From an uncultured Spirochaetota bacterium (GTDB lineage: Bacteria > Spirochaetota > Spirochaetia > SZUA-6 > Fen-1364): a DNA stretch of 64,000 bases. Under the pieces are notes generated by a model. That model made no database searches and had not been told where the DNA came from. It worked only from the letters and a program-made list of their open reading frames with translations. The stretch covers positions 270,168 to 334,167 of the forward strand of contig CAWAHW010000005.1 in the NCBI GenBank assembly GCA_963781885.1, given 5' to 3'. Positions 1 to 64,000 of the stretch are shown here, piece by piece; the first letter of the stretch is position 1; every line of letters begins with the position of its first letter. A program made the position numbers and the translations under genes.

Positions 1-608
1 CGCGCACCGTCATCGAGAACCTCAAGGCGGTGGGCGGGGCTTTGGGCATGTTCGGCCTCCCCAATATCGCGGCCACCCCAGGAGCCCACCGCTGGACCAT
101 GCTCGCCATCCTGTATGGCCTTGTGCTCCTTGTGGGATTCCTCATCCACAGGTTTGACAACTCGCGGCTGGGAAGGGCTGCCTCCGCCGTATTTGTCGAC
201 AAGGAGCTCGCCGCCTCGCTCGGAGTGGACATCAAAAAGCTCGGCATGCTCCTGCAGACGTTCAGCTGCACCATCGCGGGCGGCATCGGCGTGTTGTACG
301 GTTTCATCTACAAGAGCCTGTACCTGACCTTCTTCGATTTCTCGCTGGTCGGCATCGCAATGACCGTCATCTTCGTGGGGGGATACGCGACGCAGTGGGG
401 CGCGCTGGTGGTCGCTCCCATCCTCTACGGCGTCCCGCTTCTCTTCCCGCCTGCCATCCAGTCCTGGCGCATCGTCATCTACGGGGCGCTTCTCATCCTT
501 GTCCTGGTGCTCAAACCGGAGGGCTTCCTCACGCGACGATTCGTTTATACTCTAGGCAGCTTTCTTTCGGGACACCGAAAGAAAAATCATAGACAGGAGG
601 ACATATGA
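1..608 (+). CDS. Branched-chain amino acid ABC transporter permease (LivM-like), 5' truncated by window
   Basis: Hydrophobic ORF with SRLGRA..AASLGVD and C-terminal PEG motifs typical of LivM. Confidence 0.8.
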   Translation, partial: RTVIENLKAVGGALGMFGLPNIAATPGAHRWTMLAILYGLVLLVGFLIHRFDNSRLGRAASAVFVDKELAASLGVDIKKLGMLLQTFSCTIAGGIGVLYGFIYKSLYLTFFDFSLVGIAMTVIFVGGYATQWGALVVAPILYGVPLLFPPAIQSWRIVIYGALLILVLVLKPEGFLTRRFVYTLGSFLSGHRKKNHRQEDI

Positions 609-1762
609 AGAAAGCACTTGGGCTGATTCTTGTGGCGCTTTTCCTGGCCTCGGGGCTCGGCTTCGGCCAGACGGTCGTCGCCAAGGAATGGGACATTCCT
701 TTCCTGAACTGCCTCACCGGCCCCATCGCCGCCTACGGCGAGCTCTTCCAGTGGAGCGCCGAACGCGCCGCATCGGAGATCAACGCGGCCGGCGGCATCA
801 AGGGCAAGCTCGTGAAGATCGTCGGCGTCGACACCGGCTCCGACCCGCAGAAGGGTGCCGCGGACATGGCGTTCCTGGTGAACAGCACCCTCGTGGCCCT
901 GGGCCCGGTTCCCGAGCCGGTCATCCTCGCCTCCATGCCCATCGCGGTGGAGGCCAAAATGGTCTCGATGACGGTGAGCACCTCGTACGAGTACGCCGCC
1001 AAGTTCTTCCCATGGACGGTGTCCTTCCTTCCGCCGACGGAGCAGCGACTTGCCCCGCTCGTCGCGGCCTGGGCGAAGAAGTTCCCCTCCATGAAGAAGG
1101 TCGTCCAGATCATGACCAACTACGGCCCCTGGCCCGGAATGGTCGATGCGCATGCGAAGGGGCTCACGTCCCTGGGCATCACGATGCTGCAGAACGTCGA
1201 GGTCCCGCAGGACGCGGTGACTTTCGGCCCGCTCGTCGTGAAGGCCCTGGACCAGAAGCCTGACGGCATCGTCATCTCCACATTCCCCGACAAGACGGCC
1301 AAGATCATCCAGGAGCTGAAGAGCCGCGGCTGGACAAACATGAACCAGGTCCTGATATTCTCCAGCGGCGACGGTCCGGACCTCTACTCGACGGGAGGCA
1401 AGGATCTCAACGGCGTGTACATCTACAACTACCTCAACCCCGACTTCTCAAGCCCGCGCTGGGACGCGATGAAGGCCGCCTACAGCAAGGATCACAACGG
1501 CACCGAGGCGCCGAGCCTCCTCACCAACTACTACGACGCTGTTTTCATGATCAAGGAAGCCATTGAGAAGACCGCTGTCACGGGGGATCCCTCGAAGCTC
1601 GCCGCCGAGCGCAAGATGATCTCCGACTACATCGCCAACGTGAAGGGCTTCCAGGGCGTCATGGGCGCCTGGGACATGGTCAACGGCGTTGCGATGAACA
1701 AGCCCAACTATATCTTCATGATCCAGGATGGGAAGAAGGTCAACGCGACCGTGGTGCGCTGA
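605..1762 (+). CDS. ABC transporter substrate-binding protein (LivJ/K type)
   Basis: Signal peptide; LTGPIAAYG and EINAAGGIKG motifs; AGGAGG RBS. Confidence 0.85.
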   Translation: MKKALGLILVALFLASGLGFGQTVVAKEWDIPFLNCLTGPIAAYGELFQWSAERAASEINAAGGIKGKLVKIVGVDTGSDPQKGAADMAFLVNSTLVALGPVPEPVILASMPIAVEAKMVSMTVSTSYEYAAKFFPWTVSFLPPTEQRLAPLVAAWAKKFPSMKKVVQIMTNYGPWPGMVDAHAKGLTSLGITMLQNVEVPQDAVTFGPLVVKALDQKPDGIVISTFPDKTAKIIQELKSRGWTNMNQVLIFSSGDGPDLYSTGGKDLNGVYIYNYLNPDFSSPRWDAMKAAYSKDHNGTEAPSLLTNYYDAVFMIKEAIEKTAVTGDPSKLAAERKMISDYIANVKGFQGVMGAWDMVNGVAMNKPNYIFMIQDGKKVNATVVR

Positions 1763-1795
1763 GGCGCAGCGCGGGCAATCCGCGCAAATGGAAAA

Positions 1796-1822
1796 AAAGG
1801 GGCTCCCCCGGGGGCCCCTTTC
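1796..1822. terminator. Probable bidirectional intrinsic terminator
   Basis: AAAGGGGCTCCC/GGGGCCCCTTT hairpin between convergent genes. Confidence 0.65.
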
Positions 1823-2790
1823 TATTTCACGCTCATGTCCCGAAAGGAGGGCACGCCGCGCAGCTTCTCCGCCGAGCGCACGGCATTCACCACCGCCTGC
1901 GCCGTTACCTCGGCAGCGAGTGCCCCCACGCGGTTTGGATCCGCTTGCTGCTGCCCCGCGCCCATGCAGAAAATGACATCCCCGTCCCCCAGCGTATGCA
2001 CGGGATTTATTGTCCGCGCCAGACCATCCTGCGCCATGATTGCGATGCGCGTCGCGGTGGCCTTCGTCAGCAGCGCGTTTGTGGCCACGACGCCGATGGT
2101 CGTGTTGGTGGGAAAGCCTTCCTTGTAAAGGCCGTCGGCCGATCTGAGCAGGCTCATTGCGCCGGCGATTCTGCTCCTGTCTGCGGTGAGTGTGCCTGCC
2201 AGAAGCACCCCGGTCGCGGGGTCCGAGACGTCACCGTTGCAGTTCACGACGACCAGCGCGCCAACGACGAGGCTGCCCACCTGCACGCTCGCCGTGCCCA
2301 GACCGCCTTTCATCATGCCCTTGATATTCCCGACAAGCCTTCCGATGGCGGCCCCCGTGCCTGCCCCGACATTTCCCTGGCGTTTTTCGTGCGCGGAAGC
2401 GTTGTCGCACGCGGCGTAGCCCATCGCAGCGTCAGGCCGCGCTTTTCCTTCCGTGAAGCCCAGATCGTTGAGGACCGCGCCCGGAACGATCGGGACGAGC
2501 GCCACACCGACGTCGAAGCCGATCCTGCGTTCCTCCAGGAACCGCATGATCCCTCCGCCGCAGTCAAGGCCGTATGCGCTTCCCCCGGCAAGAAAGACCG
2601 CGTGTGCGACCGGAATGACATTCTCCGGGCGCAGCGCATCGGTCTCGCGCGTGCCCGGCGCGCCGCCGGATGCGCTCACACCCGTCACCGCGCCCGCGCG
2701 GCAGATAATGACCGTGCAGCCGGTGCCCCCCTCCAGGTCCTGGGCGTGACCGACCTCGATGCCGGCGACGTCCGTGATGGAACCGCTCAT
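1822..2790 (-). CDS. P1/DmpA-like (S58) peptidase
   Basis: ITDVAGIEVGH, GGAPGTRETD, GNVGAGTGA, NTTIGVVATNA motifs; start taken at MSGSITD. Confidence 0.85.
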   Translation of the reverse strand: MSGSITDVAGIEVGHAQDLEGGTGCTVIICRAGAVTGVSASGGAPGTRETDALRPENVIPVAHAVFLAGGSAYGLDCGGGIMRFLEERRIGFDVGVALVPIVPGAVLNDLGFTEGKARPDAAMGYAACDNASAHEKRQGNVGAGTGAAIGRLVGNIKGMMKGGLGTASVQVGSLVVGALVVVNCNGDVSDPATGVLLAGTLTADRSRIAGAMSLLRSADGLYKEGFPTNTTIGVVATNALLTKATATRIAIMAQDGLARTINPVHTLGDGDVIFCMGAGQQQADPNRVGALAAEVTAQAVVNAVRSAEKLRGVPSFRDMSVK

Positions 2791-2991
2791 GTGTCTGCCT
2801 CTCACGTGCTGAATTGATCCCCGAGCGGGAACGCCCACAAAGAGATGCCGCGGGGCGCAGATCGACATTGAACCCGGCGTGACGCCTTGTCAACGCGGCC
2901 ACGGCGTCCCGTGGCTGCGCAAAATGACTCCGCTTGCACCGGCGCGCCAATTGCGTTAATCTCAGTGACACCCCTGTGAGGAGCATGCAAC

Positions 2992-3846
2992 ATGAGCGAC
3001 ATCAAGAAGATCATGATCCCTGACCTGCTGGCGATGAAGAAAAGCGGAAAGAAAATTTCGATGATCACAGCGTACACGTTCCCGCAGGCGCAGTGCGTGG
3101 ACGAGGCGGGCATCGACATCATCCTGGTGGGAGACAGCCTCGGCATGGTCGAGCTGGGTTACAAGGACACCGTGCCCGTGACGATGGACGAGATGCTGAG
3201 CCATACGCGCGCGGTCATGCGCGGTGTGACGCGCAGCCACGTGGTGGGCGACATGCCCTTCATGTCGTACAACATCAGCCGCGAGCAGGCGGTGACGAAT
3301 GCCGGCATCCTGTACAAGGACGGCGGATGCGACTCGGTGAAGCTGGAGGGCGGCCAGGAGATGGCGCCCATGGTGAAGGCGATCGTCACGGCAGGCATCC
3401 CGGTTTTCGGCCATATCGGCCTGACCCCGCAGACGGCGAACATGCTCGGCGGCTTCAAGGTGCAGGGCAAGTCGCTGGACGCCGCGCGCAAGGTGGTGGA
3501 TGACGCGCTGGCCCTCGAAGAGGCGGGCGTCTTTGCCATCGTCCTGGAAGCCATTCCGCGGCAGCTCGCCGCGATCATCACGGAAAAGCTTTCCGTGCCG
3601 ACAATCGGGATCGGCGGCGGCCTGTCGTGCGACGGGCAGGTGCTCGTGCTCCACGACCTCGTGGGGCTCTTCCGCAGATTCACGCCAAAGTTCGTGAAGG
3701 TGTATGCCGACATCTATGCCGTCCAGCTCCAGGCGGTGAAGGCGTATGTTTCCGACGTGCAGGAAAAGAAATTCCCGGCGGAGGAACACACGTACACGAT
3801 GAAGGATGAAGCGGTGGCCGAGCTCCGCAAGGCCCTGCACATGTAG
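2992..3846 (+). CDS. panB: 3-methyl-2-oxobutanoate hydroxymethyltransferase
   Basis: ILVGDSLGM, VKLEGG, HIGLTPQ, DGQVLV motifs. Confidence 0.95.
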   Translation: MSDIKKIMIPDLLAMKKSGKKISMITAYTFPQAQCVDEAGIDIILVGDSLGMVELGYKDTVPVTMDEMLSHTRAVMRGVTRSHVVGDMPFMSYNISREQAVTNAGILYKDGGCDSVKLEGGQEMAPMVKAIVTAGIPVFGHIGLTPQTANMLGGFKVQGKSLDAARKVVDDALALEEAGVFAIVLEAIPRQLAAIITEKLSVPTIGIGGGLSCDGQVLVLHDLVGLFRRFTPKFVKVYADIYAVQLQAVKAYVSDVQEKKFPAEEHTYTMKDEAVAELRKALHM

Positions 3847-3857
3847 GGGACGCGGCC

Positions 3858-4802
3858 GTGATAGAAGCCCTCGGTCTGTCGAAACGGTACGGCACGCTGG
3901 AAGCAGTCCGCGACGTCTCGTTCACTGTCGGCGCGGGAGAGATACTCGGCCTGCTCGGACCCAACGGGGCGGGCAAGACCACGATCATGAAGATCCTCAC
4001 CTGCGGGCTTTTCCCCACGGCCGGGACCGCCCGGGTGGGCGGCAACGACGTGCTGACGGCGCCGCTGGCAGTCAAGGAATCCATCGGCTATCTGCCGGAG
4101 AATGCCCCGCTGTATCCCGACCTCACGGTCCGTGAATACCTTCGATTCATCGGTGACGCCCGCGGTCTCCGCCGCGCGGAATGGCTGCGTGCCCTGGAGC
4201 GGGTCGTCGGCGCGTGCGCTCTTTCCGACGTGATCGACCGGCCGATCGGCGAGCTGTCCAAGGGATACCGGCAGCGCACGGGGCTTGCGCAGGCGCTCCT
4301 GCACGATCCGCGCATCCTCATCCTCGACGAGCCTACGACAGGGCTGGATCCCAGCCAGATCGTGGAGATACGCGAGCTCATCCGCAAGCTGGGAACGGAA
4401 AGGACCGTCATGCTCTCCTCCCACATCCTCCAGGAGGTCGAGGCCACCTGCCATCGCGTCCTCATCCTGTCCGCGGGGAGGGTCGTCGCGCAGGGGACAA
4501 AGGAGGAGATGGAGCGGGGCATGCGCGGGGAGACCCTTCTGGACCTCACCCTGCGCGCGCCTTCCGCGCTGGACACCGCGCCGCTTGCGAAGGTGCACGG
4601 CGTGCGGCGCATCGTCTCGGAGTCGGCCGGCCCGGAAGGCAGGCGGGAGCTGCGCCTGGCGCTCGCACCCGACGCGGGCGCGGAGGAGGCCGTATTCGAT
4701 TGGGTCGCGTCGCAGGGGGCGAAGATCGTCGCCATGGTGCCGCAGCGCATCAGCCTGGAGGACATCTTCCTTTCGCTCACGGAAAGGCAGCAGGAGACAT
4801 GA
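3858..4802 (+). CDS. ABC transporter ATP-binding protein (GldA-like)
   Basis: Walker A GPNGAGKTT, LSKGYRQR signature, LILDEPT. Confidence 0.9.
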   Translation: MIEALGLSKRYGTLEAVRDVSFTVGAGEILGLLGPNGAGKTTIMKILTCGLFPTAGTARVGGNDVLTAPLAVKESIGYLPENAPLYPDLTVREYLRFIGDARGLRRAEWLRALERVVGACALSDVIDRPIGELSKGYRQRTGLAQALLHDPRILILDEPTTGLDPSQIVEIRELIRKLGTERTVMLSSHILQEVEATCHRVLILSAGRVVAQGTKEEMERGMRGETLLDLTLRAPSALDTAPLAKVHGVRRIVSESAGPEGRRELRLALAPDAGAEEAVFDWVASQGAKIVAMVPQRISLEDIFLSLTERQQET

Positions 4803-5518
4803 AGACCATGACCATTGCGCGCCGCGAGCTGCAGGCGGCGTTCAATTCCCCCGTCGCCTACATCGTCGCGGTTGCCTACCTCGTCTTCACGACCGTGTGG
4901 GTCTTTTTCCTCAACAGTTTCTTCGCCCAGAACGAGGCGTCGCTCCGCGTCTACTTCACCATCGTGCCCACCGTGTTCATCTTCCTCGTTCCCGCCCTCA
5001 CGATGCGCTCGTGGGCCGAGGAAAGGAGAATGGGGACGCTGGAGGTCCTTCTTTCACTCCCGTTCCGCGAAGGGGAGGTGGTGCTGGGAAAGTTCGTCGG
5101 CATCTTCGGGCTGCTCTTCCTCGTGGTCGTCCTGTCGCTTCCCCTGCCTCTCTCCCTCTCCCGTCTGGGGCTTTTCGACTGGGGACAGATCGCCGGGCAG
5201 TACATCGGGGTGCTCCTGATCGGCGCCGCCGGCATCTCCGTGGGGCTTTTCATCTCGGCGTTGTCGACCAACCAGGTCGCCGCGTTCATCCTCACTGGTC
5301 TTGCACTCGTTGCGCTCACTCTTGCCGGCCAGCTTCAACAATTGGTCGGCATGCCGGACTGGCTTTCCGCCGCCCTGGGCTACGTTTCCTTCGGGCATCA
5401 CTTCGACAGCTTCAACCGCGGCATCATTGACAGCCGCGACCTGCTCTATTTCCTGCTCGCCATCGCGCTCTTCCTCTTTCTGAACGTGCGGGTATTGGTG
5501 GTGAGGAAGTCGTCATGA
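4799..5518 (+). CDS. ABC-2 permease (GldF-like)
   Basis: IARREL..FNSPVAY and EERRMGTLEVL motifs; ATGA overlap with upstream gene. Confidence 0.85.
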   Translation: MKTMTIARRELQAAFNSPVAYIVAVAYLVFTTVWVFFLNSFFAQNEASLRVYFTIVPTVFIFLVPALTMRSWAEERRMGTLEVLLSLPFREGEVVLGKFVGIFGLLFLVVVLSLPLPLSLSRLGLFDWGQIAGQYIGVLLIGAAGISVGLFISALSTNQVAAFILTGLALVALTLAGQLQQLVGMPDWLSAALGYVSFGHHFDSFNRGIIDSRDLLYFLLAIALFLFLNVRVLVVRKSS

Positions 5519-7146
5519 GGGCGCGGGCAACCGGACACCAGCCGCGGAGCCCCGTCAAAACGCGCGAGCTTCAGCGCCGCGTGATTGCGCTGCTCGTCGT
5601 GCTCGACATGCTGCTCGCGTTCCTGGTGAGCGCGCGCTTCTTTTTCCGCGCGGACCTGAGCCGCAATGGGATCTACACGCTTTCCGCCGCCACGCGTTCC
5701 ATGGCTGCGGGCCTGCCGGAGCCTCTTTCCATCACCTATTACGTCTCCGACACGCTGCGCAGCCGCTCGCTTTTCCCCTCTCAGATCCAGGACCTGCTGG
5801 ACGAATATGCCACGTGGTCGCGCGGCCGCATCAGCGTGCGCGCGGTGGACCCCCTGAAGTCCGGGCAGCCCGGCAACGTGGAATCGCTCGGGGTGCAGGC
5901 GCGGCAGATGCAGGTCGTGGAACGCGACCAGGTCAACGTTGCCACGGTCTACAGCGGCATCGTGCTGCGCTACCTCGACAGGGTCGCGGCGCTGCCATTC
6001 GTGTCCGATCTCTCCACGCTCGAATACGACCTTTCCTCGCAGATCCGCGCGCTCGTTTCCGCCCGCACGCGGACGATCGGCGTCCTGCTGGGAGACGCGC
6101 GCAGGAGCCTCGGCCAGGATTACCGCTACCTCCAGCAGGAGCTGGGCTTCCAGTTCAAGGTACAGGAGGTGGAGCGCGGCAACGCGATCCCCGCGGAGGT
6201 GGGTGTGCTCTTCGTGATCGGCACCCATGATATGGACGACGCGGCAACCTTTGCCGTGGACCAGTTCATCATGCGCGGGGGCAAGGTGCTTTTCGCGGTG
6301 GACCCCGTGGACGTCGATCTTGCGGCGGGCCTCGCGGCTAGGGTAAACAAGAATACGGCGGTCGAAGACTCTCTCGGCGTTTACGGCGCCCGCGTCACCC
6401 CTGAGATCGTCCTGGACACGCTCGACCAGCGCATCTCTTTCAGCATCCAGCAGGGCAGGTACATGATCGTGCCCTATCCCGCGTGGATCGCCGTTGCGGC
6501 GCGCAACGCGGATGCCACCCACCCCATCACCGCGCGCTTCGGCGGGCTGGACCTGTACTGGGCGGCGCCCGTGACGCCGATCGAGCGCCAGGGCGTGACG
6601 GCGGAGGTGCTTGCGCGGACGTCGCCGAACGCCTGGACGATGAAGGAGCCTTTTGAAACCAACCCGATGATCATGCAGACCATGAAGGGGCCGACGGAGG
6701 GATCCCCTTCCCAGATCGATGTCGCGCTGGCGCTCACGGGCACATTCCGAAGCGGCTATGCCGGCCGCCCGGTGCCGGCCCGGCCCGGCGACACGGCGTC
6801 GCCCCCTGCCGCAACGCAAAGCCCGCCGACACGCATCATCGTGGTGGGCGACGCCGCCTTTGCCTCGGACATCGCCCAGTATACGCAGGCGAGCTACAAC
6901 ATGACCTTCCTCTCCAATTGCGCCGAATGGCTTTCGCAGGAGGACGACCTGCTGGCGATCAAGACGCGCGCGCAGACCGACACGCGTCTGGACAGGCTTC
7001 CCGATCCGGCGGCAAAGGCCGCGGCGATGCAGACAAGCATCGCGCTGAACGTTGCAATCGTGCCGCTTCTGGTCATCCTGGCGGGGGTGATCCGGCTCCT
7101 GCGGAGAAGGGGGCGAAAGCATGAGTCGCCGGGAGAATCGGCATGA
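5515..7146 (+). CDS. GldG-family ABC auxiliary protein
   Basis: DLSRNGIYTLS..T, LEYDL, FIMRGGK, C-terminal TM helix. Confidence 0.8.
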   Translation: MRARATGHQPRSPVKTRELQRRVIALLVVLDMLLAFLVSARFFFRADLSRNGIYTLSAATRSMAAGLPEPLSITYYVSDTLRSRSLFPSQIQDLLDEYATWSRGRISVRAVDPLKSGQPGNVESLGVQARQMQVVERDQVNVATVYSGIVLRYLDRVAALPFVSDLSTLEYDLSSQIRALVSARTRTIGVLLGDARRSLGQDYRYLQQELGFQFKVQEVERGNAIPAEVGVLFVIGTHDMDDAATFAVDQFIMRGGKVLFAVDPVDVDLAAGLAARVNKNTAVEDSLGVYGARVTPEIVLDTLDQRISFSIQQGRYMIVPYPAWIAVAARNADATHPITARFGGLDLYWAAPVTPIERQGVTAEVLARTSPNAWTMKEPFETNPMIMQTMKGPTEGSPSQIDVALALTGTFRSGYAGRPVPARPGDTASPPAATQSPPTRIIVVGDAAFASDIAQYTQASYNMTFLSNCAEWLSQEDDLLAIKTRAQTDTRLDRLPDPAAKAAAMQTSIALNVAIVPLLVILAGVIRLLRRRGRKHESPGESA

Positions 7147-8127
7147 GCTTCCGCACCTCTGTCACCGCCCTTGCGGCGGTATTCATCGTCCTGCTTGCTG
7201 CGTTGATCATGGGCGCAGTTTTTACACCGGAGTCCACGTCGAAAAGGGCGGCTGACGCGGCCCTCTTTCCGGGGCTGCATCCGTCGCTCGTCAGACAGAT
7301 CGAGATCAGTGACGCAACGACCCGGCTGCTCGTCACAAAGGCGGCCGGCCAGGATGCCGCCGGGCAATGGCTGGACACTGGACATCGCGGGCGTTCCGTT
7401 TCCCGCCTCGCTGGCACGGGCAGACGGCTTTGTGACTAACATGGCAGCGTTGACGCGCGGCACCCTGGTGACCCGGGATGCCTCCTCCACGGCCTCGCTG
7501 GGCCTGGGAACCGGCTCGGGAAAGCGGGTCATCCTCCATGGCGCAGGCGGCGACGTGCTTGCCGAGCTCCGTGTGGGAAATGCGGCGACAGGCTCGCAGG
7601 GCATGTACGTTCAGCCAGCGGGCCGGGCAGAGGTCTACCTGACGGCAGCATCGCTTTCTTCGGCGCTGACGACGGACCGCACCTATTGGGCCGAGATGCG
7701 GATACTGCCGCAGGCCGTCACGGGAGATTCCATAATCCGGCTTTCGGTCACGCAGAAGAAGGCTTTTGCCTGGACCGCTACGCGGGAGCCGAATGCGCAG
7801 AACGTGAATGTCTGGGTGATCGAAGGGAGGACGGGCCTCAAGATCCGGCAGGACAAGCTCAACTCGATCGCTTCATCGGTTGCCGGCATCTCAGGAGGCG
7901 ACTTTCTTCTGAACCGGCAGCTTGCGCCGGACGCGTCGACCGCGCAGGCGGTCATCGAGGTCACGGGAAGCGACAACAGGTCATACACGCTGCTCTTCGG
8001 CGCCCGGCAGGCGGACGCGCGCTATCCCTGCGTTCTGGTGGGCAGCACGGTATCCTGGCTCGTGCCGGAATGGCGTTTTCAGGAAATCATCACGAGCGAA
8101 AAGGCGTTTACGACAGGCTCCCCGTAA
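7143..8127 (+). pseudogene. DUF4340-like membrane-anchored protein, split by a frameshift near 7360 (possible sequencing error)
   Basis: Overlapping ORFs 7143-7439 and 7309-8127 join at a G run; usual position after gldG-like genes. Confidence 0.6.
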
Positions 8128-9349
8128 GGGAGGTGCGGAATCGGGAGGCGTCGGCGCGGAAGCCGATGACCTGGTTGCCGCCTTCACGCGACGCCTTGGC
8201 GACCGCGATGTCGGCCTCTTCGCGCAGGACGTTCTCTTCGATCAGTCTTCCGCCGCGCGAGCTCACCCCGATGGAGACGGTTCGCCGCATCCCCTCTATT
8301 TCAGTCTCCGCGGTCTTCTTGCGGAACTCCTCCAGCACGCGTACGGCAGCGTCCACCTCGGAGTCCGGGAGAACGACGGTGTAGCCGTCATTGCCAGCCT
8401 CGAAGATGAGGTCATGGAGCGGGAAAGACTGCTTCAAGAGGCGCGCGATCTCCGCGGTCACCAGGGGAAGGCGCTGGTCGATGTAGGGCTCATCGATGCG
8501 GATGCGCGCCACGGAGATGTCCTGGGCCGACGAGGAGGCGCGCTCCAGCTCGGCGCTCAGCCGCGGCTCGAGGAACTCCGCCCAGACCAGCCCCGTGCGG
8601 GGGGATGTGAGTCCCTGCGCTTTGGGCTCGGATGCTTCCTCGACGGCAACCGGCTGCGGACGTCGCAGTGCCGGTTCCACAGGTGCCGGCGAGGGCGTTT
8701 CTTCACGCCGCGGCGCAGCCTGCTGCGGCACGGGCGAGGAGGGGCGCGCGGCGGCGGCCTCAGGCCGTGCCTGTCGGGGGGCGCGGGCGGAGGAATCGTC
8801 AGTCTGGACGCTCATGAATATGAGGATGACGACGCCGCAGACCAGGAGGAATGCAAGGAAAAGGTACAGGTCGTCGCGGACCACCGGATACAGGTCCTCA
8901 CGGCCCATGACGACGAAAAGTGCATCCAGCGTCAGTCCCGCCGCTTCTCCGGGGAGTGGCTCGCTTGCGAGGAAATCGTAGCCGCGGCTCATGTCGTAGG
9001 CGGGTGTGCCCCGCCATTCGGGTGTGGGCTCGGCGGGAACTTTCAGATAGGACCTGCTCCGCGAGACGACGTAAAGCAGACCGTCGGTGGGGGAATGCAC
9101 GGAGAGGAGCAGGAGCCGCGGCTCGGCGTCGAACACGTCCTTCATGTTCCTGGCGAACTCGGGGGTGCCGAAGCCGCCGGTGGAATCCCGCAGGGAAACG
9201 GCCTTTGCGACAAGGGCAGGGACCCGCTCCCGGGCGAGCTCGGCATTGTGCCGCCGCGACTCCTCGATCCGGAAACCCGTGAGCCCGACGATGAAGAGGA
9301 AGAAGACGCCGCTCACGATGAGGAAGATCCAAGAAAAGCGCTTATCCAT
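8108..9349 (-). CDS. Membrane protein with degenerate C-terminal GGDEF-like domain
   Basis: Two TM segments; TGL, TVSIGVS, AD..V..A...GGNQV; no GGDEF motif. Confidence 0.7.
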   Translation of the reverse strand: MDKRFSWIFLIVSGVFFLFIVGLTGFRIEESRRHNAELARERVPALVAKAVSLRDSTGGFGTPEFARNMKDVFDAEPRLLLLSVHSPTDGLLYVVSRSRSYLKVPAEPTPEWRGTPAYDMSRGYDFLASEPLPGEAAGLTLDALFVVMGREDLYPVVRDDLYLFLAFLLVCGVVILIFMSVQTDDSSARAPRQARPEAAAARPSSPVPQQAAPRREETPSPAPVEPALRRPQPVAVEEASEPKAQGLTSPRTGLVWAEFLEPRLSAELERASSSAQDISVARIRIDEPYIDQRLPLVTAEIARLLKQSFPLHDLIFEAGNDGYTVVLPDSEVDAAVRVLEEFRKKTAETEIEGMRRTVSIGVSSRGGRLIEENVLREEADIAVAKASREGGNQVIGFRADASRFRTSLTGSLS

Positions 9350-9441
9350 GCTGCTCTCCCCACGCTGTCGGGAGTATACTCTCTTTCACCCCTCCCGGGG
9401 AGGTCGGGGGAAGAGAAGACGAGACGGAACCGGAGGTCAGG

Positions 9442-10269
9442 ATGAGGGTGCGCAGACGTTGCCTTCCCCCGGGGTGGTATCCAGACACCGCGGAGCAGAC
9501 CCGGCAGGCCATCGACGAGCTGGCGGAAAAGCTCCCGGCGGATGGCGCGACCGGTGTCGCCGGTGTGGCGCCGCACGCGGGTTGGGAGTTCTCCGGCGGC
9601 ATTGCGCTGGAGGTTCTGTCACGAATTGCTCGCGGCATGGACACTATTGTCATTATCGGCGGGCACCTCGGTCCGGCTGACGGAATCCTTTGCGCCTTCG
9701 AGGACTCCTTTGAGACGCCCCTCGGTCCGCTTGCGGCCGATCGGGAGCTGCTGGACGCCCTGGGCCGCGCGGTGAAGCTTTTTGAGGACAGGCACCAGGA
9801 CAACACGGTGGAGATACAGCTTCCTTTCATCCGGTACCTTGCCCCCGGCGCGCGTGTTCTGGGCATGCGGGCGCCGCCCTCACCGGAGGCGGAAACGCTG
9901 GGAGCGGCGATAGCCGAAGCCGCGGGGGGTCTTGGCCGCAAGGTCGCCGTGATGGGGTCAACCGACCTCACCCACTACGGGCCCAATTACGGGTTTGCTC
10001 CCGCAGGCTCCGGGCAGACCGGTCTTCGCTGGGTGAAGGACGTCAATGACAAGAGGATCATCGATTGCCTGCTGGCGCTCGACACAGGCCTCGCGCTGGA
10101 ACGCGCGCTGCGGGAAAGATCGGCCTGTTCCGTCGGGGGGGCACTGGCGGCAATGGGTTTTGCCCGGTCGCGCGGGGTCCGTCACGGAACGCTCTTGAGC
10201 TACGCAACGAGTCAGGACATTCACCCGGAAGAATCCTTCGTGGGATACGCCGGCGTGCTCTATTCCTGA
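9442..10269 (+). CDS. amrB: AmmeMemoRadiSam protein B (MEMO1 family)
   Basis: GWYP, PHAGWEFSG, STDLTHYG, VGYAG motifs. Confidence 0.85.
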   Translation: MRVRRRCLPPGWYPDTAEQTRQAIDELAEKLPADGATGVAGVAPHAGWEFSGGIALEVLSRIARGMDTIVIIGGHLGPADGILCAFEDSFETPLGPLAADRELLDALGRAVKLFEDRHQDNTVEIQLPFIRYLAPGARVLGMRAPPSPEAETLGAAIAEAAGGLGRKVAVMGSTDLTHYGPNYGFAPAGSGQTGLRWVKDVNDKRIIDCLLALDTGLALERALRERSACSVGGALAAMGFARSRGVRHGTLLSYATSQDIHPEESFVGYAGVLYS

Positions 10270-11950
10270 GAGCGGGCGGGAAAGGTCGCAAGCGTCCGCC
10301 TGACGCGCTCGATCGACCAACGGCGCGCCGCCTCGACCGACCTGTCGTCCGCAGTCTCCGCGGCCGCAGTCCGCCGCATATTCGCCGCAACCGGCAGGAG
10401 GGTCTGCACGATCTCCCGGCTTCCGGTGGAGAGTGACGACGACCACGCGCCCGGAATGGGCGGAATTTCCCCGAGGCTTTCGAGATCGCGTTCATAGCCT
10501 GAGAGTAGCTCCCGGATGTCCACGCTTTGCTTCGGACCGTTCCACGCGGGGTCACGGCGCGGCATGGAGCCACCCGCAGGCCCGGCGCCGTGGGCGACAG
10601 GCAGCGGCAGGCCACGACCTGGTGCCTGCGTCACCTCGGCATCCATCGTCTGCAGCATCTCGGCCAAACGGTCCCTGTATGCCGTCATGACGGGCGTCGT
10701 GTAGAGCCATCCGACTTTCGATGCAGTCGCTCGTACTGTCGGAAGCATGCCAGAAGCGCGGCAAACTGGGATTCGATGGGTGAGAGCCTGTCCTGCCGGC
10801 AAGCAAAAAAATCGTAGAGATAGGTGCCGCGCGCATACATCTTGCCGTCAGGGTAGGAATAATCGGCCCCGTAAATGGAAATCTCGCGAGCGCCGAGGGA
10901 CCGCGCGAGCGACACGGCCGCATGGGTTACGTTGCCGCCTGACATGTCCAGGCGCGGCAGGGCGAGCCCCCGCGCGCGAAAGTAGGAAAGCAGGGGGTGG
11001 GCACTCGCGGCGAACGCCACGCGGCCATGCATGCGCGCGAGGAGAGGCGGCGAGGCGGCGTCGAGAACGACGAGCGAGTTTTCCGGTACGCCGCGCATGA
11101 AATGAAGGTAGCTGTGGTTCTGGCAGTCGATCGAAACGACGGCGCCCGGGATAATTCCCACGGCGCGCAAGGCGGGAAGCGACGTGTCGGTGGCAATAAT
11201 AAAGGATTCCTTCTGCCGCGCCGCAATTGCCGGCAGGGAGTCTTCGAGCGAAGGCCCCGCGGCAGTGACGCACGCGGATTGCACCGCAGGCAGGGGCTCC
11301 GGTGTCTCCGGCATGGACGCAAGGTTGCAGAGCATGTTGGCCAGCCAGCGCTTGCCGAAATGGGCCTGTACTCCATAATCCGCACGCACGGAGTCGACGG
11401 CCCTCTGCACCTCGGCGGCAGCCTTTTGAAAGAAAGGAGCTTCGATGTCGCACCAGCTTCGCAGGGGAAGGGTGCGCAGGCTCCCCATCAGACCGGGGAG
11501 CCAGTCGGAGATGAGCCGGGCCCGGAGAGTGTGAGAGCCGGGAATCAGCGTGATCCGCGGGTCGCGAAGCACGGCTTCCATCGGGATGCTTGCGAGCAAG
11601 GAGCGCATCACGGCCAGGTCCTTTTCCACGATAAAGATGTGCGAGACATCGGGCCGCGCGAGCAATGCCGAAACGATGAGCCCGGAACCGAGCCCGAAAA
11701 TAACGACGCACCCGCCCGATGGCAGCGAGGCTGCCACCCGGCGCGCCTCTTCCTCGGGATCGTAGAGGGAGTGCAGGGGTGCAACGCCGCCTTCCTGGCG
11801 TACGACGGAAACGGGCGCGCCCGTTCGGGCACGTGCGATGCCGATGCGCGGGTCAGGGTCGGAGGCGAGCAGCGCGCGGACGAGGTCGGGTGCACGCGCC
11901 CTCAGTGCTTCCAGGTTCGACGCAAGCACGCCCGCGGAAGCGCTATTCAC
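10260..11950 (-). pseudogene. Maf/DUF115 (MptE-like) protein, frameshifted near 10.72 kb (possible sequencing error)
   Basis: LHSLYDPEEEA, AAGPSL, ATDTS, GADYSY motifs; C-terminus continues in another frame (WLYTTPVMTAYRD). Confidence 0.65.
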
Positions 11951-13562
11951 CGAGTGACTTCCGTGCAAGGGCGTCGATGAACCGGCGGCAATTCTCAAGG
12001 ATTTGCTCCGCCGCGCGCCGCGCGCCGGCATCATCGCGCACGCGCAGCCTTTTCCTGCATTCGATCAGGCCGCGAGGCTCGATCATGCAGGGCAGCGCCA
12101 GCGCGAGCGGCATCTGGTCGAGCGCAAGCGGCATGTTGATTTGCGCCATCAGGGGGCGTGGGTCGGCGAGCACGGTGCGCCATTCGGCGAGGATGCCCTG
12201 CACCTTGTTCCTGCGCTGCGGGAGCCGGGGAAAGTCCACAAGCAGGCGCCAGGGCGCCGCGGATGGGGCTGAGCCGAAACCATGCAGAAGTGTCTTCAGA
12301 CCGGCACGGTCGAGTGATCGCAGTCCGGGAATCGGCACGGGGGAGGGAAGGAGCCGGAATATCCTCTGCGATCGGGACGCGGGCATGGCGCCGAACCACC
12401 CCGCGTAGGTGCGCATGGCCGGAGTCGCACGGACGCCATTTAGTCTCGTGAGAGGTGCGTCGTGGAGCTGGATCGATCTGCCGTACCAGAGGCCGTAGTG
12501 GGGATGGCACCGGTCTGCCTGGAGCTGCAGCAGCCTGTCGAAAGCATTCGGCCGCGCATGCGACCTGATGTCGAGGCTGCACATGTCCAGGCCGCTGATG
12601 ACGACCGGCGCCCGGGTGAAGGTGAGCGCGAGCTCCAAGGCCGTCGCGGAAACGGTGCCATGCGGTGGAATGAGAGGGGCGGCGATTCCGGCGGCGCCCA
12701 GCAGCGCCCGCTCGTGAAAAACAGGCTCCGCGAGCAGGAACGTGGGGGTCGTCCCGCCGCGGGAAGGCCGCAGGTCCCATGCCCCGCGCGCGGCGGAGAG
12801 GGGCATGGCGATGGGGCAACCGGGCGCGTCGAAATGCAGGTGATGCATCGCGTAGTAGCCGGGGTCGGTCATGACGACCAGATCGGGCGCGACGCCGGAT
12901 GCCTGGAGCGCCGCGCAGGCGGAGGGAAGCGCCCACACGTCCATCGCGGCGCGCATCTCTCGAATCAGGGGCAGGGCGTCTTCCAGCGTGGGGCCCGACG
13001 CGGCGATCAGGACGGGCCTGTCCGCGCCGCACGGCGCGCCGCCGAGCGGCCGTTCGATGCCCAGGAAGTTGCAGACGCTGTTGCGCATCCACAGCCTTCC
13101 CGCGGATGCAATCGTGGCAAAGCTGCCGCCGAGCTCCTGCGCGACCTGCCGGACCGCTTCACGCGCTTCCCGTGCCACCTGGGGGAAGAGCTGCGCCGCC
13201 GGGGCCCACTCGATGACGCGAAGGCCCTCGGCATCCAGCTCGCCCAGTTCCCGGCGGAGAAAATCGATGAGGGGGAGCCCGCTGGCTGGATGCCAGCGGG
13301 GAACGCCGGGCGCGGAGGCATCGTGAACTTGCGTCGAATAAAAAACCCGGATCACCCGCGCCGCGGGACAGGCCGCCTGCGCGGCCTCGCTTACGTAGCC
13401 CAGGCCTTCCCCGAGCACGATGACCGTGGCGGGAGGATCGCCGCCCAGGTTTTCCGCGACGAAACGCGCCGCCTCCTTGCGGGGGTCATAAGGTGAATGG
13501 AATGAAACGCCGTCGACCTTCAGCGAGGGCGCACCCGATCGCGCGGTGAAGGCCTCGATCAT
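11943..13562 (-). CDS. Maf/DUF115 (MptE-like) protein
   Basis: HSPYDPRKEA, ASGPTL, GTVSATA, GLDM motifs. Confidence 0.7.
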   Translation of the reverse strand: MIEAFTARSGAPSLKVDGVSFHSPYDPRKEAARFVAENLGGDPPATVIVLGEGLGYVSEAAQAACPAARVIRVFYSTQVHDASAPGVPRWHPASGLPLIDFLRRELGELDAEGLRVIEWAPAAQLFPQVAREAREAVRQVAQELGGSFATIASAGRLWMRNSVCNFLGIERPLGGAPCGADRPVLIAASGPTLEDALPLIREMRAAMDVWALPSACAALQASGVAPDLVVMTDPGYYAMHHLHFDAPGCPIAMPLSAARGAWDLRPSRGGTTPTFLLAEPVFHERALLGAAGIAAPLIPPHGTVSATALELALTFTRAPVVISGLDMCSLDIRSHARPNAFDRLLQLQADRCHPHYGLWYGRSIQLHDAPLTRLNGVRATPAMRTYAGWFGAMPASRSQRIFRLLPSPVPIPGLRSLDRAGLKTLLHGFGSAPSAAPWRLLVDFPRLPQRRNKVQGILAEWRTVLADPRPLMAQINMPLALDQMPLALALPCMIEPRGLIECRKRLRVRDDAGARRAAEQILENCRRFIDALARKSLGE

Positions 13563-13568
13563 GGGCGA

Positions 13569-14906
13569 TCAGCCCGCGAGCGCGTCGAGGATGCCGCGGA
13601 GCTCGCCGCCGTCGGCGGGCCATGATGCGGTCTTCAACACGCGCGGACCGCTCGATTCGCCGTGCGCGCCATTGCCGCCGAAAAGCCCGCGGAGGAAGCC
13701 CGCCATCTGGTGGAGGAAAAGATCGAGATCGCGCTGATCGAAGTCCGGGAGCCCGACGATGAACCTGCCCTGACGGACCGCCGTGATCCTGCCCAGGTCC
13801 GCGAGGAAGGACCCGAGGAAATAGGTGATGTCCTCGTGGAGACGAAAGGGGTCCAGGTGCGGGTGAGCCACGATGACGGCGCGGGAGAAATCCTCCAGCG
13901 AGAGGGACACCAGGAGGACGCGCGTCGGCGCGGTGCCGAGCCCCGAGATGAAACGCGTCATCTCGTTTCCCGGCGTTGTCTCCGCGGCATTCTGCGCGGC
14001 CGATACGACGATGCCCGCGTCCGCCATGCGGGACGCCCGCGCGGCGTAGATGCGGTTCGCTCCAGCCAGTGCGACCTGCGCAAGGCAGGCAAGCAGCGCC
14101 GCATCGTCGGGGAAAGGTGAGGCGAGGTCCGTGGCGAGCAGAACGGCAATCAGCTTTTCCTCCGCGATGAAAGGCGTGAGGAACATCCTCGAAATGGAGG
14201 AAAACTCGCGGGAGGAAAAATACGCCTGGTACGGGGCAAGGGAAGGGGCGTCGGCGAGAAGGAGCGGCGCTCCGTTGGCCAGCGCATTCCAGCTTTCCGT
14301 GGCGCCCAGGGAGATGCGCAGGCGATGCATGGTGGTCGGATCGTAGCCCCTGCTCGCCCATGGCGCATATGCCACGCGGAGCGGGTCGAAGAGAAGCAGG
14401 GCTCCTTTCCCGATTCCCAGGCGTGTCAGAAGCATGGAGAAGAGCTGGGACGGCAGCTCGACGCCGTCCGGCAGCGCGCGCAGCGCGGCAAGCATCTCCG
14501 CGGTCAGGGCCTGCGGATCTGCCGCGGGCGGAGCGGCGACCGGAGCCGGGACGGGCCGCGTTTCGCTTTCGGTCTTGAAAGGAAGTGGCGCTTCCGCGAA
14601 GTGCTCATCGGCAGGGAGGCCTTCTTCGATTTCCACGGTCTCTGCGGATGGCCCGCGTGGAAGAAGGGACGCCGGCACAGCCGGCGTCCCTTCCTGCGCA
14701 AGGGGAAGTCCCGTCGAAATCCTGTGAAGGAGACCCGACCGAGGCTTTTCCCGAATGTCGGCGGCAGCCTGCGCATCATCGGGCACGGTGACCGGCTGAA
14801 CGTCGGCGGCCGCGGCGGAGACTGAAGATGGTGTCTCGTCTCTGGTGGCGGCATGAATGCCACCGGGTACGGTGGCGGCGTGGGCCGCCTTCCGCAGAAG
14901 GCCCAT
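13569..14906 (-). CDS. Hypothetical protein
   Basis: Long ORF in an operon, abutting its neighbours. Confidence 0.6.
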   Translation of the reverse strand: MGLLRKAAHAATVPGGIHAATRDETPSSVSAAAADVQPVTVPDDAQAAADIREKPRSGLLHRISTGLPLAQEGTPAVPASLLPRGPSAETVEIEEGLPADEHFAEAPLPFKTESETRPVPAPVAAPPAADPQALTAEMLAALRALPDGVELPSQLFSMLLTRLGIGKGALLLFDPLRVAYAPWASRGYDPTTMHRLRISLGATESWNALANGAPLLLADAPSLAPYQAYFSSREFSSISRMFLTPFIAEEKLIAVLLATDLASPFPDDAALLACLAQVALAGANRIYAARASRMADAGIVVSAAQNAAETTPGNEMTRFISGLGTAPTRVLLVSLSLEDFSRAVIVAHPHLDPFRLHEDITYFLGSFLADLGRITAVRQGRFIVGLPDFDQRDLDLFLHQMAGFLRGLFGGNGAHGESSGPRVLKTASWPADGGELRGILDALAG

Positions 14907-16784
14907 TTACTCGCCTAGTCCCAGGTCCTCGAAGAGCTTCTTGTACATCACGAAGTAGTCGGAGCTCGCGAACTCCTGGATTTTTTCATCGGGCAGGGCT
15001 TCAAGAAGGTGATCCATATACTTCAGCACCGTGCGAATTTCGTCTTTCAGGTTGTCGGGGATGCTCGTTGCCTCTTCGGCAGGGGCGGCCGCCGCGGCGG
15101 GCTTGCCCGCCGGTGCAGGGGACTCGCCGAGCTCTTCGAGCTCCGGGATGAGCTCCTGCATCTCCTCCGCCTCTTCGGCAGATTCCTGCAGATTCGCCTC
15201 ATCCTTTGCGAGATCGGATTCGAACTCTATCTCGATCTCCTTCTCCGCTGCAGGCGCCTCGGTGCCCTCGTCCGGTGGCGATTCGAGCTCGCCGATCTCA
15301 AGGTCGTCGATGACCGGCGCGACAGGGACCTCGTCGTTCAATTCCTCCGCTTCGGCGGCTAGCGCCTCCAGGTCGACATCGGCGGCGAGGTCGACGCTTT
15401 CATCGGCCTTGTCCTCCGCGGCGGTGACATCTTCCAGGGGCTCGACGTCCGTCTCCTCTTCCGTGAGCGTCTCCAGCTCATCGACCTGCTCGGGGACCGC
15501 GTCGATGACGGTCGGCTCCTCGCCCAGATCGAGCGTTTCAAGGTCGATGGTTTCGCTCCCTTCGTCGTCCAGCGGCGACGAGGCGGGCGCGATGCTTTCC
15601 ACCGCGGCAGGCTCCGTTTCGATTTCTGGTATTCCTTCCAGGTCGAGCTCCGGCAGGCCTTCCGTGCCCAATTCCGCGCCGGACGCGGCAGGCTCGGCTG
15701 CAAGCTCATCCAGCACGAGCTCGGAGGGAAGCTCTTCCAACGCGGGCTCGTCCATCGCGGCAGTGTCCGAGGTTGAAAGGATGTCGTCGTCGGCAAGAAC
15801 GAGGGTATCGTCGCCCGGGGTATCGGTGCCCGCCGTCTCGTCGCCCAGCTCGAGGTCCAGGGCTTCAGGCACGGACGCGGCTGCTTCCGGGGCAGGGGTT
15901 TCGTAGCTCAGGATGTCTTCCTGCGGGTTCTGATCCGCGCTCACGGTCTCATCCGGGGCAAGATCGAGATCCTCACCCAGCGTGGGAACCTCGGCCGCTT
16001 CTTCCGTGATCTCCGCCGTATTGAGGATGTTGTCCAGCTCGTCGCCCGTCAAGGCGATCGTCTCGTCCTCATCCTCGTCGAAGAATCCGCCCTGCGCTTC
16101 GGCGCTCACGGGAGCTTCTTCGTCGGCCGCACCCGCGGTCTTGCGCAGGCCGGAAAGCTCCGTGCGGAGCTGCGTGAGGTCCGTGCGGATGGAGCGGAGC
16201 TCTTCCTCGATGCGGGAAAGTATTTCCGCCGAGGATGACGAGGCGGCGCGGTGCTTGGTGGTGACGGAGGCAAGCTCGCTCTCCAGCGCCTCCAGATCGC
16301 CGAACTTGTCCTGCTCGGTGCCATTCTCGGACAGGGTGACCTCGATCTCGGTGCCTTCCGCGCCGGAGGAACGGGCGGCTTCGCTGTCTTCCTCGAGCTC
16401 GGGAAGCTCCTCGTCGGTGGGCTGTCCCAGGGCGATGTCGGAAACCACCGTGCCCTCCGTCACCGATTCGATGTCGGGAAGCTCGGACTCCGACAGGAGC
16501 GGCTCTTCCTCGGGGACAAGGACGTTTTCAGACGCCGCCTCGGGATCGAGCTCGGTCTCCAGCTCGTCCAGCAGCTTCTCTTCTTCCGCGGTGAGCTCGC
16601 TGTCTTCAGGGGCGACAGCGGCAACGGCCGCCGCGGAAGGGCGGGAGCCGTCGAGGTCGGAAAGCTCGAAGGAATCCTCAAGCGCAGGTGCTGCGGCGAC
16701 TGCGCGTGGTTTCACCTTCACCCAGACGCCGTACTGTTCCAGCTTCTTTTCGCTCTCGGGGCTTCCCTGCTTTTCCCTTGCCAT
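14907..16784 (-). CDS. Highly acidic hypothetical protein
   Basis: 625 aa, E/D-rich; N-terminal LEQYGVWVK and C-terminal LKYMDHLLEALP..KLFEDLGL; AGGAG RBS. Confidence 0.75.
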   Translation of the reverse strand: MAREKQGSPESEKKLEQYGVWVKVKPRAVAAAPALEDSFELSDLDGSRPSAAAVAAVAPEDSELTAEEEKLLDELETELDPEAASENVLVPEEEPLLSESELPDIESVTEGTVVSDIALGQPTDEELPELEEDSEAARSSGAEGTEIEVTLSENGTEQDKFGDLEALESELASVTTKHRAASSSSAEILSRIEEELRSIRTDLTQLRTELSGLRKTAGAADEEAPVSAEAQGGFFDEDEDETIALTGDELDNILNTAEITEEAAEVPTLGEDLDLAPDETVSADQNPQEDILSYETPAPEAAASVPEALDLELGDETAGTDTPGDDTLVLADDDILSTSDTAAMDEPALEELPSELVLDELAAEPAASGAELGTEGLPELDLEGIPEIETEPAAVESIAPASSPLDDEGSETIDLETLDLGEEPTVIDAVPEQVDELETLTEEETDVEPLEDVTAAEDKADESVDLAADVDLEALAAEAEELNDEVPVAPVIDDLEIGELESPPDEGTEAPAAEKEIEIEFESDLAKDEANLQESAEEAEEMQELIPELEELGESPAPAGKPAAAAAPAEEATSIPDNLKDEIRTVLKYMDHLLEALPDEKIQEFASSDYFVMYKKLFEDLGLGE

Positions 16785-16988
16785 TCCTGTCTCCTGAGGA
16801 TGCGTTTGTCGCCATCCCCATTATCGGCGAAACGTCCCCATAATTCCATCGATTCCCAAACAACAGTTTACGCCGGCGATTTTCAGGTTGTCAATTGGAT
16901 GCCGGGGTCTGTTCGGTGCCGCCAGGACCTGACGGGGCCGTTTCCACTCATTATTACGCCAGGGCCCGCCGTTATCAAAAGAGAACAC

Positions 16989-17435
16989 ATGCGGCGACTC
17001 CTGCCCCTGCTCATCGTCCTCTTCATCATCGCGTCCCTGGCGATATTCCTGTTCGGGGACTCTGGTCTCATCGCCTATGCGCGTCGCGAGCATTACCGGG
17101 AGAACCTTGCCGCGAATGTCAGCGCGCTTGCCGCGCGCCACCAGGCTCTGGAGGCGGAGCTTGCGCAGCTGAAGACGAACAGGGATACCACAATCGCCCT
17201 TGCGCGCGGGCTGGGGCTGTACGCGACGGACGACAAGATCGTACAGCTCGAAGGCAGGGTGGCGAAGAGCGAGGTCTACGCGATGGGAGATCTCCTCAAG
17301 ATGAACGATTCCGACGGCAATCGCAGCTCCATTTTCAAGCTGGCCGCCTTCATCGCCGCGGCGCTCCTCATCCTGGCGGCGTTCATTTCCGCGCGCGCAC
17401 CCCGCAGGAGGGCGCTTGGTCATCACGACAGATAG
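16989..17435 (+). CDS. Septum formation initiator (FtsB/DivIC family)
   Basis: N-terminal TM, FGDSGL, coiled coil, ARGLGL. Confidence 0.65.
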   Translation: MRRLLPLLIVLFIIASLAIFLFGDSGLIAYARREHYRENLAANVSALAARHQALEAELAQLKTNRDTTIALARGLGLYATDDKIVQLEGRVAKSEVYAMGDLLKMNDSDGNRSSIFKLAAFIAAALLILAAFISARAPRRRALGHHDR

Positions 17436-17982
17436 TCCCGACTGCCTGGAAAGGCTGATCAGGGTTCTCTCCGAAGGCGGGGTCGCGATCGCACCGGGAG
17501 ACACGATGTACGGGCTGATCGGCGTGGCACCCGGCACGGAGGATCGCATCCGTCGCATCAAGGGGCGCGGCGAAGACAAGCCCTTTCTCCAGCTCATTGC
17601 CGATCCTGCGTGGACCGCCCGTTTCTCCGATTTTCAGCTTCCGGGCAAGATTGCCCGGCACTGGCCGGGTCCGCTCACCGTCGTGGTACCCGACCGGGCG
17701 GGTGGGACGTTGGCGGTGAGGATGCCGGATTCGGACTTCCTGCTCCGCGTCCTCAAGGGCGTTCAACGGCCGCTCTATTCCACCAGCGTGAACCGGGCCG
17801 GATCCCCTCCGCTTCAAACGGTCGCGCAGATGCGGCGCGATTTCGAGCCCGATGTCGACCTTATTGTCGATGCCGGGGACCGCGCGCCGGGCGCACCTTC
17901 CACGCTGCTGGACCTCACCGTGAAGCCCTACCGTGTTCTGCGCCGGGGAGCTCTTTCACTTTCTCCCGAAGACCTCGCCTGA
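17416..17982 (+). CDS. tsaC: Threonylcarbamoyl-AMP synthase (YrdC/Sua5)
   Basis: DTMYGL, IKGR..DKP, WPGPLT, STSVNRAG motifs. Confidence 0.85.
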   Translation: MVITTDSPDCLERLIRVLSEGGVAIAPGDTMYGLIGVAPGTEDRIRRIKGRGEDKPFLQLIADPAWTARFSDFQLPGKIARHWPGPLTVVVPDRAGGTLAVRMPDSDFLLRVLKGVQRPLYSTSVNRAGSPPLQTVAQMRRDFEPDVDLIVDAGDRAPGAPSTLLDLTVKPYRVLRRGALSLSPEDLA

Positions 17983-17983
17983 G

Positions 17984-20323
17984 CTAGAATACAAGGTCCA
18001 GGACCTCGTCCATGGTGGAAACCGGATTGAAGGTAATGCCTTCCCGCACGTGCGCGGGGATCTCCTCCAGATCGCGGACATTTCCCTGCGGGAAAAGCAC
18101 GCGCTTGATACGGTTCCGCCGCGCGGCGATCACTTTCTCCTTCAGGCCGCCGATGGGAAGCACCCTGCCGACCAGAGAGAGCTCGCCGGTCATGGCAAGG
18201 GATTTCTTCATCTTCTTCCCCATGGCAAGCGAAAGGAGGGCCGAGGCGAGCGTGATTCCCGCGGAAGGTCCGTCCTTCGGTGTGGCCCCGGCCGGCACGT
18301 GGAGATGGATCAGGTTTTTCTCCCAGAAGTCCGGGCTCACGCCGTATTTTGCCCCGACGTGCCGCGCGTAGGAGTATGCAATGCTTGCAGATTCCTGCAT
18401 GACCTCGCCGAGCTTTCCCGTCAGCTTGAAGCCTTCCTTCCCTTCGTTGGCAATCGCCTCGATGGTGAGCACGGCGCCTCCCATCTGAGTCCAGGCCAGC
18501 CCTGTCGCCATGCCTGGTTTCAGGTTGTCCGCAATCTCCTCGTCCAGGAACACGGGCTTGCCGAGGTATTCCTCCAGCGAATCCTTTTTCAGGGAAACGG
18601 GAAGGGTGAGCTTTCCGGTCAGGCTCGCACGAGCGATCTTGCGATGGATCTTGTCCAGCGCCTTTTCGAAATTCCTGAGGCCCGCTTCCCGCGCATAGCC
18701 GTCCGCGATTGCGAGGAGAGCCCCGGCGTCGTATTTCACGCTCGATTTCCCCAGCCCCGCGCGCTCGAGCGATCGCGGGATCAGGTACGTGCGCGCAATA
18801 GCCACCTTTTCGCGGTCGATGTAGCCGGAGAGCCGGATGACCTCCATGCGGTCCAGGAGGGGCGCGGGGATGGAATCGAGCGTGTTCGCCGTGGTGACAA
18901 AGAGGATGTGCGAGATGTCAAACGGCAGGTCGAGGTAGTTGTCACGAAAGGCCACGTTCTGCTCGGGATCCAGCACCTCGAGGAGCGCGGAGGAGGGGTC
19001 GCCCTGGTACGATGCGCCCAGCTTGTCGATCTCATCGATCATATAGACGGGATTCTTCGTCTTCACGATCTTCAAGCCCTGGATGATCTTGCCGGGCATC
19101 GCGCCGATGTACGTGCGCCGGTGGCCCTTGATCTCCGCCTCGTCCCGCATGCCGCCGACGGAGAATCGGAAGAACTTTCTTTCCAGGGCGCGGGCGATGG
19201 ATTTCCCCACCGAGGTCTTTCCGACGCCGGGGGGGCCGACCAGACAGATGATCGAGCCCTTGCTGTCTTTCTTGAGCTTCCGCACGGAGAGGTACTCGAC
19301 GATGCGCTCCTTCACGTCTTCCAGCCCGTAGTGATCCTCGTTGAGGATTGTGACGGCCTTGTCGATGTCGAGAGTCTCCTTGGAGTCGTCCTTCCAGGGC
19401 AGGGCGATGATGGTCTCCAGGTAATTGCGCGTGACGGTGAACTCCGGGGAGTTGGCGTCCATGAGGGAGAACTTCTCCAGCTCCTGGTCCACCTGCTCTT
19501 TCACCTCGCCTTCGAATGCGAGCTTCTCCACGGCCTCCTTGAAACGCTGGTGCTCGCTGGACTTCGCGTCCACCGCCATGCCCAGCTCCGTCTTGATGGC
19601 CTTCAGCTCTTCCTTCAGGAAATAGTCGCGCTGGCTCTTGGAGATCTTGTCATTGAGCTGCTCCTGTATCTTCTTCTGGATCTTCAGCAGCTCCTGTTCC
19701 TTCTTGATGAAGATGAGCACGTGCTCCATGCGCGCCTGCACGTCGTCCATTTCCAGTATCTTCTGCTGCTCGGACCCTTCAAGATTGAGGATCGAGCTGA
19801 TGAAATCCGCGACCTTCCCGGGATGGTCGATATTGACCATGGAGAGGCGCATCTCCTCCGAGAAAAGCGGGTTGTTCTCCGAGACCTGCTTCATCTCACC
19901 GATGAGGGCGCGCGTGAGGGCCTTCACCTCGGGGGTGTCGAAGTTCGTGTCTTCACGATATTGCGGCACCACGCTGATCGGCTGCGTGCTCTGGAGGACG
20001 CGCTTGATCTGGAAACGCTTGATCGTCGAGATGTAGATGTTCACCCCGCCGTCCGGCAGGTTGATGCGCCGCACGATCTTCGCCGCCGTTCCCACCGGGC
20101 AGAGGTCGTCGGCGGAAGGGTTTTCCACGTCGTCGGATTTCAGCAGCACGAGGCCGATGAAGCTGTCCGCGGCGATGGCCTTTTCCACGGTGTCCGCCTC
20201 GCGGGTGCTCGGCAGCATCAGCGGCGTGAGGATGCCCGGGTAGATCGGCTTTCCCCGCAGCGGGATGACGAACAGGCGCGCGGGCAGTATCTGGTCCGCA
20301 GGGACAATGTGATGATCGCTCAT
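17984..20323 (-). CDS. lon: ATP-dependent protease La
   Basis: [22 protein letters not shown] catalytic Ser, GGLKEK. Confidence 0.97.
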
Positions 20324-20455
20324 TCTGCCTTCTCCGGTTGGTTTCCTTCAAGTTAAGGCCGCATTGCCGCCCAGTCAAGCCTGGCCGATCCTTCGCCGCC
20401 GCCGTCCTTGTCATGCGCGGCGCCGCTCGGTACTATGACAGGGGCAGAAGAGCGC

Positions 20456-21211
20456 ATGGAACGAAGCATCTCCACACACGGCATCGTGATCAGGCGGGAA
20501 CGGAGCGCCGAGTTCCACAAGAGCCTCACCCTGCTCACCACGGACCTCGGTCTGATCACCGCCACCGCCTATGGCGCCTTCAAGATGAACAGCCGCCTGC
20601 GCATGGGAAGCGAGCCGTTCACGTGGTCCCGCGTCCAGCTTTACCACAATCCCGTGCGGCGCAGCTACAAGGTCACCGAGATGGAGATACTCGCGTCATT
20701 CGAAGGGCTCCAGCGCGATCTGTCCCGCCTGGCGGCGGCCTCCCTCTGGGCCGAGGTGGTGCAGAAATCCTACGGCGCCGGCGAGCTGTCCGGCGGGCTC
20801 TTTCGGCTTTTCCTCGACTCCCTCCAGCTCCTCGACGCAGCGGACGCGCACCGTGAGCCCTACGTCACCCTGCAGTTCCTCTGGCGCTTCCTCGCCCTTG
20901 CCGGCTACCAGCCCGACACGGGCCAGTGCGATCGCTGCGGCCGCGATTTCGCCGAAACCGAGACGGCATACTACGCCTCCCGTTCGCACGCGCTTCTCTG
21001 CGCGGAGTGTGCCAATCGCACCGGCCTGCCGCTTCCCGCCGGCGCGCTGCGTTTCCTCGATGCCACCGCGACGCTGTCCATCGACAAGGCGGTGGAGGTG
21101 AGCCTTGGTGAGCGCTCGCTCCACGCGCTGCGGGAATCGCTGCCGCGCATGCTGCAGTCCGTACTGGAGGGGGAGCTGGCATCGCTGCCGTGGGTCGAGG
21201 CGGGCCGGTGA
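20456..21211 (+). CDS. recO: DNA repair protein RecO
   Basis: N-terminal OB fold, CxxC...CxxC zinc finger. Confidence 0.85.
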   Translation: MERSISTHGIVIRRERSAEFHKSLTLLTTDLGLITATAYGAFKMNSRLRMGSEPFTWSRVQLYHNPVRRSYKVTEMEILASFEGLQRDLSRLAAASLWAEVVQKSYGAGELSGGLFRLFLDSLQLLDAADAHREPYVTLQFLWRFLALAGYQPDTGQCDRCGRDFAETETAYYASRSHALLCAECANRTGLPLPAGALRFLDATATLSIDKAVEVSLGERSLHALRESLPRMLQSVLEGELASLPWVEAGR

Positions 21212-21789
21212 GGCTTTTTGCCGGTCTCCCGCTGCCCTCCGACATTGCGGAAGGGCTCGTGCATGCCCTTGCCTCTGCGCGGCAGCGCGCCCCGCGGGCA
21301 CGCTGGGTTCCCGCGGAGAACCTGCACGTGACGCTGCGCTTCTTCGGTGACGTGGACGATGCGGCCCGCGCCGCGCTGGAGGCGGTCTTCGACAGCGGCG
21401 AGCTTCGCCGGCCGACGATATCCTGCCGGCTGGGCGCTGCCGGCCAGTTTCCGCTCCGCGGCGCCCCGCGCGTGCTGTGGGTAGGACTTGAAACGGGCGC
21501 GGCGGAGTCGCATGCCTTCTGGGAGAGCTTGCGGCGGCTGCTCGCGCCGCTCCAGGAGAAAGGCGCTCCCCTGGAGACGCTGCCGCGCGACGAGCGGGAC
21601 TTCGCGCCCCATGTGACCGTTGCGCGCGTGGGGCACGCGCCGATTCGGGAGGATTGGGCCGAGGGCGTGGCCGTGCCTCATGCGGATTTTCAGCTGTCGG
21701 AGTGCGTCCTTTTCCAGTCTCTCCTGGGCAGGGAGGGCGCACGCTACGTTCCCCAGAAGAGGGTGCAGCTCGTGAAAGGCGCAATGTGA
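21208..21789 (+). CDS. thpR: RNA 2',3'-cyclic phosphodiesterase
   Basis: Two HxT motifs (LHVTL, PHVTV). Confidence 0.85.
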   Translation: MRLFAGLPLPSDIAEGLVHALASARQRAPRARWVPAENLHVTLRFFGDVDDAARAALEAVFDSGELRRPTISCRLGAAGQFPLRGAPRVLWVGLETGAAESHAFWESLRRLLAPLQEKGAPLETLPRDERDFAPHVTVARVGHAPIREDWAEGVAVPHADFQLSECVLFQSLLGREGARYVPQKRVQLVKGAM

Positions 21790-23096
21790 GAGCAGTCGAC
21801 CTCATCATGAAGAAGCGGGACGGCGGGCAGCTCACGGGGCCCGAGATCGATTTTCTCGTCGACGGGTTCACTCGTGGCGATATCCCCGACTACCAGTTCT
21901 CATCCCTCCTCATGGCAATCGTGCTGAAAGGAATGAGCGCGGATGAGACGGCCCGACTGACAAAGGCAATGATCGCCTCGGGGGACGTGCTGGACCTGGC
22001 GGGTGTTCCCGGGCCGCTCGTGGACAAGCATTCCACGGGCGGGGTAGGGGACAAGATATCCCTGATACTCGCCCCGCTCGCGGCCGCCTGCGGGATACGG
22101 GTGCCCATGATGAGCGGAAGGTCGCTGGGCCACACCGGGGGAACGCTCGACAAGCTTGAGTCCATACCCGGCTACCGGACGAACCTTACCGTGGAGCGTT
22201 TCCGCGAGGCGCTCCGCGTCGTCGGCTTCGCGATGATCGGCCAGAGCGAGACGGTCGTGCCGGCGGACAGGCGCATGTATGCGCTGCGCGACGTCACCGG
22301 CACGGTGGAATCCATCCCGCTCATCACGGCGAGCATCATGTCGAAGAAGTTCGCCGAAGGCGCGCAGGCGCTGGTCTTCGACGTGAAGACGGGGGCCGGC
22401 GCATTCATGAAGAACGCGGAGCAGGCGCGCGCGCTGGCGAAATCGCTCGTGGCAACGGGCAGGGGCCTGGGCCGGGGCGTGGCGGCCATCATGACCGACA
22501 TGGACCAGCCCCTGGGCTTGAAGATCGGCAACTTCCTCGAGGTGGAGGAAAGCATCGATTGCCTGAAGGGCGGCGGCCCGGCGGACGTGGTTGACCTGAG
22601 CTGCCGGCTCACGGGATGGATGCTCGCCCTGGGCGGCGTGGCGGCCGACGCACAGACGGGCGAGCGTCTTGCCCGCGCGAAGCTTGCCGATGGCAGCGCC
22701 TGGGAAAGATTCGTGAAAAACGTGGAGTTCCAGGGCGGCGACGTCGGCTGCCTGGAAGACCCCCGCAAGGGACCGCATGCGCCCCTCACCCGGCCCGTGC
22801 TCGCGGAAACGGCCGGCGTCGTGCAAAGGATCGACGCGTACGCCATCGGGGTGGCGTCCGTCATCCTCGGCGCGGGACGGTCGAAGAAGGACGACGTGGT
22901 GCTGCCCGGCGTCGGCATCGTGCTCGAGGCAAAAGCGGGAGACCGGGTCGCCCGCGGCGACGTGCTCTGCCGCGTCCACGGCGGGACGGAGGAAAAGGTC
23001 GTCCAGGCCTGCGCGCTGGCGGGCTCGGCGTTCCAGCTCGGAGAGGGCCGGCCGAAGACGGTCCCCCTCATCATCGAAGAGATCACCGCCGCATGA
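21786..23096 (+). CDS. pdp: Pyrimidine-nucleoside/thymidine phosphorylase
   Basis: DKHSTGGVGDK, SGRSLGHTGGTLDKLE motifs. Confidence 0.9.
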   Translation: MRAVDLIMKKRDGGQLTGPEIDFLVDGFTRGDIPDYQFSSLLMAIVLKGMSADETARLTKAMIASGDVLDLAGVPGPLVDKHSTGGVGDKISLILAPLAAACGIRVPMMSGRSLGHTGGTLDKLESIPGYRTNLTVERFREALRVVGFAMIGQSETVVPADRRMYALRDVTGTVESIPLITASIMSKKFAEGAQALVFDVKTGAGAFMKNAEQARALAKSLVATGRGLGRGVAAIMTDMDQPLGLKIGNFLEVEESIDCLKGGGPADVVDLSCRLTGWMLALGGVAADAQTGERLARAKLADGSAWERFVKNVEFQGGDVGCLEDPRKGPHAPLTRPVLAETAGVVQRIDAYAIGVASVILGAGRSKKDDVVLPGVGIVLEAKAGDRVARGDVLCRVHGGTEEKVVQACALAGSAFQLGEGRPKTVPLIIEEITAA

Positions 23097-25198
23097 AGTG
23101 GAACAAGTCCCCGATCGACGCGCAGCTCGTCAAGGAGATCGCGCGCCGCTATGAGATCGATCTCCTGCCTGCGGCGATCCTGACGCGTCGCGGAATCACG
23201 GCGCCGGAGCAGCTCCTCTACTTCCTCGAAAATGACAGCCGCTATGTCCACAATCCGTTTCTCATGCCGGCCATGGTGGATGTCGTGGAACGGATCAACG
23301 CCGCCGTGGACAGTGGAGAAAAGATGTTGATCTTCGGCGACCGCGACGTCGACGGGATCACCGCCACGGTCCTGCTCTTCGAGACGTTGACAGAGCTGGG
23401 CGGGGACGTGCAGTGGATGCTCCCCGAGGGCGAGGATGCGTATGGATTGTCGGAGAAGGCGATCGAGAAGGCGGTCGCCGACGGCGTCGGCCTCCTTGTG
23501 ACCGTGGACTGCGGCATCAGCAATGTCGCGGAGATCGCCCGGGCGTCGGAACGGGGCGTGGACTGCATCGTCGTCGACCATCACAATCCCCCCGGAGACC
23601 TTCCCCCGGCGATTGCCATCGTGAATCCCAAGCTGTCCGGCTATCCCTTTCGCGATCTCTGCGGCTGCGCGGTTGCCGCCAAGCTGGAGTGGGCGCTCCG
23701 CTTTTCCCGCTCGCCGTTCTACGGCGCCTCCTTCTGCCTGCTCAATGCGCGCCCGGCGAATGAAACCCTCGTGGTGGAGGCGCTGCGCCTGACCAACCTT
23801 GTGGAGACGGACCGCATCGTGGAGAGCTTCGTGCCCGGCATGGTATCGCTGGAAAAGAGCAGGCTCGCGTCGTTCATTGCCGGTGACGAAGTGCTCGTCC
23901 TCGACGCCGCTCTCCAGGCGCGTCTTTTCTCCAAGTTCATGGGCCCCGATGCCGCGCTTCCCCTTTCGGACCTGGGGCCGCTCGTCTCCCAGTATCTTCC
24001 CGACCTTGCGGGCAAGAGCCTCCTGAAGATCCAGCAGGCGGCGCGGTCTGCGCGCTACGCGGCGCGCGCGCTCACGGAAATCGACACGCTGGCGGAGGTC
24101 TTTTCCGCGCTCGTCGTCGCGCGCGAGCAGACGCGGCTTGCGCCGTCGGCCGCGCACCTGGACCTGGTCACCCTGGGAACCCTGGCGGACCTGATGCCGC
24201 TTGTCGATGAGAACCGCATCTTCGTGCGCCAGGGTCTCGCGCAGCTGCGGGCGTCCGAGCGGCCCGGGCTGCGCCAGGTGTTCAAACGCAAGGACCTCCT
24301 GGGCAAAAAGATCAGCACGACAGACATCGCGTGGCAGGTGTCGCCGCTTCTCAACTCGGCAGGCCGCATGGGGGAGCCGGGCAAGGCGACGCAGGTGCTC
24401 CTTGCGCGCACGGCGGAAGAGGCGGACGCGCTCGTGGAGCAGCTCTTTGCCCTTGACGGCAAGCGCAAGAGCCTGGGGGAAAGCGCGTGGTCGCTGCTCA
24501 TGGGCCCGGCGCGGGAATCGCTGGAGCGATCGGGGGGACGCTGCATCCTCGTGCACGACGAGCGGGTACAGCGGGGAATCACCGGCGTCATCGCCTCGCG
24601 CCTGCAGGGCTTCTTCAAGGCGCCGTCCATCGTCATTGCCGAGGCCGGTGACCTCGCGGTTGGCTCCATCCGCTGCAACCAACCGCGCGTGATCGCCAAT
24701 TTCTTCGCCCGACACGGACCGGACTTCCTGAACTACGGCGGGCATGATTTTGCCGGGGGGTTCAGCGTCGAGAGGGAAAAGCTGGGCGCTTTCGTCGAAT
24801 CCTTCTACGCGGGCATCGAGGACATCGCTCCGCCTGCCGCGGGGGAGGAGACGATCACCGTGGACGCGGAAATTCCGATTCCTCTTCTCTCGCCCGATCT
24901 CCAGAAGGTCGTCGACATGTTCGAGCCCTATGGAGAGGGCAACCCGGCGCTCGTGTTCCTCACGCGCGGCATGCGCGTGGCGCATTGCGAGCTGATCGGG
25001 AGAAAGGACCTGAGTCATTTGAAGCTGCTGCTGGAAGCCGGCAAGACCAGGTGGCCGGCCGTCTACTGGAACGCTGCGCCGCGCTTCCCGTCGGAGTTCT
25101 CCATCGGCGATACCGTCGATGTCGTCTACCGCATCGGCCGCAATTCCTATGGCGGGAGCGAGAATATCCAGCTCACGGTCGTCGACTTGAGGAAATGA
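23093..25198 (+). CDS. recJ: ssDNA-specific exonuclease RecJ
   Basis: GDRDVDG, DHH, GTLAD, GGH, EPYGEGN motifs. Confidence 0.92.
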   Translation: MKWNKSPIDAQLVKEIARRYEIDLLPAAILTRRGITAPEQLLYFLENDSRYVHNPFLMPAMVDVVERINAAVDSGEKMLIFGDRDVDGITATVLLFETLTELGGDVQWMLPEGEDAYGLSEKAIEKAVADGVGLLVTVDCGISNVAEIARASERGVDCIVVDHHNPPGDLPPAIAIVNPKLSGYPFRDLCGCAVAAKLEWALRFSRSPFYGASFCLLNARPANETLVVEALRLTNLVETDRIVESFVPGMVSLEKSRLASFIAGDEVLVLDAALQARLFSKFMGPDAALPLSDLGPLVSQYLPDLAGKSLLKIQQAARSARYAARALTEIDTLAEVFSALVVAREQTRLAPSAAHLDLVTLGTLADLMPLVDENRIFVRQGLAQLRASERPGLRQVFKRKDLLGKKISTTDIAWQVSPLLNSAGRMGEPGKATQVLLARTAEEADALVEQLFALDGKRKSLGESAWSLLMGPARESLERSGGRCILVHDERVQRGITGVIASRLQGFFKAPSIVIAEAGDLAVGSIRCNQPRVIANFFARHGPDFLNYGGHDFAGGFSVEREKLGAFVESFYAGIEDIAPPAAGEETITVDAEIPIPLLSPDLQKVVDMFEPYGEGNPALVFLTRGMRVAHCELIGRKDLSHLKLLLEAGKTRWPAVYWNAAPRFPSEFSIGDTVDVVYRIGRNSYGGSENIQLTVVDLRK

Positions 25199-26298
25199 GC
25201 CGGCGCATCGCGCGCGCGGCGCTCTCCGCGCTCCTTCTTCTTGCGTGGGCCGGGGGCATGCTGTCCGCCGATACCTTCGCCCTCACGAGTCCCGCGCCGG
25301 CAATTTGCATCGCCTCCGCGGACGCGGTGTATAGCGTAAAAAACGGCGCCCTGGTGCCTGTACGGGGCATCTACTCCATCTTCCCGCACGGGCAACAGCC
25401 TCTTGCCCTGGAGACTCGCGCGGCCGTGTCTGCCCCGCCGGGCGGGACGGTGCGCGTCTATCTGTGGTCGGAAGAGGCGCTGGATTCAGTCTCCGTTCAA
25501 CTGGCCTCGCCGGGGAAGGCTCCTCTTGCCCGCACGGAGGGGTTCCCTGCCCCAACGAGGCGGACCACGCTGCTGTGGGTGGCACTGCTCGGCCTCCCTG
25601 CCGACAGCGTGCCGCGCAGCCGCACGCTCACGCTGCATGTCACCGCGGGCGCGCGGAGCTGGTTTCTCTTGGAGCCATTCGACGTTGTCTCCCGGCGTTT
25701 CTTCACCGACCGCATCGGGTTGAGCAAGGGCCTCACGACCCTCATGAACGCTCCGGATCCGCGCAAGGCCGCCGAGGGCAGGAGCCTTGCCCTTGCCCTT
25801 TCGACGCCGCATCCTGACGCGCTCTTCCAAACGGGACCTTTCATCGATCCGTTGTCGGGGGCACACAGAACCGGCGGCTACGGAGACCGCCGGGAGTACG
25901 ACTACGACGATGGAACGACCGGCCTTTCAATTCACCAGGGGCTTGACATCGGGGCTCCGCAGGGCACGTCGGTCCTCGCATGCGGCAACGGCAGGGTTGT
26001 GATTGCCGATACGCGCATCCTCACCGGCAACACCGTGGTGATCGAGCACCTGCCTGGGCTTTTCTCCCTCTATTTCCACATGTCGGAGCTTGACGCGAAG
26101 GTCGGTGACGTCGTTGCGCAGGGCGCCGTCATCGGCAAGGTGGGCATGACGGGCTTCGCCACCGGTCCGCACTTGCACTGGGAGGTCCAGGCATCCGGTG
26201 TTCCCGTGGATCCCGAGGCGCTGATCAAGGCGCCTCTCCTTGACAAAAACGCAGATATCGTCGACAGTTATGCCCGCATCGGCACCGAAGGGAGGTGA
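25195..26298 (+). CDS. M23 family metallopeptidase
   Basis: Signal peptide; HQGLD and GPHLHWE motifs. Confidence 0.88.
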
Positions 26299-26513
26299 GT
26301 CCAATAGCCTACATCGAAGTGAGCGACGATGAGCCCCTTGAAAAGGCCATCAAGCGCTTCAAGCGCCAGGTGGAGAAAGAAGGGATCATCAGGGAGTGGA
26401 AGAAGAGGGAGTTTTTCGAGAAGCCCTCGGCCATTCTCAATCGCAAGAAGAAGGCTCTCGAGCGCAAGCGCATGAAGAGGGCCCGTAAGGTTTCCCAGAT
26501 GAAGAGCTACTAG
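26295..26513 (+). CDS. rpsU: 30S ribosomal protein S21
   Basis: [20 protein letters not shown] motif. Confidence 0.93.
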
Positions 26514-26586
26514 GACCGGCGCGCCCTTCCGCGGTATCCCCGCGGAGTTCGACGCGCAGGACCTCCAGAATGTCAGACTTTGAAAC

Positions 26587-26614
26587 AAGCGAGCCCCCGA
26601 TCGGGGGCTCGCTT
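26587..26614. terminator. Bidirectional intrinsic terminator
   Basis: Perfect hairpin AAGCGAGCCCCC-GATC-GGGGGCTCGCTT between convergent genes. Confidence 0.8.
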
Positions 26615-26616
26615 TA

Positions 26617-27348
26617 TTACAGAATGTGCTTCAGGAAGCGCTGCGTGCGCTCCTCTTTCGGCGCGTCGAAGACGGCCTCGGGGGGACCCCTCTCGATGAT
26701 CTCGCCGTGATCCATGAACACGACGGTGTGCGCGGCGGCGCGCGCGAATCCCATCTCGTGAGAAACCACGAGCATGGTCATGCCTTCTTTCGCGAGCTCA
26801 ACCATTACGTCGAGCACTTCCTTGATCATCTCGGGGTCGAGCGCTGAGGTCGGCTCGTCAAAAAGCATGACCTTTGGGCTCATGGCAAGGGCACGCGCTA
26901 TCGCGACGCGTTGCTGCTGTCCGCCCGAGAGTTGGTCCGGATAGGCCTTCTCCTTGTCGGAGAGCCCCACGCGCGCAAGGAGCGATATCCCCAGCTCACG
27001 GGAGGCGGCCTCCGGCATCCTTTTCACGATGCGTGGCGCGAGAATGATGTTCTCCAGCGCCGTGAGATGGGGGAAGAGGTTGAAGGACTGGAACACCATG
27101 CCCACCTCTTCGCGGATCCTGCGGATATCGGAGGCATGGTCGGTGACCTGGTCATCGTCCACCCAGATCTCCCCCGAGGTGAGGTTTTCCAGCCGGTTGA
27201 TGCAGCGCAGCATCGTACTTTTGCCGCTTCCCGAGGGCCCGATGACGAGCACGACCTCGCCGGGTTGTACCGTGAGACTGGCGTTGCGCAGCGCGACGAC
27301 CTTGCCGAAAGTCTTGCATGCGTTGATGATCCGCACCCTATCTGCCAC
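26617..27348 (-). CDS. Polar amino acid ABC transporter ATP-binding protein (GlnQ-like)
   Basis: [27 protein letters not shown]. Confidence 0.92.
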
Positions 27349-28192
27349 TGCGGTTCATCCTTTCCTCCATGAGCGCGACGAGTCGCGAGAAGAAGAGCGT
27401 CATGACGAGATAGACGAGCGCGACGACGGTGAATGCCTCGAAATAGTCGAACGTCTTGGAGGCATATTCGCGGCCCCGCCGCAGCAGATCGGAGACCGCG
27501 AGGATCGATACGAGCGACGAGTCTTTCAGCAGGGCGATGAACTCGTTGCCCAGCGGGGGAAGGACCACGCGGACGGTCTGCGGGAGGATGACGCGCAGCA
27601 TGGCCTGTCCACGAGTCAGCCCGAGCGCAATCGCCGCTTCCATCTGTCCCTTGTGAATGGACTGGATTCCGGCGCGGAAGATCTCCCCCAGATAGGCGCC
27701 GTAGCAGACCGTCATGGCGATCACTGCGGCGAAGATGTCGGGGACCTGGATGATCTTTCCCAGAGCGTAATAGATGTAGAAGATCTGGACGAGGAGCGGG
27801 ATCCCACGGATGATCTCCACGTAGATGGTTGCGATCCGGTTGAGGATGACGACCCGCGAGATCCTGCCGAGACCCGCAATCAGTCCCACCACCACGGCGC
27901 AGACGATCGACATGATGGTGACTTCGAAGGTCCGTGCGATGCCATCCGGCAGGAACACGATGATCTCGCGGTAGGGGTGGGGGCGGAAGACGAACAGATA
28001 CACCAGAACTGCAAGCGCCCCGAAGAAGGAGATTCTCCAGGCGGAAAAGGTGGCCTTTTCACCGCGGCCGGGAATCAGCGCGCCATCGGTCACCTCGATG
28101 CGCGTGCCGCGCGCGGCCCGTGCCTCGCGCCGCGAGAGAAGCGGCGTTTCCGGAGAAACGCCGCTTTCCCTTTCGGTTCCTATTTCAGCCAC
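27338..28192 (-). CDS. Polar amino acid ABC permease
   Basis: [29 protein letters not shown]. Confidence 0.9.
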
Positions 28193-28935
28193 TTGTCCTC
28201 GATCGCCTTGTTGTCGCCCGCGTCAAGAACCTTCTTGAGACCGGCATTGATGACGTCCAGGACCTTCGTGTTGCCCTTCTTCACCGCAACTCCGTAGTAC
28301 TCCTCGGTGAACGGCTTGCCGACGATCTTCAGTTTGCCCTTGTACTGGTCGCTCTGCAGCGCGTAATTTGCGGCCGTCGGGGTATCGACCACCACGCCAT
28401 CGATGCGGCCGTTGGCGAGGTCCGCCACCGCCAGCCCGATATCGTCGTAGGTCTTCTCCGTGATCTTGTCCGCGTCCTTCACCTTGTCGATCTCGAAGGC
28501 GCCTGTCGTGCCGATCTGCGCGCCGACCTTCTTGCCCTTCAAGTCGTCGAGCGTCGTGACGCCGTTTGTCTCCGTCTTCACGACCAGTATCTGTCCTGCA
28601 TTGAAGTAGGGAATGGAGAAGTCGATGGTCTTCTTGCGCTCGTCGGTAATCGTCACGGACGACATGACCGCATCGTACTTTCCGTTGTCCAGCCCGGCGA
28701 AGATGCCGTCCCATGCGGTGCTCTTGAACTCGACGGCGAAACCGCCCGCCTTTGCGGCGGCGTTCATGAGGTCGATGTCGAGGCCAACGATATTCTTGTT
28801 CGTATCCACCATTTCCATGGGCGGGAAGGTGGAGTCCGTTGCGATCGTGAGCTTGGTCGGCTCCTTCTTTGCGCACGACACGACGCCAACGGCCAGCCCC
28901 ACGAGCATGAGGCCCGTCAGAACCTTTCGAAGCAT
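28180..28935 (-). CDS. Basic amino acid ABC substrate-binding lipoprotein
   Basis: Lipobox VVSC; FPPME, GAQIGTTG. Confidence 0.9.
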   Translation of the reverse strand: MLRKVLTGLMLVGLAVGVVSCAKKEPTKLTIATDSTFPPMEMVDTNKNIVGLDIDLMNAAAKAGGFAVEFKSTAWDGIFAGLDNGKYDAVMSSVTITDERKKTIDFSIPYFNAGQILVVKTETNGVTTLDDLKGKKVGAQIGTTGAFEIDKVKDADKITEKTYDDIGLAVADLANGRIDGVVVDTPTAANYALQSDQYKGKLKIVGKPFTEEYYGVAVKKGNTKVLDVINAGLKKVLDAGDNKAIEDKWLK

Positions 28936-29021
28936 AAATACCTCCTTGGGTGCATTTTTATTCGTTATTCACAGAAGGGGAGCCCATGTCAAGGGCACGG
29001 GGTTTCGCACCGCGCGTCTGC

Positions 29022-29050
29022 TTGACCTTTGATTGGCTTTGCCCTATACT
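29022..29050 (+). promoter_or_regulatory. Sigma70 promoter of the tRNA
   Basis: TTGACC-17 nt-TATACT, 11 nt upstream of the tRNA. Confidence 0.75.
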
Positions 29051-29061
29051 GTACCACACGA

Positions 29062-29134
29062 CGCAGGGTAGAGCAGTTGGCAGCTCGTCGGGCTCATAAC
29101 CCGGAGGTCGCAGGTTCAAATCCTGCCCCTGCTA
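29062..29134 (+). tRNA. Initiator tRNA-Met (CAT)
   Basis: Cloverleaf with unpaired C1:T72, GGG/CCC anticodon stem, CAT anticodon, TTCAAAT T-loop; CCA not encoded. Confidence 0.95.
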
Positions 29135-29241
29135 TATAGATTCTTGTAGAGAAAAGGGTTAGAGACCGCTACCGAAAACGGCGCGATCCGCCACTCAACT
29201 GTCAGATGGAACTGTAAGAAGTTCCACTGGGGAGGGCCAGG

Positions 29242-29550
29242 ATGCGCCGTTTTTCATTGTATCGACGTGGCAAGATCTTCTACGCGCAGATTTTCAATCC
29301 CACCACGCGCAAGTACTTGCCATGCAGGCCTAAGAGGGAAAGTGATCGACGTGCCGCCGAACACGTGGCAGATGATTGGCTTCGCGGTGGAATCCCCGAG
29401 CCAGGCAGCAAGCATCAGCGTCCGATCGCGGAGACCTTCGAGGTTTTCGCTCTTGTTCAGGCGATCCGCGATGCTCCACTTACTCCACCAGACGCTGAAA
29501 GGATCGTACGCGCCTTGAGGGACCTAAGCTCATCGAGCGGCAAGCCTTGA
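29242..29550 (+). pseudogene. N-terminal remnant of a tyrosine integrase next to the tRNA
   Basis: FSLYRRGKIFYAQIFNP arm-binding-like start; no catalytic domain follows (family inferred). Confidence 0.5.
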
Positions 29551-29661
29551 AACTTCAGCTGGAAGGTAGGCTATGATCACTGACTATGCCGCCCGCCAGC
29601 CGGTTGGCGCAAATATGTACGGCCCTATCCATTCTGTATCGTTGACACCTTCATTGCAGCC

Positions 29662-30168
29662 TCAGAATCCCGGCTCGTCTGCAGAGGGCCCGTACACGGA
29701 CGGGACTGGCGCTCCATTCAGCCTGAGATACACCGTAAGCTGGCCCCTGTGGTGACCAAGGTGGCTGAAAGTATCTGAAATCACCTCGTGCCTGGGACTT
29801 TCGCTCACCACGCGCCCTGCTGAGAGCAAGCGCCACATGGTAATGAGATATTCGTCGCTTGTGCCGCGAAGAGCTTCGCGGGCCTGGGCCACTGACTGGT
29901 ACAGAAGCTTCTCGAGGTCTCTCCCAGTTTTCCACTCGGGTCGCTTGTACGTTGATCCGCCCACCGGATTAAGGTCCAAAGAGTCCATCATGATCGCCAT
30001 CGCGATCCAGCTCGGCATGCTCGCAACCAACGCTGCCAAGTATCCCATCGGCATGGATTTTTCGTGCGGCTTCCAGTCAGGCTTGCCTTCCGGTACACGT
30101 TGCAGAACCCTGAGCGAAGAAGGTGTCTCGCGCTCGAGCTGCGCGAGAAATAGGTCGGTGATCTTCAT
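29662..30168 (-). CDS. DinB/YfiT-family protein (last cassette)
   Basis: WKPHEKSM, HHRGQLTVYLR, VPSVYGPSAD. Confidence 0.85.
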   Translation of the reverse strand: MKITDLFLAQLERETPSSLRVLQRVPEGKPDWKPHEKSMPMGYLAALVASMPSWIAMAIMMDSLDLNPVGGSTYKRPEWKTGRDLEKLLYQSVAQAREALRGTSDEYLITMWRLLSAGRVVSESPRHEVISDTFSHLGHHRGQLTVYLRLNGAPVPSVYGPSADEPGF

Positions 30169-30305
30169 GACTCAAAGGTAATAATGTCAACTGAGCAAAA
30201 CAATCATGTCATTCCGTTTTGTCCCTACGCTGCTTCGCGGAGAGCTGAACTCACGCCATGCCTAAATCCGGCACCTAAATCCGGCATGGACGCTTTCCTG
30301 GGCCT

Positions 30306-30420
30306 GTATAACATAGAGTTGAGCACCCGGCCCGCATCAGAACAGCCCCACACGGATTTGCACCGGAAGCGGGTCTATTGGAGAAAATTCAGCCTGGAGT
30401 GCTCCAACGACTTGTTAGGA
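30306..30420 (-). repeat. attC 1 (family A)
   Basis: TAACATAGAGTTGAGCAC...GTGCTCCAACGACTTGTTA. Confidence 0.9.
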
Positions 30421-30448
30421 CGACTCCCGCCGGCTCCTTACTTTCCGC

Positions 30449-31033
30449 TCACCAAATCCCTGGGAGTAGTTTCTTCGTTCTCTTCTGGTAAGCCACATAG
30501 TCTGAGCCCATTCCTTGTGCAAGTGCCCTTTCCTCAATTTGAATGCGGTAGATCAGAGAGGCGGTAGGAAGACATACAGCTACTCCAAGAGAAATCCAAT
30601 CCTTTGAAATTATGCCGTACCCAAGGAAGAACAGGATGATCCCCGCATATGAGGGGTGCCGAATGAAACGGTAGGGGCCCTTGTCGATGACTTTCTGTCC
30701 TTTTTCCAATTCTATAGTTGTTCGGAAGAACCTTCCCAGACTTATAATCGACCAGTGACGCAGAATCAGTCCCAGCAGCATGATGCCAATTCCGATCCAA
30801 AGAACTGCTAAAGCACCTTGTTGGGTTCCAAAAGGAAGAACCTTAACCCAATTGAAGACCAGCCCAAGGGTCAATGATACAACCGTTGCTGCCGTGTTGT
30901 AGTTCCTTGTCCTTCGATCGATGTCGGTGGTTCCCATCCCACGCGCTCGATCTTTGAGGATCAGGTATGCTTCGGCCCCTAGCCACACAACGGCGGCGAG
31001 AATCTTTGCTATGGAGTCAACGTATGTGATCAT
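30449..31033 (-). CDS. Isoprenylcysteine carboxyl methyltransferase family protein (cassette)
   Basis: GPYRFIRHPSY and RIQIEE motifs. Confidence 0.85.
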   Translation of the reverse strand: MITYVDSIAKILAAVVWLGAEAYLILKDRARGMGTTDIDRRTRNYNTAATVVSLTLGLVFNWVKVLPFGTQQGALAVLWIGIGIMLLGLILRHWSIISLGRFFRTTIELEKGQKVIDKGPYRFIRHPSYAGIILFFLGYGIISKDWISLGVAVCLPTASLIYRIQIEERALAQGMGSDYVAYQKRTKKLLPGIW

Positions 31034-31129
31034 TACACCCTCGTTGAACGAGTTCAGACGCAATGGTAAAGGATGTTGGCAGTCAACCACAGACGGTACT
31101 CAAGAGACTACCCATGCGAACACGCCGTG

Positions 31130-31245
31130 TCCTAACATAGAGTTCAGCACCCGGCCCGTATCAGACCAAAACCACAAAGATTTGCGCCTGCAGCGGGTCT
31201 AATGGACCAAATTCTCGCCCGGAGTGCTCCAACGATTTGTTATGC
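31130..31245 (-). repeat. attC 2 (family A)
   Basis: Same architecture as attC 1. Confidence 0.9.
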
Positions 31246-31297
31246 GATTGCGTAATGGGAAGGCTCACAAAGATAGGGAAACCGGCCGCGCCCACCT

Positions 31298-31900
31298 CTA
31301 TCCGGTGCTCTTCGCGACGCACAGCCCGTCCATCAGTAGCTTCCACACGTCGTTGTACGCCACGTCAATAGCCGGGTCAGCCCACTCGGCGGCGTGAGCC
31401 GGATGGTGGAACCCTGACGTGGCGAACAACACCGCCCGGCCGGCGGCCACAGGGTCGACGGTGCGGAACGTGCCTTCCTTCACGCCGGAGCGGATGACCA
31501 TCGCGGCCAGCCCGACCAACACGTCGAGGTAGCCGGCGGCGATGGAGTGAGGGTCGGCCGCCAGCGCTCGATAGGTGGCGAATAGCTCCGGGTCGGCGGC
31601 GGCCCGGCGGCGTTTAACGGCGATCAGGGCGTCGAATAGCTGTCGTAACCGCTGCGGGGCCGGACCCGGCAGGGCGGCGATGGCCCGCAAGGGGGCAATG
31701 GTTTCCTCCACCCACCGGCCGACGACCAGGTCCATCAGCTCGGCTTTGGTTGCCACGTGCTGGTAAACGGCCGCATGGCTCACGCCTAGTGCCCGGGCCA
31801 CGTCCACCACGTTCGCCTTGGCTAGGCCGAACCGACGGATGACGCCTTCGGCCGCGGCCAGGATCCGGTCGCGGGTGAGCGGGGCGTTAGCGGCGGGCAT
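31298..31900 (-). CDS. TetR family regulator (cassette)
   Basis: N-terminal HTH, DVARALGVSHAAVY. Confidence 0.88.
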   Translation of the reverse strand: MPAANAPLTRDRILAAAEGVIRRFGLAKANVVDVARALGVSHAAVYQHVATKAELMDLVVGRWVEETIAPLRAIAALPGPAPQRLRQLFDALIAVKRRRAAADPELFATYRALAADPHSIAAGYLDVLVGLAAMVIRSGVKEGTFRTVDPVAAGRAVLFATSGFHHPAHAAEWADPAIDVAYNDVWKLLMDGLCVAKSTG

Positions 31901-31969
31901 GTGAACCTCTCGTCACGCCGGCTCCCTGTTTCGGTATTCTATGAGAGGGGACCAGAGAGCCTGCCATAA

Positions 31970-32860
31970 TCAGTACTTCACCGCCGCAGCAGCGGCGATC
32001 CCGTCCAACTCCGCCAAGGTTTGCGGCGTCAGCGTCAACTGACCGGCGGCCAAGTTCTCACGGAGGTGGGCGACCGACGACGTGCCGGGGATCAGCAGGA
32101 TGTTGGGCGACCGGTGCAGCAGCCACGCCAAGGCCACCTGCATCGGCGTGGCCATGAGCCGGACCGCGACGTCCGATAGAGTGGACGACTGCAGCGGCGT
32201 GAACCCGCCGAGCGGGAAAAACGGCACGTACGCGATGCCCTGCCGGGCCAAGTCGTCGACTAGGGCGTCGTCGTGGCGGGAGGCAAGGTTGTAGTTATTC
32301 TGCACGCACACGATGTCGGTGATCGCCTGCGCCTCGGCTACCTGGGCGGCCGTGACATTGCTCAGGCCGATGTGGCGGATCAGCCCCTTGCGCCGCAGGT
32401 CGGCCAGCGCCGTCACCTGCTCGGCAACGGACCCCTCCTCGAGTCCGTGGCCCGACCCCATCACGCGGTAGTTGACGACGTCGAGCGCGTTCAGGCCCAG
32501 ATTGTGGAGGTTGTCGTGGACGCCGGCGGTCAACTCTTCGGGCGAGATGGCCAGCTGCCACGACTTGTCGGTCGGTCGGCGGGTTCCGAGCTTGGTGACG
32601 ATCACCAACCCGGCCGGGTAGGGATGCAGAGCCTGCCGGATTATCTGGTTGGTGAAATGCGGGCCGTAGAAGTCAGAGGTGTCGATATGGTTCACGCCAG
32701 CCGTGATGGCCTCGCGGAGGACGGCGACGGCACGGTCTGGGTCCTTGGGCGGTCCCCACACGCCGGGGCCGGCCAGCTGCATCGCGCCGTAGCCTATCCG
32801 TTGGACTGTTAATGACGTGCCGGGGAACGTGAACCGGCCGCCGAGCTTGTCTTCATTCAT
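31970..32860 (-). CDS. Aldo/keto reductase (same cassette as TetR)
   Basis: GYGAMQL, DTSDFYG, IGLSN, IPGTSS..HLREN. Confidence 0.9.
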   Translation of the reverse strand: MNEDKLGGRFTFPGTSLTVQRIGYGAMQLAGPGVWGPPKDPDRAVAVLREAITAGVNHIDTSDFYGPHFTNQIIRQALHPYPAGLVIVTKLGTRRPTDKSWQLAISPEELTAGVHDNLHNLGLNALDVVNYRVMGSGHGLEEGSVAEQVTALADLRRKGLIRHIGLSNVTAAQVAEAQAITDIVCVQNNYNLASRHDDALVDDLARQGIAYVPFFPLGGFTPLQSSTLSDVAVRLMATPMQVALAWLLHRSPNILLIPGTSSVAHLRENLAAGQLTLTPQTLAELDGIAAAAAVKY

Positions 32861-33193
32861 AGTGTTGCTCCTTTCCAGTGCTGACAGAAGCAAGAATACG
32901 CGATTTGGTTACAAAAGTCAAATATTGAAATCAGTAATCTGAAACTGAAACAGTTGGGGACTCTCCGGCAAACTGTATTGCATTGCGGCGCAAAGCCGAC
33001 CGCCGACGGCATTCGTGGTCTTGGCTGGCAAAGACCGAGGGGAAACAGGGACGAACCCCACACTGCCCGATTCACTGGAGGATCGTGCCCGAGCATCAAA
33101 CGCGCGGCAGTTCACCCATCCGCTTCAGCTTTTCGTCTCCATCGCCTCCGCATCACCGGCTCGATCTGTTGTTCCCCGGGGAATCTACAATTC

Positions 33194-33308
33194 GCATAAC
33201 ATAGAGTTGACCAGCGCCGCCGCATCATCCAGCCCCACCCGACGATTAGGATTCCGTTGGGTCTATCCGGGCAAATTCCAAGGCGACTGGTCCAACGATT
33301 TGTTATGC
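33194..33308 (-). repeat. attC 3 (family B)
   Basis: GTTGACCAGCGCC...GGCGACTGGTCCAAC. Confidence 0.9.
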
Positions 33309-33375
33309 GTTCACTTCCTATCTTGAGATATCCCAATATGGATAATCATCGACATTCGGAATACAGGCTCCTTAG

Positions 33376-34667
33376 CAGGGTGTTGAAGAAGTTCTTGTTG
33401 GAGAAATCATTATCTCCTCAGCGGTGCTATTTGGGGTCCTCGATTGCGGATCAGAAATTGGGGCCATTGTGGGCTTGGCCCCGTTTGGCCTCTACACGGA
33501 TAGCTGAGCCGACAGATTACGGATTCGGACCATATTGTAGACGGCCATGGCAAGAGTGAATCCCCAACCGACGCGTTGTACCCCACGGAAGCGAGTCTTT
33601 CGATATCCTCCGACGGTCTTCATCCAGCCAAAGATCTCTTCCACTCGTTTGCGAACGCGCTGACTGATCACATAGCCTTCGCAACGAACGGTGCGTCCAT
33701 CAACGGCGGAATGATCCTTGCGCTGCGCAACGTGGGGAGTAGCGTTCAGCTTACGCAACTCCTTGACACAAGATCTTCTGTCGTAGCCCTTGTCCATGCC
33801 AACGGTAATGCGGTAATTGCCCGGGATCGCTTTCACCATCTCCACGGCCGCCTCTGGCTCGGCGGTACCGCTGCTGATGCTCAGGCGATGCTCCACCACC
33901 AACCCGTTGCGGTTTTCCATCAGCAGGTGGCCCATATAGCTCAGCCGTGCTTCCCCTCCGTGGCTCTTCTTTGACAGCCGTGCATCGGGGTCCGTCGTCG
34001 AGGCGTGTGTCTCGTTGCTCCTCTTTTCTCCGCGGTAGTCAACATCTGCGTTGCGACCGTTTTCGCCACTTGTTGGTCCCGAGGGTCCTCCCTCTTTCGG
34101 CTGGAAGCTCTTTTGAGATGCCCAGGCTTCAATGAGTGTCCCGTCGACAGTGAAATGCTCATCAGACAGCAGCCCCTGCTCTCGGGCCTGCTCCCTAATC
34201 TGGATAAAGAACTTCGCCACGATGTCCGCGTTCAGCAGCCGATCCCGATTCTTGGAGAATGTGGAGTGGTCCCAGAACCTCGTCTTCCATCGACAGTCCG
34301 ACGAACCAGCGGAACAACAGATTATAGTTCAATTCCTCCATCAGTAGCCTTTCACTGCGGATGGAGTACAACACCTGGAGCAACAGCGCCCGAATGAGCT
34401 TCTCCGGCGGAATCGATGGCCGACCGGTAGCGGAATACATCTTGTTGAAATCTGCCGACAGTCCCTTCAAAGCGCGATTCGCCATTTCCTTTACCACCCG
34501 TAGCGGATGGTTAGACGGCACACGGTCTGCAGGTGAGTGATAACTAAAGATGCTGTCTTGTTCCTGATTCGCGCCTCTCATCGACTCCCTCCCTGGAAAT
34601 CCTGCTTCACAAGATTACCAAGGAACGAAGCCTTACTCAATGAAAAGCTGAGTTTTTCAACACCCTG
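33376..34667 (-). mobile_element. IS5-family element
   Basis: IR CAGGGTGTTGAA/TTCAACACCCTG; TTAG target duplication. Confidence 0.85.
33492..34581 (-). pseudogene. IS5-family transposase, +1 frameshift near 34275
   Basis: GRPSIPPEKL, VDGTLIEAWAS, DKGYD, RKRVEE; the WDHSTFSKNRDRLL segment is out of frame. Confidence 0.8.
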
Positions 34668-34775
34668 TTAGAAGGCCAAGCACGAATTCCAAAGGTTGCA
34701 TTGGAGTCGCGAATCGCAGAATCATTCGGGCTTTGCGCTCAAATGGGACAGCGCTATCTATCCATGTCAATTTCA

Positions 34776-35204
34776 CTAATGCCCAGAAGGATTAGTGGTC
34801 CACGTCATGGACTTAATCTTTCCATCTTGAACGATAGAAACGACTTTTAGCAGACCCCAGTTAGTAAAACCGCCAGAATCTTTAATAGCAAAGATGCCAG
34901 TCACATTCACTCCACTGGCATTCAATTCAATAACTTTTAGTTGTGTTTTTAGAGGAAACATGGTATTGGTAAAGAAGCCGAGCAGCTTCTTGATGCCTTT
35001 GGGTTGCCCCCATGCGGTTATCAGCTGCCCGTCATCGGCGAAGTAGCTGGTTGCCTTTTCGGCTTGCACGTTGTTGATGGTATCAAACAAGCCGTTTACA
35101 ATAGCAATAGGATCAGTTGCTTGCGCTACTGTATCATCTGCAAGCAAATGAGCGGGAAAAAATGATGCAAATAAAAGTACAAGAATGATAGGACGCTTTG
35201 TCAT
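34776..35204 (-). CDS. Secreted NTF2/SnoaL-like protein (cassette)
   Basis: Signal peptide; YFADDG, VQDGKI pattern. Confidence 0.6.
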   Translation of the reverse strand: MTKRPIILVLLFASFFPAHLLADDTVAQATDPIAIVNGLFDTINNVQAEKATSYFADDGQLITAWGQPKGIKKLLGFFTNTMFPLKTQLKVIELNASGVNVTGIFAIKDSGGFTNWGLLKVVSIVQDGKIKSMTWTTNPSGH

Positions 35205-35303
35205 CTGCTTTCTCCTTCTTTTTTGATGTTCGCGTGCGTTCTTTCCAGCACATTGAGCGGAATGATATATTGATCGCCTACAGCATTGCAAGGAGCTGTG
35301 AAC

Positions 35304-35417
35304 GCATAACATAGAGTTGAGCACCCGGCCCGCATTAGACAGCACCACACCGATTTGCTCCGGAAGCGGGTCTATTGAAGCAAATTCAGCCTGGAGTGCT
35401 CCAACGATTTGTTATGA
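35304..35417 (-). repeat. attC 4 (family A)
   Basis: Same architecture as attC 1. Confidence 0.9.
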
Positions 35418-35454
35418 TCCACCCTTTCAGATCTCAGCAGTATGCAAAACAGCC

Positions 35455-35724
35455 CTATTCTCCGTAATGAGTCCACATTCGGATTACCTTTACGGCCTTT
35501 TGTTTCTCATATACTTGATAGACTATTCTATGGTGAATGTTGATTCTACGCGAGAAAGCACCAGACAAATCTCCGAGCAGCTTCTCATATGGTGGATATG
35601 GAGAAAAGGGATTCTGCTCAATTATGCGCAATAGCCTCTCAGTTTGAGGGCGTAGTCCCGCCCTTGCAAGGTTTTTGGCATCCTTTTGTGCCTGCTTGGT
35701 GAAATAGAGCCGATATTTTACCAT
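35455..35724 (-). CDS. yoeB: Txe/YoeB family toxin
   Basis: EKLLGDLSGAFSRRINIHHRIVY, C-terminal HY. Confidence 0.9.
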   Translation of the reverse strand: MVKYRLYFTKQAQKDAKNLARAGLRPQTERLLRIIEQNPFSPYPPYEKLLGDLSGAFSRRINIHHRIVYQVYEKQKAVKVIRMWTHYGE

Positions 35725-35960
35725 TCCAATGCGGTGGAACTTTTTTCTATGGGTTCTTTCATACCCTTGACGATGGAATCCCGCATCCCAGGAATTGAAA
35801 GTAGGTAAAGGGTTTCCTCGATCGAACGCCAGTCTTCTTCTGCCACGAGAACAGCCGAGTTGTTCTTACCGGTGATATGTACAGGTTCATGAGTATCGGA
35901 GAGCTTTTCCACAAGCTTATACAGATTCTTTCGTGCATTGGTGATGTTGATGCTACTCAA
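35718..35960 (-). CDS. yefM: Phd/YefM family antitoxin
   Basis: ARKNLYKL, EETLYLLSIPG; overlaps the toxin. Confidence 0.9.
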   Translation of the reverse strand: MSSINITNARKNLYKLVEKLSDTHEPVHITGKNNSAVLVAEEDWRSIEETLYLLSIPGMRDSIVKGMKEPIEKSSTALEW

Positions 35961-35970
35961 TTGCTTCCTC

Positions 35971-36021
35971 TGTGTACGCCATTACGTACGCTAATCTACT
36001 TCGGTTAACAAGAATTGTCAA
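35971..36021 (-). promoter_or_regulatory. yefM-yoeB promoter and operator
   Basis: TTGACA-17 nt-TAGATT followed by two GTAC palindromes. Confidence 0.7.
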
Positions 36022-36181
36022 GTCTTGTTGCCGCGAGTTTGCAGGTTCAATTCTTGCCAGCTTCCCAGAGACGCTGGATTGAGCTTCCCCCATTTGACAG
36101 TCATCGGTTGGAGCGACTAACGGCAACCCTACCTGATGAATAGGGTATTGGCCTGCAACCTGTACATGATATTCTTGTGGA

Positions 36182-36296
36182 TCATAACAACGAGTTGAGC
36201 ACCCGGCCCGCATCAGAATTGCACCACACCGATTGGCTCCGGAAGCGGGTCTATTGGAGCAAATTCAGCCTGGAGTGCTCCAACGATTTGTTATCT
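36182..36296 (-). repeat. attC 5 (family A)
   Basis: Same architecture as attC 1. Confidence 0.9.
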
Positions 36297-36303
36297 GGCG
36301 TGC

Positions 36304-37119
36304 CTATTGGTCCGTCATTACTATGTTTGTCCCATCTCCGACAAGTTCTGGCTCAAGGCCGACAATCTTGCCTGTCACGCTTATCTTTGCACCTTTGCTG
36401 ATTCTTGGGATATCATTTCTATTGGTATAGAAAGATAAGAAAACGTAGTCAGACAAAGGATTCCAATCACCTTTTGGCAAACGGACCATTGCCGTTACCT
36501 TGTACTTGTACGTAGGAAACTTCTCATTCTTGTTTAGAGTGACCTGGGTCACGTCCATGACAAAGGTTGGAGTTATTCCGCTCAGAACGTCGTTCACGAA
36601 CATATCCAAAGTCAAATCAGTCAAGGTTTTCATTGCAGCATTGATAAAATATAGATCGGAAAGCGCTGCCAGTTTGGCGGCATCATACAGATTTTTGTCT
36701 GCCATGACTTCGGCAATACGGCTAACAAGCTTTTTTTCCAAATCAGCCTCCTGCGGATGAATCGGCCATATTTCCTTGCTGTCCGTCCAGCCGCCATTTC
36801 TTTCAAGCATAATATTTGCCTGTGAAAATCTGACTTGGTCGCCATCTATCGATAGAGATAGATCAAAAACTTGCCGATTCATCATTTCGGTAGTTTGGAC
36901 GTTCGCGATAGTTATTTCATTTTTGAATATTTCCGCAGAAGAAAAGTAAGATGCTGCAAAACTGTTAACACTGAACAACCCCGGATTTTTGGCCTGTAGC
37001 TCGGTAACTGCTTGATATACAGCTGGATATGCAAGCTCATTTGCATTTGCGACCTGCGCAAGGGCAGCTATAGGAAGCTGCAAGAGAATCAAACCAGCGA
37101 GAAATCTTCTGTTCATCAT
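36304..37119 (-). CDS. Secreted hypothetical protein (cassette)
   Basis: Signal peptide; ORF fills the cassette. Confidence 0.7.
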   Translation of the reverse strand: MMNRRFLAGLILLQLPIAALAQVANANELAYPAVYQAVTELQAKNPGLFSVNSFAASYFSSAEIFKNEITIANVQTTEMMNRQVFDLSLSIDGDQVRFSQANIMLERNGGWTDSKEIWPIHPQEADLEKKLVSRIAEVMADKNLYDAAKLAALSDLYFINAAMKTLTDLTLDMFVNDVLSGITPTFVMDVTQVTLNKNEKFPTYKYKVTAMVRLPKGDWNPLSDYVFLSFYTNRNDIPRISKGAKISVTGKIVGLEPELVGDGTNIVMTDQ

Positions 37120-37203
37120 AGGCCACCTTCTGTTTGGATCGTTTTGAGGCATTGTTATAGAAAAAAGTGTCTTTTATCAAGTAACCCGGAATCAGACCAC
37201 GCC

Positions 37204-37318
37204 AGATAACATAGAGTTCAGTACCCGGCCCGCATCAGAACGGCACCACCCCGATTTGCTACGGAAGCGGGTCTAATGGAGCAAATTCTGCCTGGAGTGC
37301 TGCAACGATTTGTTATGT
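37204..37318 (-). repeat. attC 6 (family A)
   Basis: Same architecture as attC 1. Confidence 0.9.
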
Positions 37319-37661
37319 TCAAGGCAGAATGGACTTGTAGTCCTACGCCATGCAGAAGTCAATTCTTTTGGCCAGAATTGCGTCCGTAGGTTTTGCCACG
37401 AGCGGCTTTGCCACGGTCTGCGGGGATTGGGCAATAGGTACAGGCGCAAAGCTGAGCGCGGCTCTGTTTCCCGCTGCGTCCGGACTGAACGGAAGAAAAG
37501 AAGTACTTGATCGTCCAGGCTTGGGACACCGGAAAGAAAAAATCTTTCGGACCAAGGGCCGCGATGTTTCAGAGGCCCAAATAGACCTGACCTTTTGAAG
37601 ACTCTTCAACCATCCAAAGATTCTGGGAGAAGGTGAAAGTCCAGTTTCATTTGAACATAAC
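37312..37661. other. Cassette without a convincing ORF, copy 1 (350 bp)
   Basis: Lies between attC 6 and attC 7; roughly 90% identical by eye to 42392-42741. Confidence 0.75.
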
Positions 37662-37806
37662 ATATAGTTGAGCACCCGGCCCGCATCAGAGCGCGACATT
37701 GTGTACGTGGACATTGGCGTCTTAATGAAACAGATTCTAGCCCGGAGTCGCCTATACTGAGTTTGGTGGACACGGTAGCATGAGGTAACTGAGCGAAAAG
37801 GAAAAG

Positions 37807-38115
37807 ATGAAAGAGCAACGTAGATATAGTGCTGAGCTGAAAGCTGAAGCTGTAAAGATGGTACTCGAGCAGGGGCTGACCCAGAAAGAGACCGGGAAAC
37901 GGTTGTCGATTCCCAAGGGGAATATCGGGAACTGGGTCGGAGCGGCCAGGACAGTCCTCCGCAACGGCAGCCCTGGAGAGCAATCGGTGGCAGAGCTTGC
38001 ACGCGAGAATGCTCGCCTGAGGAAAGAACTGGCCGAAGCCCGCATGGAGCGGGAAATCTTAAAAAAAGCCACGGCGTACTTCGCAAAGGAGTCATTGCCC
38101 GGTACGCGTTCATGA
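37807..38115 (+). CDS. IS3 OrfA
   Basis: YSAELKAEAV HTH, EREILKKA with A7G slippery site. Confidence 0.9.
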   Translation: MKEQRRYSAELKAEAVKMVLEQGLTQKETGKRLSIPKGNIGNWVGAARTVLRNGSPGEQSVAELARENARLRKELAEARMEREILKKATAYFAKESLPGTRS

Positions 38116-38972
38116 AGGCCTACAGGCTCGTGTATCCAACAAAGCTCATGGCGAGGGTGCTTGAGGTATCCCGTAGCGGATACTACAAGTGGCTGACCCG
38201 TGGACCGTCACGCAGAGAGATTCAGGATTCAGTGTTGAAGAGGCTGATCAGCTGCGCGCACAAACGAAGCAGGGGCACCTACGGCCCGCTCAGGCTCCAA
38301 GAGGAACTGGCGGCTGAAAACCAGCAGGTTGGGCGCGATCATATTTCCCGCCTGAGAAAGGAGATGGGACTGAAGTGCATCCAGCAGAAAAAGTTTAAAG
38401 TCACGACAGACTCCAAGCATCATTTGCCGGTGGCAGCGAACTTGCTGGCACAGGAGTTCTCCGTGTCGCTGCCCTCGACAGTGTGGGGGACGGATATCAC
38501 CTATATCCCCACCGACGAAGGGTGGCTGTACCTTGCGGGGGTGAAGGATTTCGCAACTCGTGAGATCGTTGGCTACGCCATGGCCGGCAGAATGACGACG
38601 CAGCTCGTGCAGGATGCCTTGAAAAAGGCATTGCAATTTAGAAAGCCATCGCGCGGCTGCATTCACCATTCCGATCGAGGAAGCCAATACTGTGCCGCGG
38701 AGTATCGCAGGGACGTGGAGAAGGCGGGAATGATTGCCTCCATGTCGCGAAAGGGAAATTGCTATGACAACGCCCCCACGGAGAGTTTTTGGGGTCACCT
38801 CAAGCAGGAATTGATTTACCACCGCCATTTTCAGACACGCAACGAAGCCATAGCGGTAATCAGGGAATACATCGAGATCTTCTACAACCGAATACGTCGT
38901 CATTCGGCTCTCGGCAACACGGCTCCGTCCGTTTATGCCGAAACATATTACTCACAAAGGAGAATCGCCTGA
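38112..38972 (+). CDS. IS3 OrfB DDE transposase
   Basis: DITYI, HSDRGSQY, DNAPTESF. Confidence 0.92.
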   Translation: MKAYRLVYPTKLMARVLEVSRSGYYKWLTRGPSRREIQDSVLKRLISCAHKRSRGTYGPLRLQEELAAENQQVGRDHISRLRKEMGLKCIQQKKFKVTTDSKHHLPVAANLLAQEFSVSLPSTVWGTDITYIPTDEGWLYLAGVKDFATREIVGYAMAGRMTTQLVQDALKKALQFRKPSRGCIHHSDRGSQYCAAEYRRDVEKAGMIASMSRKGNCYDNAPTESFWGHLKQELIYHRHFQTRNEAIAVIREYIEIFYNRIRRHSALGNTAPSVYAETYYSQRRIA

Positions 38973-39130
38973 GTCCTCACTGTCCACTATTGACAGTACA
39001 GGCCAGAGTGCTCCAACGTGTTGTTAGATTCAAGAAATCTTTGCAACGGATGCAAGGCGGCCACCGGGCATGAAAGCCAACAAATCCCGGGCGCCGGCAT
39101 CCACTGTGGACACGTATTTAGGAAGACTTA

Positions 39131-39691
39131 GAACCCCACCGCCTATGGCGGTGGTTATGTCCTGATGGCTGTGCCGTAAGACCGATTGCGAATAAGATAA
39201 CGGAATGGCGAAATGGAGGAAACAGTCGCACGTGGTCTACCAGTGCAGCTACCACATAGTATGGTGCCCAAAATACCGATTTCGGATTCTAGAAGGAGCC
39301 GTAGCGAAGTATGTCGAAGAACGTATCAGGACTATCTGCGAGTGGAAGGATAGTGAGATAGAGGAACTGAGTGTGATGAAGGATCACGTGCACCTGGTGG
39401 TGAACGTTCCTCCGAAAGTATCGCTATCAGAGTTGATGGGATTCCTGAAAGGCAAGACGGCAATTGGGTTGTTCAAAACCTACAGGAACCTCAGGAAGAA
39501 GCCATACTGGGGGAATCATTTCTGGAGCCGCGGTTATTGTGTAACGACCATAGGGCTGGACGAAGAAAAGATACGGCGCTACGTGCGATACCAGGAAGAG
39601 AAGGAGCGGCTCGAAGAAAGAGAGCGCGAAGAACCGGGCCTCTTTTAGAGGCCGGGGTTCAAATCCACCGCCTCAGGCGGTGGATGCTTTA
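39131..39691 (+). mobile_element. IS200-type element (ends approximate) within a cassette lacking a convincing ORF
   Basis: Subterminal hairpins CCACCGCC-N3-GGCGGTGG on both sides of tnpA. Confidence 0.8.
39205..39648 (+). CDS. tnpA: IS200/IS605 HUH (Y1) transposase
   Basis: YHIVWCPKYR, DHVH, FWSRGY, YVRYQ. Confidence 0.93.
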   Translation: MAKWRKQSHVVYQCSYHIVWCPKYRFRILEGAVAKYVEERIRTICEWKDSEIEELSVMKDHVHLVVNVPPKVSLSELMGFLKGKTAIGLFKTYRNLRKKPYWGNHFWSRGYCVTTIGLDEEKIRRYVRYQEEKERLEEREREEPGLF

Positions 39692-39842
39692 AGCCGCAAC
39701 CGAACTTACGGCAGCTGGTCTAATGGAAGTCAAGCACAGCTTAGCAGCAACCTTACCCCAAGAATTCCATAACCGAAAAAGACTGACGGTAGCTGGTTTG
39801 AGTTGCAGGGCATAGAAAGAAGAAAGACTACTGGGAGATTGA

Positions 39843-39957
39843 ATCTAACATAGAGTTGACCAGCGCCGCCGCATCATCCAGCCCCATCCGACGATTAGGA
39901 TAAAGTTGGGTCTATCCAGACAAATTCCAAGGCGACTGGTCCAACGATTTGTTAGAT
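39843..39957 (-). repeat. attC 8 (family B)
   Basis: Same architecture as attC 3. Confidence 0.9.
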
Positions 39958-39965
39958 GCTTCACG

Positions 39966-40889
39966 TCATGGGCTGCTGCCCTTTGGCGCGGCGGATTTCT
40001 TGTCGTTCGGATTTTCCCTGACACTATCCGCCCTAAGGCTCGCGATCTCGAAGTCCCTCACAGAAAGAGTTGCAGTCAATGTTGTGACTTGGTTTGCCAA
40101 GCTCTGCTTTTGGTCGCTAAGGGCTCTTATCGTTGCATCCTTCGCGAAGTTGGACACAGTCACGACGATGGCAACGACCGATACAACTAGAGCGAGAAGA
40201 TTCCTCCCCATTTCAAAGAAATCTTTTCGGGTTGTTGCGATATCCGCATCAAGCGTTTTCAATCTTTCCTTAATCCGGTCCTGTTCTCGCGTAGAGATGT
40301 ATTCCTTTCCAAGTCTTTTCGCTAATGTCCTTTTTTCTTGCTTGAACCCCATAAAGGCATAGAAGCTGGTGAAAGGCAGAATGAGAAGATGCCACAAGAA
40401 GTACAGTGGAACGATGAGGAGTTTTGCTATGAGAAGGGCGATCGAAACAAGGCAGAAAAGGAGGTACCTGGGAGCCATCATGCCTTTTTGGAAGAAGAGT
40501 CTTTTGTAAAGGCGGGAATTCCTCCAACTCTCGACCGACCCATGAAATGGCTTTCTAAAGTTCCACAGCCATTCTGTGACAGAAGCTGCACGTGCGTAGC
40601 GTTCCATCCTCTCATTGAGGGCACGGATCTGTTCGTCATTCTTGTAGGGTTGAAATGAACGTACACCCGTGAATCTCATCGGTCTCTGGGACGGTTGTCT
40701 CTCCGTGAGAAGATCAGCAAGTTCTTTACCGCCCGCTATCTCCATAGTTGCGGATTCATCTGCCGCGAAATAGAATGCAGACTGCTCGTCAGAATCTCCA
40801 AGCCTGCCGCAGTAGAAGAGTCTGGTGAAACCCTTGGTTTCAAGATATCTCACGTACGAGCCGCCGATTTGTAAGTGTTGTTCTTTCAT
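39966..40889 (-). CDS. Hypothetical membrane protein with coiled coils (cassette)
   Basis: GAAGGA RBS; 2-3 hydrophobic segments; ORF fills the cassette. Confidence 0.7.
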   Translation of the reverse strand: MKEQHLQIGGSYVRYLETKGFTRLFYCGRLGDSDEQSAFYFAADESATMEIAGGKELADLLTERQPSQRPMRFTGVRSFQPYKNDEQIRALNERMERYARAASVTEWLWNFRKPFHGSVESWRNSRLYKRLFFQKGMMAPRYLLFCLVSIALLIAKLLIVPLYFLWHLLILPFTSFYAFMGFKQEKRTLAKRLGKEYISTREQDRIKERLKTLDADIATTRKDFFEMGRNLLALVVSVVAIVVTVSNFAKDATIRALSDQKQSLANQVTTLTATLSVRDFEIASLRADSVRENPNDKKSAAPKGSSP

Positions 40890-40958
40890 GACTCCTTCTC
40901 CCAAAAGCCAGTGAAGCATACGCCGAAAGAGAAATGAGCCTCCACGCTGTGCGCTTTG

Positions 40959-42277
40959 TGTCCTAACTAACACATCGTTGACACTTTTCGCAGCACATCC
41001 TAACAGTTATCTCGCTGCCCTAACCAAGCGGCCGAGCTCATCCTGGATGCGCAGCTGCCGCTCGTCAAGATAGCCTAACAGGGTGTCGCGGTAATACACG
41101 CGCCACTTGCCCTTCACGATCTGCTCCAGTCCGACGTACTTCTCGATCAGCGTTGTGCTGACGACGACCCACTTGCTGGAGCCCCAGCGGATTGCCCCGT
41201 TGCGGCAAACGTATTTCGTGCACATGCCTTCTGGATACTTCCAGGTCCTAGTTATGCGTGGAAGGCGGCGAGGGGAGTGGCGGTAGAACTCCTTGGGCCT
41301 CCTCTGTCCCAGCGTCTGATGAGGACGCTGCACGTTGTAGAAATGACGAAAGGCGTCGAACTTGTGTTGCTGCTGGACCAGGCTGTAGGCGGCCGGCTTT
41401 GTGGCCTCAGCCTTTAGCTCTTCGTGCATCCGCTCGTGACTACCGTTCTGCTCGGGGTGAGCCGGGTCAGAATAGACCGGCTGGATCCCCAGATCCATGA
41501 GCCAGACGGCAAGCCGCGTAAGCCGCGAGAGGCTCACCCCACTGGCGAAGGGCTCTCCGTTGTCACTGTGGATCTGTTTGGGCAAACCGTACTTCTTGAA
41601 AAGGGCCTCAAATACGGCCTTTGTGCCCTCATATGTGGGATTATGCATTCCCACCACCGCCAGCACAAAGCGGCTGTAGGCGTCCATGACGGTCAGCGGG
41701 TAGCAGTAGCGCCCGTCGCCCATGCGGAACTTCCCTTTGAAGTCCACGCTCCAGATCTCGTTGGGGGCCTTCGCCTCAAAGATCGGGTGCATCTCTCGAA
41801 TGCGACGAACGCGGCGCCGCTTCTTGACTAGGCCATAGCGTTTGAGCACCAAGGCGATCGTCGCCACCGAAGGCACCTTCCGCCGACCACCATACCTCTC
41901 CGTGAGCAGCTGAAAGATCTTCAGCGGACCCATGCGAGGCCACCTGCCTCGTATTCGTACGATTGCCCGCTCGATGCTCGGTGCAGTGCGGTTCCACACC
42001 CGCCGCGGAGCCCGCGATTGCTCCTTGAGTCCCGCTACACCCCGCAACAGATAGCGCAGTATGTAGCGGTAACCTAAAGTACGGGAGATACCATAAGATT
42101 TGCACAGAGCAGTGAACGTGTGCTGGCCTGACTCCCACTCAAGAACGAAACTAGCCTTTTCGTCCATCGCTGACCGTTCCCTCCAGGGCATCCCGCTCTC
42201 CTCTCGGAGAAAACGTCGCCCAAAAAAGTGTCAACGATGTGCTTAGAATTCTGTCAACGATGTGCTTAGACAGGACC
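40959..42277 (-). mobile_element. IS481-like element, copy 1
   Basis: Ends TGTCCT.../...AGGACC with repeated TGTCAACGATGTG; TTG duplication. Confidence 0.9.
41007..42191 (-). CDS. IS481-family transposase
   Basis: MPW start, HTH, WSVDFKG, HSDNG, NGSHERMH. Confidence 0.9.
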   Translation of the reverse strand: MPWRERSAMDEKASFVLEWESGQHTFTALCKSYGISRTLGYRYILRYLLRGVAGLKEQSRAPRRVWNRTAPSIERAIVRIRGRWPRMGPLKIFQLLTERYGGRRKVPSVATIALVLKRYGLVKKRRRVRRIREMHPIFEAKAPNEIWSVDFKGKFRMGDGRYCYPLTVMDAYSRFVLAVVGMHNPTYEGTKAVFEALFKKYGLPKQIHSDNGEPFASGVSLSRLTRLAVWLMDLGIQPVYSDPAHPEQNGSHERMHEELKAEATKPAAYSLVQQQHKFDAFRHFYNVQRPHQTLGQRRPKEFYRHSPRRLPRITRTWKYPEGMCTKYVCRNGAIRWGSSKWVVVSTTLIEKYVGLEQIVKGKWRVYYRDTLLGYLDERQLRIQDELGRLVRAAR

Positions 42278-42284
42278 TTGAAGC

Positions 42285-42398
42285 ATCTAACATAGAGTTC
42301 AGCACCCGGCCCGCATCAGAATTGCACCACACCGATTTGCTCCGGAATTGGGTCTTTCCTACAGATTCAGCCTGGAGTGCTGCAACGACTTGTTATGT
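42285..42398 (-). repeat. attC 9 (family A)
   Basis: Same architecture as attC 1. Confidence 0.9.
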
Positions 42399-42741
42399 TC
42401 AAGGCAGAATGGACTTGTAGTCTACGCTATGCAGAAGTCAATTCCTTTGGCCAGAATTGCGTCCGTAGGTCTTGCCAAGAGCGGCGTTGCCACGGTCTGC
42501 GGGGATTGAACAATAGGTACGAGCGCAAAGCCGAGCGCGGCTCTGTTTCCCGCTGCATCCGGACTGAACGGAAGAGAAGAAATACTTGGTCGTCCAGGCT
42601 TGGGACACCGGAAAGAAAAAGTCTTTCGGACCAGAGGCCGCGATGTTTCAGAGGTCCAAATGACCCTAACCTCTTGAAGACTCTTCAACTATCCAAAGAT
42701 TCTGGAAGAAGGTGAAAGTTTCATTTTCCTTTGAACATAAC
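42392..42741. other. Cassette without a convincing ORF, copy 2 (350 bp)
   Basis: Diverged copy of 37312-37661. Confidence 0.75.
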
Positions 42742-42850
42742 ACAGAGTTCAGTACCCGGCCCGCATCAGATCAAAACCACAAAGATTTGCCCCGGAATTG
42801 GGTCTCAGCGGGAAGATTCTCGTCCGGAGTGCTCCAACGATTTGTTAGCC
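42735..42850 (-). repeat. attC 10 (family A)
   Basis: Same architecture as attC 1. Confidence 0.9.
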
Positions 42851-42918
42851 ACACCCGTCAGAAACCGGCAGCAACGGGATGGAGTAGGGCAGTTTTATGG
42901 CCGGTCTTGTCTTGTGAT

Positions 42919-43209
42919 CTATGCTCCCAGGGCCTGAGCTACGGCCTCCGGGTTAATTGAAGCTACTCTCAATAAGGCTTGCGCGGGCCCTTCCGGTTTG
43001 CGCCGTCCTTGTTCCCAGTTCTGAAGCGTGGCAATACTCACCCCAATCATTAAGGCGAATTCGCTTTGGGACTTATGCAGCTTCTCACGAATCGCCCGTA
43101 CATCAGCGGGATTGAATACGGCTACTCTTGAAGGCTTCACTTTGCCGCGTTTGATCCTTCCGGCCTGCTTGATGCTTTGCGTAAGCTCGTTGAAATGCTT
43201 GGTGTTCAT
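42919..43209 (-). CDS. HigA-type HTH antitoxin
   Basis: SQSEFA..TLQNWEQGRRKPEGPA. Confidence 0.88.
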   Translation of the reverse strand: MNTKHFNELTQSIKQAGRIKRGKVKPSRVAVFNPADVRAIREKLHKSQSEFALMIGVSIATLQNWEQGRRKPEGPAQALLRVASINPEAVAQALGA

Positions 43210-43523
43210 TTGAACTCTCTCTCTACCAACTGCCTCAGGATCTTGGTCTGTTGAGCAGTAAGGTCTTCCTGTTCGTTTTTCGGATACAGATACAGCATGT
43301 AAATGGTGTCCGACGGCCTTTCCCAGTAGTAGATAACTCGGTACCCGCCGCGCTTACCGTGTCCCTTGCCGCCCCATCTCAGCTTGCGAAGGCCACCCGT
43401 TCCTGGAATAAGGGCACCTTGCTCGGGACGTAGCACAAGTGCCGTTTGGAGCAGTCGATATTCATCATCATGCAAGCTTTGATTAGCTATCTTTGTGAAT
43501 GTCGGCGTTTCCAGAAACTTCAT
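43206..43523 (-). CDS. RelE/HigB-type toxin
   Basis: GTGGLRKLRW..GKRGGYRVIYY; toxin-first order. Confidence 0.88.
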   Translation of the reverse strand: MKFLETPTFTKIANQSLHDDEYRLLQTALVLRPEQGALIPGTGGLRKLRWGGKGHGKRGGYRVIYYWERPSDTIYMLYLYPKNEQEDLTAQQTKILRQLVEREFK

Positions 43524-43528
43524 GTCCG

Positions 43529-43557
43529 AATGTACGCCAATGGCGGACAGTTGTCAA
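43529..43557 (-). promoter_or_regulatory. TA promoter with palindromic operator; probably a leaderless mRNA
   Basis: TTGACA-17 nt-TACATT, ATG 5 nt downstream; TGTCCGCCATTGGCGTACA palindrome. Confidence 0.75.
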
Positions 43558-43588
43558 CTACAGTTTGTGGCAAATCCGTCTTGGTTGT

Positions 43589-43703
43589 GGCTAACATAGA
43601 GTTCAGTACCCGGCCCGCATCAGAAAGAAACCACAAAGATTTGCCCCGGAATTGGGTCTCAGCAGGAAGATTCTAGCCGGAGTACTGCAACGATTTGTTA
43701 GAA
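43589..43703 (-). repeat. attC 11 (family A)
   Basis: CAGTAC/GTACTG stem variant. Confidence 0.9.
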
Positions 43704-43789
43704 GGTTTTCCTCTATGCGTTCAACCCTGACGCTTTTTGCAGAAGACCCTTTCGCTTTGACTATCTTCAATCTTCAAAACCATATTCCG

Positions 43790-44179
43790 CTATTTTGCAT
43801 TGGGGCGGTTCTTGGCGGTTTTGGCCGGCCGCTTTGTGGCACGAGGTCGTTTATGCAGTGGTTCATAGACTTTCAATGGGCCGCCGCCTGGCAGCCTAAT
43901 AGTGGTTAGCTTCCCCCAGGTAAGCGTTTGAACTTTGTTGCATTTGACGTTGTGCTTTCTCGTTTGATTGACGAAGGTGACGATGTCGTCGCACAGCAGG
44001 TAGAACTCCTGACTCCCGTCTTTATCTGAAGGGTGAACCGCGAGTTCAGATGGTGGAAGTGCAAAGATGAGCCAGTTGTCTCCGATGTCAACGTAGGGGA
44101 ACTCAAGGACGTCTCTGATGAATGCGCGATCCTTGTCAGGATTGGAACTGTAGATAATGGAATGGCTTCCAGTAATCAC
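43790..44179 (-). CDS. VOC/glyoxalase-like protein (cassette)
   Basis: DRAFIRDVL, WLIFALPPSELAVHP, WG..LPGGG..YEP. Confidence 0.8.
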   Translation of the reverse strand: MITGSHSIIYSSNPDKDRAFIRDVLEFPYVDIGDNWLIFALPPSELAVHPSDKDGSQEFYLLCDDIVTFVNQTRKHNVKCNKVQTLTWGKLTTIRLPGGGPLKVYEPLHKRPRATKRPAKTAKNRPNAK

Positions 44180-45418
44180 TGGCAGAACGCTCCTTTAACA
44201 ATAGATGCTGGCCCTGCAATATGACAGTGATGGTACTGCACATGGCGTCTTTTGAAAAGAAAGAAAATCTGAATGTCCTACCTAACACATCGTTGACACT
44301 ATTCTAAGCACATCGTTTACACTTTTTTCTTTGCCCTCATTGTGCGCCCAAGATCATCTTGGATGCGTAGGGTACGCTCGTCAAGGTAGCCGAGCAGTTT
44401 GTCACGATAGTACACCCGCCATTTCCCCTTGGCCATCTCTTGCAGTCCGACATACTTCTCAATCAGGGTTGTGCTAACAACCACCCACTTGCTGCCTCCC
44501 CAGCGAAGGGCTCCGTTACGGCACACATACTTCACACTCATCCCCTCAGGGTAGTTCCATTTCGGAATCTTGCGGGGAAGGCGCCGCGGGGAATTGCAGT
44601 AGAACTCTTTGGGCTTCCGTTGCCCTAGCGCCTGATGCGGACGTTCTTCGTTGTAGTCGCGGCGGAAGGCATCAAGCTTGCGCTGCTGTGGTCCCAGGCT
44701 ATACCCAGGCGGTCGTGTTGCCTCCGCCTTCAGCTCCTCATGCATGCGCTCATGGCTGCCGTTGTGCTCGGGGTGCCCAGGATCGGAGTACACAGGCTCA
44801 ATCCCCAAATCCATGAACCAGACAGCCAGCCGCGTTAGCCGTGAGAGACTGACAGCGCTGGCAAATGGCTCCCCGTTGTCGCTGTGGATCTGTTTGGGAA
44901 GGCCATGCTTCCTGAAAAGTGCCTGAAATACAGCCTTTGTGCCCTCAAAAGTAGGTCGGTGCATCCCCACCACCGCCAGCACATAGCGGCTGTAGGCGTC
45001 CATGACAGTCAGCGGGTAACAATAGCGCATGTTTCCCATGCGGAACTGACCCTTGAAGTCTACACTCCAGATCTCGTTAGGAGCCTTAGCCTCAAAGATT
45101 GGGTGCACCTCGCGAATCCGCCGTACCCGTCGACGCTTCTTTACAAGACCGTAGCGCTTCAAGATCAACGCAATGGTCAACACCGCCGGCAATTTGCCCC
45201 CACGCTGCCTCTTGCGTAGTTTCTCCTGCAATGTTTTATGTCAAGCGAAATTCCCCGAATTCACCAACAAGCTTCCCGAAAAACGCCACGGGAAATTCCC
45301 TGATTTTGCCATCGGGTTGTCTCCCGTGGATCACATGGATGGCGGCGGTGGCCTCCTTCCCAAGCGCCGCCATCGCACCACCACGCCGTGTTCTTCCGGA
45401 CATGGGGGATAGAATACG

Positions 45419-45622
45419 TTACCAGGTAGGCGAAACTGCTCCTTTCTCCCGGTTGTTGAGCATGACAAATTTCCGAACCTGCTCCTGAAGGTCCTGCTCG
45501 GAATACACATTGGGATGGGGTTCGTTTCCGAATTGCTGGAGCAACCGGCGCTCAAGCTCATCGTCGATCTCCATCCGTCCAGGGAAGCGGAGCCGGTCTA
45601 TCATGATCCGTGTGAGTGTCAT
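45419..45622 (-). CDS. 67-aa ORF inside IS21, coupled to istB
   Basis: ATGA overlap with the istB stop; AAGGA RBS upstream. Confidence 0.5.
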   Translation of the reverse strand: MTLTRIMIDRLRFPGRMEIDDELERRLLQQFGNEPHPNVYSEQDLQEQVRKFVMLNNREKGAVSPTW

Positions 45623-46410
45623 TTTGGTTCCTTTCCTACAGGCGCCTTTGGCTGGGCGCCGTCTCGCATAAGGGCGTGCGTCATGCGATAACTCTTGGCT
45701 TCGAACATAATCAAGTGCCCATGGTGGACGAGCCGGTCGATCATCGCTGCTGCCATCTGCTCGTCGGTGAATATGCCTCCCCATTTGGAGAACTCCAAGT
45801 TGGTCGTCAGGATCAGGCTCTTGCTCTCATAGCTGTCGGCGATGATCCGAAACAGCAGTTGCGATCCCTCCCGGTCCACGGGGACATACCCCCATTCATC
45901 CAGGATCAGAAGGTCAAGTTGCTTGAGATCGCGCACAAGGCGCTCAAGGGTACCATTGCGATAAGCGTCGGACAGTTTGAGCACGAGTTCGGTGACCGTG
46001 AAGAACCGGACCAAGCTGCCCATCTCGCACGCGCTGATCCCAAGGGCGATCGCCATGTGTGTCTTGCCGGTCCCCACGCCGCCGTAGAGGACAAGGTTTT
46101 TCTTCTCCCGCACGAAGAGGCAGGCCAGCATTTCCTCCCGGCTGAAGGTAGGGGGCAGACGGATGTCCGAAAAATCGTATCCCTCAAAGCTCTTGAAGAC
46201 TGGGAATGCGGCCCTGTTCAGCAGTCGGCTCTTCTTGCCGCGCTCTCTTCGGGCTATCTCCTCGCCCAGCACACGATGGAGGAACTCCTCTTGCCGTGGT
46301 GTCGCCTCCGTCTCGCATAGCTCGGCGACCCTTGCGGAGAGCATCAACCTCCGACTGAAGTCCATGATGTCGCGGCGCTGCTGCTCGCGCTCCAATCCAG
46401 GTTTGCTCAT
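45619..46410 (-). CDS. istB: IS21 helper ATPase
   Basis: GGVGTGKT, LDEWGY, DRLVHH. Confidence 0.93.
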   Translation of the reverse strand: MSKPGLEREQQRRDIMDFSRRLMLSARVAELCETEATPRQEEFLHRVLGEEIARRERGKKSRLLNRAAFPVFKSFEGYDFSDIRLPPTFSREEMLACLFVREKKNLVLYGGVGTGKTHMAIALGISACEMGSLVRFFTVTELVLKLSDAYRNGTLERLVRDLKQLDLLILDEWGYVPVDREGSQLLFRIIADSYESKSLILTTNLEFSKWGGIFTDEQMAAAMIDRLVHHGHLIMFEAKSYRMTHALMRDGAQPKAPVGKEPK

Positions 46411-47873
46411 GACTGGCCAAGCCTCTGGAGGAGCTCGTCATAGACGCGCAGATCCTGCCCACGCTCCGGGGCCACCTCCAGTCCATAGCCGCTGATGCGG
46501 GCCGCGAGCGCCGCCGCGTCGCAGAAGGCGGTCCGGTTGATCCGCAGGCCCTCCTCAAGGGCATGCAAGGCCGTCTCGAAGCTGTATGTAGTCGTAAGCT
46601 GGTGCATCGTGCGCAGGGTAGCCCGCAGCTGGTCCCTAGGCTGCCTGTCCATGGCGTCCTTCAATACCGTCGGGACCATTTCCCTGATCCCGCTGTTCTG
46701 CCACGCCCCTGCATTGTTCATCAGTACGGCCAGGGAGGTCCGGTAGTCGCAGGTGTCGCTTCGCTGTGGCCCATAGTTGCGGGTGTGCCCAACCAGCACC
46801 TGCTTGCTCTCCCTGTCCAGGATGTCGATGGTGTGGGCGCGGATTGCTACCAACACCTCCTGCCCTGCGTACTCCGGGCACGTGGAATAATGGTGCCGGG
46901 CGTCGATGCGCACCTTCCCGTAGCCATCGGCCTTAACATATTCGTAGCGCACGACATCGAAGGGCATCCGCGGCGGGGGCATCAGGGCCGAGCGGTCGAC
47001 CTCGAACAGCTGCCCGATGGGCTGCAGCTTCTTGTAATGCGCCTCCGCCGCCTTGGCCTCGTGCAAGTCCAGCAGTTGGCGGTTGTACGCCTCGATGTCG
47101 GTGAACTCCGGCTCCGGCACGAACAGGTTCCGGCGGGTATAGCCAATCTTGCTTTCGACGTTCCCCTTCTCGTGGCCCGATTCCGGGTTGCAGAAACGCA
47201 CGGAGAAGCCGTAATGCGCCCTCATCCGCTGGAACAGCTTCGCCTCGTGGATGATCTCTCCCACCCTGCGCCCTACCCCCGTGGCGTTGTCGAACACGAT
47301 GAGCGGGGACACCCCGCCGATGTAGCCGAAGATGTCCTTGAGCCCTTGGCAGACGCATTCAGCGGTCTCGCCGCCGAATACCTGAGTGAGGCTGTTGTTG
47401 CTGTACGGGAAGGAGAGCGTCAGGTATTTCTTGCGCACCAACTCCCCCCGCTCGCGGAAGTCCGCTTCGCCGAAGTCGCACTGTGACTCGCCTGGGTGCC
47501 AAACCAGCTCCTGGCTCGCCCGCAGGGCCCGCTGTGCACTGAGCCTGTCCTTCACGTAGCGCTGGACCGCGTTGTACGCGCAATCGTAGCCCAGCGATTC
47601 GGTCTTGAGCCGGTCGTGGATCCGCTTCGCCGTATGGCGCTGCTTGTACCAGCGCCCCTGGTCCTCCTCGAGCCACCTGTCGATCAGCGGCTTGTGCGGA
47701 TCGAGCTTCGATGGCCGTGCGGCATCCTCCGGCGGGTGTGGCGAGAAGTCCTCCTGCTTCAGGTATTTCCGGACCGTCTTTTCATCGATGGCCAGCTCCC
47801 GCGCGATTCCCGCAACTGATTGTCCATCACGGGCCATCTCCTTTATGCTGTTAATCTGGGGCATGTTGAGCAC
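46407..47873 (-). CDS. istA: IS21 transposase
   Basis: HTH, QCDFG, FDNA, EKGNVE. Confidence 0.92.
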   Translation of the reverse strand: MLNMPQINSIKEMARDGQSVAGIARELAIDEKTVRKYLKQEDFSPHPPEDAARPSKLDPHKPLIDRWLEEDQGRWYKQRHTAKRIHDRLKTESLGYDCAYNAVQRYVKDRLSAQRALRASQELVWHPGESQCDFGEADFRERGELVRKKYLTLSFPYSNNSLTQVFGGETAECVCQGLKDIFGYIGGVSPLIVFDNATGVGRRVGEIIHEAKLFQRMRAHYGFSVRFCNPESGHEKGNVESKIGYTRRNLFVPEPEFTDIEAYNRQLLDLHEAKAAEAHYKKLQPIGQLFEVDRSALMPPPRMPFDVVRYEYVKADGYGKVRIDARHHYSTCPEYAGQEVLVAIRAHTIDILDRESKQVLVGHTRNYGPQRSDTCDYRTSLAVLMNNAGAWQNSGIREMVPTVLKDAMDRQPRDQLRATLRTMHQLTTTYSFETALHALEEGLRINRTAFCDAAALAARISGYGLEVAPERGQDLRVYDELLQRLGQS

Positions 47874-48404
47874 CTCTCTTGATCCTCCTCCGTCGTGGTT
47901 GGTCCCTCGACGGGGATTCTTGATTCTTGGGAGCAGTGTTTCAACTGCCCCTGATTTTTCTCGGGAATTTCCCGTGGCGAAATCAGGGAACACCTCGTGG
48001 TGTTTTCAGGGATTTTCAGCTTACATTAAACACTGCAACTTCAACGGCCCCAAGCGCGGCCTCTTGCGCCGCCACTCTACGATGGCCTCCTCTACTTCCT
48101 TGGAGGTACGGTTCCACACACGTCGAGGAGCTCGCGACTGCTCTTGCAGCCCGGCCATTCCCTGGAGCAAATACCGCGCTATGTATCGGTACGCAAGGGT
48201 CCGTGAAATCCCGAAGGATACGCACAGATCACTGACGCTGCTCTCACCTGACTCCCATTCCAGAATGAAGCTCGCCTTTTCGTCCATCGCTGAACTCTCC
48301 TTCCATGGCATTGAGGTCTCCTCCTGGAGAAGACCATGCCCATAAAAGTGTCAACGATGTGCTTAGAATTCTGTACACGATGTGCTCGGACAGGACCGAA
48401 AACC

Positions 48405-48519
48405 TTCTAACATAGAGTTGAGCACCCGGCCCGCATCAGACAAAGACCACGAAGATTGGCACCTGAAGCGGGTCTATTCGAGCAAATTCAGCCTGGAGTG
48501 CTCCAACGACTTGTTATGC
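48405..48519 (-). repeat. attC 12 (family A)
   Basis: Same architecture as attC 1. Confidence 0.9.
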
Positions 48520-48543
48520 ACATTTGACCTTACCTACTGCGTA

Positions 48544-49809
48544 CTAAGCGCGGAACGATTCCAGCGCCCGAAAGTCCAACGTGGCAAAGTAGTCGTCCTC
48601 GGTCTCAGCCCTCCGGATCTGAAGCACTGAGCCATCTTCCCTAAGTAGTAGCTCCGCCGAGCGAAGCTTGCCGTTGTAGTTGAAACCCATTGAATGGCCA
48701 TGAGCCCCGGTGTCGTGAATGACAAGAAGGTCTCCTATTTGGATTTCAGGTAGGTTGCGGTCCACCGCAAATCTGTCGATCGGTTCGCAGAGTGATCCAG
48801 TTACGTCGTACAGGCAGTTGTGAGGAGCCTGTTCCTTCCCAAGAACGCTAATGTGGTGGTAGGCCTCGTACATGCCTGGCCGCATGAGATGGGCCATAGA
48901 GGCATCCAGTCCCACATGCTTTTTGTAGATGTCCTTGATGTGCAGTACTCGCGAGACCAAATAGCCGTACGGACCGGTGATCATCCTGCCGCACTCCATG
49001 AAAAGACTCAGCGGATGCAGGCCGTTGGCTTGAATGATCTGATCATACACCCGTCTGATTCCGTTGCTTACGACCTCCAGATCAACCGCACGTTCCTCCG
49101 GTTTGTAGGGAATGCCAATGCCGCCGCTGATGTTGACGAACTCCGTGCGGAGGCCGGTGCGTTTGTTGGCCTCGACACTGAGATCAAACATCATTTTGGC
49201 GGTATCAACGAAATACTGTGGATTCAGTTCGTTGGAGGCGATGAAAGTATGGAGTCCGAAACGGGTCGCCCCTCTGTCGCGCAACTGCTGAAGACCTTGG
49301 AAGACCTGTTCCCTGGTGAATCCGTACTTCGCCTTTTCGGGATTACCCATGATGAAGCTGCCATCCCGGAGCTTGCCAGGGTTGTAGCGGATGGAGATCA
49401 GCTTCGGAATGCCGCCGTTGCGTTCCAGAAAGGGGATGTGGCTTATGTCGTCGAGGTTGATTGTAGCGCCCAGCTCTCGGGCCTTCACGAACTCTGCCGA
49501 GGGAGTGTCGTTTGAGCTGAACATGATCTCGCTACCAATGAACCCGGCCCGTTGGGCAAGCAGCAGTTCGGGCAGTGAGCTGCAGTCCGTTCAAAACCCT
49601 TCGGTTCTCAGAATCTTGAGAATGAAAGGGTTGGGTGTCGCCTTGACGGCGAAGTACTCCTTGAATCCCAGATTCCAACTAAAAACCTTCACCAGTCTGG
49701 CCGCGTTCCGACGGATTGCTCTCTCGTCATAGATATGGAACGGCGTGGGAAACCGGGAGGCGATCTGTTCAAGCTGTTTCGGCTCGAAAGGATGGGTCTT
49801 TTGTTGCAT
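48544..49809 (-). pseudogene. lysA: Diaminopimelate decarboxylase with one in-frame TGA at 49591-49593 (cassette)
   Basis: TPFHIYDE, FAVKA, GSLCE, GAHGHSMGFNYN; both ORF pieces are in one frame. Confidence 0.85.
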
Positions 49810-49876
49810 GCAGGTTCCTCGGCATGTGGTATGGGAGAAAGTAGCGACTCCAGCATCGTGCGCCTATCAATTCCCA

Positions 49877-51194
49877 TGTCCTAACTAACACATCGTTGAC
49901 ACTTTTCTCAGCACATCCTAACAGTTTGGCGCTGCCCGACGCAGGCGCCCGAGCTCATCTTGGATACGCAACTCTCGCTCGTCAAGGTAGCCTAACAGGG
50001 TGTTGCGGTAGTACACGCGCCACTTGCCCTTCACGATCTGCTCCAGTCCGACGTACTTCTCGATCAACGTTGTGCTGACGACGACCCACTTGCTGGAGCC
50101 CCAGCGGATTGCCCCGTTGCGGCAAACATATTTCGTGCACATGCCCTCTGGATAGTGCCAGGTTCTTGGTGCGCGCGGAAGGCGGCGAGGGGAGTGGTGG
50201 TAGAACTCCTCGGGCCTTCGCTGTCCCAGCGTCTGATGAGGACGCTGCACGTTGTAGAAGTGACGAAAGGCATCGAACTTGTGCTGTTGCTGAACCAGGC
50301 CATGGGCGGCTGGCTTAGTGGCCTCTGCCTTCAGCTCTTCGTGCATTCGTTCGTGACTACCGTTCTGCTCAGGGTGAGCCGGGTCGGAATAAACCGGCTG
50401 GATTCCAAGATCCATCAGCCAGACGGCAAGCCGCGTCAGCCGCGCGAGGCTCACCCCACTACCAAAGGGCTCTCCGTTGTCACTGTGGATCTGCTTGGGC
50501 AAGCCGTACTTCTTGAAAAGGGCCTCAAATACGGCCTTTGTGCCCTCATATGTGGGATTATGCATTCCCACCACAGCCAGCACAAAGCGGCTGTAAGCGT
50601 CCATCACCGTCAGCGGGTAGCAATAGCGCCCGTCGCCCATGCGGAACTTTCCTTTGAAGTCCACGCTCCAGATCTCGTTGGGGGCCTTCGCCTCAAAGAT
50701 CGGGTGCATCTCTCGAATGCGACGAACGCGGCGCCGCTTCTTGACGAGGCCATAGCGTTTGAGCACCAAGGCGATCGTCGCCACCGAAGGCACCTTCCGC
50801 CGACCACCGTACCTCTCCGTCAGTAGCTGAAAGATCTTCAGCGGACCCATGCGAGGCCACTTGCCTCGTATCCGTACGATCGCCCGCTCGATGCTCGGGG
50901 CAGTGCGGTTCCACACCCGCCGGGGAGCCCGCGATTGCTCTTTGAGTCCCGCTACCCCCCGCAACAGATAGCGTAATATGTAGCGGTAACCCAAGGTACG
51001 GGAGATACCATAAGATTTGCACAGAGCAGTGAACGTGTGCTGGCCCGACTCCCACTCAAGAACGAAACTAGCCTTCTCGTCCATCGCTGACCTTTGCCTC
51101 CAGGGCATCCGGCTCTCCTCTCGGAGAAAACGTCGCCCAAAAAAGTGTCAACGATGTGCTTAGAATTCTGTCAACGATGTGCTTAGACAGGACC
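49877..51194 (-). mobile_element. IS481-like element, copy 3 (no target duplication)
   Basis: Near-identical to copy 1; abuts a half-deleted attC. Confidence 0.9.
49918..51108 (-). CDS. IS481-family transposase
   Basis: Near-identical to 41007-42191. Confidence 0.9.
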   Translation of the reverse strand: MPWRQRSAMDEKASFVLEWESGQHTFTALCKSYGISRTLGYRYILRYLLRGVAGLKEQSRAPRRVWNRTAPSIERAIVRIRGKWPRMGPLKIFQLLTERYGGRRKVPSVATIALVLKRYGLVKKRRRVRRIREMHPIFEAKAPNEIWSVDFKGKFRMGDGRYCYPLTVMDAYSRFVLAVVGMHNPTYEGTKAVFEALFKKYGLPKQIHSDNGEPFGSGVSLARLTRLAVWLMDLGIQPVYSDPAHPEQNGSHERMHEELKAEATKPAAHGLVQQQHKFDAFRHFYNVQRPHQTLGQRRPEEFYHHSPRRLPRAPRTWHYPEGMCTKYVCRNGAIRWGSSKWVVVSTTLIEKYVGLEQIVKGKWRVYYRNTLLGYLDERELRIQDELGRLRRAAPNC

Positions 51195-51199
51195 GGGGG

Positions 51200-51284
51200 T
51201 CAGACAGAGACCACAAAGATTGGCGCCGGAAGCGGGTCTGATGGATCAAATTATAGTCCGGAGTGCTCCAACGACTTGTTAGAT
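51200..51284 (-). repeat. attC 13 (family A), L'/R' arm deleted
   Basis: Only the central loop and GTGCTCCAACGACTTGTTA remain. Confidence 0.8.
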
Positions 51285-51432
51285 TGCGCTCTCAAATTCC
51301 TCCGACGCAGCAAGATGGCATCAGGTAATCTGCCGGCATGCTGCAGTCGGAGGACGGCACCTAGGCCCTGCCGGTCAGTTTAGGACCGCAACCAGTCTGC
51401 ATCCCGCGCCCACGGCTTCTAGTGGACGGCTC

Positions 51433-51918
51433 CTATTTCGACAATCCGAGGTTGATTGACATGAAACATACCTTGAAAGGGAGATGTGGGATGCTCCTGC
51501 AGTCGTGTTGGGCAAAGCCCTTTGACTGATACCATTGCTTCAGGATTCGATTGCTGTCCATCAGGCCGATTGAAGCAATTTTTCCTCCGTTTGTCCGAAT
51601 GTTTTCCATGGCGAAAGATAGAAGTTGCCCGCCGTAGCCACGATGCCTTTCGTCAGGGGCTACCGCAAGCCTCTCGATGTAGAAGACGCCATGGTCTGCC
51701 TTTGATGCTTTTGTCGCAACACAGCCAACCAGCAAACCGTCACGGAACATTCCAAACAGCTTCAAACCGGTTCTGAGATGGAGGCGTAAATTGTCCAAAG
51801 TAGTGAAGGCGGCATTGGTTGGAGCAGACGCCTCTGTAAGGCCGAAGTCTTTTGCAACAGTTCCAAACGCGGCCCGAAGAAGGTTTACACACTCAGGCAG
51901 GTCTTGCCCTTCGCGCAA
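51433..51918 (-). CDS. GNAT family N-acetyltransferase (cassette; start uncertain)
   Basis: IERLAV..RHRGYGGQL, WYQSKGF. Confidence 0.8.
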   Translation of the reverse strand: MREGQDLPECVNLLRAAFGTVAKDFGLTEASAPTNAAFTTLDNLRLHLRTGLKLFGMFRDGLLVGCVATKASKADHGVFYIERLAVAPDERHRGYGGQLLSFAMENIRTNGGKIASIGLMDSNRILKQWYQSKGFAQHDCRSIPHLPFKVCFMSINLGLSK

Positions 51919-51983
51919 CTCCCTAGTAAGCTAGAGCAGGCAACATAGTCTCACAGAATAGCGCGTCCGGTTAATTTAGCGCA

Positions 51984-52096
51984 ATCTAACATAGAGTTCA
52001 GTAGCGCCGCCGCATCAACCAGGAGATTGCGAATTTGGAACTGCACTGTTCGATCCAGGCGGCCTTCAAGGCGACTACTGCAACGATTTGTTAGGG
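51984..52096 (-). repeat. attC 14 (family C)
   Basis: GTTCAGTAGCGCC...GGCGACTACTGCAAC. Confidence 0.88.
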
Positions 52097-53168
52097 CTTG
52101 GTGTCCCAAACTGCCGCTTCTTGTACCAAAATCTGGGTCTTCTCCGTTTTGAGTGGGTCAATTCTACGAGAATTCAGGAAGCATGCAGGTCAGAACTTTC
52201 AAGCGTAGATACTCTTCATCATGGATGCCATACGCTCTTCGCTGTATGACGCGGATTTTATTGTTCAGGCCCTCCACGAATCCAAGAGGCACTTTGTTTT
52301 CGGGACGGCAATGTGAAGCGATCCCTTCCCAATGCTTCTCAACCAATTTGGAGAAGCTCTGGAAAGGTTTCAGTCGCTGCCACTTCAAGGAAGCCTTCCA
52401 GTTCTGAAAGAACTTCAAAGCCCATGTCTCTGAGCGGTAGTCCCATAGCTGAGGGAAGGATTCTTTGAGCAGATATGCGACGTTTAGCCTTTTATTCACT
52501 GTCCACAACACTTTCAATGCTCTGCGACCATCAAGCGTTAGGTTCTCTGAGGAAGAAAGCAAAGTGTAACGTTGACCCTTGATGAATTTCTTCTGTCTTT
52601 CCGTTGCCCTTCGGTATTCCTTGCGTCGGACCGTATCCAAGGCGTCGTTGAGGTGACGAATGACATGAAACTTGTCGTAGAGAATTGATGCTTGAGGTGC
52701 ATGGCGCATAGTGGAAGCTTCAAAGGGCTTCCACCTGTCCATCACCGCAAGCCGTATTTTGCTGCATTTTCGGGGGGTTAAGAAAGCATAGAACTCGTCC
52801 ATGCTTTGTTCACTGCGATCCTTGCCGCCAAACCAGATCGGACGTCTCTGCTGGAGATCACTGACCACGATGCGGTAACTATGCCCCTTACGGATGCTGA
52901 TTTCATCTATACCGATGGCCTGCGGCCTGGCGGGTCCAGCTCGACGGAGCTTTTCTTCCATGTATTCTATTTCAAGGGCTTTCGCGGTTTTCCAGTCCAA
53001 CCGCAATTCCTTCGCAACGTCACTGATAGAGGATTCCTGACAACGCTTTCCAACGTAGTATGCAAACCGCTTCGTATAACCGTTGGTCTTCGCAAGCCAA
53101 TCCATCTTTTCTTGCCGGACCATATCATAGCGTAGACATCGTGTGCGTCGAGATTCAATCTCTATAGA

Positions 53169-54688
53169 CCTTACAGATGCATAAAAGGCAGATATTCGCT
53201 TGACGTGTAGATGAAAAAGTGGCGTCCTGATATGGCAAATCCTGATTCCGCCAAGAGTCAGATCTACCGACCAGGAGGCCACCAAACGTGAAACCCAGTA
53301 GAGCACAAATCCACTCCCGCGTCTACAAGTTCCCCGAGCTTCGCTTCGAAGATCAACGATTGACATCTTTTTCTGGGACCGTGGTACTACAAGCCCTTTT
53401 CAAAAACATGGATGTCGCGGGCAAACTACAGCGATGCTTCACCCATCGGAAGAAGGGTTCCGTGGTAGGGTTTCACAGCGTCGCCTTGTTGATGATCCTG
53501 CACTTGATGCTGGGCTACCGTCGGCTGCGTGATATTGATCGCTACCGAGAGGACCCGCTGATTCGACGAGCACTGGGATTGCGGCGGCTGCCTCATGTCT
53601 GTACGGTGAGTCGGATGCTCTGTCGGGCTGATGCGCACAGCGTTGCCAACCTTCAAGAGTTCAATCGTGCTTTGGTCCTGCAACGTCTTGAACATCAGGG
53701 GCTGGCACGGGTCACCTTGGACTTCGATGGCTCGGTGATCTCCAGCGGCCGTTACGCCGAGGGGACGGCCATCGGGTATAATGATAAAAAGAAGGGGGCC
53801 AGAAGCTACTACCCGTTGTTCTGCACCGTCGCGCAAAGCGGTCAAGTCCTGGATGCCCATCATCGGCCAGGCAACGTGCACGACTCCAAGGGCTCACTTG
53901 CTTTCATTGGGGCGTGCGTGGCCGCGGTGCGAGCTCAGCTGCCCGGTGTGATTGTGGAGTCGCGTAAGGATTCAGCGTTTTTCAGCGATGAAACAGTGAG
54001 TTTTCTGGATTCCCAGAAAGTCGAGTTTAGCATCTCCGTTCCCTTCGAGCGATTCTCCGAGTTGAAGGAGATCATTGAATCCAGGAGCACGTGGCAGCGC
54101 CTGGATTCCGAGTGGTCGTACTTCGAGTTGCCCTGGTCGCCGAACTGCTGGAGCAAACGCTATCGGTTTCTGTTCCTCCGCCACAAGGTGAAAAAGCAAC
54201 GAAAGGAACCTGTCCAGTTGGAGCTCTTTGTTCCTCACGAAGAAGGCTACGAGTTCAAGGTGATCGTCACCAACAAGCGAGGTAAGGCGAAGGGAATCCT
54301 CTTGTTTCACAACGGGAGGGCGTCGCAGGAGAACATGTTCTCAGAATTGAAGGACCAGTGCCAGATGGATTATGTCCCCGTGCGTCGCCTGGCCGGCAAC
54401 CAGTGGTACTTTCTTTCGGCAGTGATCGCGCATAATCTTTTTCGTGAGCTTCATATCAAAAGCTGCACAAAGGATCGGACCACGACAGCGAAACGGTCAC
54501 CTTTATGGAGCTTCCGCGAGGCAACGACCATTCGTCAGGTGCTTCTCCACAGGGCAGGTCGACTGACCAGACCGCAGGGGCGGCTACGACTTACCCTGAG
54601 CGGCAACGAAATTACACGTAAAGAGTTCCAAACATATCTGGCAGCCCTGGATGCCTCTGCATAGCGATCTTTTTATGCAACGTTAGGG
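53169..54688 (+). mobile_element. IS1380-family element nested in ISL3
   Basis: CC...GG IRs sharing TGCATAAAA; TAGA duplication. Confidence 0.88.
53288..54664 (+). CDS. IS1380-family transposase
   Basis: TLDFDGS, YYPLF, RPGNVH, DSAF, R..EN..ELK. Confidence 0.88.
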   Translation: MKPSRAQIHSRVYKFPELRFEDQRLTSFSGTVVLQALFKNMDVAGKLQRCFTHRKKGSVVGFHSVALLMILHLMLGYRRLRDIDRYREDPLIRRALGLRRLPHVCTVSRMLCRADAHSVANLQEFNRALVLQRLEHQGLARVTLDFDGSVISSGRYAEGTAIGYNDKKKGARSYYPLFCTVAQSGQVLDAHHRPGNVHDSKGSLAFIGACVAAVRAQLPGVIVESRKDSAFFSDETVSFLDSQKVEFSISVPFERFSELKEIIESRSTWQRLDSEWSYFELPWSPNCWSKRYRFLFLRHKVKKQRKEPVQLELFVPHEEGYEFKVIVTNKRGKAKGILLFHNGRASQENMFSELKDQCQMDYVPVRRLAGNQWYFLSAVIAHNLFRELHIKSCTKDRTTTAKRSPLWSFREATTIRQVLLHRAGRLTRPQGRLRLTLSGNEITRKEFQTYLAALDASA

Positions 54689-55111
54689 TAGATACTCTAA
54701 GGTCTCCGCAGGGAAGGTCTCGAATCAGCTTGCGCTTGCGGTCGTAGATATTTCTATATTTGATTCCGCATAAAGGACAGAGAGTTTTTTTTGAATCCTT
54801 CTCATCCGAATAACGCGTGCCTGGGGGTCCATGGGCATCCCAAATACGATTTGATAGGGCCTTTGTCCTGGGATTTTATACCCGTCGGTGAGTCGGTGTA
54901 ATGCCACTTGGCGACTATAGCGATTTCAAAAGTGCATTGGAATCAGTCATCTCTATACACTACAAAGCTTTGTGTCCGTTTGAGATGCGTTTTTGACCCA
55001 CTCAAAACGGAGAAGACCCCAAAATCTTAACCCAAAATCCTGATTTGCTTTTGCTCAGTGTCCTTTCTCAGGAAGACAGCTTTACTGCAGTAGTAGCCGT
55101 TTAGCGGCCTG

Positions 55112-55449
55112 CTACTTCGGCTCATATTCGGGGCGGCTCGGTGTGAAACACTCAACGGCTTCGCTGTCTTCTATAATCTCTGCACCGTGCGGTTGGTTTG
55201 AATCAAAACACCATCCATCACCTGGCCCGGAACAAATTCTTTGCCAGTTTGCCAGAGCATTTGCATCTTGCCGCTGATTAGGTAGCCGTTTTGAGCTGCT
55301 TCGTGTTGATGCAATGGTATCTTTGCGCCTTTCTTTAGAAAGAAGTGGCAAAGCATAAGTTGGTCGTTATAGGCAATGGTAGTTCAAAAAACGCCGGGCG
55401 GATTCTCAACCGGTTCACGGTCCGACTTGCGGGCTGTCATTCGTGTCAT
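55112..55449 (-). pseudogene. Cupin-domain protein with in-frame TGA and a frameshift (cassette)
   Basis: IPLHQHE..GYLISG, PGD..PHG, ECFTPSRPEY. Confidence 0.75.
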
Positions 55450-55558
55450 GTGGTAATCTTCCTTGTAAAAGAGAGTAGGGTTAGCCACCGCTTTGTGTCA
55501 AAGTGCCCTGCTGGCGCGTCGGAAATCGCAAATTAGGATGAAAACCATTTTTCCATAG

Positions 55559-55672
55559 CCCTAACATAGAGTTGACCAGCGCCGCCGCTTCATCCAGCCC
55601 CACCCGACGACTAGGACAAAGTTGGGTCAATCCAACAAATTCTAAGGCGACTGGTCCAACGATTTGTTAGGT
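55559..55672 (-). repeat. attC 15 (family B)
   Basis: Same architecture as attC 3. Confidence 0.9.
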
Positions 55673-55899
55673 GCCATCGAAATAGAACTTCGTCATTCGG
55701 TTCTCAGAAATGATGTCTTCATATCTCGAGAAAAACCCAGATCTCATTTCGGATTCATTCATAAGGTCTTCGCCCCAACGTTCCGTTGCTTTGGCGGTTT
55801 CCCAATAGAGCTCATACAAGTCCAGATTCTTGCCGCCTGGGGATTCCAGGGGCGCCCCCTTTGGAAACGGTCCGACGACAATCATTAGCCGTCTTACCT

Positions 55900-57296
55900 G
55901 GGATATTGTCAATTGTTGTGGACGAAGAATCTGAAGGATCTTCTCGTCAGGCAACTGCGTCACGAACCTGCTCCCCGTTAATGAACTTGATACCCGCCTG
56001 AACCAGGGGGATGTACTTCGAACCATCGAGTCTGCGCCAGCCCTTCTCGGCTTCTCTACACAGCTTATAGACCATTGCCAGCGTTGCCTTGCGTGTCCCC
56101 GAGCCCTTGGTCTTTCGGTGACGTAGCCGCACGGTGGCGAAGGTGGACTCGATGGGATTGGTAGTGCGTAGATGCAGCCAGTGGGCGGCAGGGAAGTCGT
56201 AGAAGGCGAAGAGGTCCTCCCTGTCCTTCACGAGGCATTCGACCGCCTTGGGGTACTTCTCGCCGAAAGTCTGCACGAACAGTTCGTGGGCCTTGAACGC
56301 CTCTTGGCGCGTCGGGGCAAGGTACTGGTTGTGCAGCATGTCCTTGGCCTTCGCCTGCGTTGATGCGGGCAGCTTGTCCAGGACATTGCCGGACTTGTGG
56401 AACCAGCATCGCTGGATACGGGTTTCAGGCCAGACCTCGGTACAGGCGGCTTGGAAGCCCATCGCCCCGTCGCAGACGGCCAACACGGGGGACTTCTGCA
56501 GACCGCGAGAGCGCAGGTCCAACAAGAGCTCCTTCCATGATTGAGCGCTCTCCCTGAAGCCATCCGAGACCGCCAGCAATTCCTTGTTACCGAAGGGATC
56601 AGCTCCCATGACCACCAGCAGGCAGGACCTCTCGTCCTCCAGTCGGGCGTTGCAGTACACGCCATCGGCCCAGACGTAGACATAGGCTTTGTCTGCCAGG
56701 CTGCGTCTCGACCACTCCTCATGCTCGCTGGTCCAGATCTCCTTCAGTCGCACCACCGTAGTGGCCGAAAGGCCCTTGGCCTGTGGGCCCAATATCGCCT
56801 CCAGCGCGCTGGGGAAATCGTCCGAGGAGATTCCTTTCAGGTAGAGCAGCGGCACCAAGGCATCGATACTGGGTGCCCTGCGCATAAAGCGCGGAAGAAT
56901 TCTGCTGGTAAACCGTTCCTTGCCCATTTCCTCCAGGGCGCGGTCATCCACACGCGGTCGCCTGATAGGCATCGGCCCCGCCCCCGTCAGCACCGTCCTC
57001 TCGGGCATCGTCCCGTTTCTGACGACCAGCCGCCGTCCTTCGCGATTGACCATGTCTTTGAGGCCGTCGACGTACTCTTGGACTTCCGCATCAAGGGCGG
57101 CCTGCAACATCCGACGCGCCCCCTCACGGACGAAGCCTTCCAGGGTGTTCATCGTCTCAGGCATTGCTTCGACTCGCGTCCCGGTGGTAATGTTGCTCAC
57201 GGACGTTCTCCTTCCCAGTAGGCATGTTTGGCGACAATACCTTACCGAGAAGAGGCGTCCGTTTTCTATCCCATCCACAACTTTTGGTTATATCCC
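55900..57296 (-). mobile_element. IS256-family element
   Basis: GGGATA...TATCCC IRs; GTCTTACCT 9-bp duplication. Confidence 0.92.
55947..57200 (-). CDS. IS256-family transposase
   Basis: WADG, CDG, QRCWFH, TTNPIES. Confidence 0.92.
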   Translation of the reverse strand: MSNITTGTRVEAMPETMNTLEGFVREGARRMLQAALDAEVQEYVDGLKDMVNREGRRLVVRNGTMPERTVLTGAGPMPIRRPRVDDRALEEMGKERFTSRILPRFMRRAPSIDALVPLLYLKGISSDDFPSALEAILGPQAKGLSATTVVRLKEIWTSEHEEWSRRSLADKAYVYVWADGVYCNARLEDERSCLLVVMGADPFGNKELLAVSDGFRESAQSWKELLLDLRSRGLQKSPVLAVCDGAMGFQAACTEVWPETRIQRCWFHKSGNVLDKLPASTQAKAKDMLHNQYLAPTRQEAFKAHELFVQTFGEKYPKAVECLVKDREDLFAFYDFPAAHWLHLRTTNPIESTFATVRLRHRKTKGSGTRKATLAMVYKLCREAEKGWRRLDGSKYIPLVQAGIKFINGEQVRDAVA

Positions 57297-58087
57297 GTCT
57301 TACCTTGCCCGCCGACACTTTGTCGGAGTCATACCCCGTCATGTGAAGAAGAGCATTCCGCAGCTCCCAAAGCTCAGATGACGATACATTGAGTCGTTTC
57401 AGGTTGAAGAAACGATCCACAAATTGCTTGAAACTATCCTTCGTCCTCCCGTACGCCAGATAGCCAAAAGTGTCGACTGCAATGAATAAGAGCTTTACGG
57501 CCGAAATGTAAAAATGCGTATTTAGAAGCGTCTTGATCGGTTCAAAGTGGTCGTCATTCATAAGCCGATTGAAATGAAACTTTCCGTCTGTAAAGTACTT
57601 GTCAATGAAATGGGGCTGTATTTCGATTCTCACTGATCGATGTTCTGTTCCGCTGTTTTGAACTGGCATTTCTCCTCTAGTATCTAGCTGGCCGTTGATA
57701 ACGGGCGTAATCACCATCAAAGGATTCCGTGGCGCATTGTGAATCTGGAATATACGTTCAAAAAGCATAGGAAGTTGGCCTGCCTCTGATAGGGCACAGT
57801 AGTCTTCCCAACTCAGTTTGTTGATGGGACTGCTGTGACCTGGGCTATTTGAAGATACGTCAGGAGGAATCGGATACCGCATGGCAGTTTTGTGGTCAAT
57901 AGAAACTCGTGACTTGAGAAATGCCAGCTTCGAGTCGTCTGTTCCTTCCTGGGCGTATTCAGTAGCACCGAGGCTCTCTACTATTCCGTTGTTGATGTCG
58001 ACGAACAAGTTGTAGATCTTTTCTCGCCCGTGCGCTTCGTCCGCCACATGGGCCTCCTTCATTCTACCGTACTGGAAAAATCATGGC

Positions 58088-58202
58088 ACCTAACATAGAG
58101 TTGACCAGCGCCGCCGCATCATCCAGCCCCACCCGACGATTAGGGTGAAGTTGGGTCTAAACAGACAACATCCAAGGCGACTGGTCCAACGATTTGTTAG
58201 AT
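58088..58202 (-). repeat. attC 16 (family B)
   Basis: Same architecture as attC 3. Confidence 0.9.
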
Positions 58203-58221
58203 GGAAATGATGAATTTGGCA

Positions 58222-58408
58222 TCAGAAACGAATGAGATTCTCAAGATTCTTGCCAGCAATTTTCGATGCGACATCTCTTTCTAGCAAGTTTAGCAGTTGG
58301 AATATTGCTAAATAGGCTTTATCGTAACCGATTCCATAGCCCGAGTCAGTACTTACAATAAATCTATCTGGATAAGAGATAATTATTGGAACAAAGTCCG
58401 CAAGCTTA
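58222..58408 (-). pseudogene. C-terminal fragment of an amidohydrolase-like cassette gene, cut by IS66
   Basis: YPDRFIVSTD...KIAGKNLENL pattern. Confidence 0.55.
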
Positions 58409-58493
58409 GTAACCGTCAAAACAACCACACCTTGTAAAGAGGCCTTGAGGAATCAATCCTGAGCCCACGATTTGAGCGCTCAGGAGGTGATGC

Positions 58494-58835
58494 ATGGATC
58501 AAGTCCCCGCGAAAATGAAACAGCGGCGTCGCTCGGCTGCGGAATGGCGCGAGCTGATAAGTGCTTGGAAGCAAAGCGGCAAGACGCGCGAGATGTGGTG
58601 TCACGAGAACGGCGTGGGCATGGAATCCCTACGTCGATGGACGAAGCGGCTTCGAAGAGCAGACGCAGCCGTAGCCTTCGTCCAGATTGAGAAGTCCATT
58701 TCTGTTTCAACGAAGTCCGTCCCGATACACCTTCGCATCTTGGCAAGCGGCGATGTGGAGCTTCAGGGGGAGTTCAGCGAGGAGCTTCTTCGCCGAGTGT
58801 TACGTGTCGCACGGGAAGCGGCTGATGTTTCTTGA
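58494..58835 (+). CDS. IS66 TnpA
   Basis: W...WKQSG..WC HTH pattern. Confidence 0.8.
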   Translation: MDQVPAKMKQRRRSAAEWRELISAWKQSGKTREMWCHENGVGMESLRRWTKRLRRADAAVAFVQIEKSISVSTKSVPIHLRILASGDVELQGEFSEELLRRVLRVAREAADVS

Positions 58836-59172
58836 GTGGGATCGGGTGAAGGTGTTTGTGCGCCCCGGTGGCACAGACCTGAGGAAACAGATCAACGGTC
58901 TGGCAGCGATGGCGCAAAGTGCGATGGCCGGGGATCCACTGTCCGGGAACCTATTTCTGTTCAGCAATAAGGACCGGCATCTACTGAAGGCGCTGTACTG
59001 GGATCATAGCGGTTTTTGCCTGTGGCAGAAGCGCCTGGAGCGGGAGAAGTTTCCCTGGCCGCACACACAGGAGGCGGCACGCGAAATCAGCGTTGAGCAG
59101 CTTCGCATGCTGTTGAGTGGGATCGACTTCTGGAACGCGCATCAGAAGCTGAGCTATCGAAGCGTCATATAG
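58825..59172 (+). CDS. IS66 accessory TnpB
   Basis: DLRKQINGL, LYWD..GF..KRLE..F.WP. Confidence 0.9.
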   Translation: MFLEWDRVKVFVRPGGTDLRKQINGLAAMAQSAMAGDPLSGNLFLFSNKDRHLLKALYWDHSGFCLWQKRLEREKFPWPHTQEAAREISVEQLRMLLSGIDFWNAHQKLSYRSVI

Positions 59173-59211
59173 GACTACCGGGGATCCCGGCTCTCATGAT
59201 AAAGTGCCCGG

Positions 59212-60819
59212 GTGAGCGACAAACTGGGAGCGCTACCGGACGGTGTGAAGGAGTTGCACGATCGTATTCGTCAGCTTGAGGCCAGCCTGGAGAAGGAACG
59301 TGCCGAGAAGATTGAATACCAGCACGAAGCTCTGAAGCATTTCGAGGAGATCCAGCTTCTGCGGCGACGGATATTCGGTCGCAGAGCGGAGAAGCTCAGC
59401 GAGGAAGACCGGCGTCAACTTCTGCTGTTCAACGAGGCTGAGGAAATTCTGGCGCAAGGCAGCGGGCAGCCTGAGGAGCAAACCGTCGAGGTTCGTGCTC
59501 ATAGCCGACGAAAGAGCGGGCGCAAACCCCTGCCGCCCGAGATTCCCCGAGTCGAGACAATTCACGACATCAGCGAAGAAGAGAAGCAATGCGCCTGCGG
59601 GCAACAGATGGGCCGCATCGGGGAGGAGATCTGCGAAAAGCTTGAAGTGATCCCTGCCCGCATTCGGGTGCGCCGTCACGTGCGGCCCAAGTATGCCTGC
59701 CATGCCTGCGAAGGCTCGGGAGACGAGAGTCGAGCAGCAGTTCGTATTGCTCCTGCTCCCGTACAGCTTCTGCCCAAAAGCATCGCCTCTCCCGCCCTTG
59801 TGGCTTACATCATGGTGGGCAAGTTCTGTGATTCCTTGCCGTTCTACCGCCAGGAGAAGCAGTTTGCGCGCATCGGAGTGGAGGTCAGCCGTCAGGACAT
59901 GGCCAACTGGAGCATTGCGGTGTTTCAGAGGCTTCGGCCGCTTCGGGAGTTGATGCGTAGCCAGATCCGTCGAGGCCCTCTGGTGCAGATCGATGAGACG
60001 ACGGTGCAGGTCATGGGGGAGCCCGGGCGGCCCAACACCTCAAAGAGCTTTATGTGGGTATTCCTGGGAGGAAACCCCGGTCAGCCTGTCGTAGAGTATC
60101 AGTACCATCCTACCCGCTCGGGCAAGATTCCTTTCGAGGCTCTACGAGGGTATGAAGGCTTCATCCAAACAGACGGCTACGATGGTTATCAAGAGCTGGG
60201 AAGCCAACCGGGGATCGTGCATGTCGGATGCTGGGCACATGCCCGGAGAAAGTTCTTCGAGGCCAAGGAAGTCTCCAAGACCAAAGGCAGCGCCGATGTC
60301 GCCTTGGCCAGCATCAATGAGCTTTTCAAGATCGAACGGACGCTCAGAGACGAGGATCTTGCTCCCAATCAGTTCACACAACGCCGTCGCGAGCAGACTG
60401 AACCTGTACTTGAGAAGCTGCGCGTATGGCTGGAGGAGCGCGAGGGTCAGATCCCTCCGTCCACGACGCTGGGCAAGGCGATCGGCTACACCGTCGGGCA
60501 GTGGCCCAAGCTCATCCGTTACCTGGACAGCCCGCTGTTGGCTCCCGACAACAATGCCTGCGAGAGGGCCATTCGGCCCTTTGTGATCGGACGCAAGAAC
60601 TGGATGCTGTCAGGAAGCCCCGCAGGAGCGGAAGCCAGCGCGGCATGGTACAGCCTCATCGAAACCGCGAAGAGCAACGGCGTTGAGCCCTATCTGTACT
60701 TGTGTTACATCCTCGCCAGATTGCCCGACAGCAACAACCCTGCAGACTTTCAATTCCTTCTGCCCTGGAATATTTCAAAAGAATCCTTGCTCGATTTCCA
60801 GTCGGGACGTCTGGCCTGA
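59212..60819 (+). CDS. IS66 transposase TnpC
   Basis: DETT, TDGY, CWAHARRKF, DNNACERAIR, LLPW. Confidence 0.93.
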   Translation: MSDKLGALPDGVKELHDRIRQLEASLEKERAEKIEYQHEALKHFEEIQLLRRRIFGRRAEKLSEEDRRQLLLFNEAEEILAQGSGQPEEQTVEVRAHSRRKSGRKPLPPEIPRVETIHDISEEEKQCACGQQMGRIGEEICEKLEVIPARIRVRRHVRPKYACHACEGSGDESRAAVRIAPAPVQLLPKSIASPALVAYIMVGKFCDSLPFYRQEKQFARIGVEVSRQDMANWSIAVFQRLRPLRELMRSQIRRGPLVQIDETTVQVMGEPGRPNTSKSFMWVFLGGNPGQPVVEYQYHPTRSGKIPFEALRGYEGFIQTDGYDGYQELGSQPGIVHVGCWAHARRKFFEAKEVSKTKGSADVALASINELFKIERTLRDEDLAPNQFTQRRREQTEPVLEKLRVWLEEREGQIPPSTTLGKAIGYTVGQWPKLIRYLDSPLLAPDNNACERAIRPFVIGRKNWMLSGSPAGAEASAAWYSLIETAKSNGVEPYLYLCYILARLPDSNNPADFQFLLPWNISKESLLDFQSGRLA

Positions 60820-60881
60820 GTTCATTACCGCAAGACGCCTCGCGGCTACGCACACAGGGGTGTGGTTGTTTTGACGGTTAC

Positions 60882-62028
60882 GTTGGTTCGTCGGGTGCAA
60901 ACAGATCTGTGCGTAGAGCTGGAAACCAATCACTACAGCGTTCCGTGGCGCTACATCGGTGAGCATGTGATCCTTCAAACCGAAAGCGGCGAGCTGAGGA
61001 TCCTCTACGGCGGAAAGGAAATTGCTCGGCATCCGCTGAGTCTTGGACGCAAACAGCGCATCGTGGATCCCCGACACTTCGACGGGGTGGCCGTCACCCG
61101 TGTGGAGGTGCAGGGCACCGATGGCAGGAGGGAAACCGTTAGCGAGCTTCTTCGACCGCTGAGTGACTACGAAGCGGTGGTCGGAGGCCAGGAATGACGC
61201 CACAGACCGACGTGCTGGACAAAATGCTTACACGCCTGAAGCTCACCGCCATTCGCGATCAGCTGGAAAGTCTGTTGGATGAAGCCGGGCGGCGCCAGAT
61301 GAGTCTGCGCGAGCTGTTGGGCTTCCTTTGTGAGGCGGAGATTGCCCGCAAAGACCAGCGGCGCATCACCATGGGGCTGAGCATCGCGAAGTTTCCTTGC
61401 CTGCGCACTTTGGAAGGCTTTGATTTCGAGGCCCAGCCCTCCGTGGATGCGCGCCAGATCCGAGATCTGGCCGCCTGCCGCTGGGTAGCCAACGGGGACT
61501 CCCTCTTGTTCCTCGGCCCACCCGGCGTCGGCAAGACACATCTGGCAATCGCGCTGGGCCGAACCGCGATCGAACGGGGCTACTCGGTGTTGTTTACTCC
61601 GGCGATGGTGATGGCCGCCTCCTTGGCCAAGGCACACGCCGAAGGACATTTGGAGGAGCGGCTGACGCACTACAGCAAGCCCAAGCTTCTTATCGTGGAC
61701 GAACTGGGCTACCTGCCCCTGGAACAGAATGCAGCCCACTTGTTCTTCCAGCTCGTCTCGCGTCGCTACGAGCGCGGCAGCCTCTTGGTGACCAGCAACC
61801 GAAGCGTTGGAGAGTGGGGTGAGGTCTTCGGGGACCCTGTAGTGGCCACCGCTATTCTTGATCGGCTCCTGCACCACAGCCACATCATCACTATTCGAGG
61901 CGAAAGCTATCGACTGAAAGAGAAGAAGCGCTCGGGACTCTACAAGCCGCCGGTGGCGGAGAATCATTCATGAGGGGGGGGGTCAGTTTTGGTGTCGTAA
62001 AGGGGTCAGATCCGGGTGTCGCTTGACA
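60882..62028 (+). mobile_element. Truncated IS21 (istA tail, istB, right end)
   Basis: NHYSVP...LRPLSDY istA C-terminus; GGGGTCAG repeats ending TGACA. Confidence 0.85.
61194..61973 (+). CDS. istB: IS21 helper ATPase
   Basis: [19 protein letters not shown]. Confidence 0.93.
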   Translation: MTPQTDVLDKMLTRLKLTAIRDQLESLLDEAGRRQMSLRELLGFLCEAEIARKDQRRITMGLSIAKFPCLRTLEGFDFEAQPSVDARQIRDLAACRWVANGDSLLFLGPPGVGKTHLAIALGRTAIERGYSVLFTPAMVMAASLAKAHAEGHLEERLTHYSKPKLLIVDELGYLPLEQNAAHLFFQLVSRRYERGSLLVTSNRSVGEWGEVFGDPVVATAILDRLLHHSHIITIRGESYRLKEKKRSGLYKPPVAENHS

Positions 62029-62302
62029 GCGTGAGTCGCTGCGGTACCATTCGCGTGTTTCACAACCAGGTCTTTGTGACGCAAACCCTCAATGAGGAGT
62101 ACGTGGGTCTCGAGGAAGTGGATGACGGGGTGTGATGATCTATACTTCTGTTTCTACCAGATTGGTCGCTACGAATTGCGCACCAACAAGATCCAGGATA
62201 TTATCTCTCGGGTGCCAACCAGTCAGCCCCGGGCGGATCTGACTTCGAGGGTGTTACCGATGTCTTTAGAATAATGTGTTACCCATGTCTTTGGACTGTA
62301 CA
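62029..62302 (+). mobile_element. Right-end remnant of another IS481-like element
   Basis: Encodes VSRCGTIR..EYVGLEEVDDG; TGTTACC(G/C)ATGT repeats ending ACA. Confidence 0.75.
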
Positions 62303-62310
62303 CTCTATGA

Positions 62311-62425
62311 ACATAACAAGTCGTTGCAGCACTCCAGGCAGAATCTGCTCCAATAGACCCGCGGCCGGTGCCAATCGGTGTGGTGCTGTTCTGATGCGGG
62401 CCGGGTGCTGAACTCTATGTTATGT
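62311..62425 (+). repeat. attC 17 (family A), inverted relative to attC 1-16
   Basis: TAACAAGTCGTTGCAGCAC...GTGCTGAACTCTATGTTA on the + strand. Confidence 0.9.
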
Positions 62426-62657
62426 GGATCATGGTCCCGTGTCGCTAATTCTCCCATTTGTATTCTGCCGTCTGGCTGCTTTGATGGAATCGTTATGAAT
62501 CCCAATGGCGGCGTCCCAATCGTCTTTCTTTAAGCCGGCCGCTATAAGGCTAACCGCAAAACGGCCATCTTCCAAGCGGCAATGCACCAATTGTCGGAAA
62601 GCCTTTGGGTTAGGAATAAGAGGTTGAGTTCGCCGAACGGAAGCTGGGCAGTCCAAG

Positions 62658-62763
62658 TCCTAACAAGTCGTTGCAGTAGTCGCCTTAACGGTCGCTTGAA
62701 TCTGACGGCGTAGTTCCGAATTCACAATTTCCTGGTTGATGCGGCGGCGCTACTGAACTCTAT
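62658..62763 (+). repeat. attC 18 (family C), inverted, R' lost at the IS3 junction
   Basis: Reverse-complement homologue of attC 14, ending at AACTCTAT. Confidence 0.85.
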
Positions 62764-64000
62764 CGTGGACATATGGTTAAGCAGTATCTTGAAGGGGTAA
62801 GGGAAAGGTAATGGCAGACACGAGGAAGAAGTACACCAAGGAGTTCAAGCTCGAAGCAGTACGAATGCTGGAGGCAGGAACCAAGACCGGACGCGAGATT
62901 GAGCAGGACCTTGAGATCGGCAGCGGGCAGGTCTACCGCTGGAAGAAGCTGTTCGTTGAGGACGGGGGGCGTGCGTTCCCCGGCAACGGCAAGCCTCGCG
63001 ACGCGGAGCTGGCCGAGCTTCGCAAGGAGAATGAAGAATCTTCGCGAGGAACGGGACATCCTGCGAAAAGCAGTGGCCATCTTCTCAAAACCCCCGAGAT
63101 GAATTACCAGCTCATGGCAAGACTTTCGGGGAGCTATGGCGTGGAGAAGATGGCCAGAGTGTTGAAGGTATCGCGAAGCGGGTACTACGCATGGGTGGAT
63201 CGGCCCCAGAGCGCACGGGAGTGTGGGACCGTCGAGCTGACGGAGCAGATCAGGGATATCCAGCGTCAGATGCACCACCGGTATGGAACTCCGCGGGTCA
63301 CACGAGAACTTGCACGGCGTGGACGATCTGTAGGACACAACCGAGTAGCCCGAATACTGCGAGAAAAGAGCCTTGGAGCGCGGCCCAAGAGGCGATTTCG
63401 GGTCACCACGAAGGCTGCGCTGGGGCCCGCGGTGGCAGCCAATGAGCTGGATCGGAACTTCTGGGCCGCCGGGGCAAACCAGAAGTGGGTCTCCGACATC
63501 ACCTACGTGGCCACGGCGGAGGGATGGCTGTACCTATGCGCGGTGCTGGACCTGTACTCGCGGCGCGTCGTGGGCTGGTCTATGGCAACCACACTGGCCA
63601 CCGATCTGGTGACCGCAGCATTCATGATGGCAGTGATGCGACGCAGGCCGCCGCGGGGACTGATGTTTCATTCCGATCGCGGCACGCAATACGCAAGCCG
63701 GGCATTTCGAAAAGGATTGCGGCGCCATGGGATGTTACAGAGCATGAGCCGCAAAGGGGAGTGCTGGGATAACGCGTGCGCCGAGACATTCTTCAAGACG
63801 TTGAAGACCGAGCTGATCGGCCAAAGGATCTATCGCACCAGGGAGGAGGCCAAGGCATCGATATTCGAATACATTGAGGTGTTCTATAACCGGGTACGCC
63901 TACACTCGTACCTGGGCTACACTACGCCGGCTGAGTACGAACAGGATTCGCTGAGCCAGTCCGTAGCATAAAAGGGTGTCCACGAAATCGGGGCAAGTCC
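62763..64000 (+). mobile_element. IS3-family element with truncated left IR
   Basis: Only TCGTGGACA of the left IR remains; right IR at the window end. Confidence 0.85.
62811..63971 (+). CDS. IS3 transposase (OrfA-OrfB fused by an indel near 63035)
   Basis: YTKEFKLEAV, DITYV, HSDRGTQY, DNACAETFF. Confidence 0.85.
   Translation: MADTRKKYTKEFKLEAVRMLEAGTKTGREIEQDLEIGSGQVYRWKKLFVEDGGRAFPGNGKPRDAELAELRKENEESSRGTGHPAKSSGHLLKTPEMNYQLMARLSGSYGVEKMARVLKVSRSGYYAWVDRPQSARECGTVELTEQIRDIQRQMHHRYGTPRVTRELARRGRSVGHNRVARILREKSLGARPKRRFRVTTKAALGPAVAANELDRNFWAAGANQKWVSDITYVATAEGWLYLCAVLDLYSRRVVGWSMATTLATDLVTAAFMMAVMRRRPPRGLMFHSDRGTQYASRAFRKGLRRHGMLQSMSRKGECWDNACAETFFKTLKTELIGQRIYRTREEAKASIFEYIEVFYNRVRLHSYLGYTTPAEYEQDSLSQSVA

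Follow-up and report, generated by a model that had tools for sequence, protein, structure and literature searches.

Integron attC sites are, to our knowledge, sought by only two kinds of mobile element, the IS1111-attC elements and the group IIC-attC introns. IS1111-attC elements insert inside attC and generate no duplication. IS1397 and ISKpn1 of the IS3 family, which belongs to a superfamily related to IS481, are, like other REP-targeting insertion sequences, DDE elements that insert at a fixed place, the loop, in short extragenic palindromes (REP) that are repeated and form hairpins, and the Tn5053/Tn402-type 'res hunters' are DDE transposons that seek the sites of site-specific recombinases. 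In the available part of PMC11187229 the IS1111-attC elements are described as combining a DEDD transposase with an RNA guide (seekRNA), and in that of PMC3001079 the group IIC-attC introns are presented as mobile elements specialised for attC with a strict orientation. 'A few transposases' are noted among the integron cassettes of T. succinifaciens in the accessible portion of PMC3607928, and the accessible portions of this and four other papers (PMC9952335, PMC10232235, PMC9137128, PMC4889954) do not describe IS481-like elements targeted to attC. No earlier description of such an element, and no report of attC specificity for the IS481 family, was found in the literature searched, subscription papers and ISfinder being outside the scope of the search.

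The integron array

The window, by which is meant the whole stretch of 64,000 nt that was analysed, is the distal end of a chromosomal integron with approximately 105 attC sites, as found by an attC-profile search of the genome. The 105 matches (nhmmer) are spread over contigs C6, C5, C4 and C1, with one on C7. Contig C6 holds 65 of the sites, up to position 68240, together with intI at 69485-70420 (TIGR02249, 400.8 bits, cut-off 265), the 5' end of which is turned toward the array. The sites have the form YTAAC-N5-GTTSAGCAC ... GTGCTCCAAC-N5-GTTAK over 115-120 nt, in which an inverse core (RYYYAAC) and a core (GTTRRRY) bound an imperfect palindrome with L'' and L' boxes, and those of the array are predicted to fold into hairpins. 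The extra L-box base lies in the right half of the plus strand in 91 of the 92 scorable sites (13 were unscorable), and the longest ORF of each inter-attC interval on C6 is on the minus strand in 43 of 58 intervals, on the plus strand in 7 and absent from 8. Given that ORF direction, the position of intI and the extra L-box base all agree, the cassettes in the window run on the minus strand. The marks of integron attC sites are thus present: a core pair, an extra L-box base of single polarity and a tandem array beside intI. The window also contains at least 10 further transposase genes.

IS481-like elements in the window

An intact IS481-like element of 1319 bp, here called IS-A, occupies 40959..42277 on the minus strand, with the termini TGTCCTAAC...ACAGGACC, and encodes at 41007..42191 (minus) a transposase of 394 aa with an HTH and an rve DDE core (PF00665, 1.5e-19; PF13683). 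Its IRL, the end upstream of tnp, is the right end and faces attC. The target-site duplication TTG is found at 40956-40958 on the left and 42278-42280 on the right, where AAGCAT and then CTAAC come next, the flank to the right of IS-A reading TTGAAGCAT+CTAAC. The tip of IS-A is 9 nt from the R' core of the neighbouring attC (42282..42401, minus; nhmmer 6e-34, and fold), a core that reads GTTAG on the minus strand and, at 42287-42291, CTAAC on the plus strand. IS-A is placed with this GTTAG on one side and the ribosome-binding site and start codon (ATG) of the next ORF on the other, and both attC and cassette ORF are left intact by the insertion, as the earlier note had inferred.

The second element, IS-B, has diverged to approximately 75-77% identity with IS-A and extends over 44274-48397 (minus). 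Its 3' part (44274..45226, minus) carries a truncated tnp ORF at 44317-45231 and its 5' part (48038..48397, minus) retains the IRL. It is bounded by the duplication GAA (44271-73 and 48398-400), the sequence to its right is GAAAACCTT+CTAAC, and 9 nt separate the IS-B tip from the R' core of the attC next to it (48404..48522, minus; 3.5e-36). The two parts are separated by an IS21-family element at 45227..48037 (minus; IstB_IS21, 5.5e-62; terminal inverted repeats) with the genes istA (46407-47993) and istB (45619-46410), a split that went unremarked in the first reading of the sequence. The third element, IS-C, is an intact copy at 49877..51194 (minus) with 93.6% identity to IS-A, a tnp of 396 aa (49918-51108) and no duplication. 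The attC that adjoins it (51200..51284, minus) matches only profile positions 38-121 and is without its first ~35 nt, the R'/L' end, which looks like an adjacent deletion.

A further remnant, at 62000..62302 on the plus strand, comprises a frameshifted C-terminal coding part and an IRR, is cut upstream by an IS21-family element, and is not of the IS-A type; it is called IS481-like from a reading of its translation and end repeats rather than from a scored search. Beside it lies an inverted attC (62308..62428, plus; 1.8e-35, a minus-orientation match), with R'' ATAAC at 62313-62317, the remnant ending 10 nt away from it.

These positions reproduce what the earlier note had read: that IS-A and IS-B each end 14 nt from the C of AAC, that TTG and GAA are duplicated, that a third copy, ending at 51194, abuts a half-deleted attC, that a distant remnant ends at 62302, 15 nt from the C of ATAAC (62317), and that the 29-kb half is free of copies, BLAST having found no IS-A-type element in window positions 1-29 kb. 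Its statement on array direction held in part: IS-A, IS-B and IS-C do point with the cassettes, but the array lies on the minus strand and the cores beside these three are R', not R''. The fourth, unrelated remnant does face R'', and is the only one of the four that does so.

The best-scoring family for the transposase is IS481, though under the curated NCBIfam threshold: NF033577 (IS481) gives 210 bits for IS-A and 208 bits for IS-C, both below the cut-off of 224, and IS3 gives 120 bits. The single 394-aa ORF has no frameshift, shows weak matches to HTH_32, HTH_29 and HTH_28 in addition to PF00665 and PF13683, and conserves D150, D210 and E253. Its protein clusters are named only 'transposase InsO family protein', with no IS name. 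The terminal inverted repeats are imperfect and ~26 nt long, and the ends hold two direct repeats of a ~19-nt motif. Across the copies described here and below, the duplications are of 3 bp (TTG, GAA, AAA, and CTT in a related genome) or 4 bp (CCAA, and CGGA in one metagenome locus). For the IS481 family, ISfinder gives 4-15 bp, with NCTAGN for IS481.

Copies across the genome

A BLAST search of the whole 4.6-Mb genome identified nine copies of the 1319-bp element, all nine of them inside attC arrays; neither random distances nor a location outside the arrays, which the earlier note had named as telling against targeting, was seen in this genome. In eight of the nine the GTTAK core is followed by the IS tip after 7-11 nt, mostly 9-10 nt, with the IRL, the tnp-proximal end, toward attC in every case, and the distances from tip to the C of AAC are 14, 14, 14, 12, 15, 14, 15 and 16 nt. 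The ninth copy adjoins a truncated attC. The eight copies differ in spacer and outer flanks and use either of two attC subtypes. Given that every copy in 4.6 Mb is found at attC cores, GTTAK or GTTAG alone is not the signal, and GTTAG alone was ruled out as the target. For random insertion into the ~129 kb of arrays, the probability of a 5-nt window together with the right orientation is ~0.002 per event, and that of eight such insertions, by our own arithmetic, ~1e-21. The remaining IS families of the same array show no comparable placement relative to attC.

Besides IS-A there are five copies with an identity of 99.8-100%, of which one is truncated at the end of its contig, and these six copies suggest recent activity of the element. 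Perfect duplications of 3-4 bp (TTG, GAA, AAA, CCAA) are present in only four of the seven complete copies with an intact attC.

Close and distant relatives

The metagenome set comprised 80 loci, 54 of them at ≥70% protein identity, of which 40 were usable (IRL tip found and ≥25 nt upstream). In 39 of these 40 the flank reads A[ACG]C-N5-GTT[AG][AGT] with the G 14-16 nt from the tip, against a background for this pattern of 340 per 403,140 nt; the lone exception, L068, is inserted within another IS481-like gene with the duplication CGGA. A search of genome contigs with a single protein returned only one relative, in a Spirochaetota MAG (L009, 83% nucleotide identity), in which an attC of divergent sequence is followed by GTTAT and, after a further 9-10 nt, by the IS, with a CTT duplication. 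The earlier note had proposed that homologous copies be compared by their distance from attC cores: in this genome eight of nine lie 12-16 nt from the C of AAC, and 39 of the 40 usable metagenome loci share that junction.

The close clade (clade I) thus amounts to 48 junctions, 8 in this genome, L009 and 39 metagenomic, in which the last 28 nt are all different and the spacers are of 7 nt (1), 9 nt (17), 10 nt (27) and 11 nt (3). The core beside the IS tip is R' (GTTAG on the minus strand in this genome), and the insertion point is within the ~11-15 nt that open the downstream cassette, the IS being co-directional with the cassette ORF. Of the 32 loci with ≥120 nt upstream, 24 have a complete attC in which the L boxes match at 7/7 positions and the half away from the IS contains the extra base, a lower bound given that the strict detector misses sites in which the spacer is of 6 nt, R'' is mutated or the length exceeds 150 nt (L071, L078, L096/97). 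All 48 targets belong to one attC family, with the 3' half CGGSGGSGC..CTNAAC-TCTAT-GTTAK; the insertion events are independent, but the breadth of targets is narrow. The R'' flank read outward (CAAC-GATTT-GTTAT) has the same AAC-N5-GTTA architecture and is used in none of the 48 junctions, and more than AAC-N5-GTTA must therefore set the side.

Metagenome contigs assembled from short reads can be chimeric where they cross a 1.3-kb repeat, so that only the IRL-attC junction itself is safe in them; in most, no duplication was seen. The IS was found in Logan contigs from 4 public runs, labelled freshwater sediment, peat and soil; one X2 contig leads from the IS across a different spacer, longer by one base, into the attC. 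A joint that skips the IS was not seen in the Logan contigs, which is no evidence either way on empty sites. In PLSDB the 90 records obtained are all below 60% identity (the best among the matches listed being 42%) and include no member of the attC-linked clades at this sensitivity.

A sister clade (clade II, 47-51% identity), found in integrons of the Treponema type, keeps the 10-nt distance but lies on the R'' flank, the opposite end of attC. It is represented by 8 distinct junctions, a complete genome included (G317 with 2 copies, and 8 metagenome loci of which 6 are distinct), all with the tip 10 nt after GTTAK; in G317, tnp is opposite in direction to intI and the cassette ORFs. No attC was seen beside relatives at 36-41% identity. 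In a FastTree phylogeny rooted at the midpoint, the attC-linked rows are one side of a branch with a support of 100, and the other side holds 39 rows, 38 beside which no attC was seen and L106, with its GTTAG at 10 nt. The end repeats of the 62302 remnant resemble the group that is not linked to attC.

Discussion

The 48 distinct junctions of the close clade and the 8 of its sister clade bear out the proposal of the earlier note that an IS481-like DDE element is targeted to the attC flank, and the IS-A/B/C lineage is very probably site-specific in its transposition, the outer flank of integron attC sites being its target. It is conceivable that insertion is random and only harmless copies survive, or that a single IS-attC unit has been multiplied through duplication or recombination of cassettes, given that cassette arrays tolerate insertions, as the other transposase genes of the window attest, and that half of the copies have no duplication and must therefore have recombined with one another. 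Such an origin is extremely improbable: with hundreds of neutral positions per cassette, selection cannot produce a 5-nt window and a single orientation; copies of identical IS sequence differ in spacer, outer flank and attC variant; and the other IS families are not so placed. Co-duplication at the level of the cassette was ruled out, the spacers and flanks being all different and the 48 junctions sharing no longer flanks. Pseudo-end insertion, known from IS30 and IS911, would have the attC end taken for an IS terminal repeat and the element inserted at its apparent tip. The IRR of IS-A, TCAAC-GATGT-GTTAG with 8 nt to the tip, does resemble attC, TCAAC-TCTAT-GTTAG with 9 nt to the IS, and in two genomes of a Leptospira-like group (G277, G375) two diverged IS481-like elements stand in tandem in the same orientation, their coding regions ~217 nt apart and their ends, by reading, only a few nt apart. 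Over 25 clade I loci, however, the match between inverted repeat and flank peaks at 9.2 of 24 (reversed-repeat control, ~6), the GTTAG-like part of the repeat varies within the clade (GTTAA, GCTAA, GCTAT, GCTCGG), clade II repeats have no R-box-like motif, and the R'' side matches the repeat at least as well yet is never used in clade I. On the match score and the lack of conservation of the R-box-like part, likeness of IS end to attC was rejected as the cause, and targeting of this kind is improbable.

How the site is read is a separate question. The extra L-box base is the feature by which IntI chooses the strand, and IS3/IS481-type DDE transposases act on duplex targets. It is possible, though on balance unlikely, that targeting is read from structure, either a folded attC (hairpin or cruciform, perhaps at the replication fork) or an IntI-attC complex, with insertion into the duplex arm at a distance of about one helical turn from the stem base. 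The distance of 9-10 nt is equal in clade I, in clade II and at the 62302 remnant, the attC sequences of which are unrelated, an agreement that fits the structural and the sequence readings equally. Each clade distinguishes the near-palindromic sides, the side chosen changes with where the extra L-box base lies, and the attC regions are predicted to fold as expected. Against this stand the duplex habit of such transposases and the loci L104 and L106, which have GTTAG at 9-10 nt and no detectable hairpin; the clade I loci L046 and L079 are without the distal attC half, a loss that could postdate insertion. Were the lineage to read the recombination site, folded or bound by IntI, and not plain sequence, with the clades on the opposite sides R' and R'', the integron would, through its excisable cassettes, be to it a haven and a vehicle of horizontal spread, which is doubtful at present; if true, the IS would serve as a natural reporter, in living cells, of how attC folds.

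It is tentatively suggested instead, at somewhat less than even confidence, that the transposase complex itself recognises, in duplex form, the conserved end of attC, in which an L-box AAC is separated by 5 nt from a GTTA R box, and that strand transfer would take place about one helical turn outside that end. By its position in a cassette that remains excisable, the IS would gain a harmless landing site, and it may travel with cassettes moved by IntI. The elements offer a tractable system for how a DDE transposase finds a recombination site, whether by duplex sequence, hairpin or partner protein, and the junction gives annotators a simple rule for their recognition. They also bear on the rearrangement and splitting of very large chromosomal integrons, given that identical direct IS copies can lead to deletions, an example of which would be the truncated attC beside IS-C.

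With IS481 and IS1002 of the IS481 family the elements share a single long ORF, HTH and rve domains, the absence of a frameshift and terminal inverted repeats, and differ in the duplication, which is typically longer in that family and of 3 bp, sometimes 4 bp, here. Tn5053/Tn402 carry multiple genes (TniABQ) and target resolvase res sites, in contrast to the single transposase gene and the integron attC of the present elements, and IS1397/ISKpn1 enter the loop of a palindrome, whereas the present elements insert outside the stem of a palindrome that itself serves site-specific recombination. Group IIC-attC introns are retroelements, with ribozyme and reverse transcriptase, that lie within attC; no reverse-transcriptase ORF of that kind was found in the present elements, the DDE transposase being the sole ORF. 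The IS1111-attC elements are alike in being insertion sequences almost exclusively at attC and in a single orientation. They are nevertheless DEDD and RNA-guided, lack inverted repeats at their tips and lie inside attC, whereas the elements of the window have rve DDE domains only, inverted repeats, a 3-bp duplication and a position 9-10 bp outside attC. A classical DDE insertion sequence with an attC habit would therefore be a third, independent solution, and one that differs in kind: attC is not destroyed, and the IS joins a cassette that can still move.

Results

Cassette array and its orientation

Core genes with a G+C content of 62-69% occupy 1-29 kb of the window, and G+C falls to 48-60% from ~29.6 kb, where an integron cassette array begins. 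At least 13 copies of a 115-120-nt repeat are spread over 30.3-58.2 kb (plus-strand consensus YTAAC-ATAGA-GTTSAGCAC ... GTGCTCCAAC-GAYTT-GTTAK), and a profile of this cassette recombination site (attC), made from ten of the window copies and searched against the whole genome (4.64 Mb, 7 contigs), returned 105 matches: 65 on contig C6, 18 on C5, all inside the window, 14 at the end of C4, seven at the start of C1 and one on C7. An integron integrase gene (intI; C6:69485-70420, plus strand; TIGR02249 score 400.8 bits, cut-off 265) lies just past the final C6 attC (68240). Given this array and intI on C6, the window is the distal end of a very large chromosomal integron, divided among contigs by assembly. 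A second integron integrase gene lies outside the window (C5:114967-115890; TIGR02249, 316.9 bits, above the cut-off); the genome-wide profile search placed no attC of the array family near it, the closest C5 matches beginning at 300472. At the border between core genome and array, a 102-aa ORF (29242-29550) without a Pfam match has a start that, judged by eye, may resemble the N-terminus of a phage-type integrase. Two cassettes share a 298-nt segment (37343-37640 and 42422-42719, 92% identical), apparently through duplication of a whole cassette or of part of one.

Three independent lines of evidence place the cassettes on the minus strand. First, intI is divergent from the array, as is usual, with its 5' end on the array side. 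The longest ORF of each C6 inter-attC interval is on the minus strand in 43 of 58 cases (plus in 7, none in 8), as are the recognisable cassette genes of the window (GNAT, a RelE/antitoxin pair, TetR and an aldo-keto reductase). Finally, of the 92 attC sites that could be scored for the extra L-box base, 91 have it in the right half as read on the plus strand; in a canonical attC this base belongs to L'' of the top strand, so that this half is the L'' of a minus-strand top strand. Two window attCs (62308-62428 and 62657-62763) are inverted relative to all others. With cassettes on the minus strand, the plus-strand CTAAC to the right of each IS element is therefore the R' core (GTTAG): the earlier note was correct in placing the elements beside an attC core, and the label R'' is corrected to R' for IS-A, IS-B and IS-C, as ORF strand, intI and extra base all indicate.

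IS elements and their junctions

IS-A (40959-42277, transposase gene tnp on the minus strand) is 1319 bp long with imperfect terminal inverted repeats of ~26 nt, carries a ~19-nt motif in two direct copies at each end, and has a single 394-aa minus-strand ORF with HTH and rve domains. The qualified label 'IS481-like' was chosen because the IS481 model is the best NCBIfam match to the transposase but its score, 210 bits, is under the cut-off of 224 (IS3, 120 bits). IS-C (49877-51194) is 93.6% identical to IS-A, and IS-B (44274-48397), which is interrupted by an IS21-family element (45227-48037), is ~75-77% identical (BLAST). Six further copies, 99.8-100% identical to IS-A, are present on C6 (four, one cut by the contig start) and C4 (two).

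All nine copies lie within cassette arrays, and in eight of them a distance of 7-11 nt separates an attC core from the IRL (the IS end upstream of tnp), which confirms the fixed spacing first proposed from the sequence of the window. The distances from IRL tip to the C of AAC are 14, 14, 14, 12, 15, 14, 15 and 16 nt, across eight distinct spacers (ttgaagcat, gaaaacctt, ttgttccgc, aaaacgc, ctggaggcgc, ccaatatgg, cacgatgcgc and aatgaatgagg). Given that the outer flanks also differ and that insertions are found at both of the array's attC subtypes, the copies are independent insertions and not duplicates of a single IS-attC unit. The remaining copy, IS-C, adjoins an attC without its R'/L' end, consistent with an IS-mediated adjacent deletion. 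Perfect target duplications flank four copies (TTG, GAA, AAA and CCAA) and an imperfect one (TTG/CTG) a fifth; two copies have none, likely owing to flank exchange by recombination among the six near-identical direct repeats in one array.

On the top strand the order is attC ... AAC-TCTAT-GTTAG, 9 nt (the final three duplicated), IRL-tnp-IRR and the remainder of the cassette. The cassette ORF next to IS-A has its ribosome-binding site and ATG ~67 nt past the element, and attC and ORF are both left intact. As the crossover made by the integrase IntI falls between G and TT in R', the IS would be part of the downstream cassette. The cassette neighbouring IS-C (48544-49809) carries a PLP-dependent Orn/DAP/Arg decarboxylase gene, probably frameshifted, without the first ~86 profile positions of the N-terminal domain; a 72-aa ORF just upstream (49591-49809) may be its detached start.

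The distal array (52164-63971) is a dense cluster of other transposable elements, namely ISL3 (52164-53366), an IS4-type DDE_Tnp_1_4 element (53288-54664), IS256/Mutator (55947-57278), IS66 with its TnpB (58494-60819), a truncated IS21 (60862-61973) and IS3 (62811-63971), and fixed attC spacing is absent from all of these. Within cassettes just upstream of IS-A lie an IS3-family element (orfA/orfB, 37807-38972) and an IS200-like Y1 transposase gene (39205-39648).

Close relatives and a sister clade

Among species-representative genomes, one relative (clade I, with IS-A) was found, in a Spirochaetota MAG (L009, 83% nucleotide identity); its junction consists of an attC of different sequence ending in AAC-TCTAT-GTTAT, 9-10 nt and the IS, with CTT duplicated. 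A metagenome scan with an alignment of five sequences as query returned 80 loci, 54 of them at least 70% identical to the IS-A transposase, and the IRL tip with at least 25 nt upstream could be located in 40 of the 54. The L'-N5-R' pattern, with its G at 14-16 nt from the tip, is present in 39 of these 40 (15 nt in 25, 14 nt in 13, 16 nt in one), against a background of 340 per 403,140 nt in the same loci; the sole exception (L068) sits in another IS481-like gene, with CGGA duplicated. Pooling the 39 with the eight genome copies and L009 gives 48 junctions, the last 28 nt being different in every one, and GTTAK-to-tip spacers, uncertain by +/-1 base due to G runs at the IS tip, of 7 nt (1), 9 nt (17), 10 nt (27) and 11 nt (3). 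A complete attC, matching at 7/7 L-box positions, is present in 24 of the 32 metagenome loci with at least 120 nt upstream, and two more match at 6/7; these 26 sites all carry the extra base in the attC half distant from the IS, the polarity of the source genome. Since all 48 targets have the conserved 3' half CGGSGGSGC..CTNAAC-TCTAT-GTTAK, they are a single attC family, a caveat on generality. The 5-nt spacer between AAC and GTTAK varies to TCGGC (four times) and to TCATC, TCTTC, TCTCT, TACAT, CACAT and TCCAT (once each).

Of 401 genomes searched across the phylum, 40 had relatives at E <=1e-60, and among those with flanks read, attC-linked copies were present only in the complete genome G317, which belongs to the same class. 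Its two attC-linked copies (51% and 48% identity) have the junction CAGGTT[G]AAC-TAGTT-GTTAT, 10 nt, IRL. In G317, intI (G317:C1:477453-478391, plus strand) lies upstream of the array, and both it and the cassette ORFs are oriented opposite to tnp, a Treponema-type integron layout of the kind described in PMC3607928. Given that the extra base is in the attC half adjoining the IS, the G317 elements separate a cassette ORF from that ORF's own attC and lie 10 nt upstream of R''. Eight metagenome loci (six distinct, 47-49% identity) have a G317-like junction, three of the eight with a 7/7 attC of G317 polarity; with G317 they form clade II.

In a FastTree tree of 94 transposases, with midpoint root only, a support-100 branch has on one side 42 clade I members, 10 of clade II and three long-branched rows (L104, with GTTAG plus 9 nt; L093 and L098, without flank sequence). 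On the other side are 39 rows at 36-44% identity; no attC was seen in 38 of these, and L106 has GTTAG at 10 nt. The end repeats of a remnant in the window (62000-62302) resemble this second group, and its IRR (the other IS end) stops 10 nt before R'' of an inverted attC, a single case.

Among more distant relatives, L021 (G277:C12) and L025 (G375:C58), from a 4-Mb Leptospira-like family, each hold two diverged IS481-like elements in tandem and in the same orientation (~36% and ~39% identical to the IS-A transposase), and related loci (L016, L020, L022-L024) have just ~55 nt of end-like sequence at the equivalent place; the arrangement may be end-targeting or a composite unit. In four metagenome loci (L110, L113, L116 and L118; 36-37% identity) a short G+C-rich hairpin of the CTCCCCC-N3-5-GGGGGAG type precedes the IRL tip by 3-13 nt, and L112 and L120 have the common flank gcgtgagggattcgcgcccgcagggccgagac; insertion next to palindromic repeats may be preferred in the wider family. 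A 5'-truncated copy with stops (L012, G305:C30; 47% identity) immediately follows the 3' end of a tyrosine-recombinase gene.

Discussion

Insertion is site- and orientation-specific, at a fixed distance from an R box and with a 3-bp duplication, and a DDE transposase is the sole protein encoded. Targeting of attC by IS481-like elements, as the earlier note had proposed, is strongly supported by the 48 distinct clade I junctions and by clade II, at a distance of 10 nt. Selection or co-duplication as the cause is excluded by the varied spacers and flanks, and GTTAK alone as the signal is ruled out by genome-wide BLAST of the copies, all of which are at attC arrays. A likeness between IS ends and attC is real in the IS-A repeats (TCAAC-N5-GTTAG) but is not shared by the clade as a whole.

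The invariant part of the target, AAC-N5-GTTA, is the L-box/R-box architecture, and the reading tentatively preferred, at somewhat under even chances, is that a transposase complex would bind this attC end as duplex DNA and direct strand integration one helical turn outside it. A simple motif model is challenged by the R'' flank, which, read outward, has the same architecture, yet is used by none of the 48 clade I insertions, whereas clade II uses that side only; each clade must therefore read something asymmetric, be it spacer sequence, an extra base or a strand. Structural or IntI-assisted recognition of attC would account both for the equal distance across unrelated attC sequences and for a side choice that tracks the extra base, and is considered a less probable alternative to duplex recognition.

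No description of attC-linked IS481-like elements was found in the open full-text literature, ISfinder and subscription papers being outside this scope. IS1111-attC elements and group IIC-attC introns are alike in their attC-linked habit and differ in machinery and exact site: unlike both, the IS481-like elements combine a DDE enzyme, inverted repeats and a target duplication with insertion outside an attC that is kept intact. Their closest analogies among DDE systems are the IS3-family elements that target REP and the Tn5053/Tn402 transposons that hunt res.
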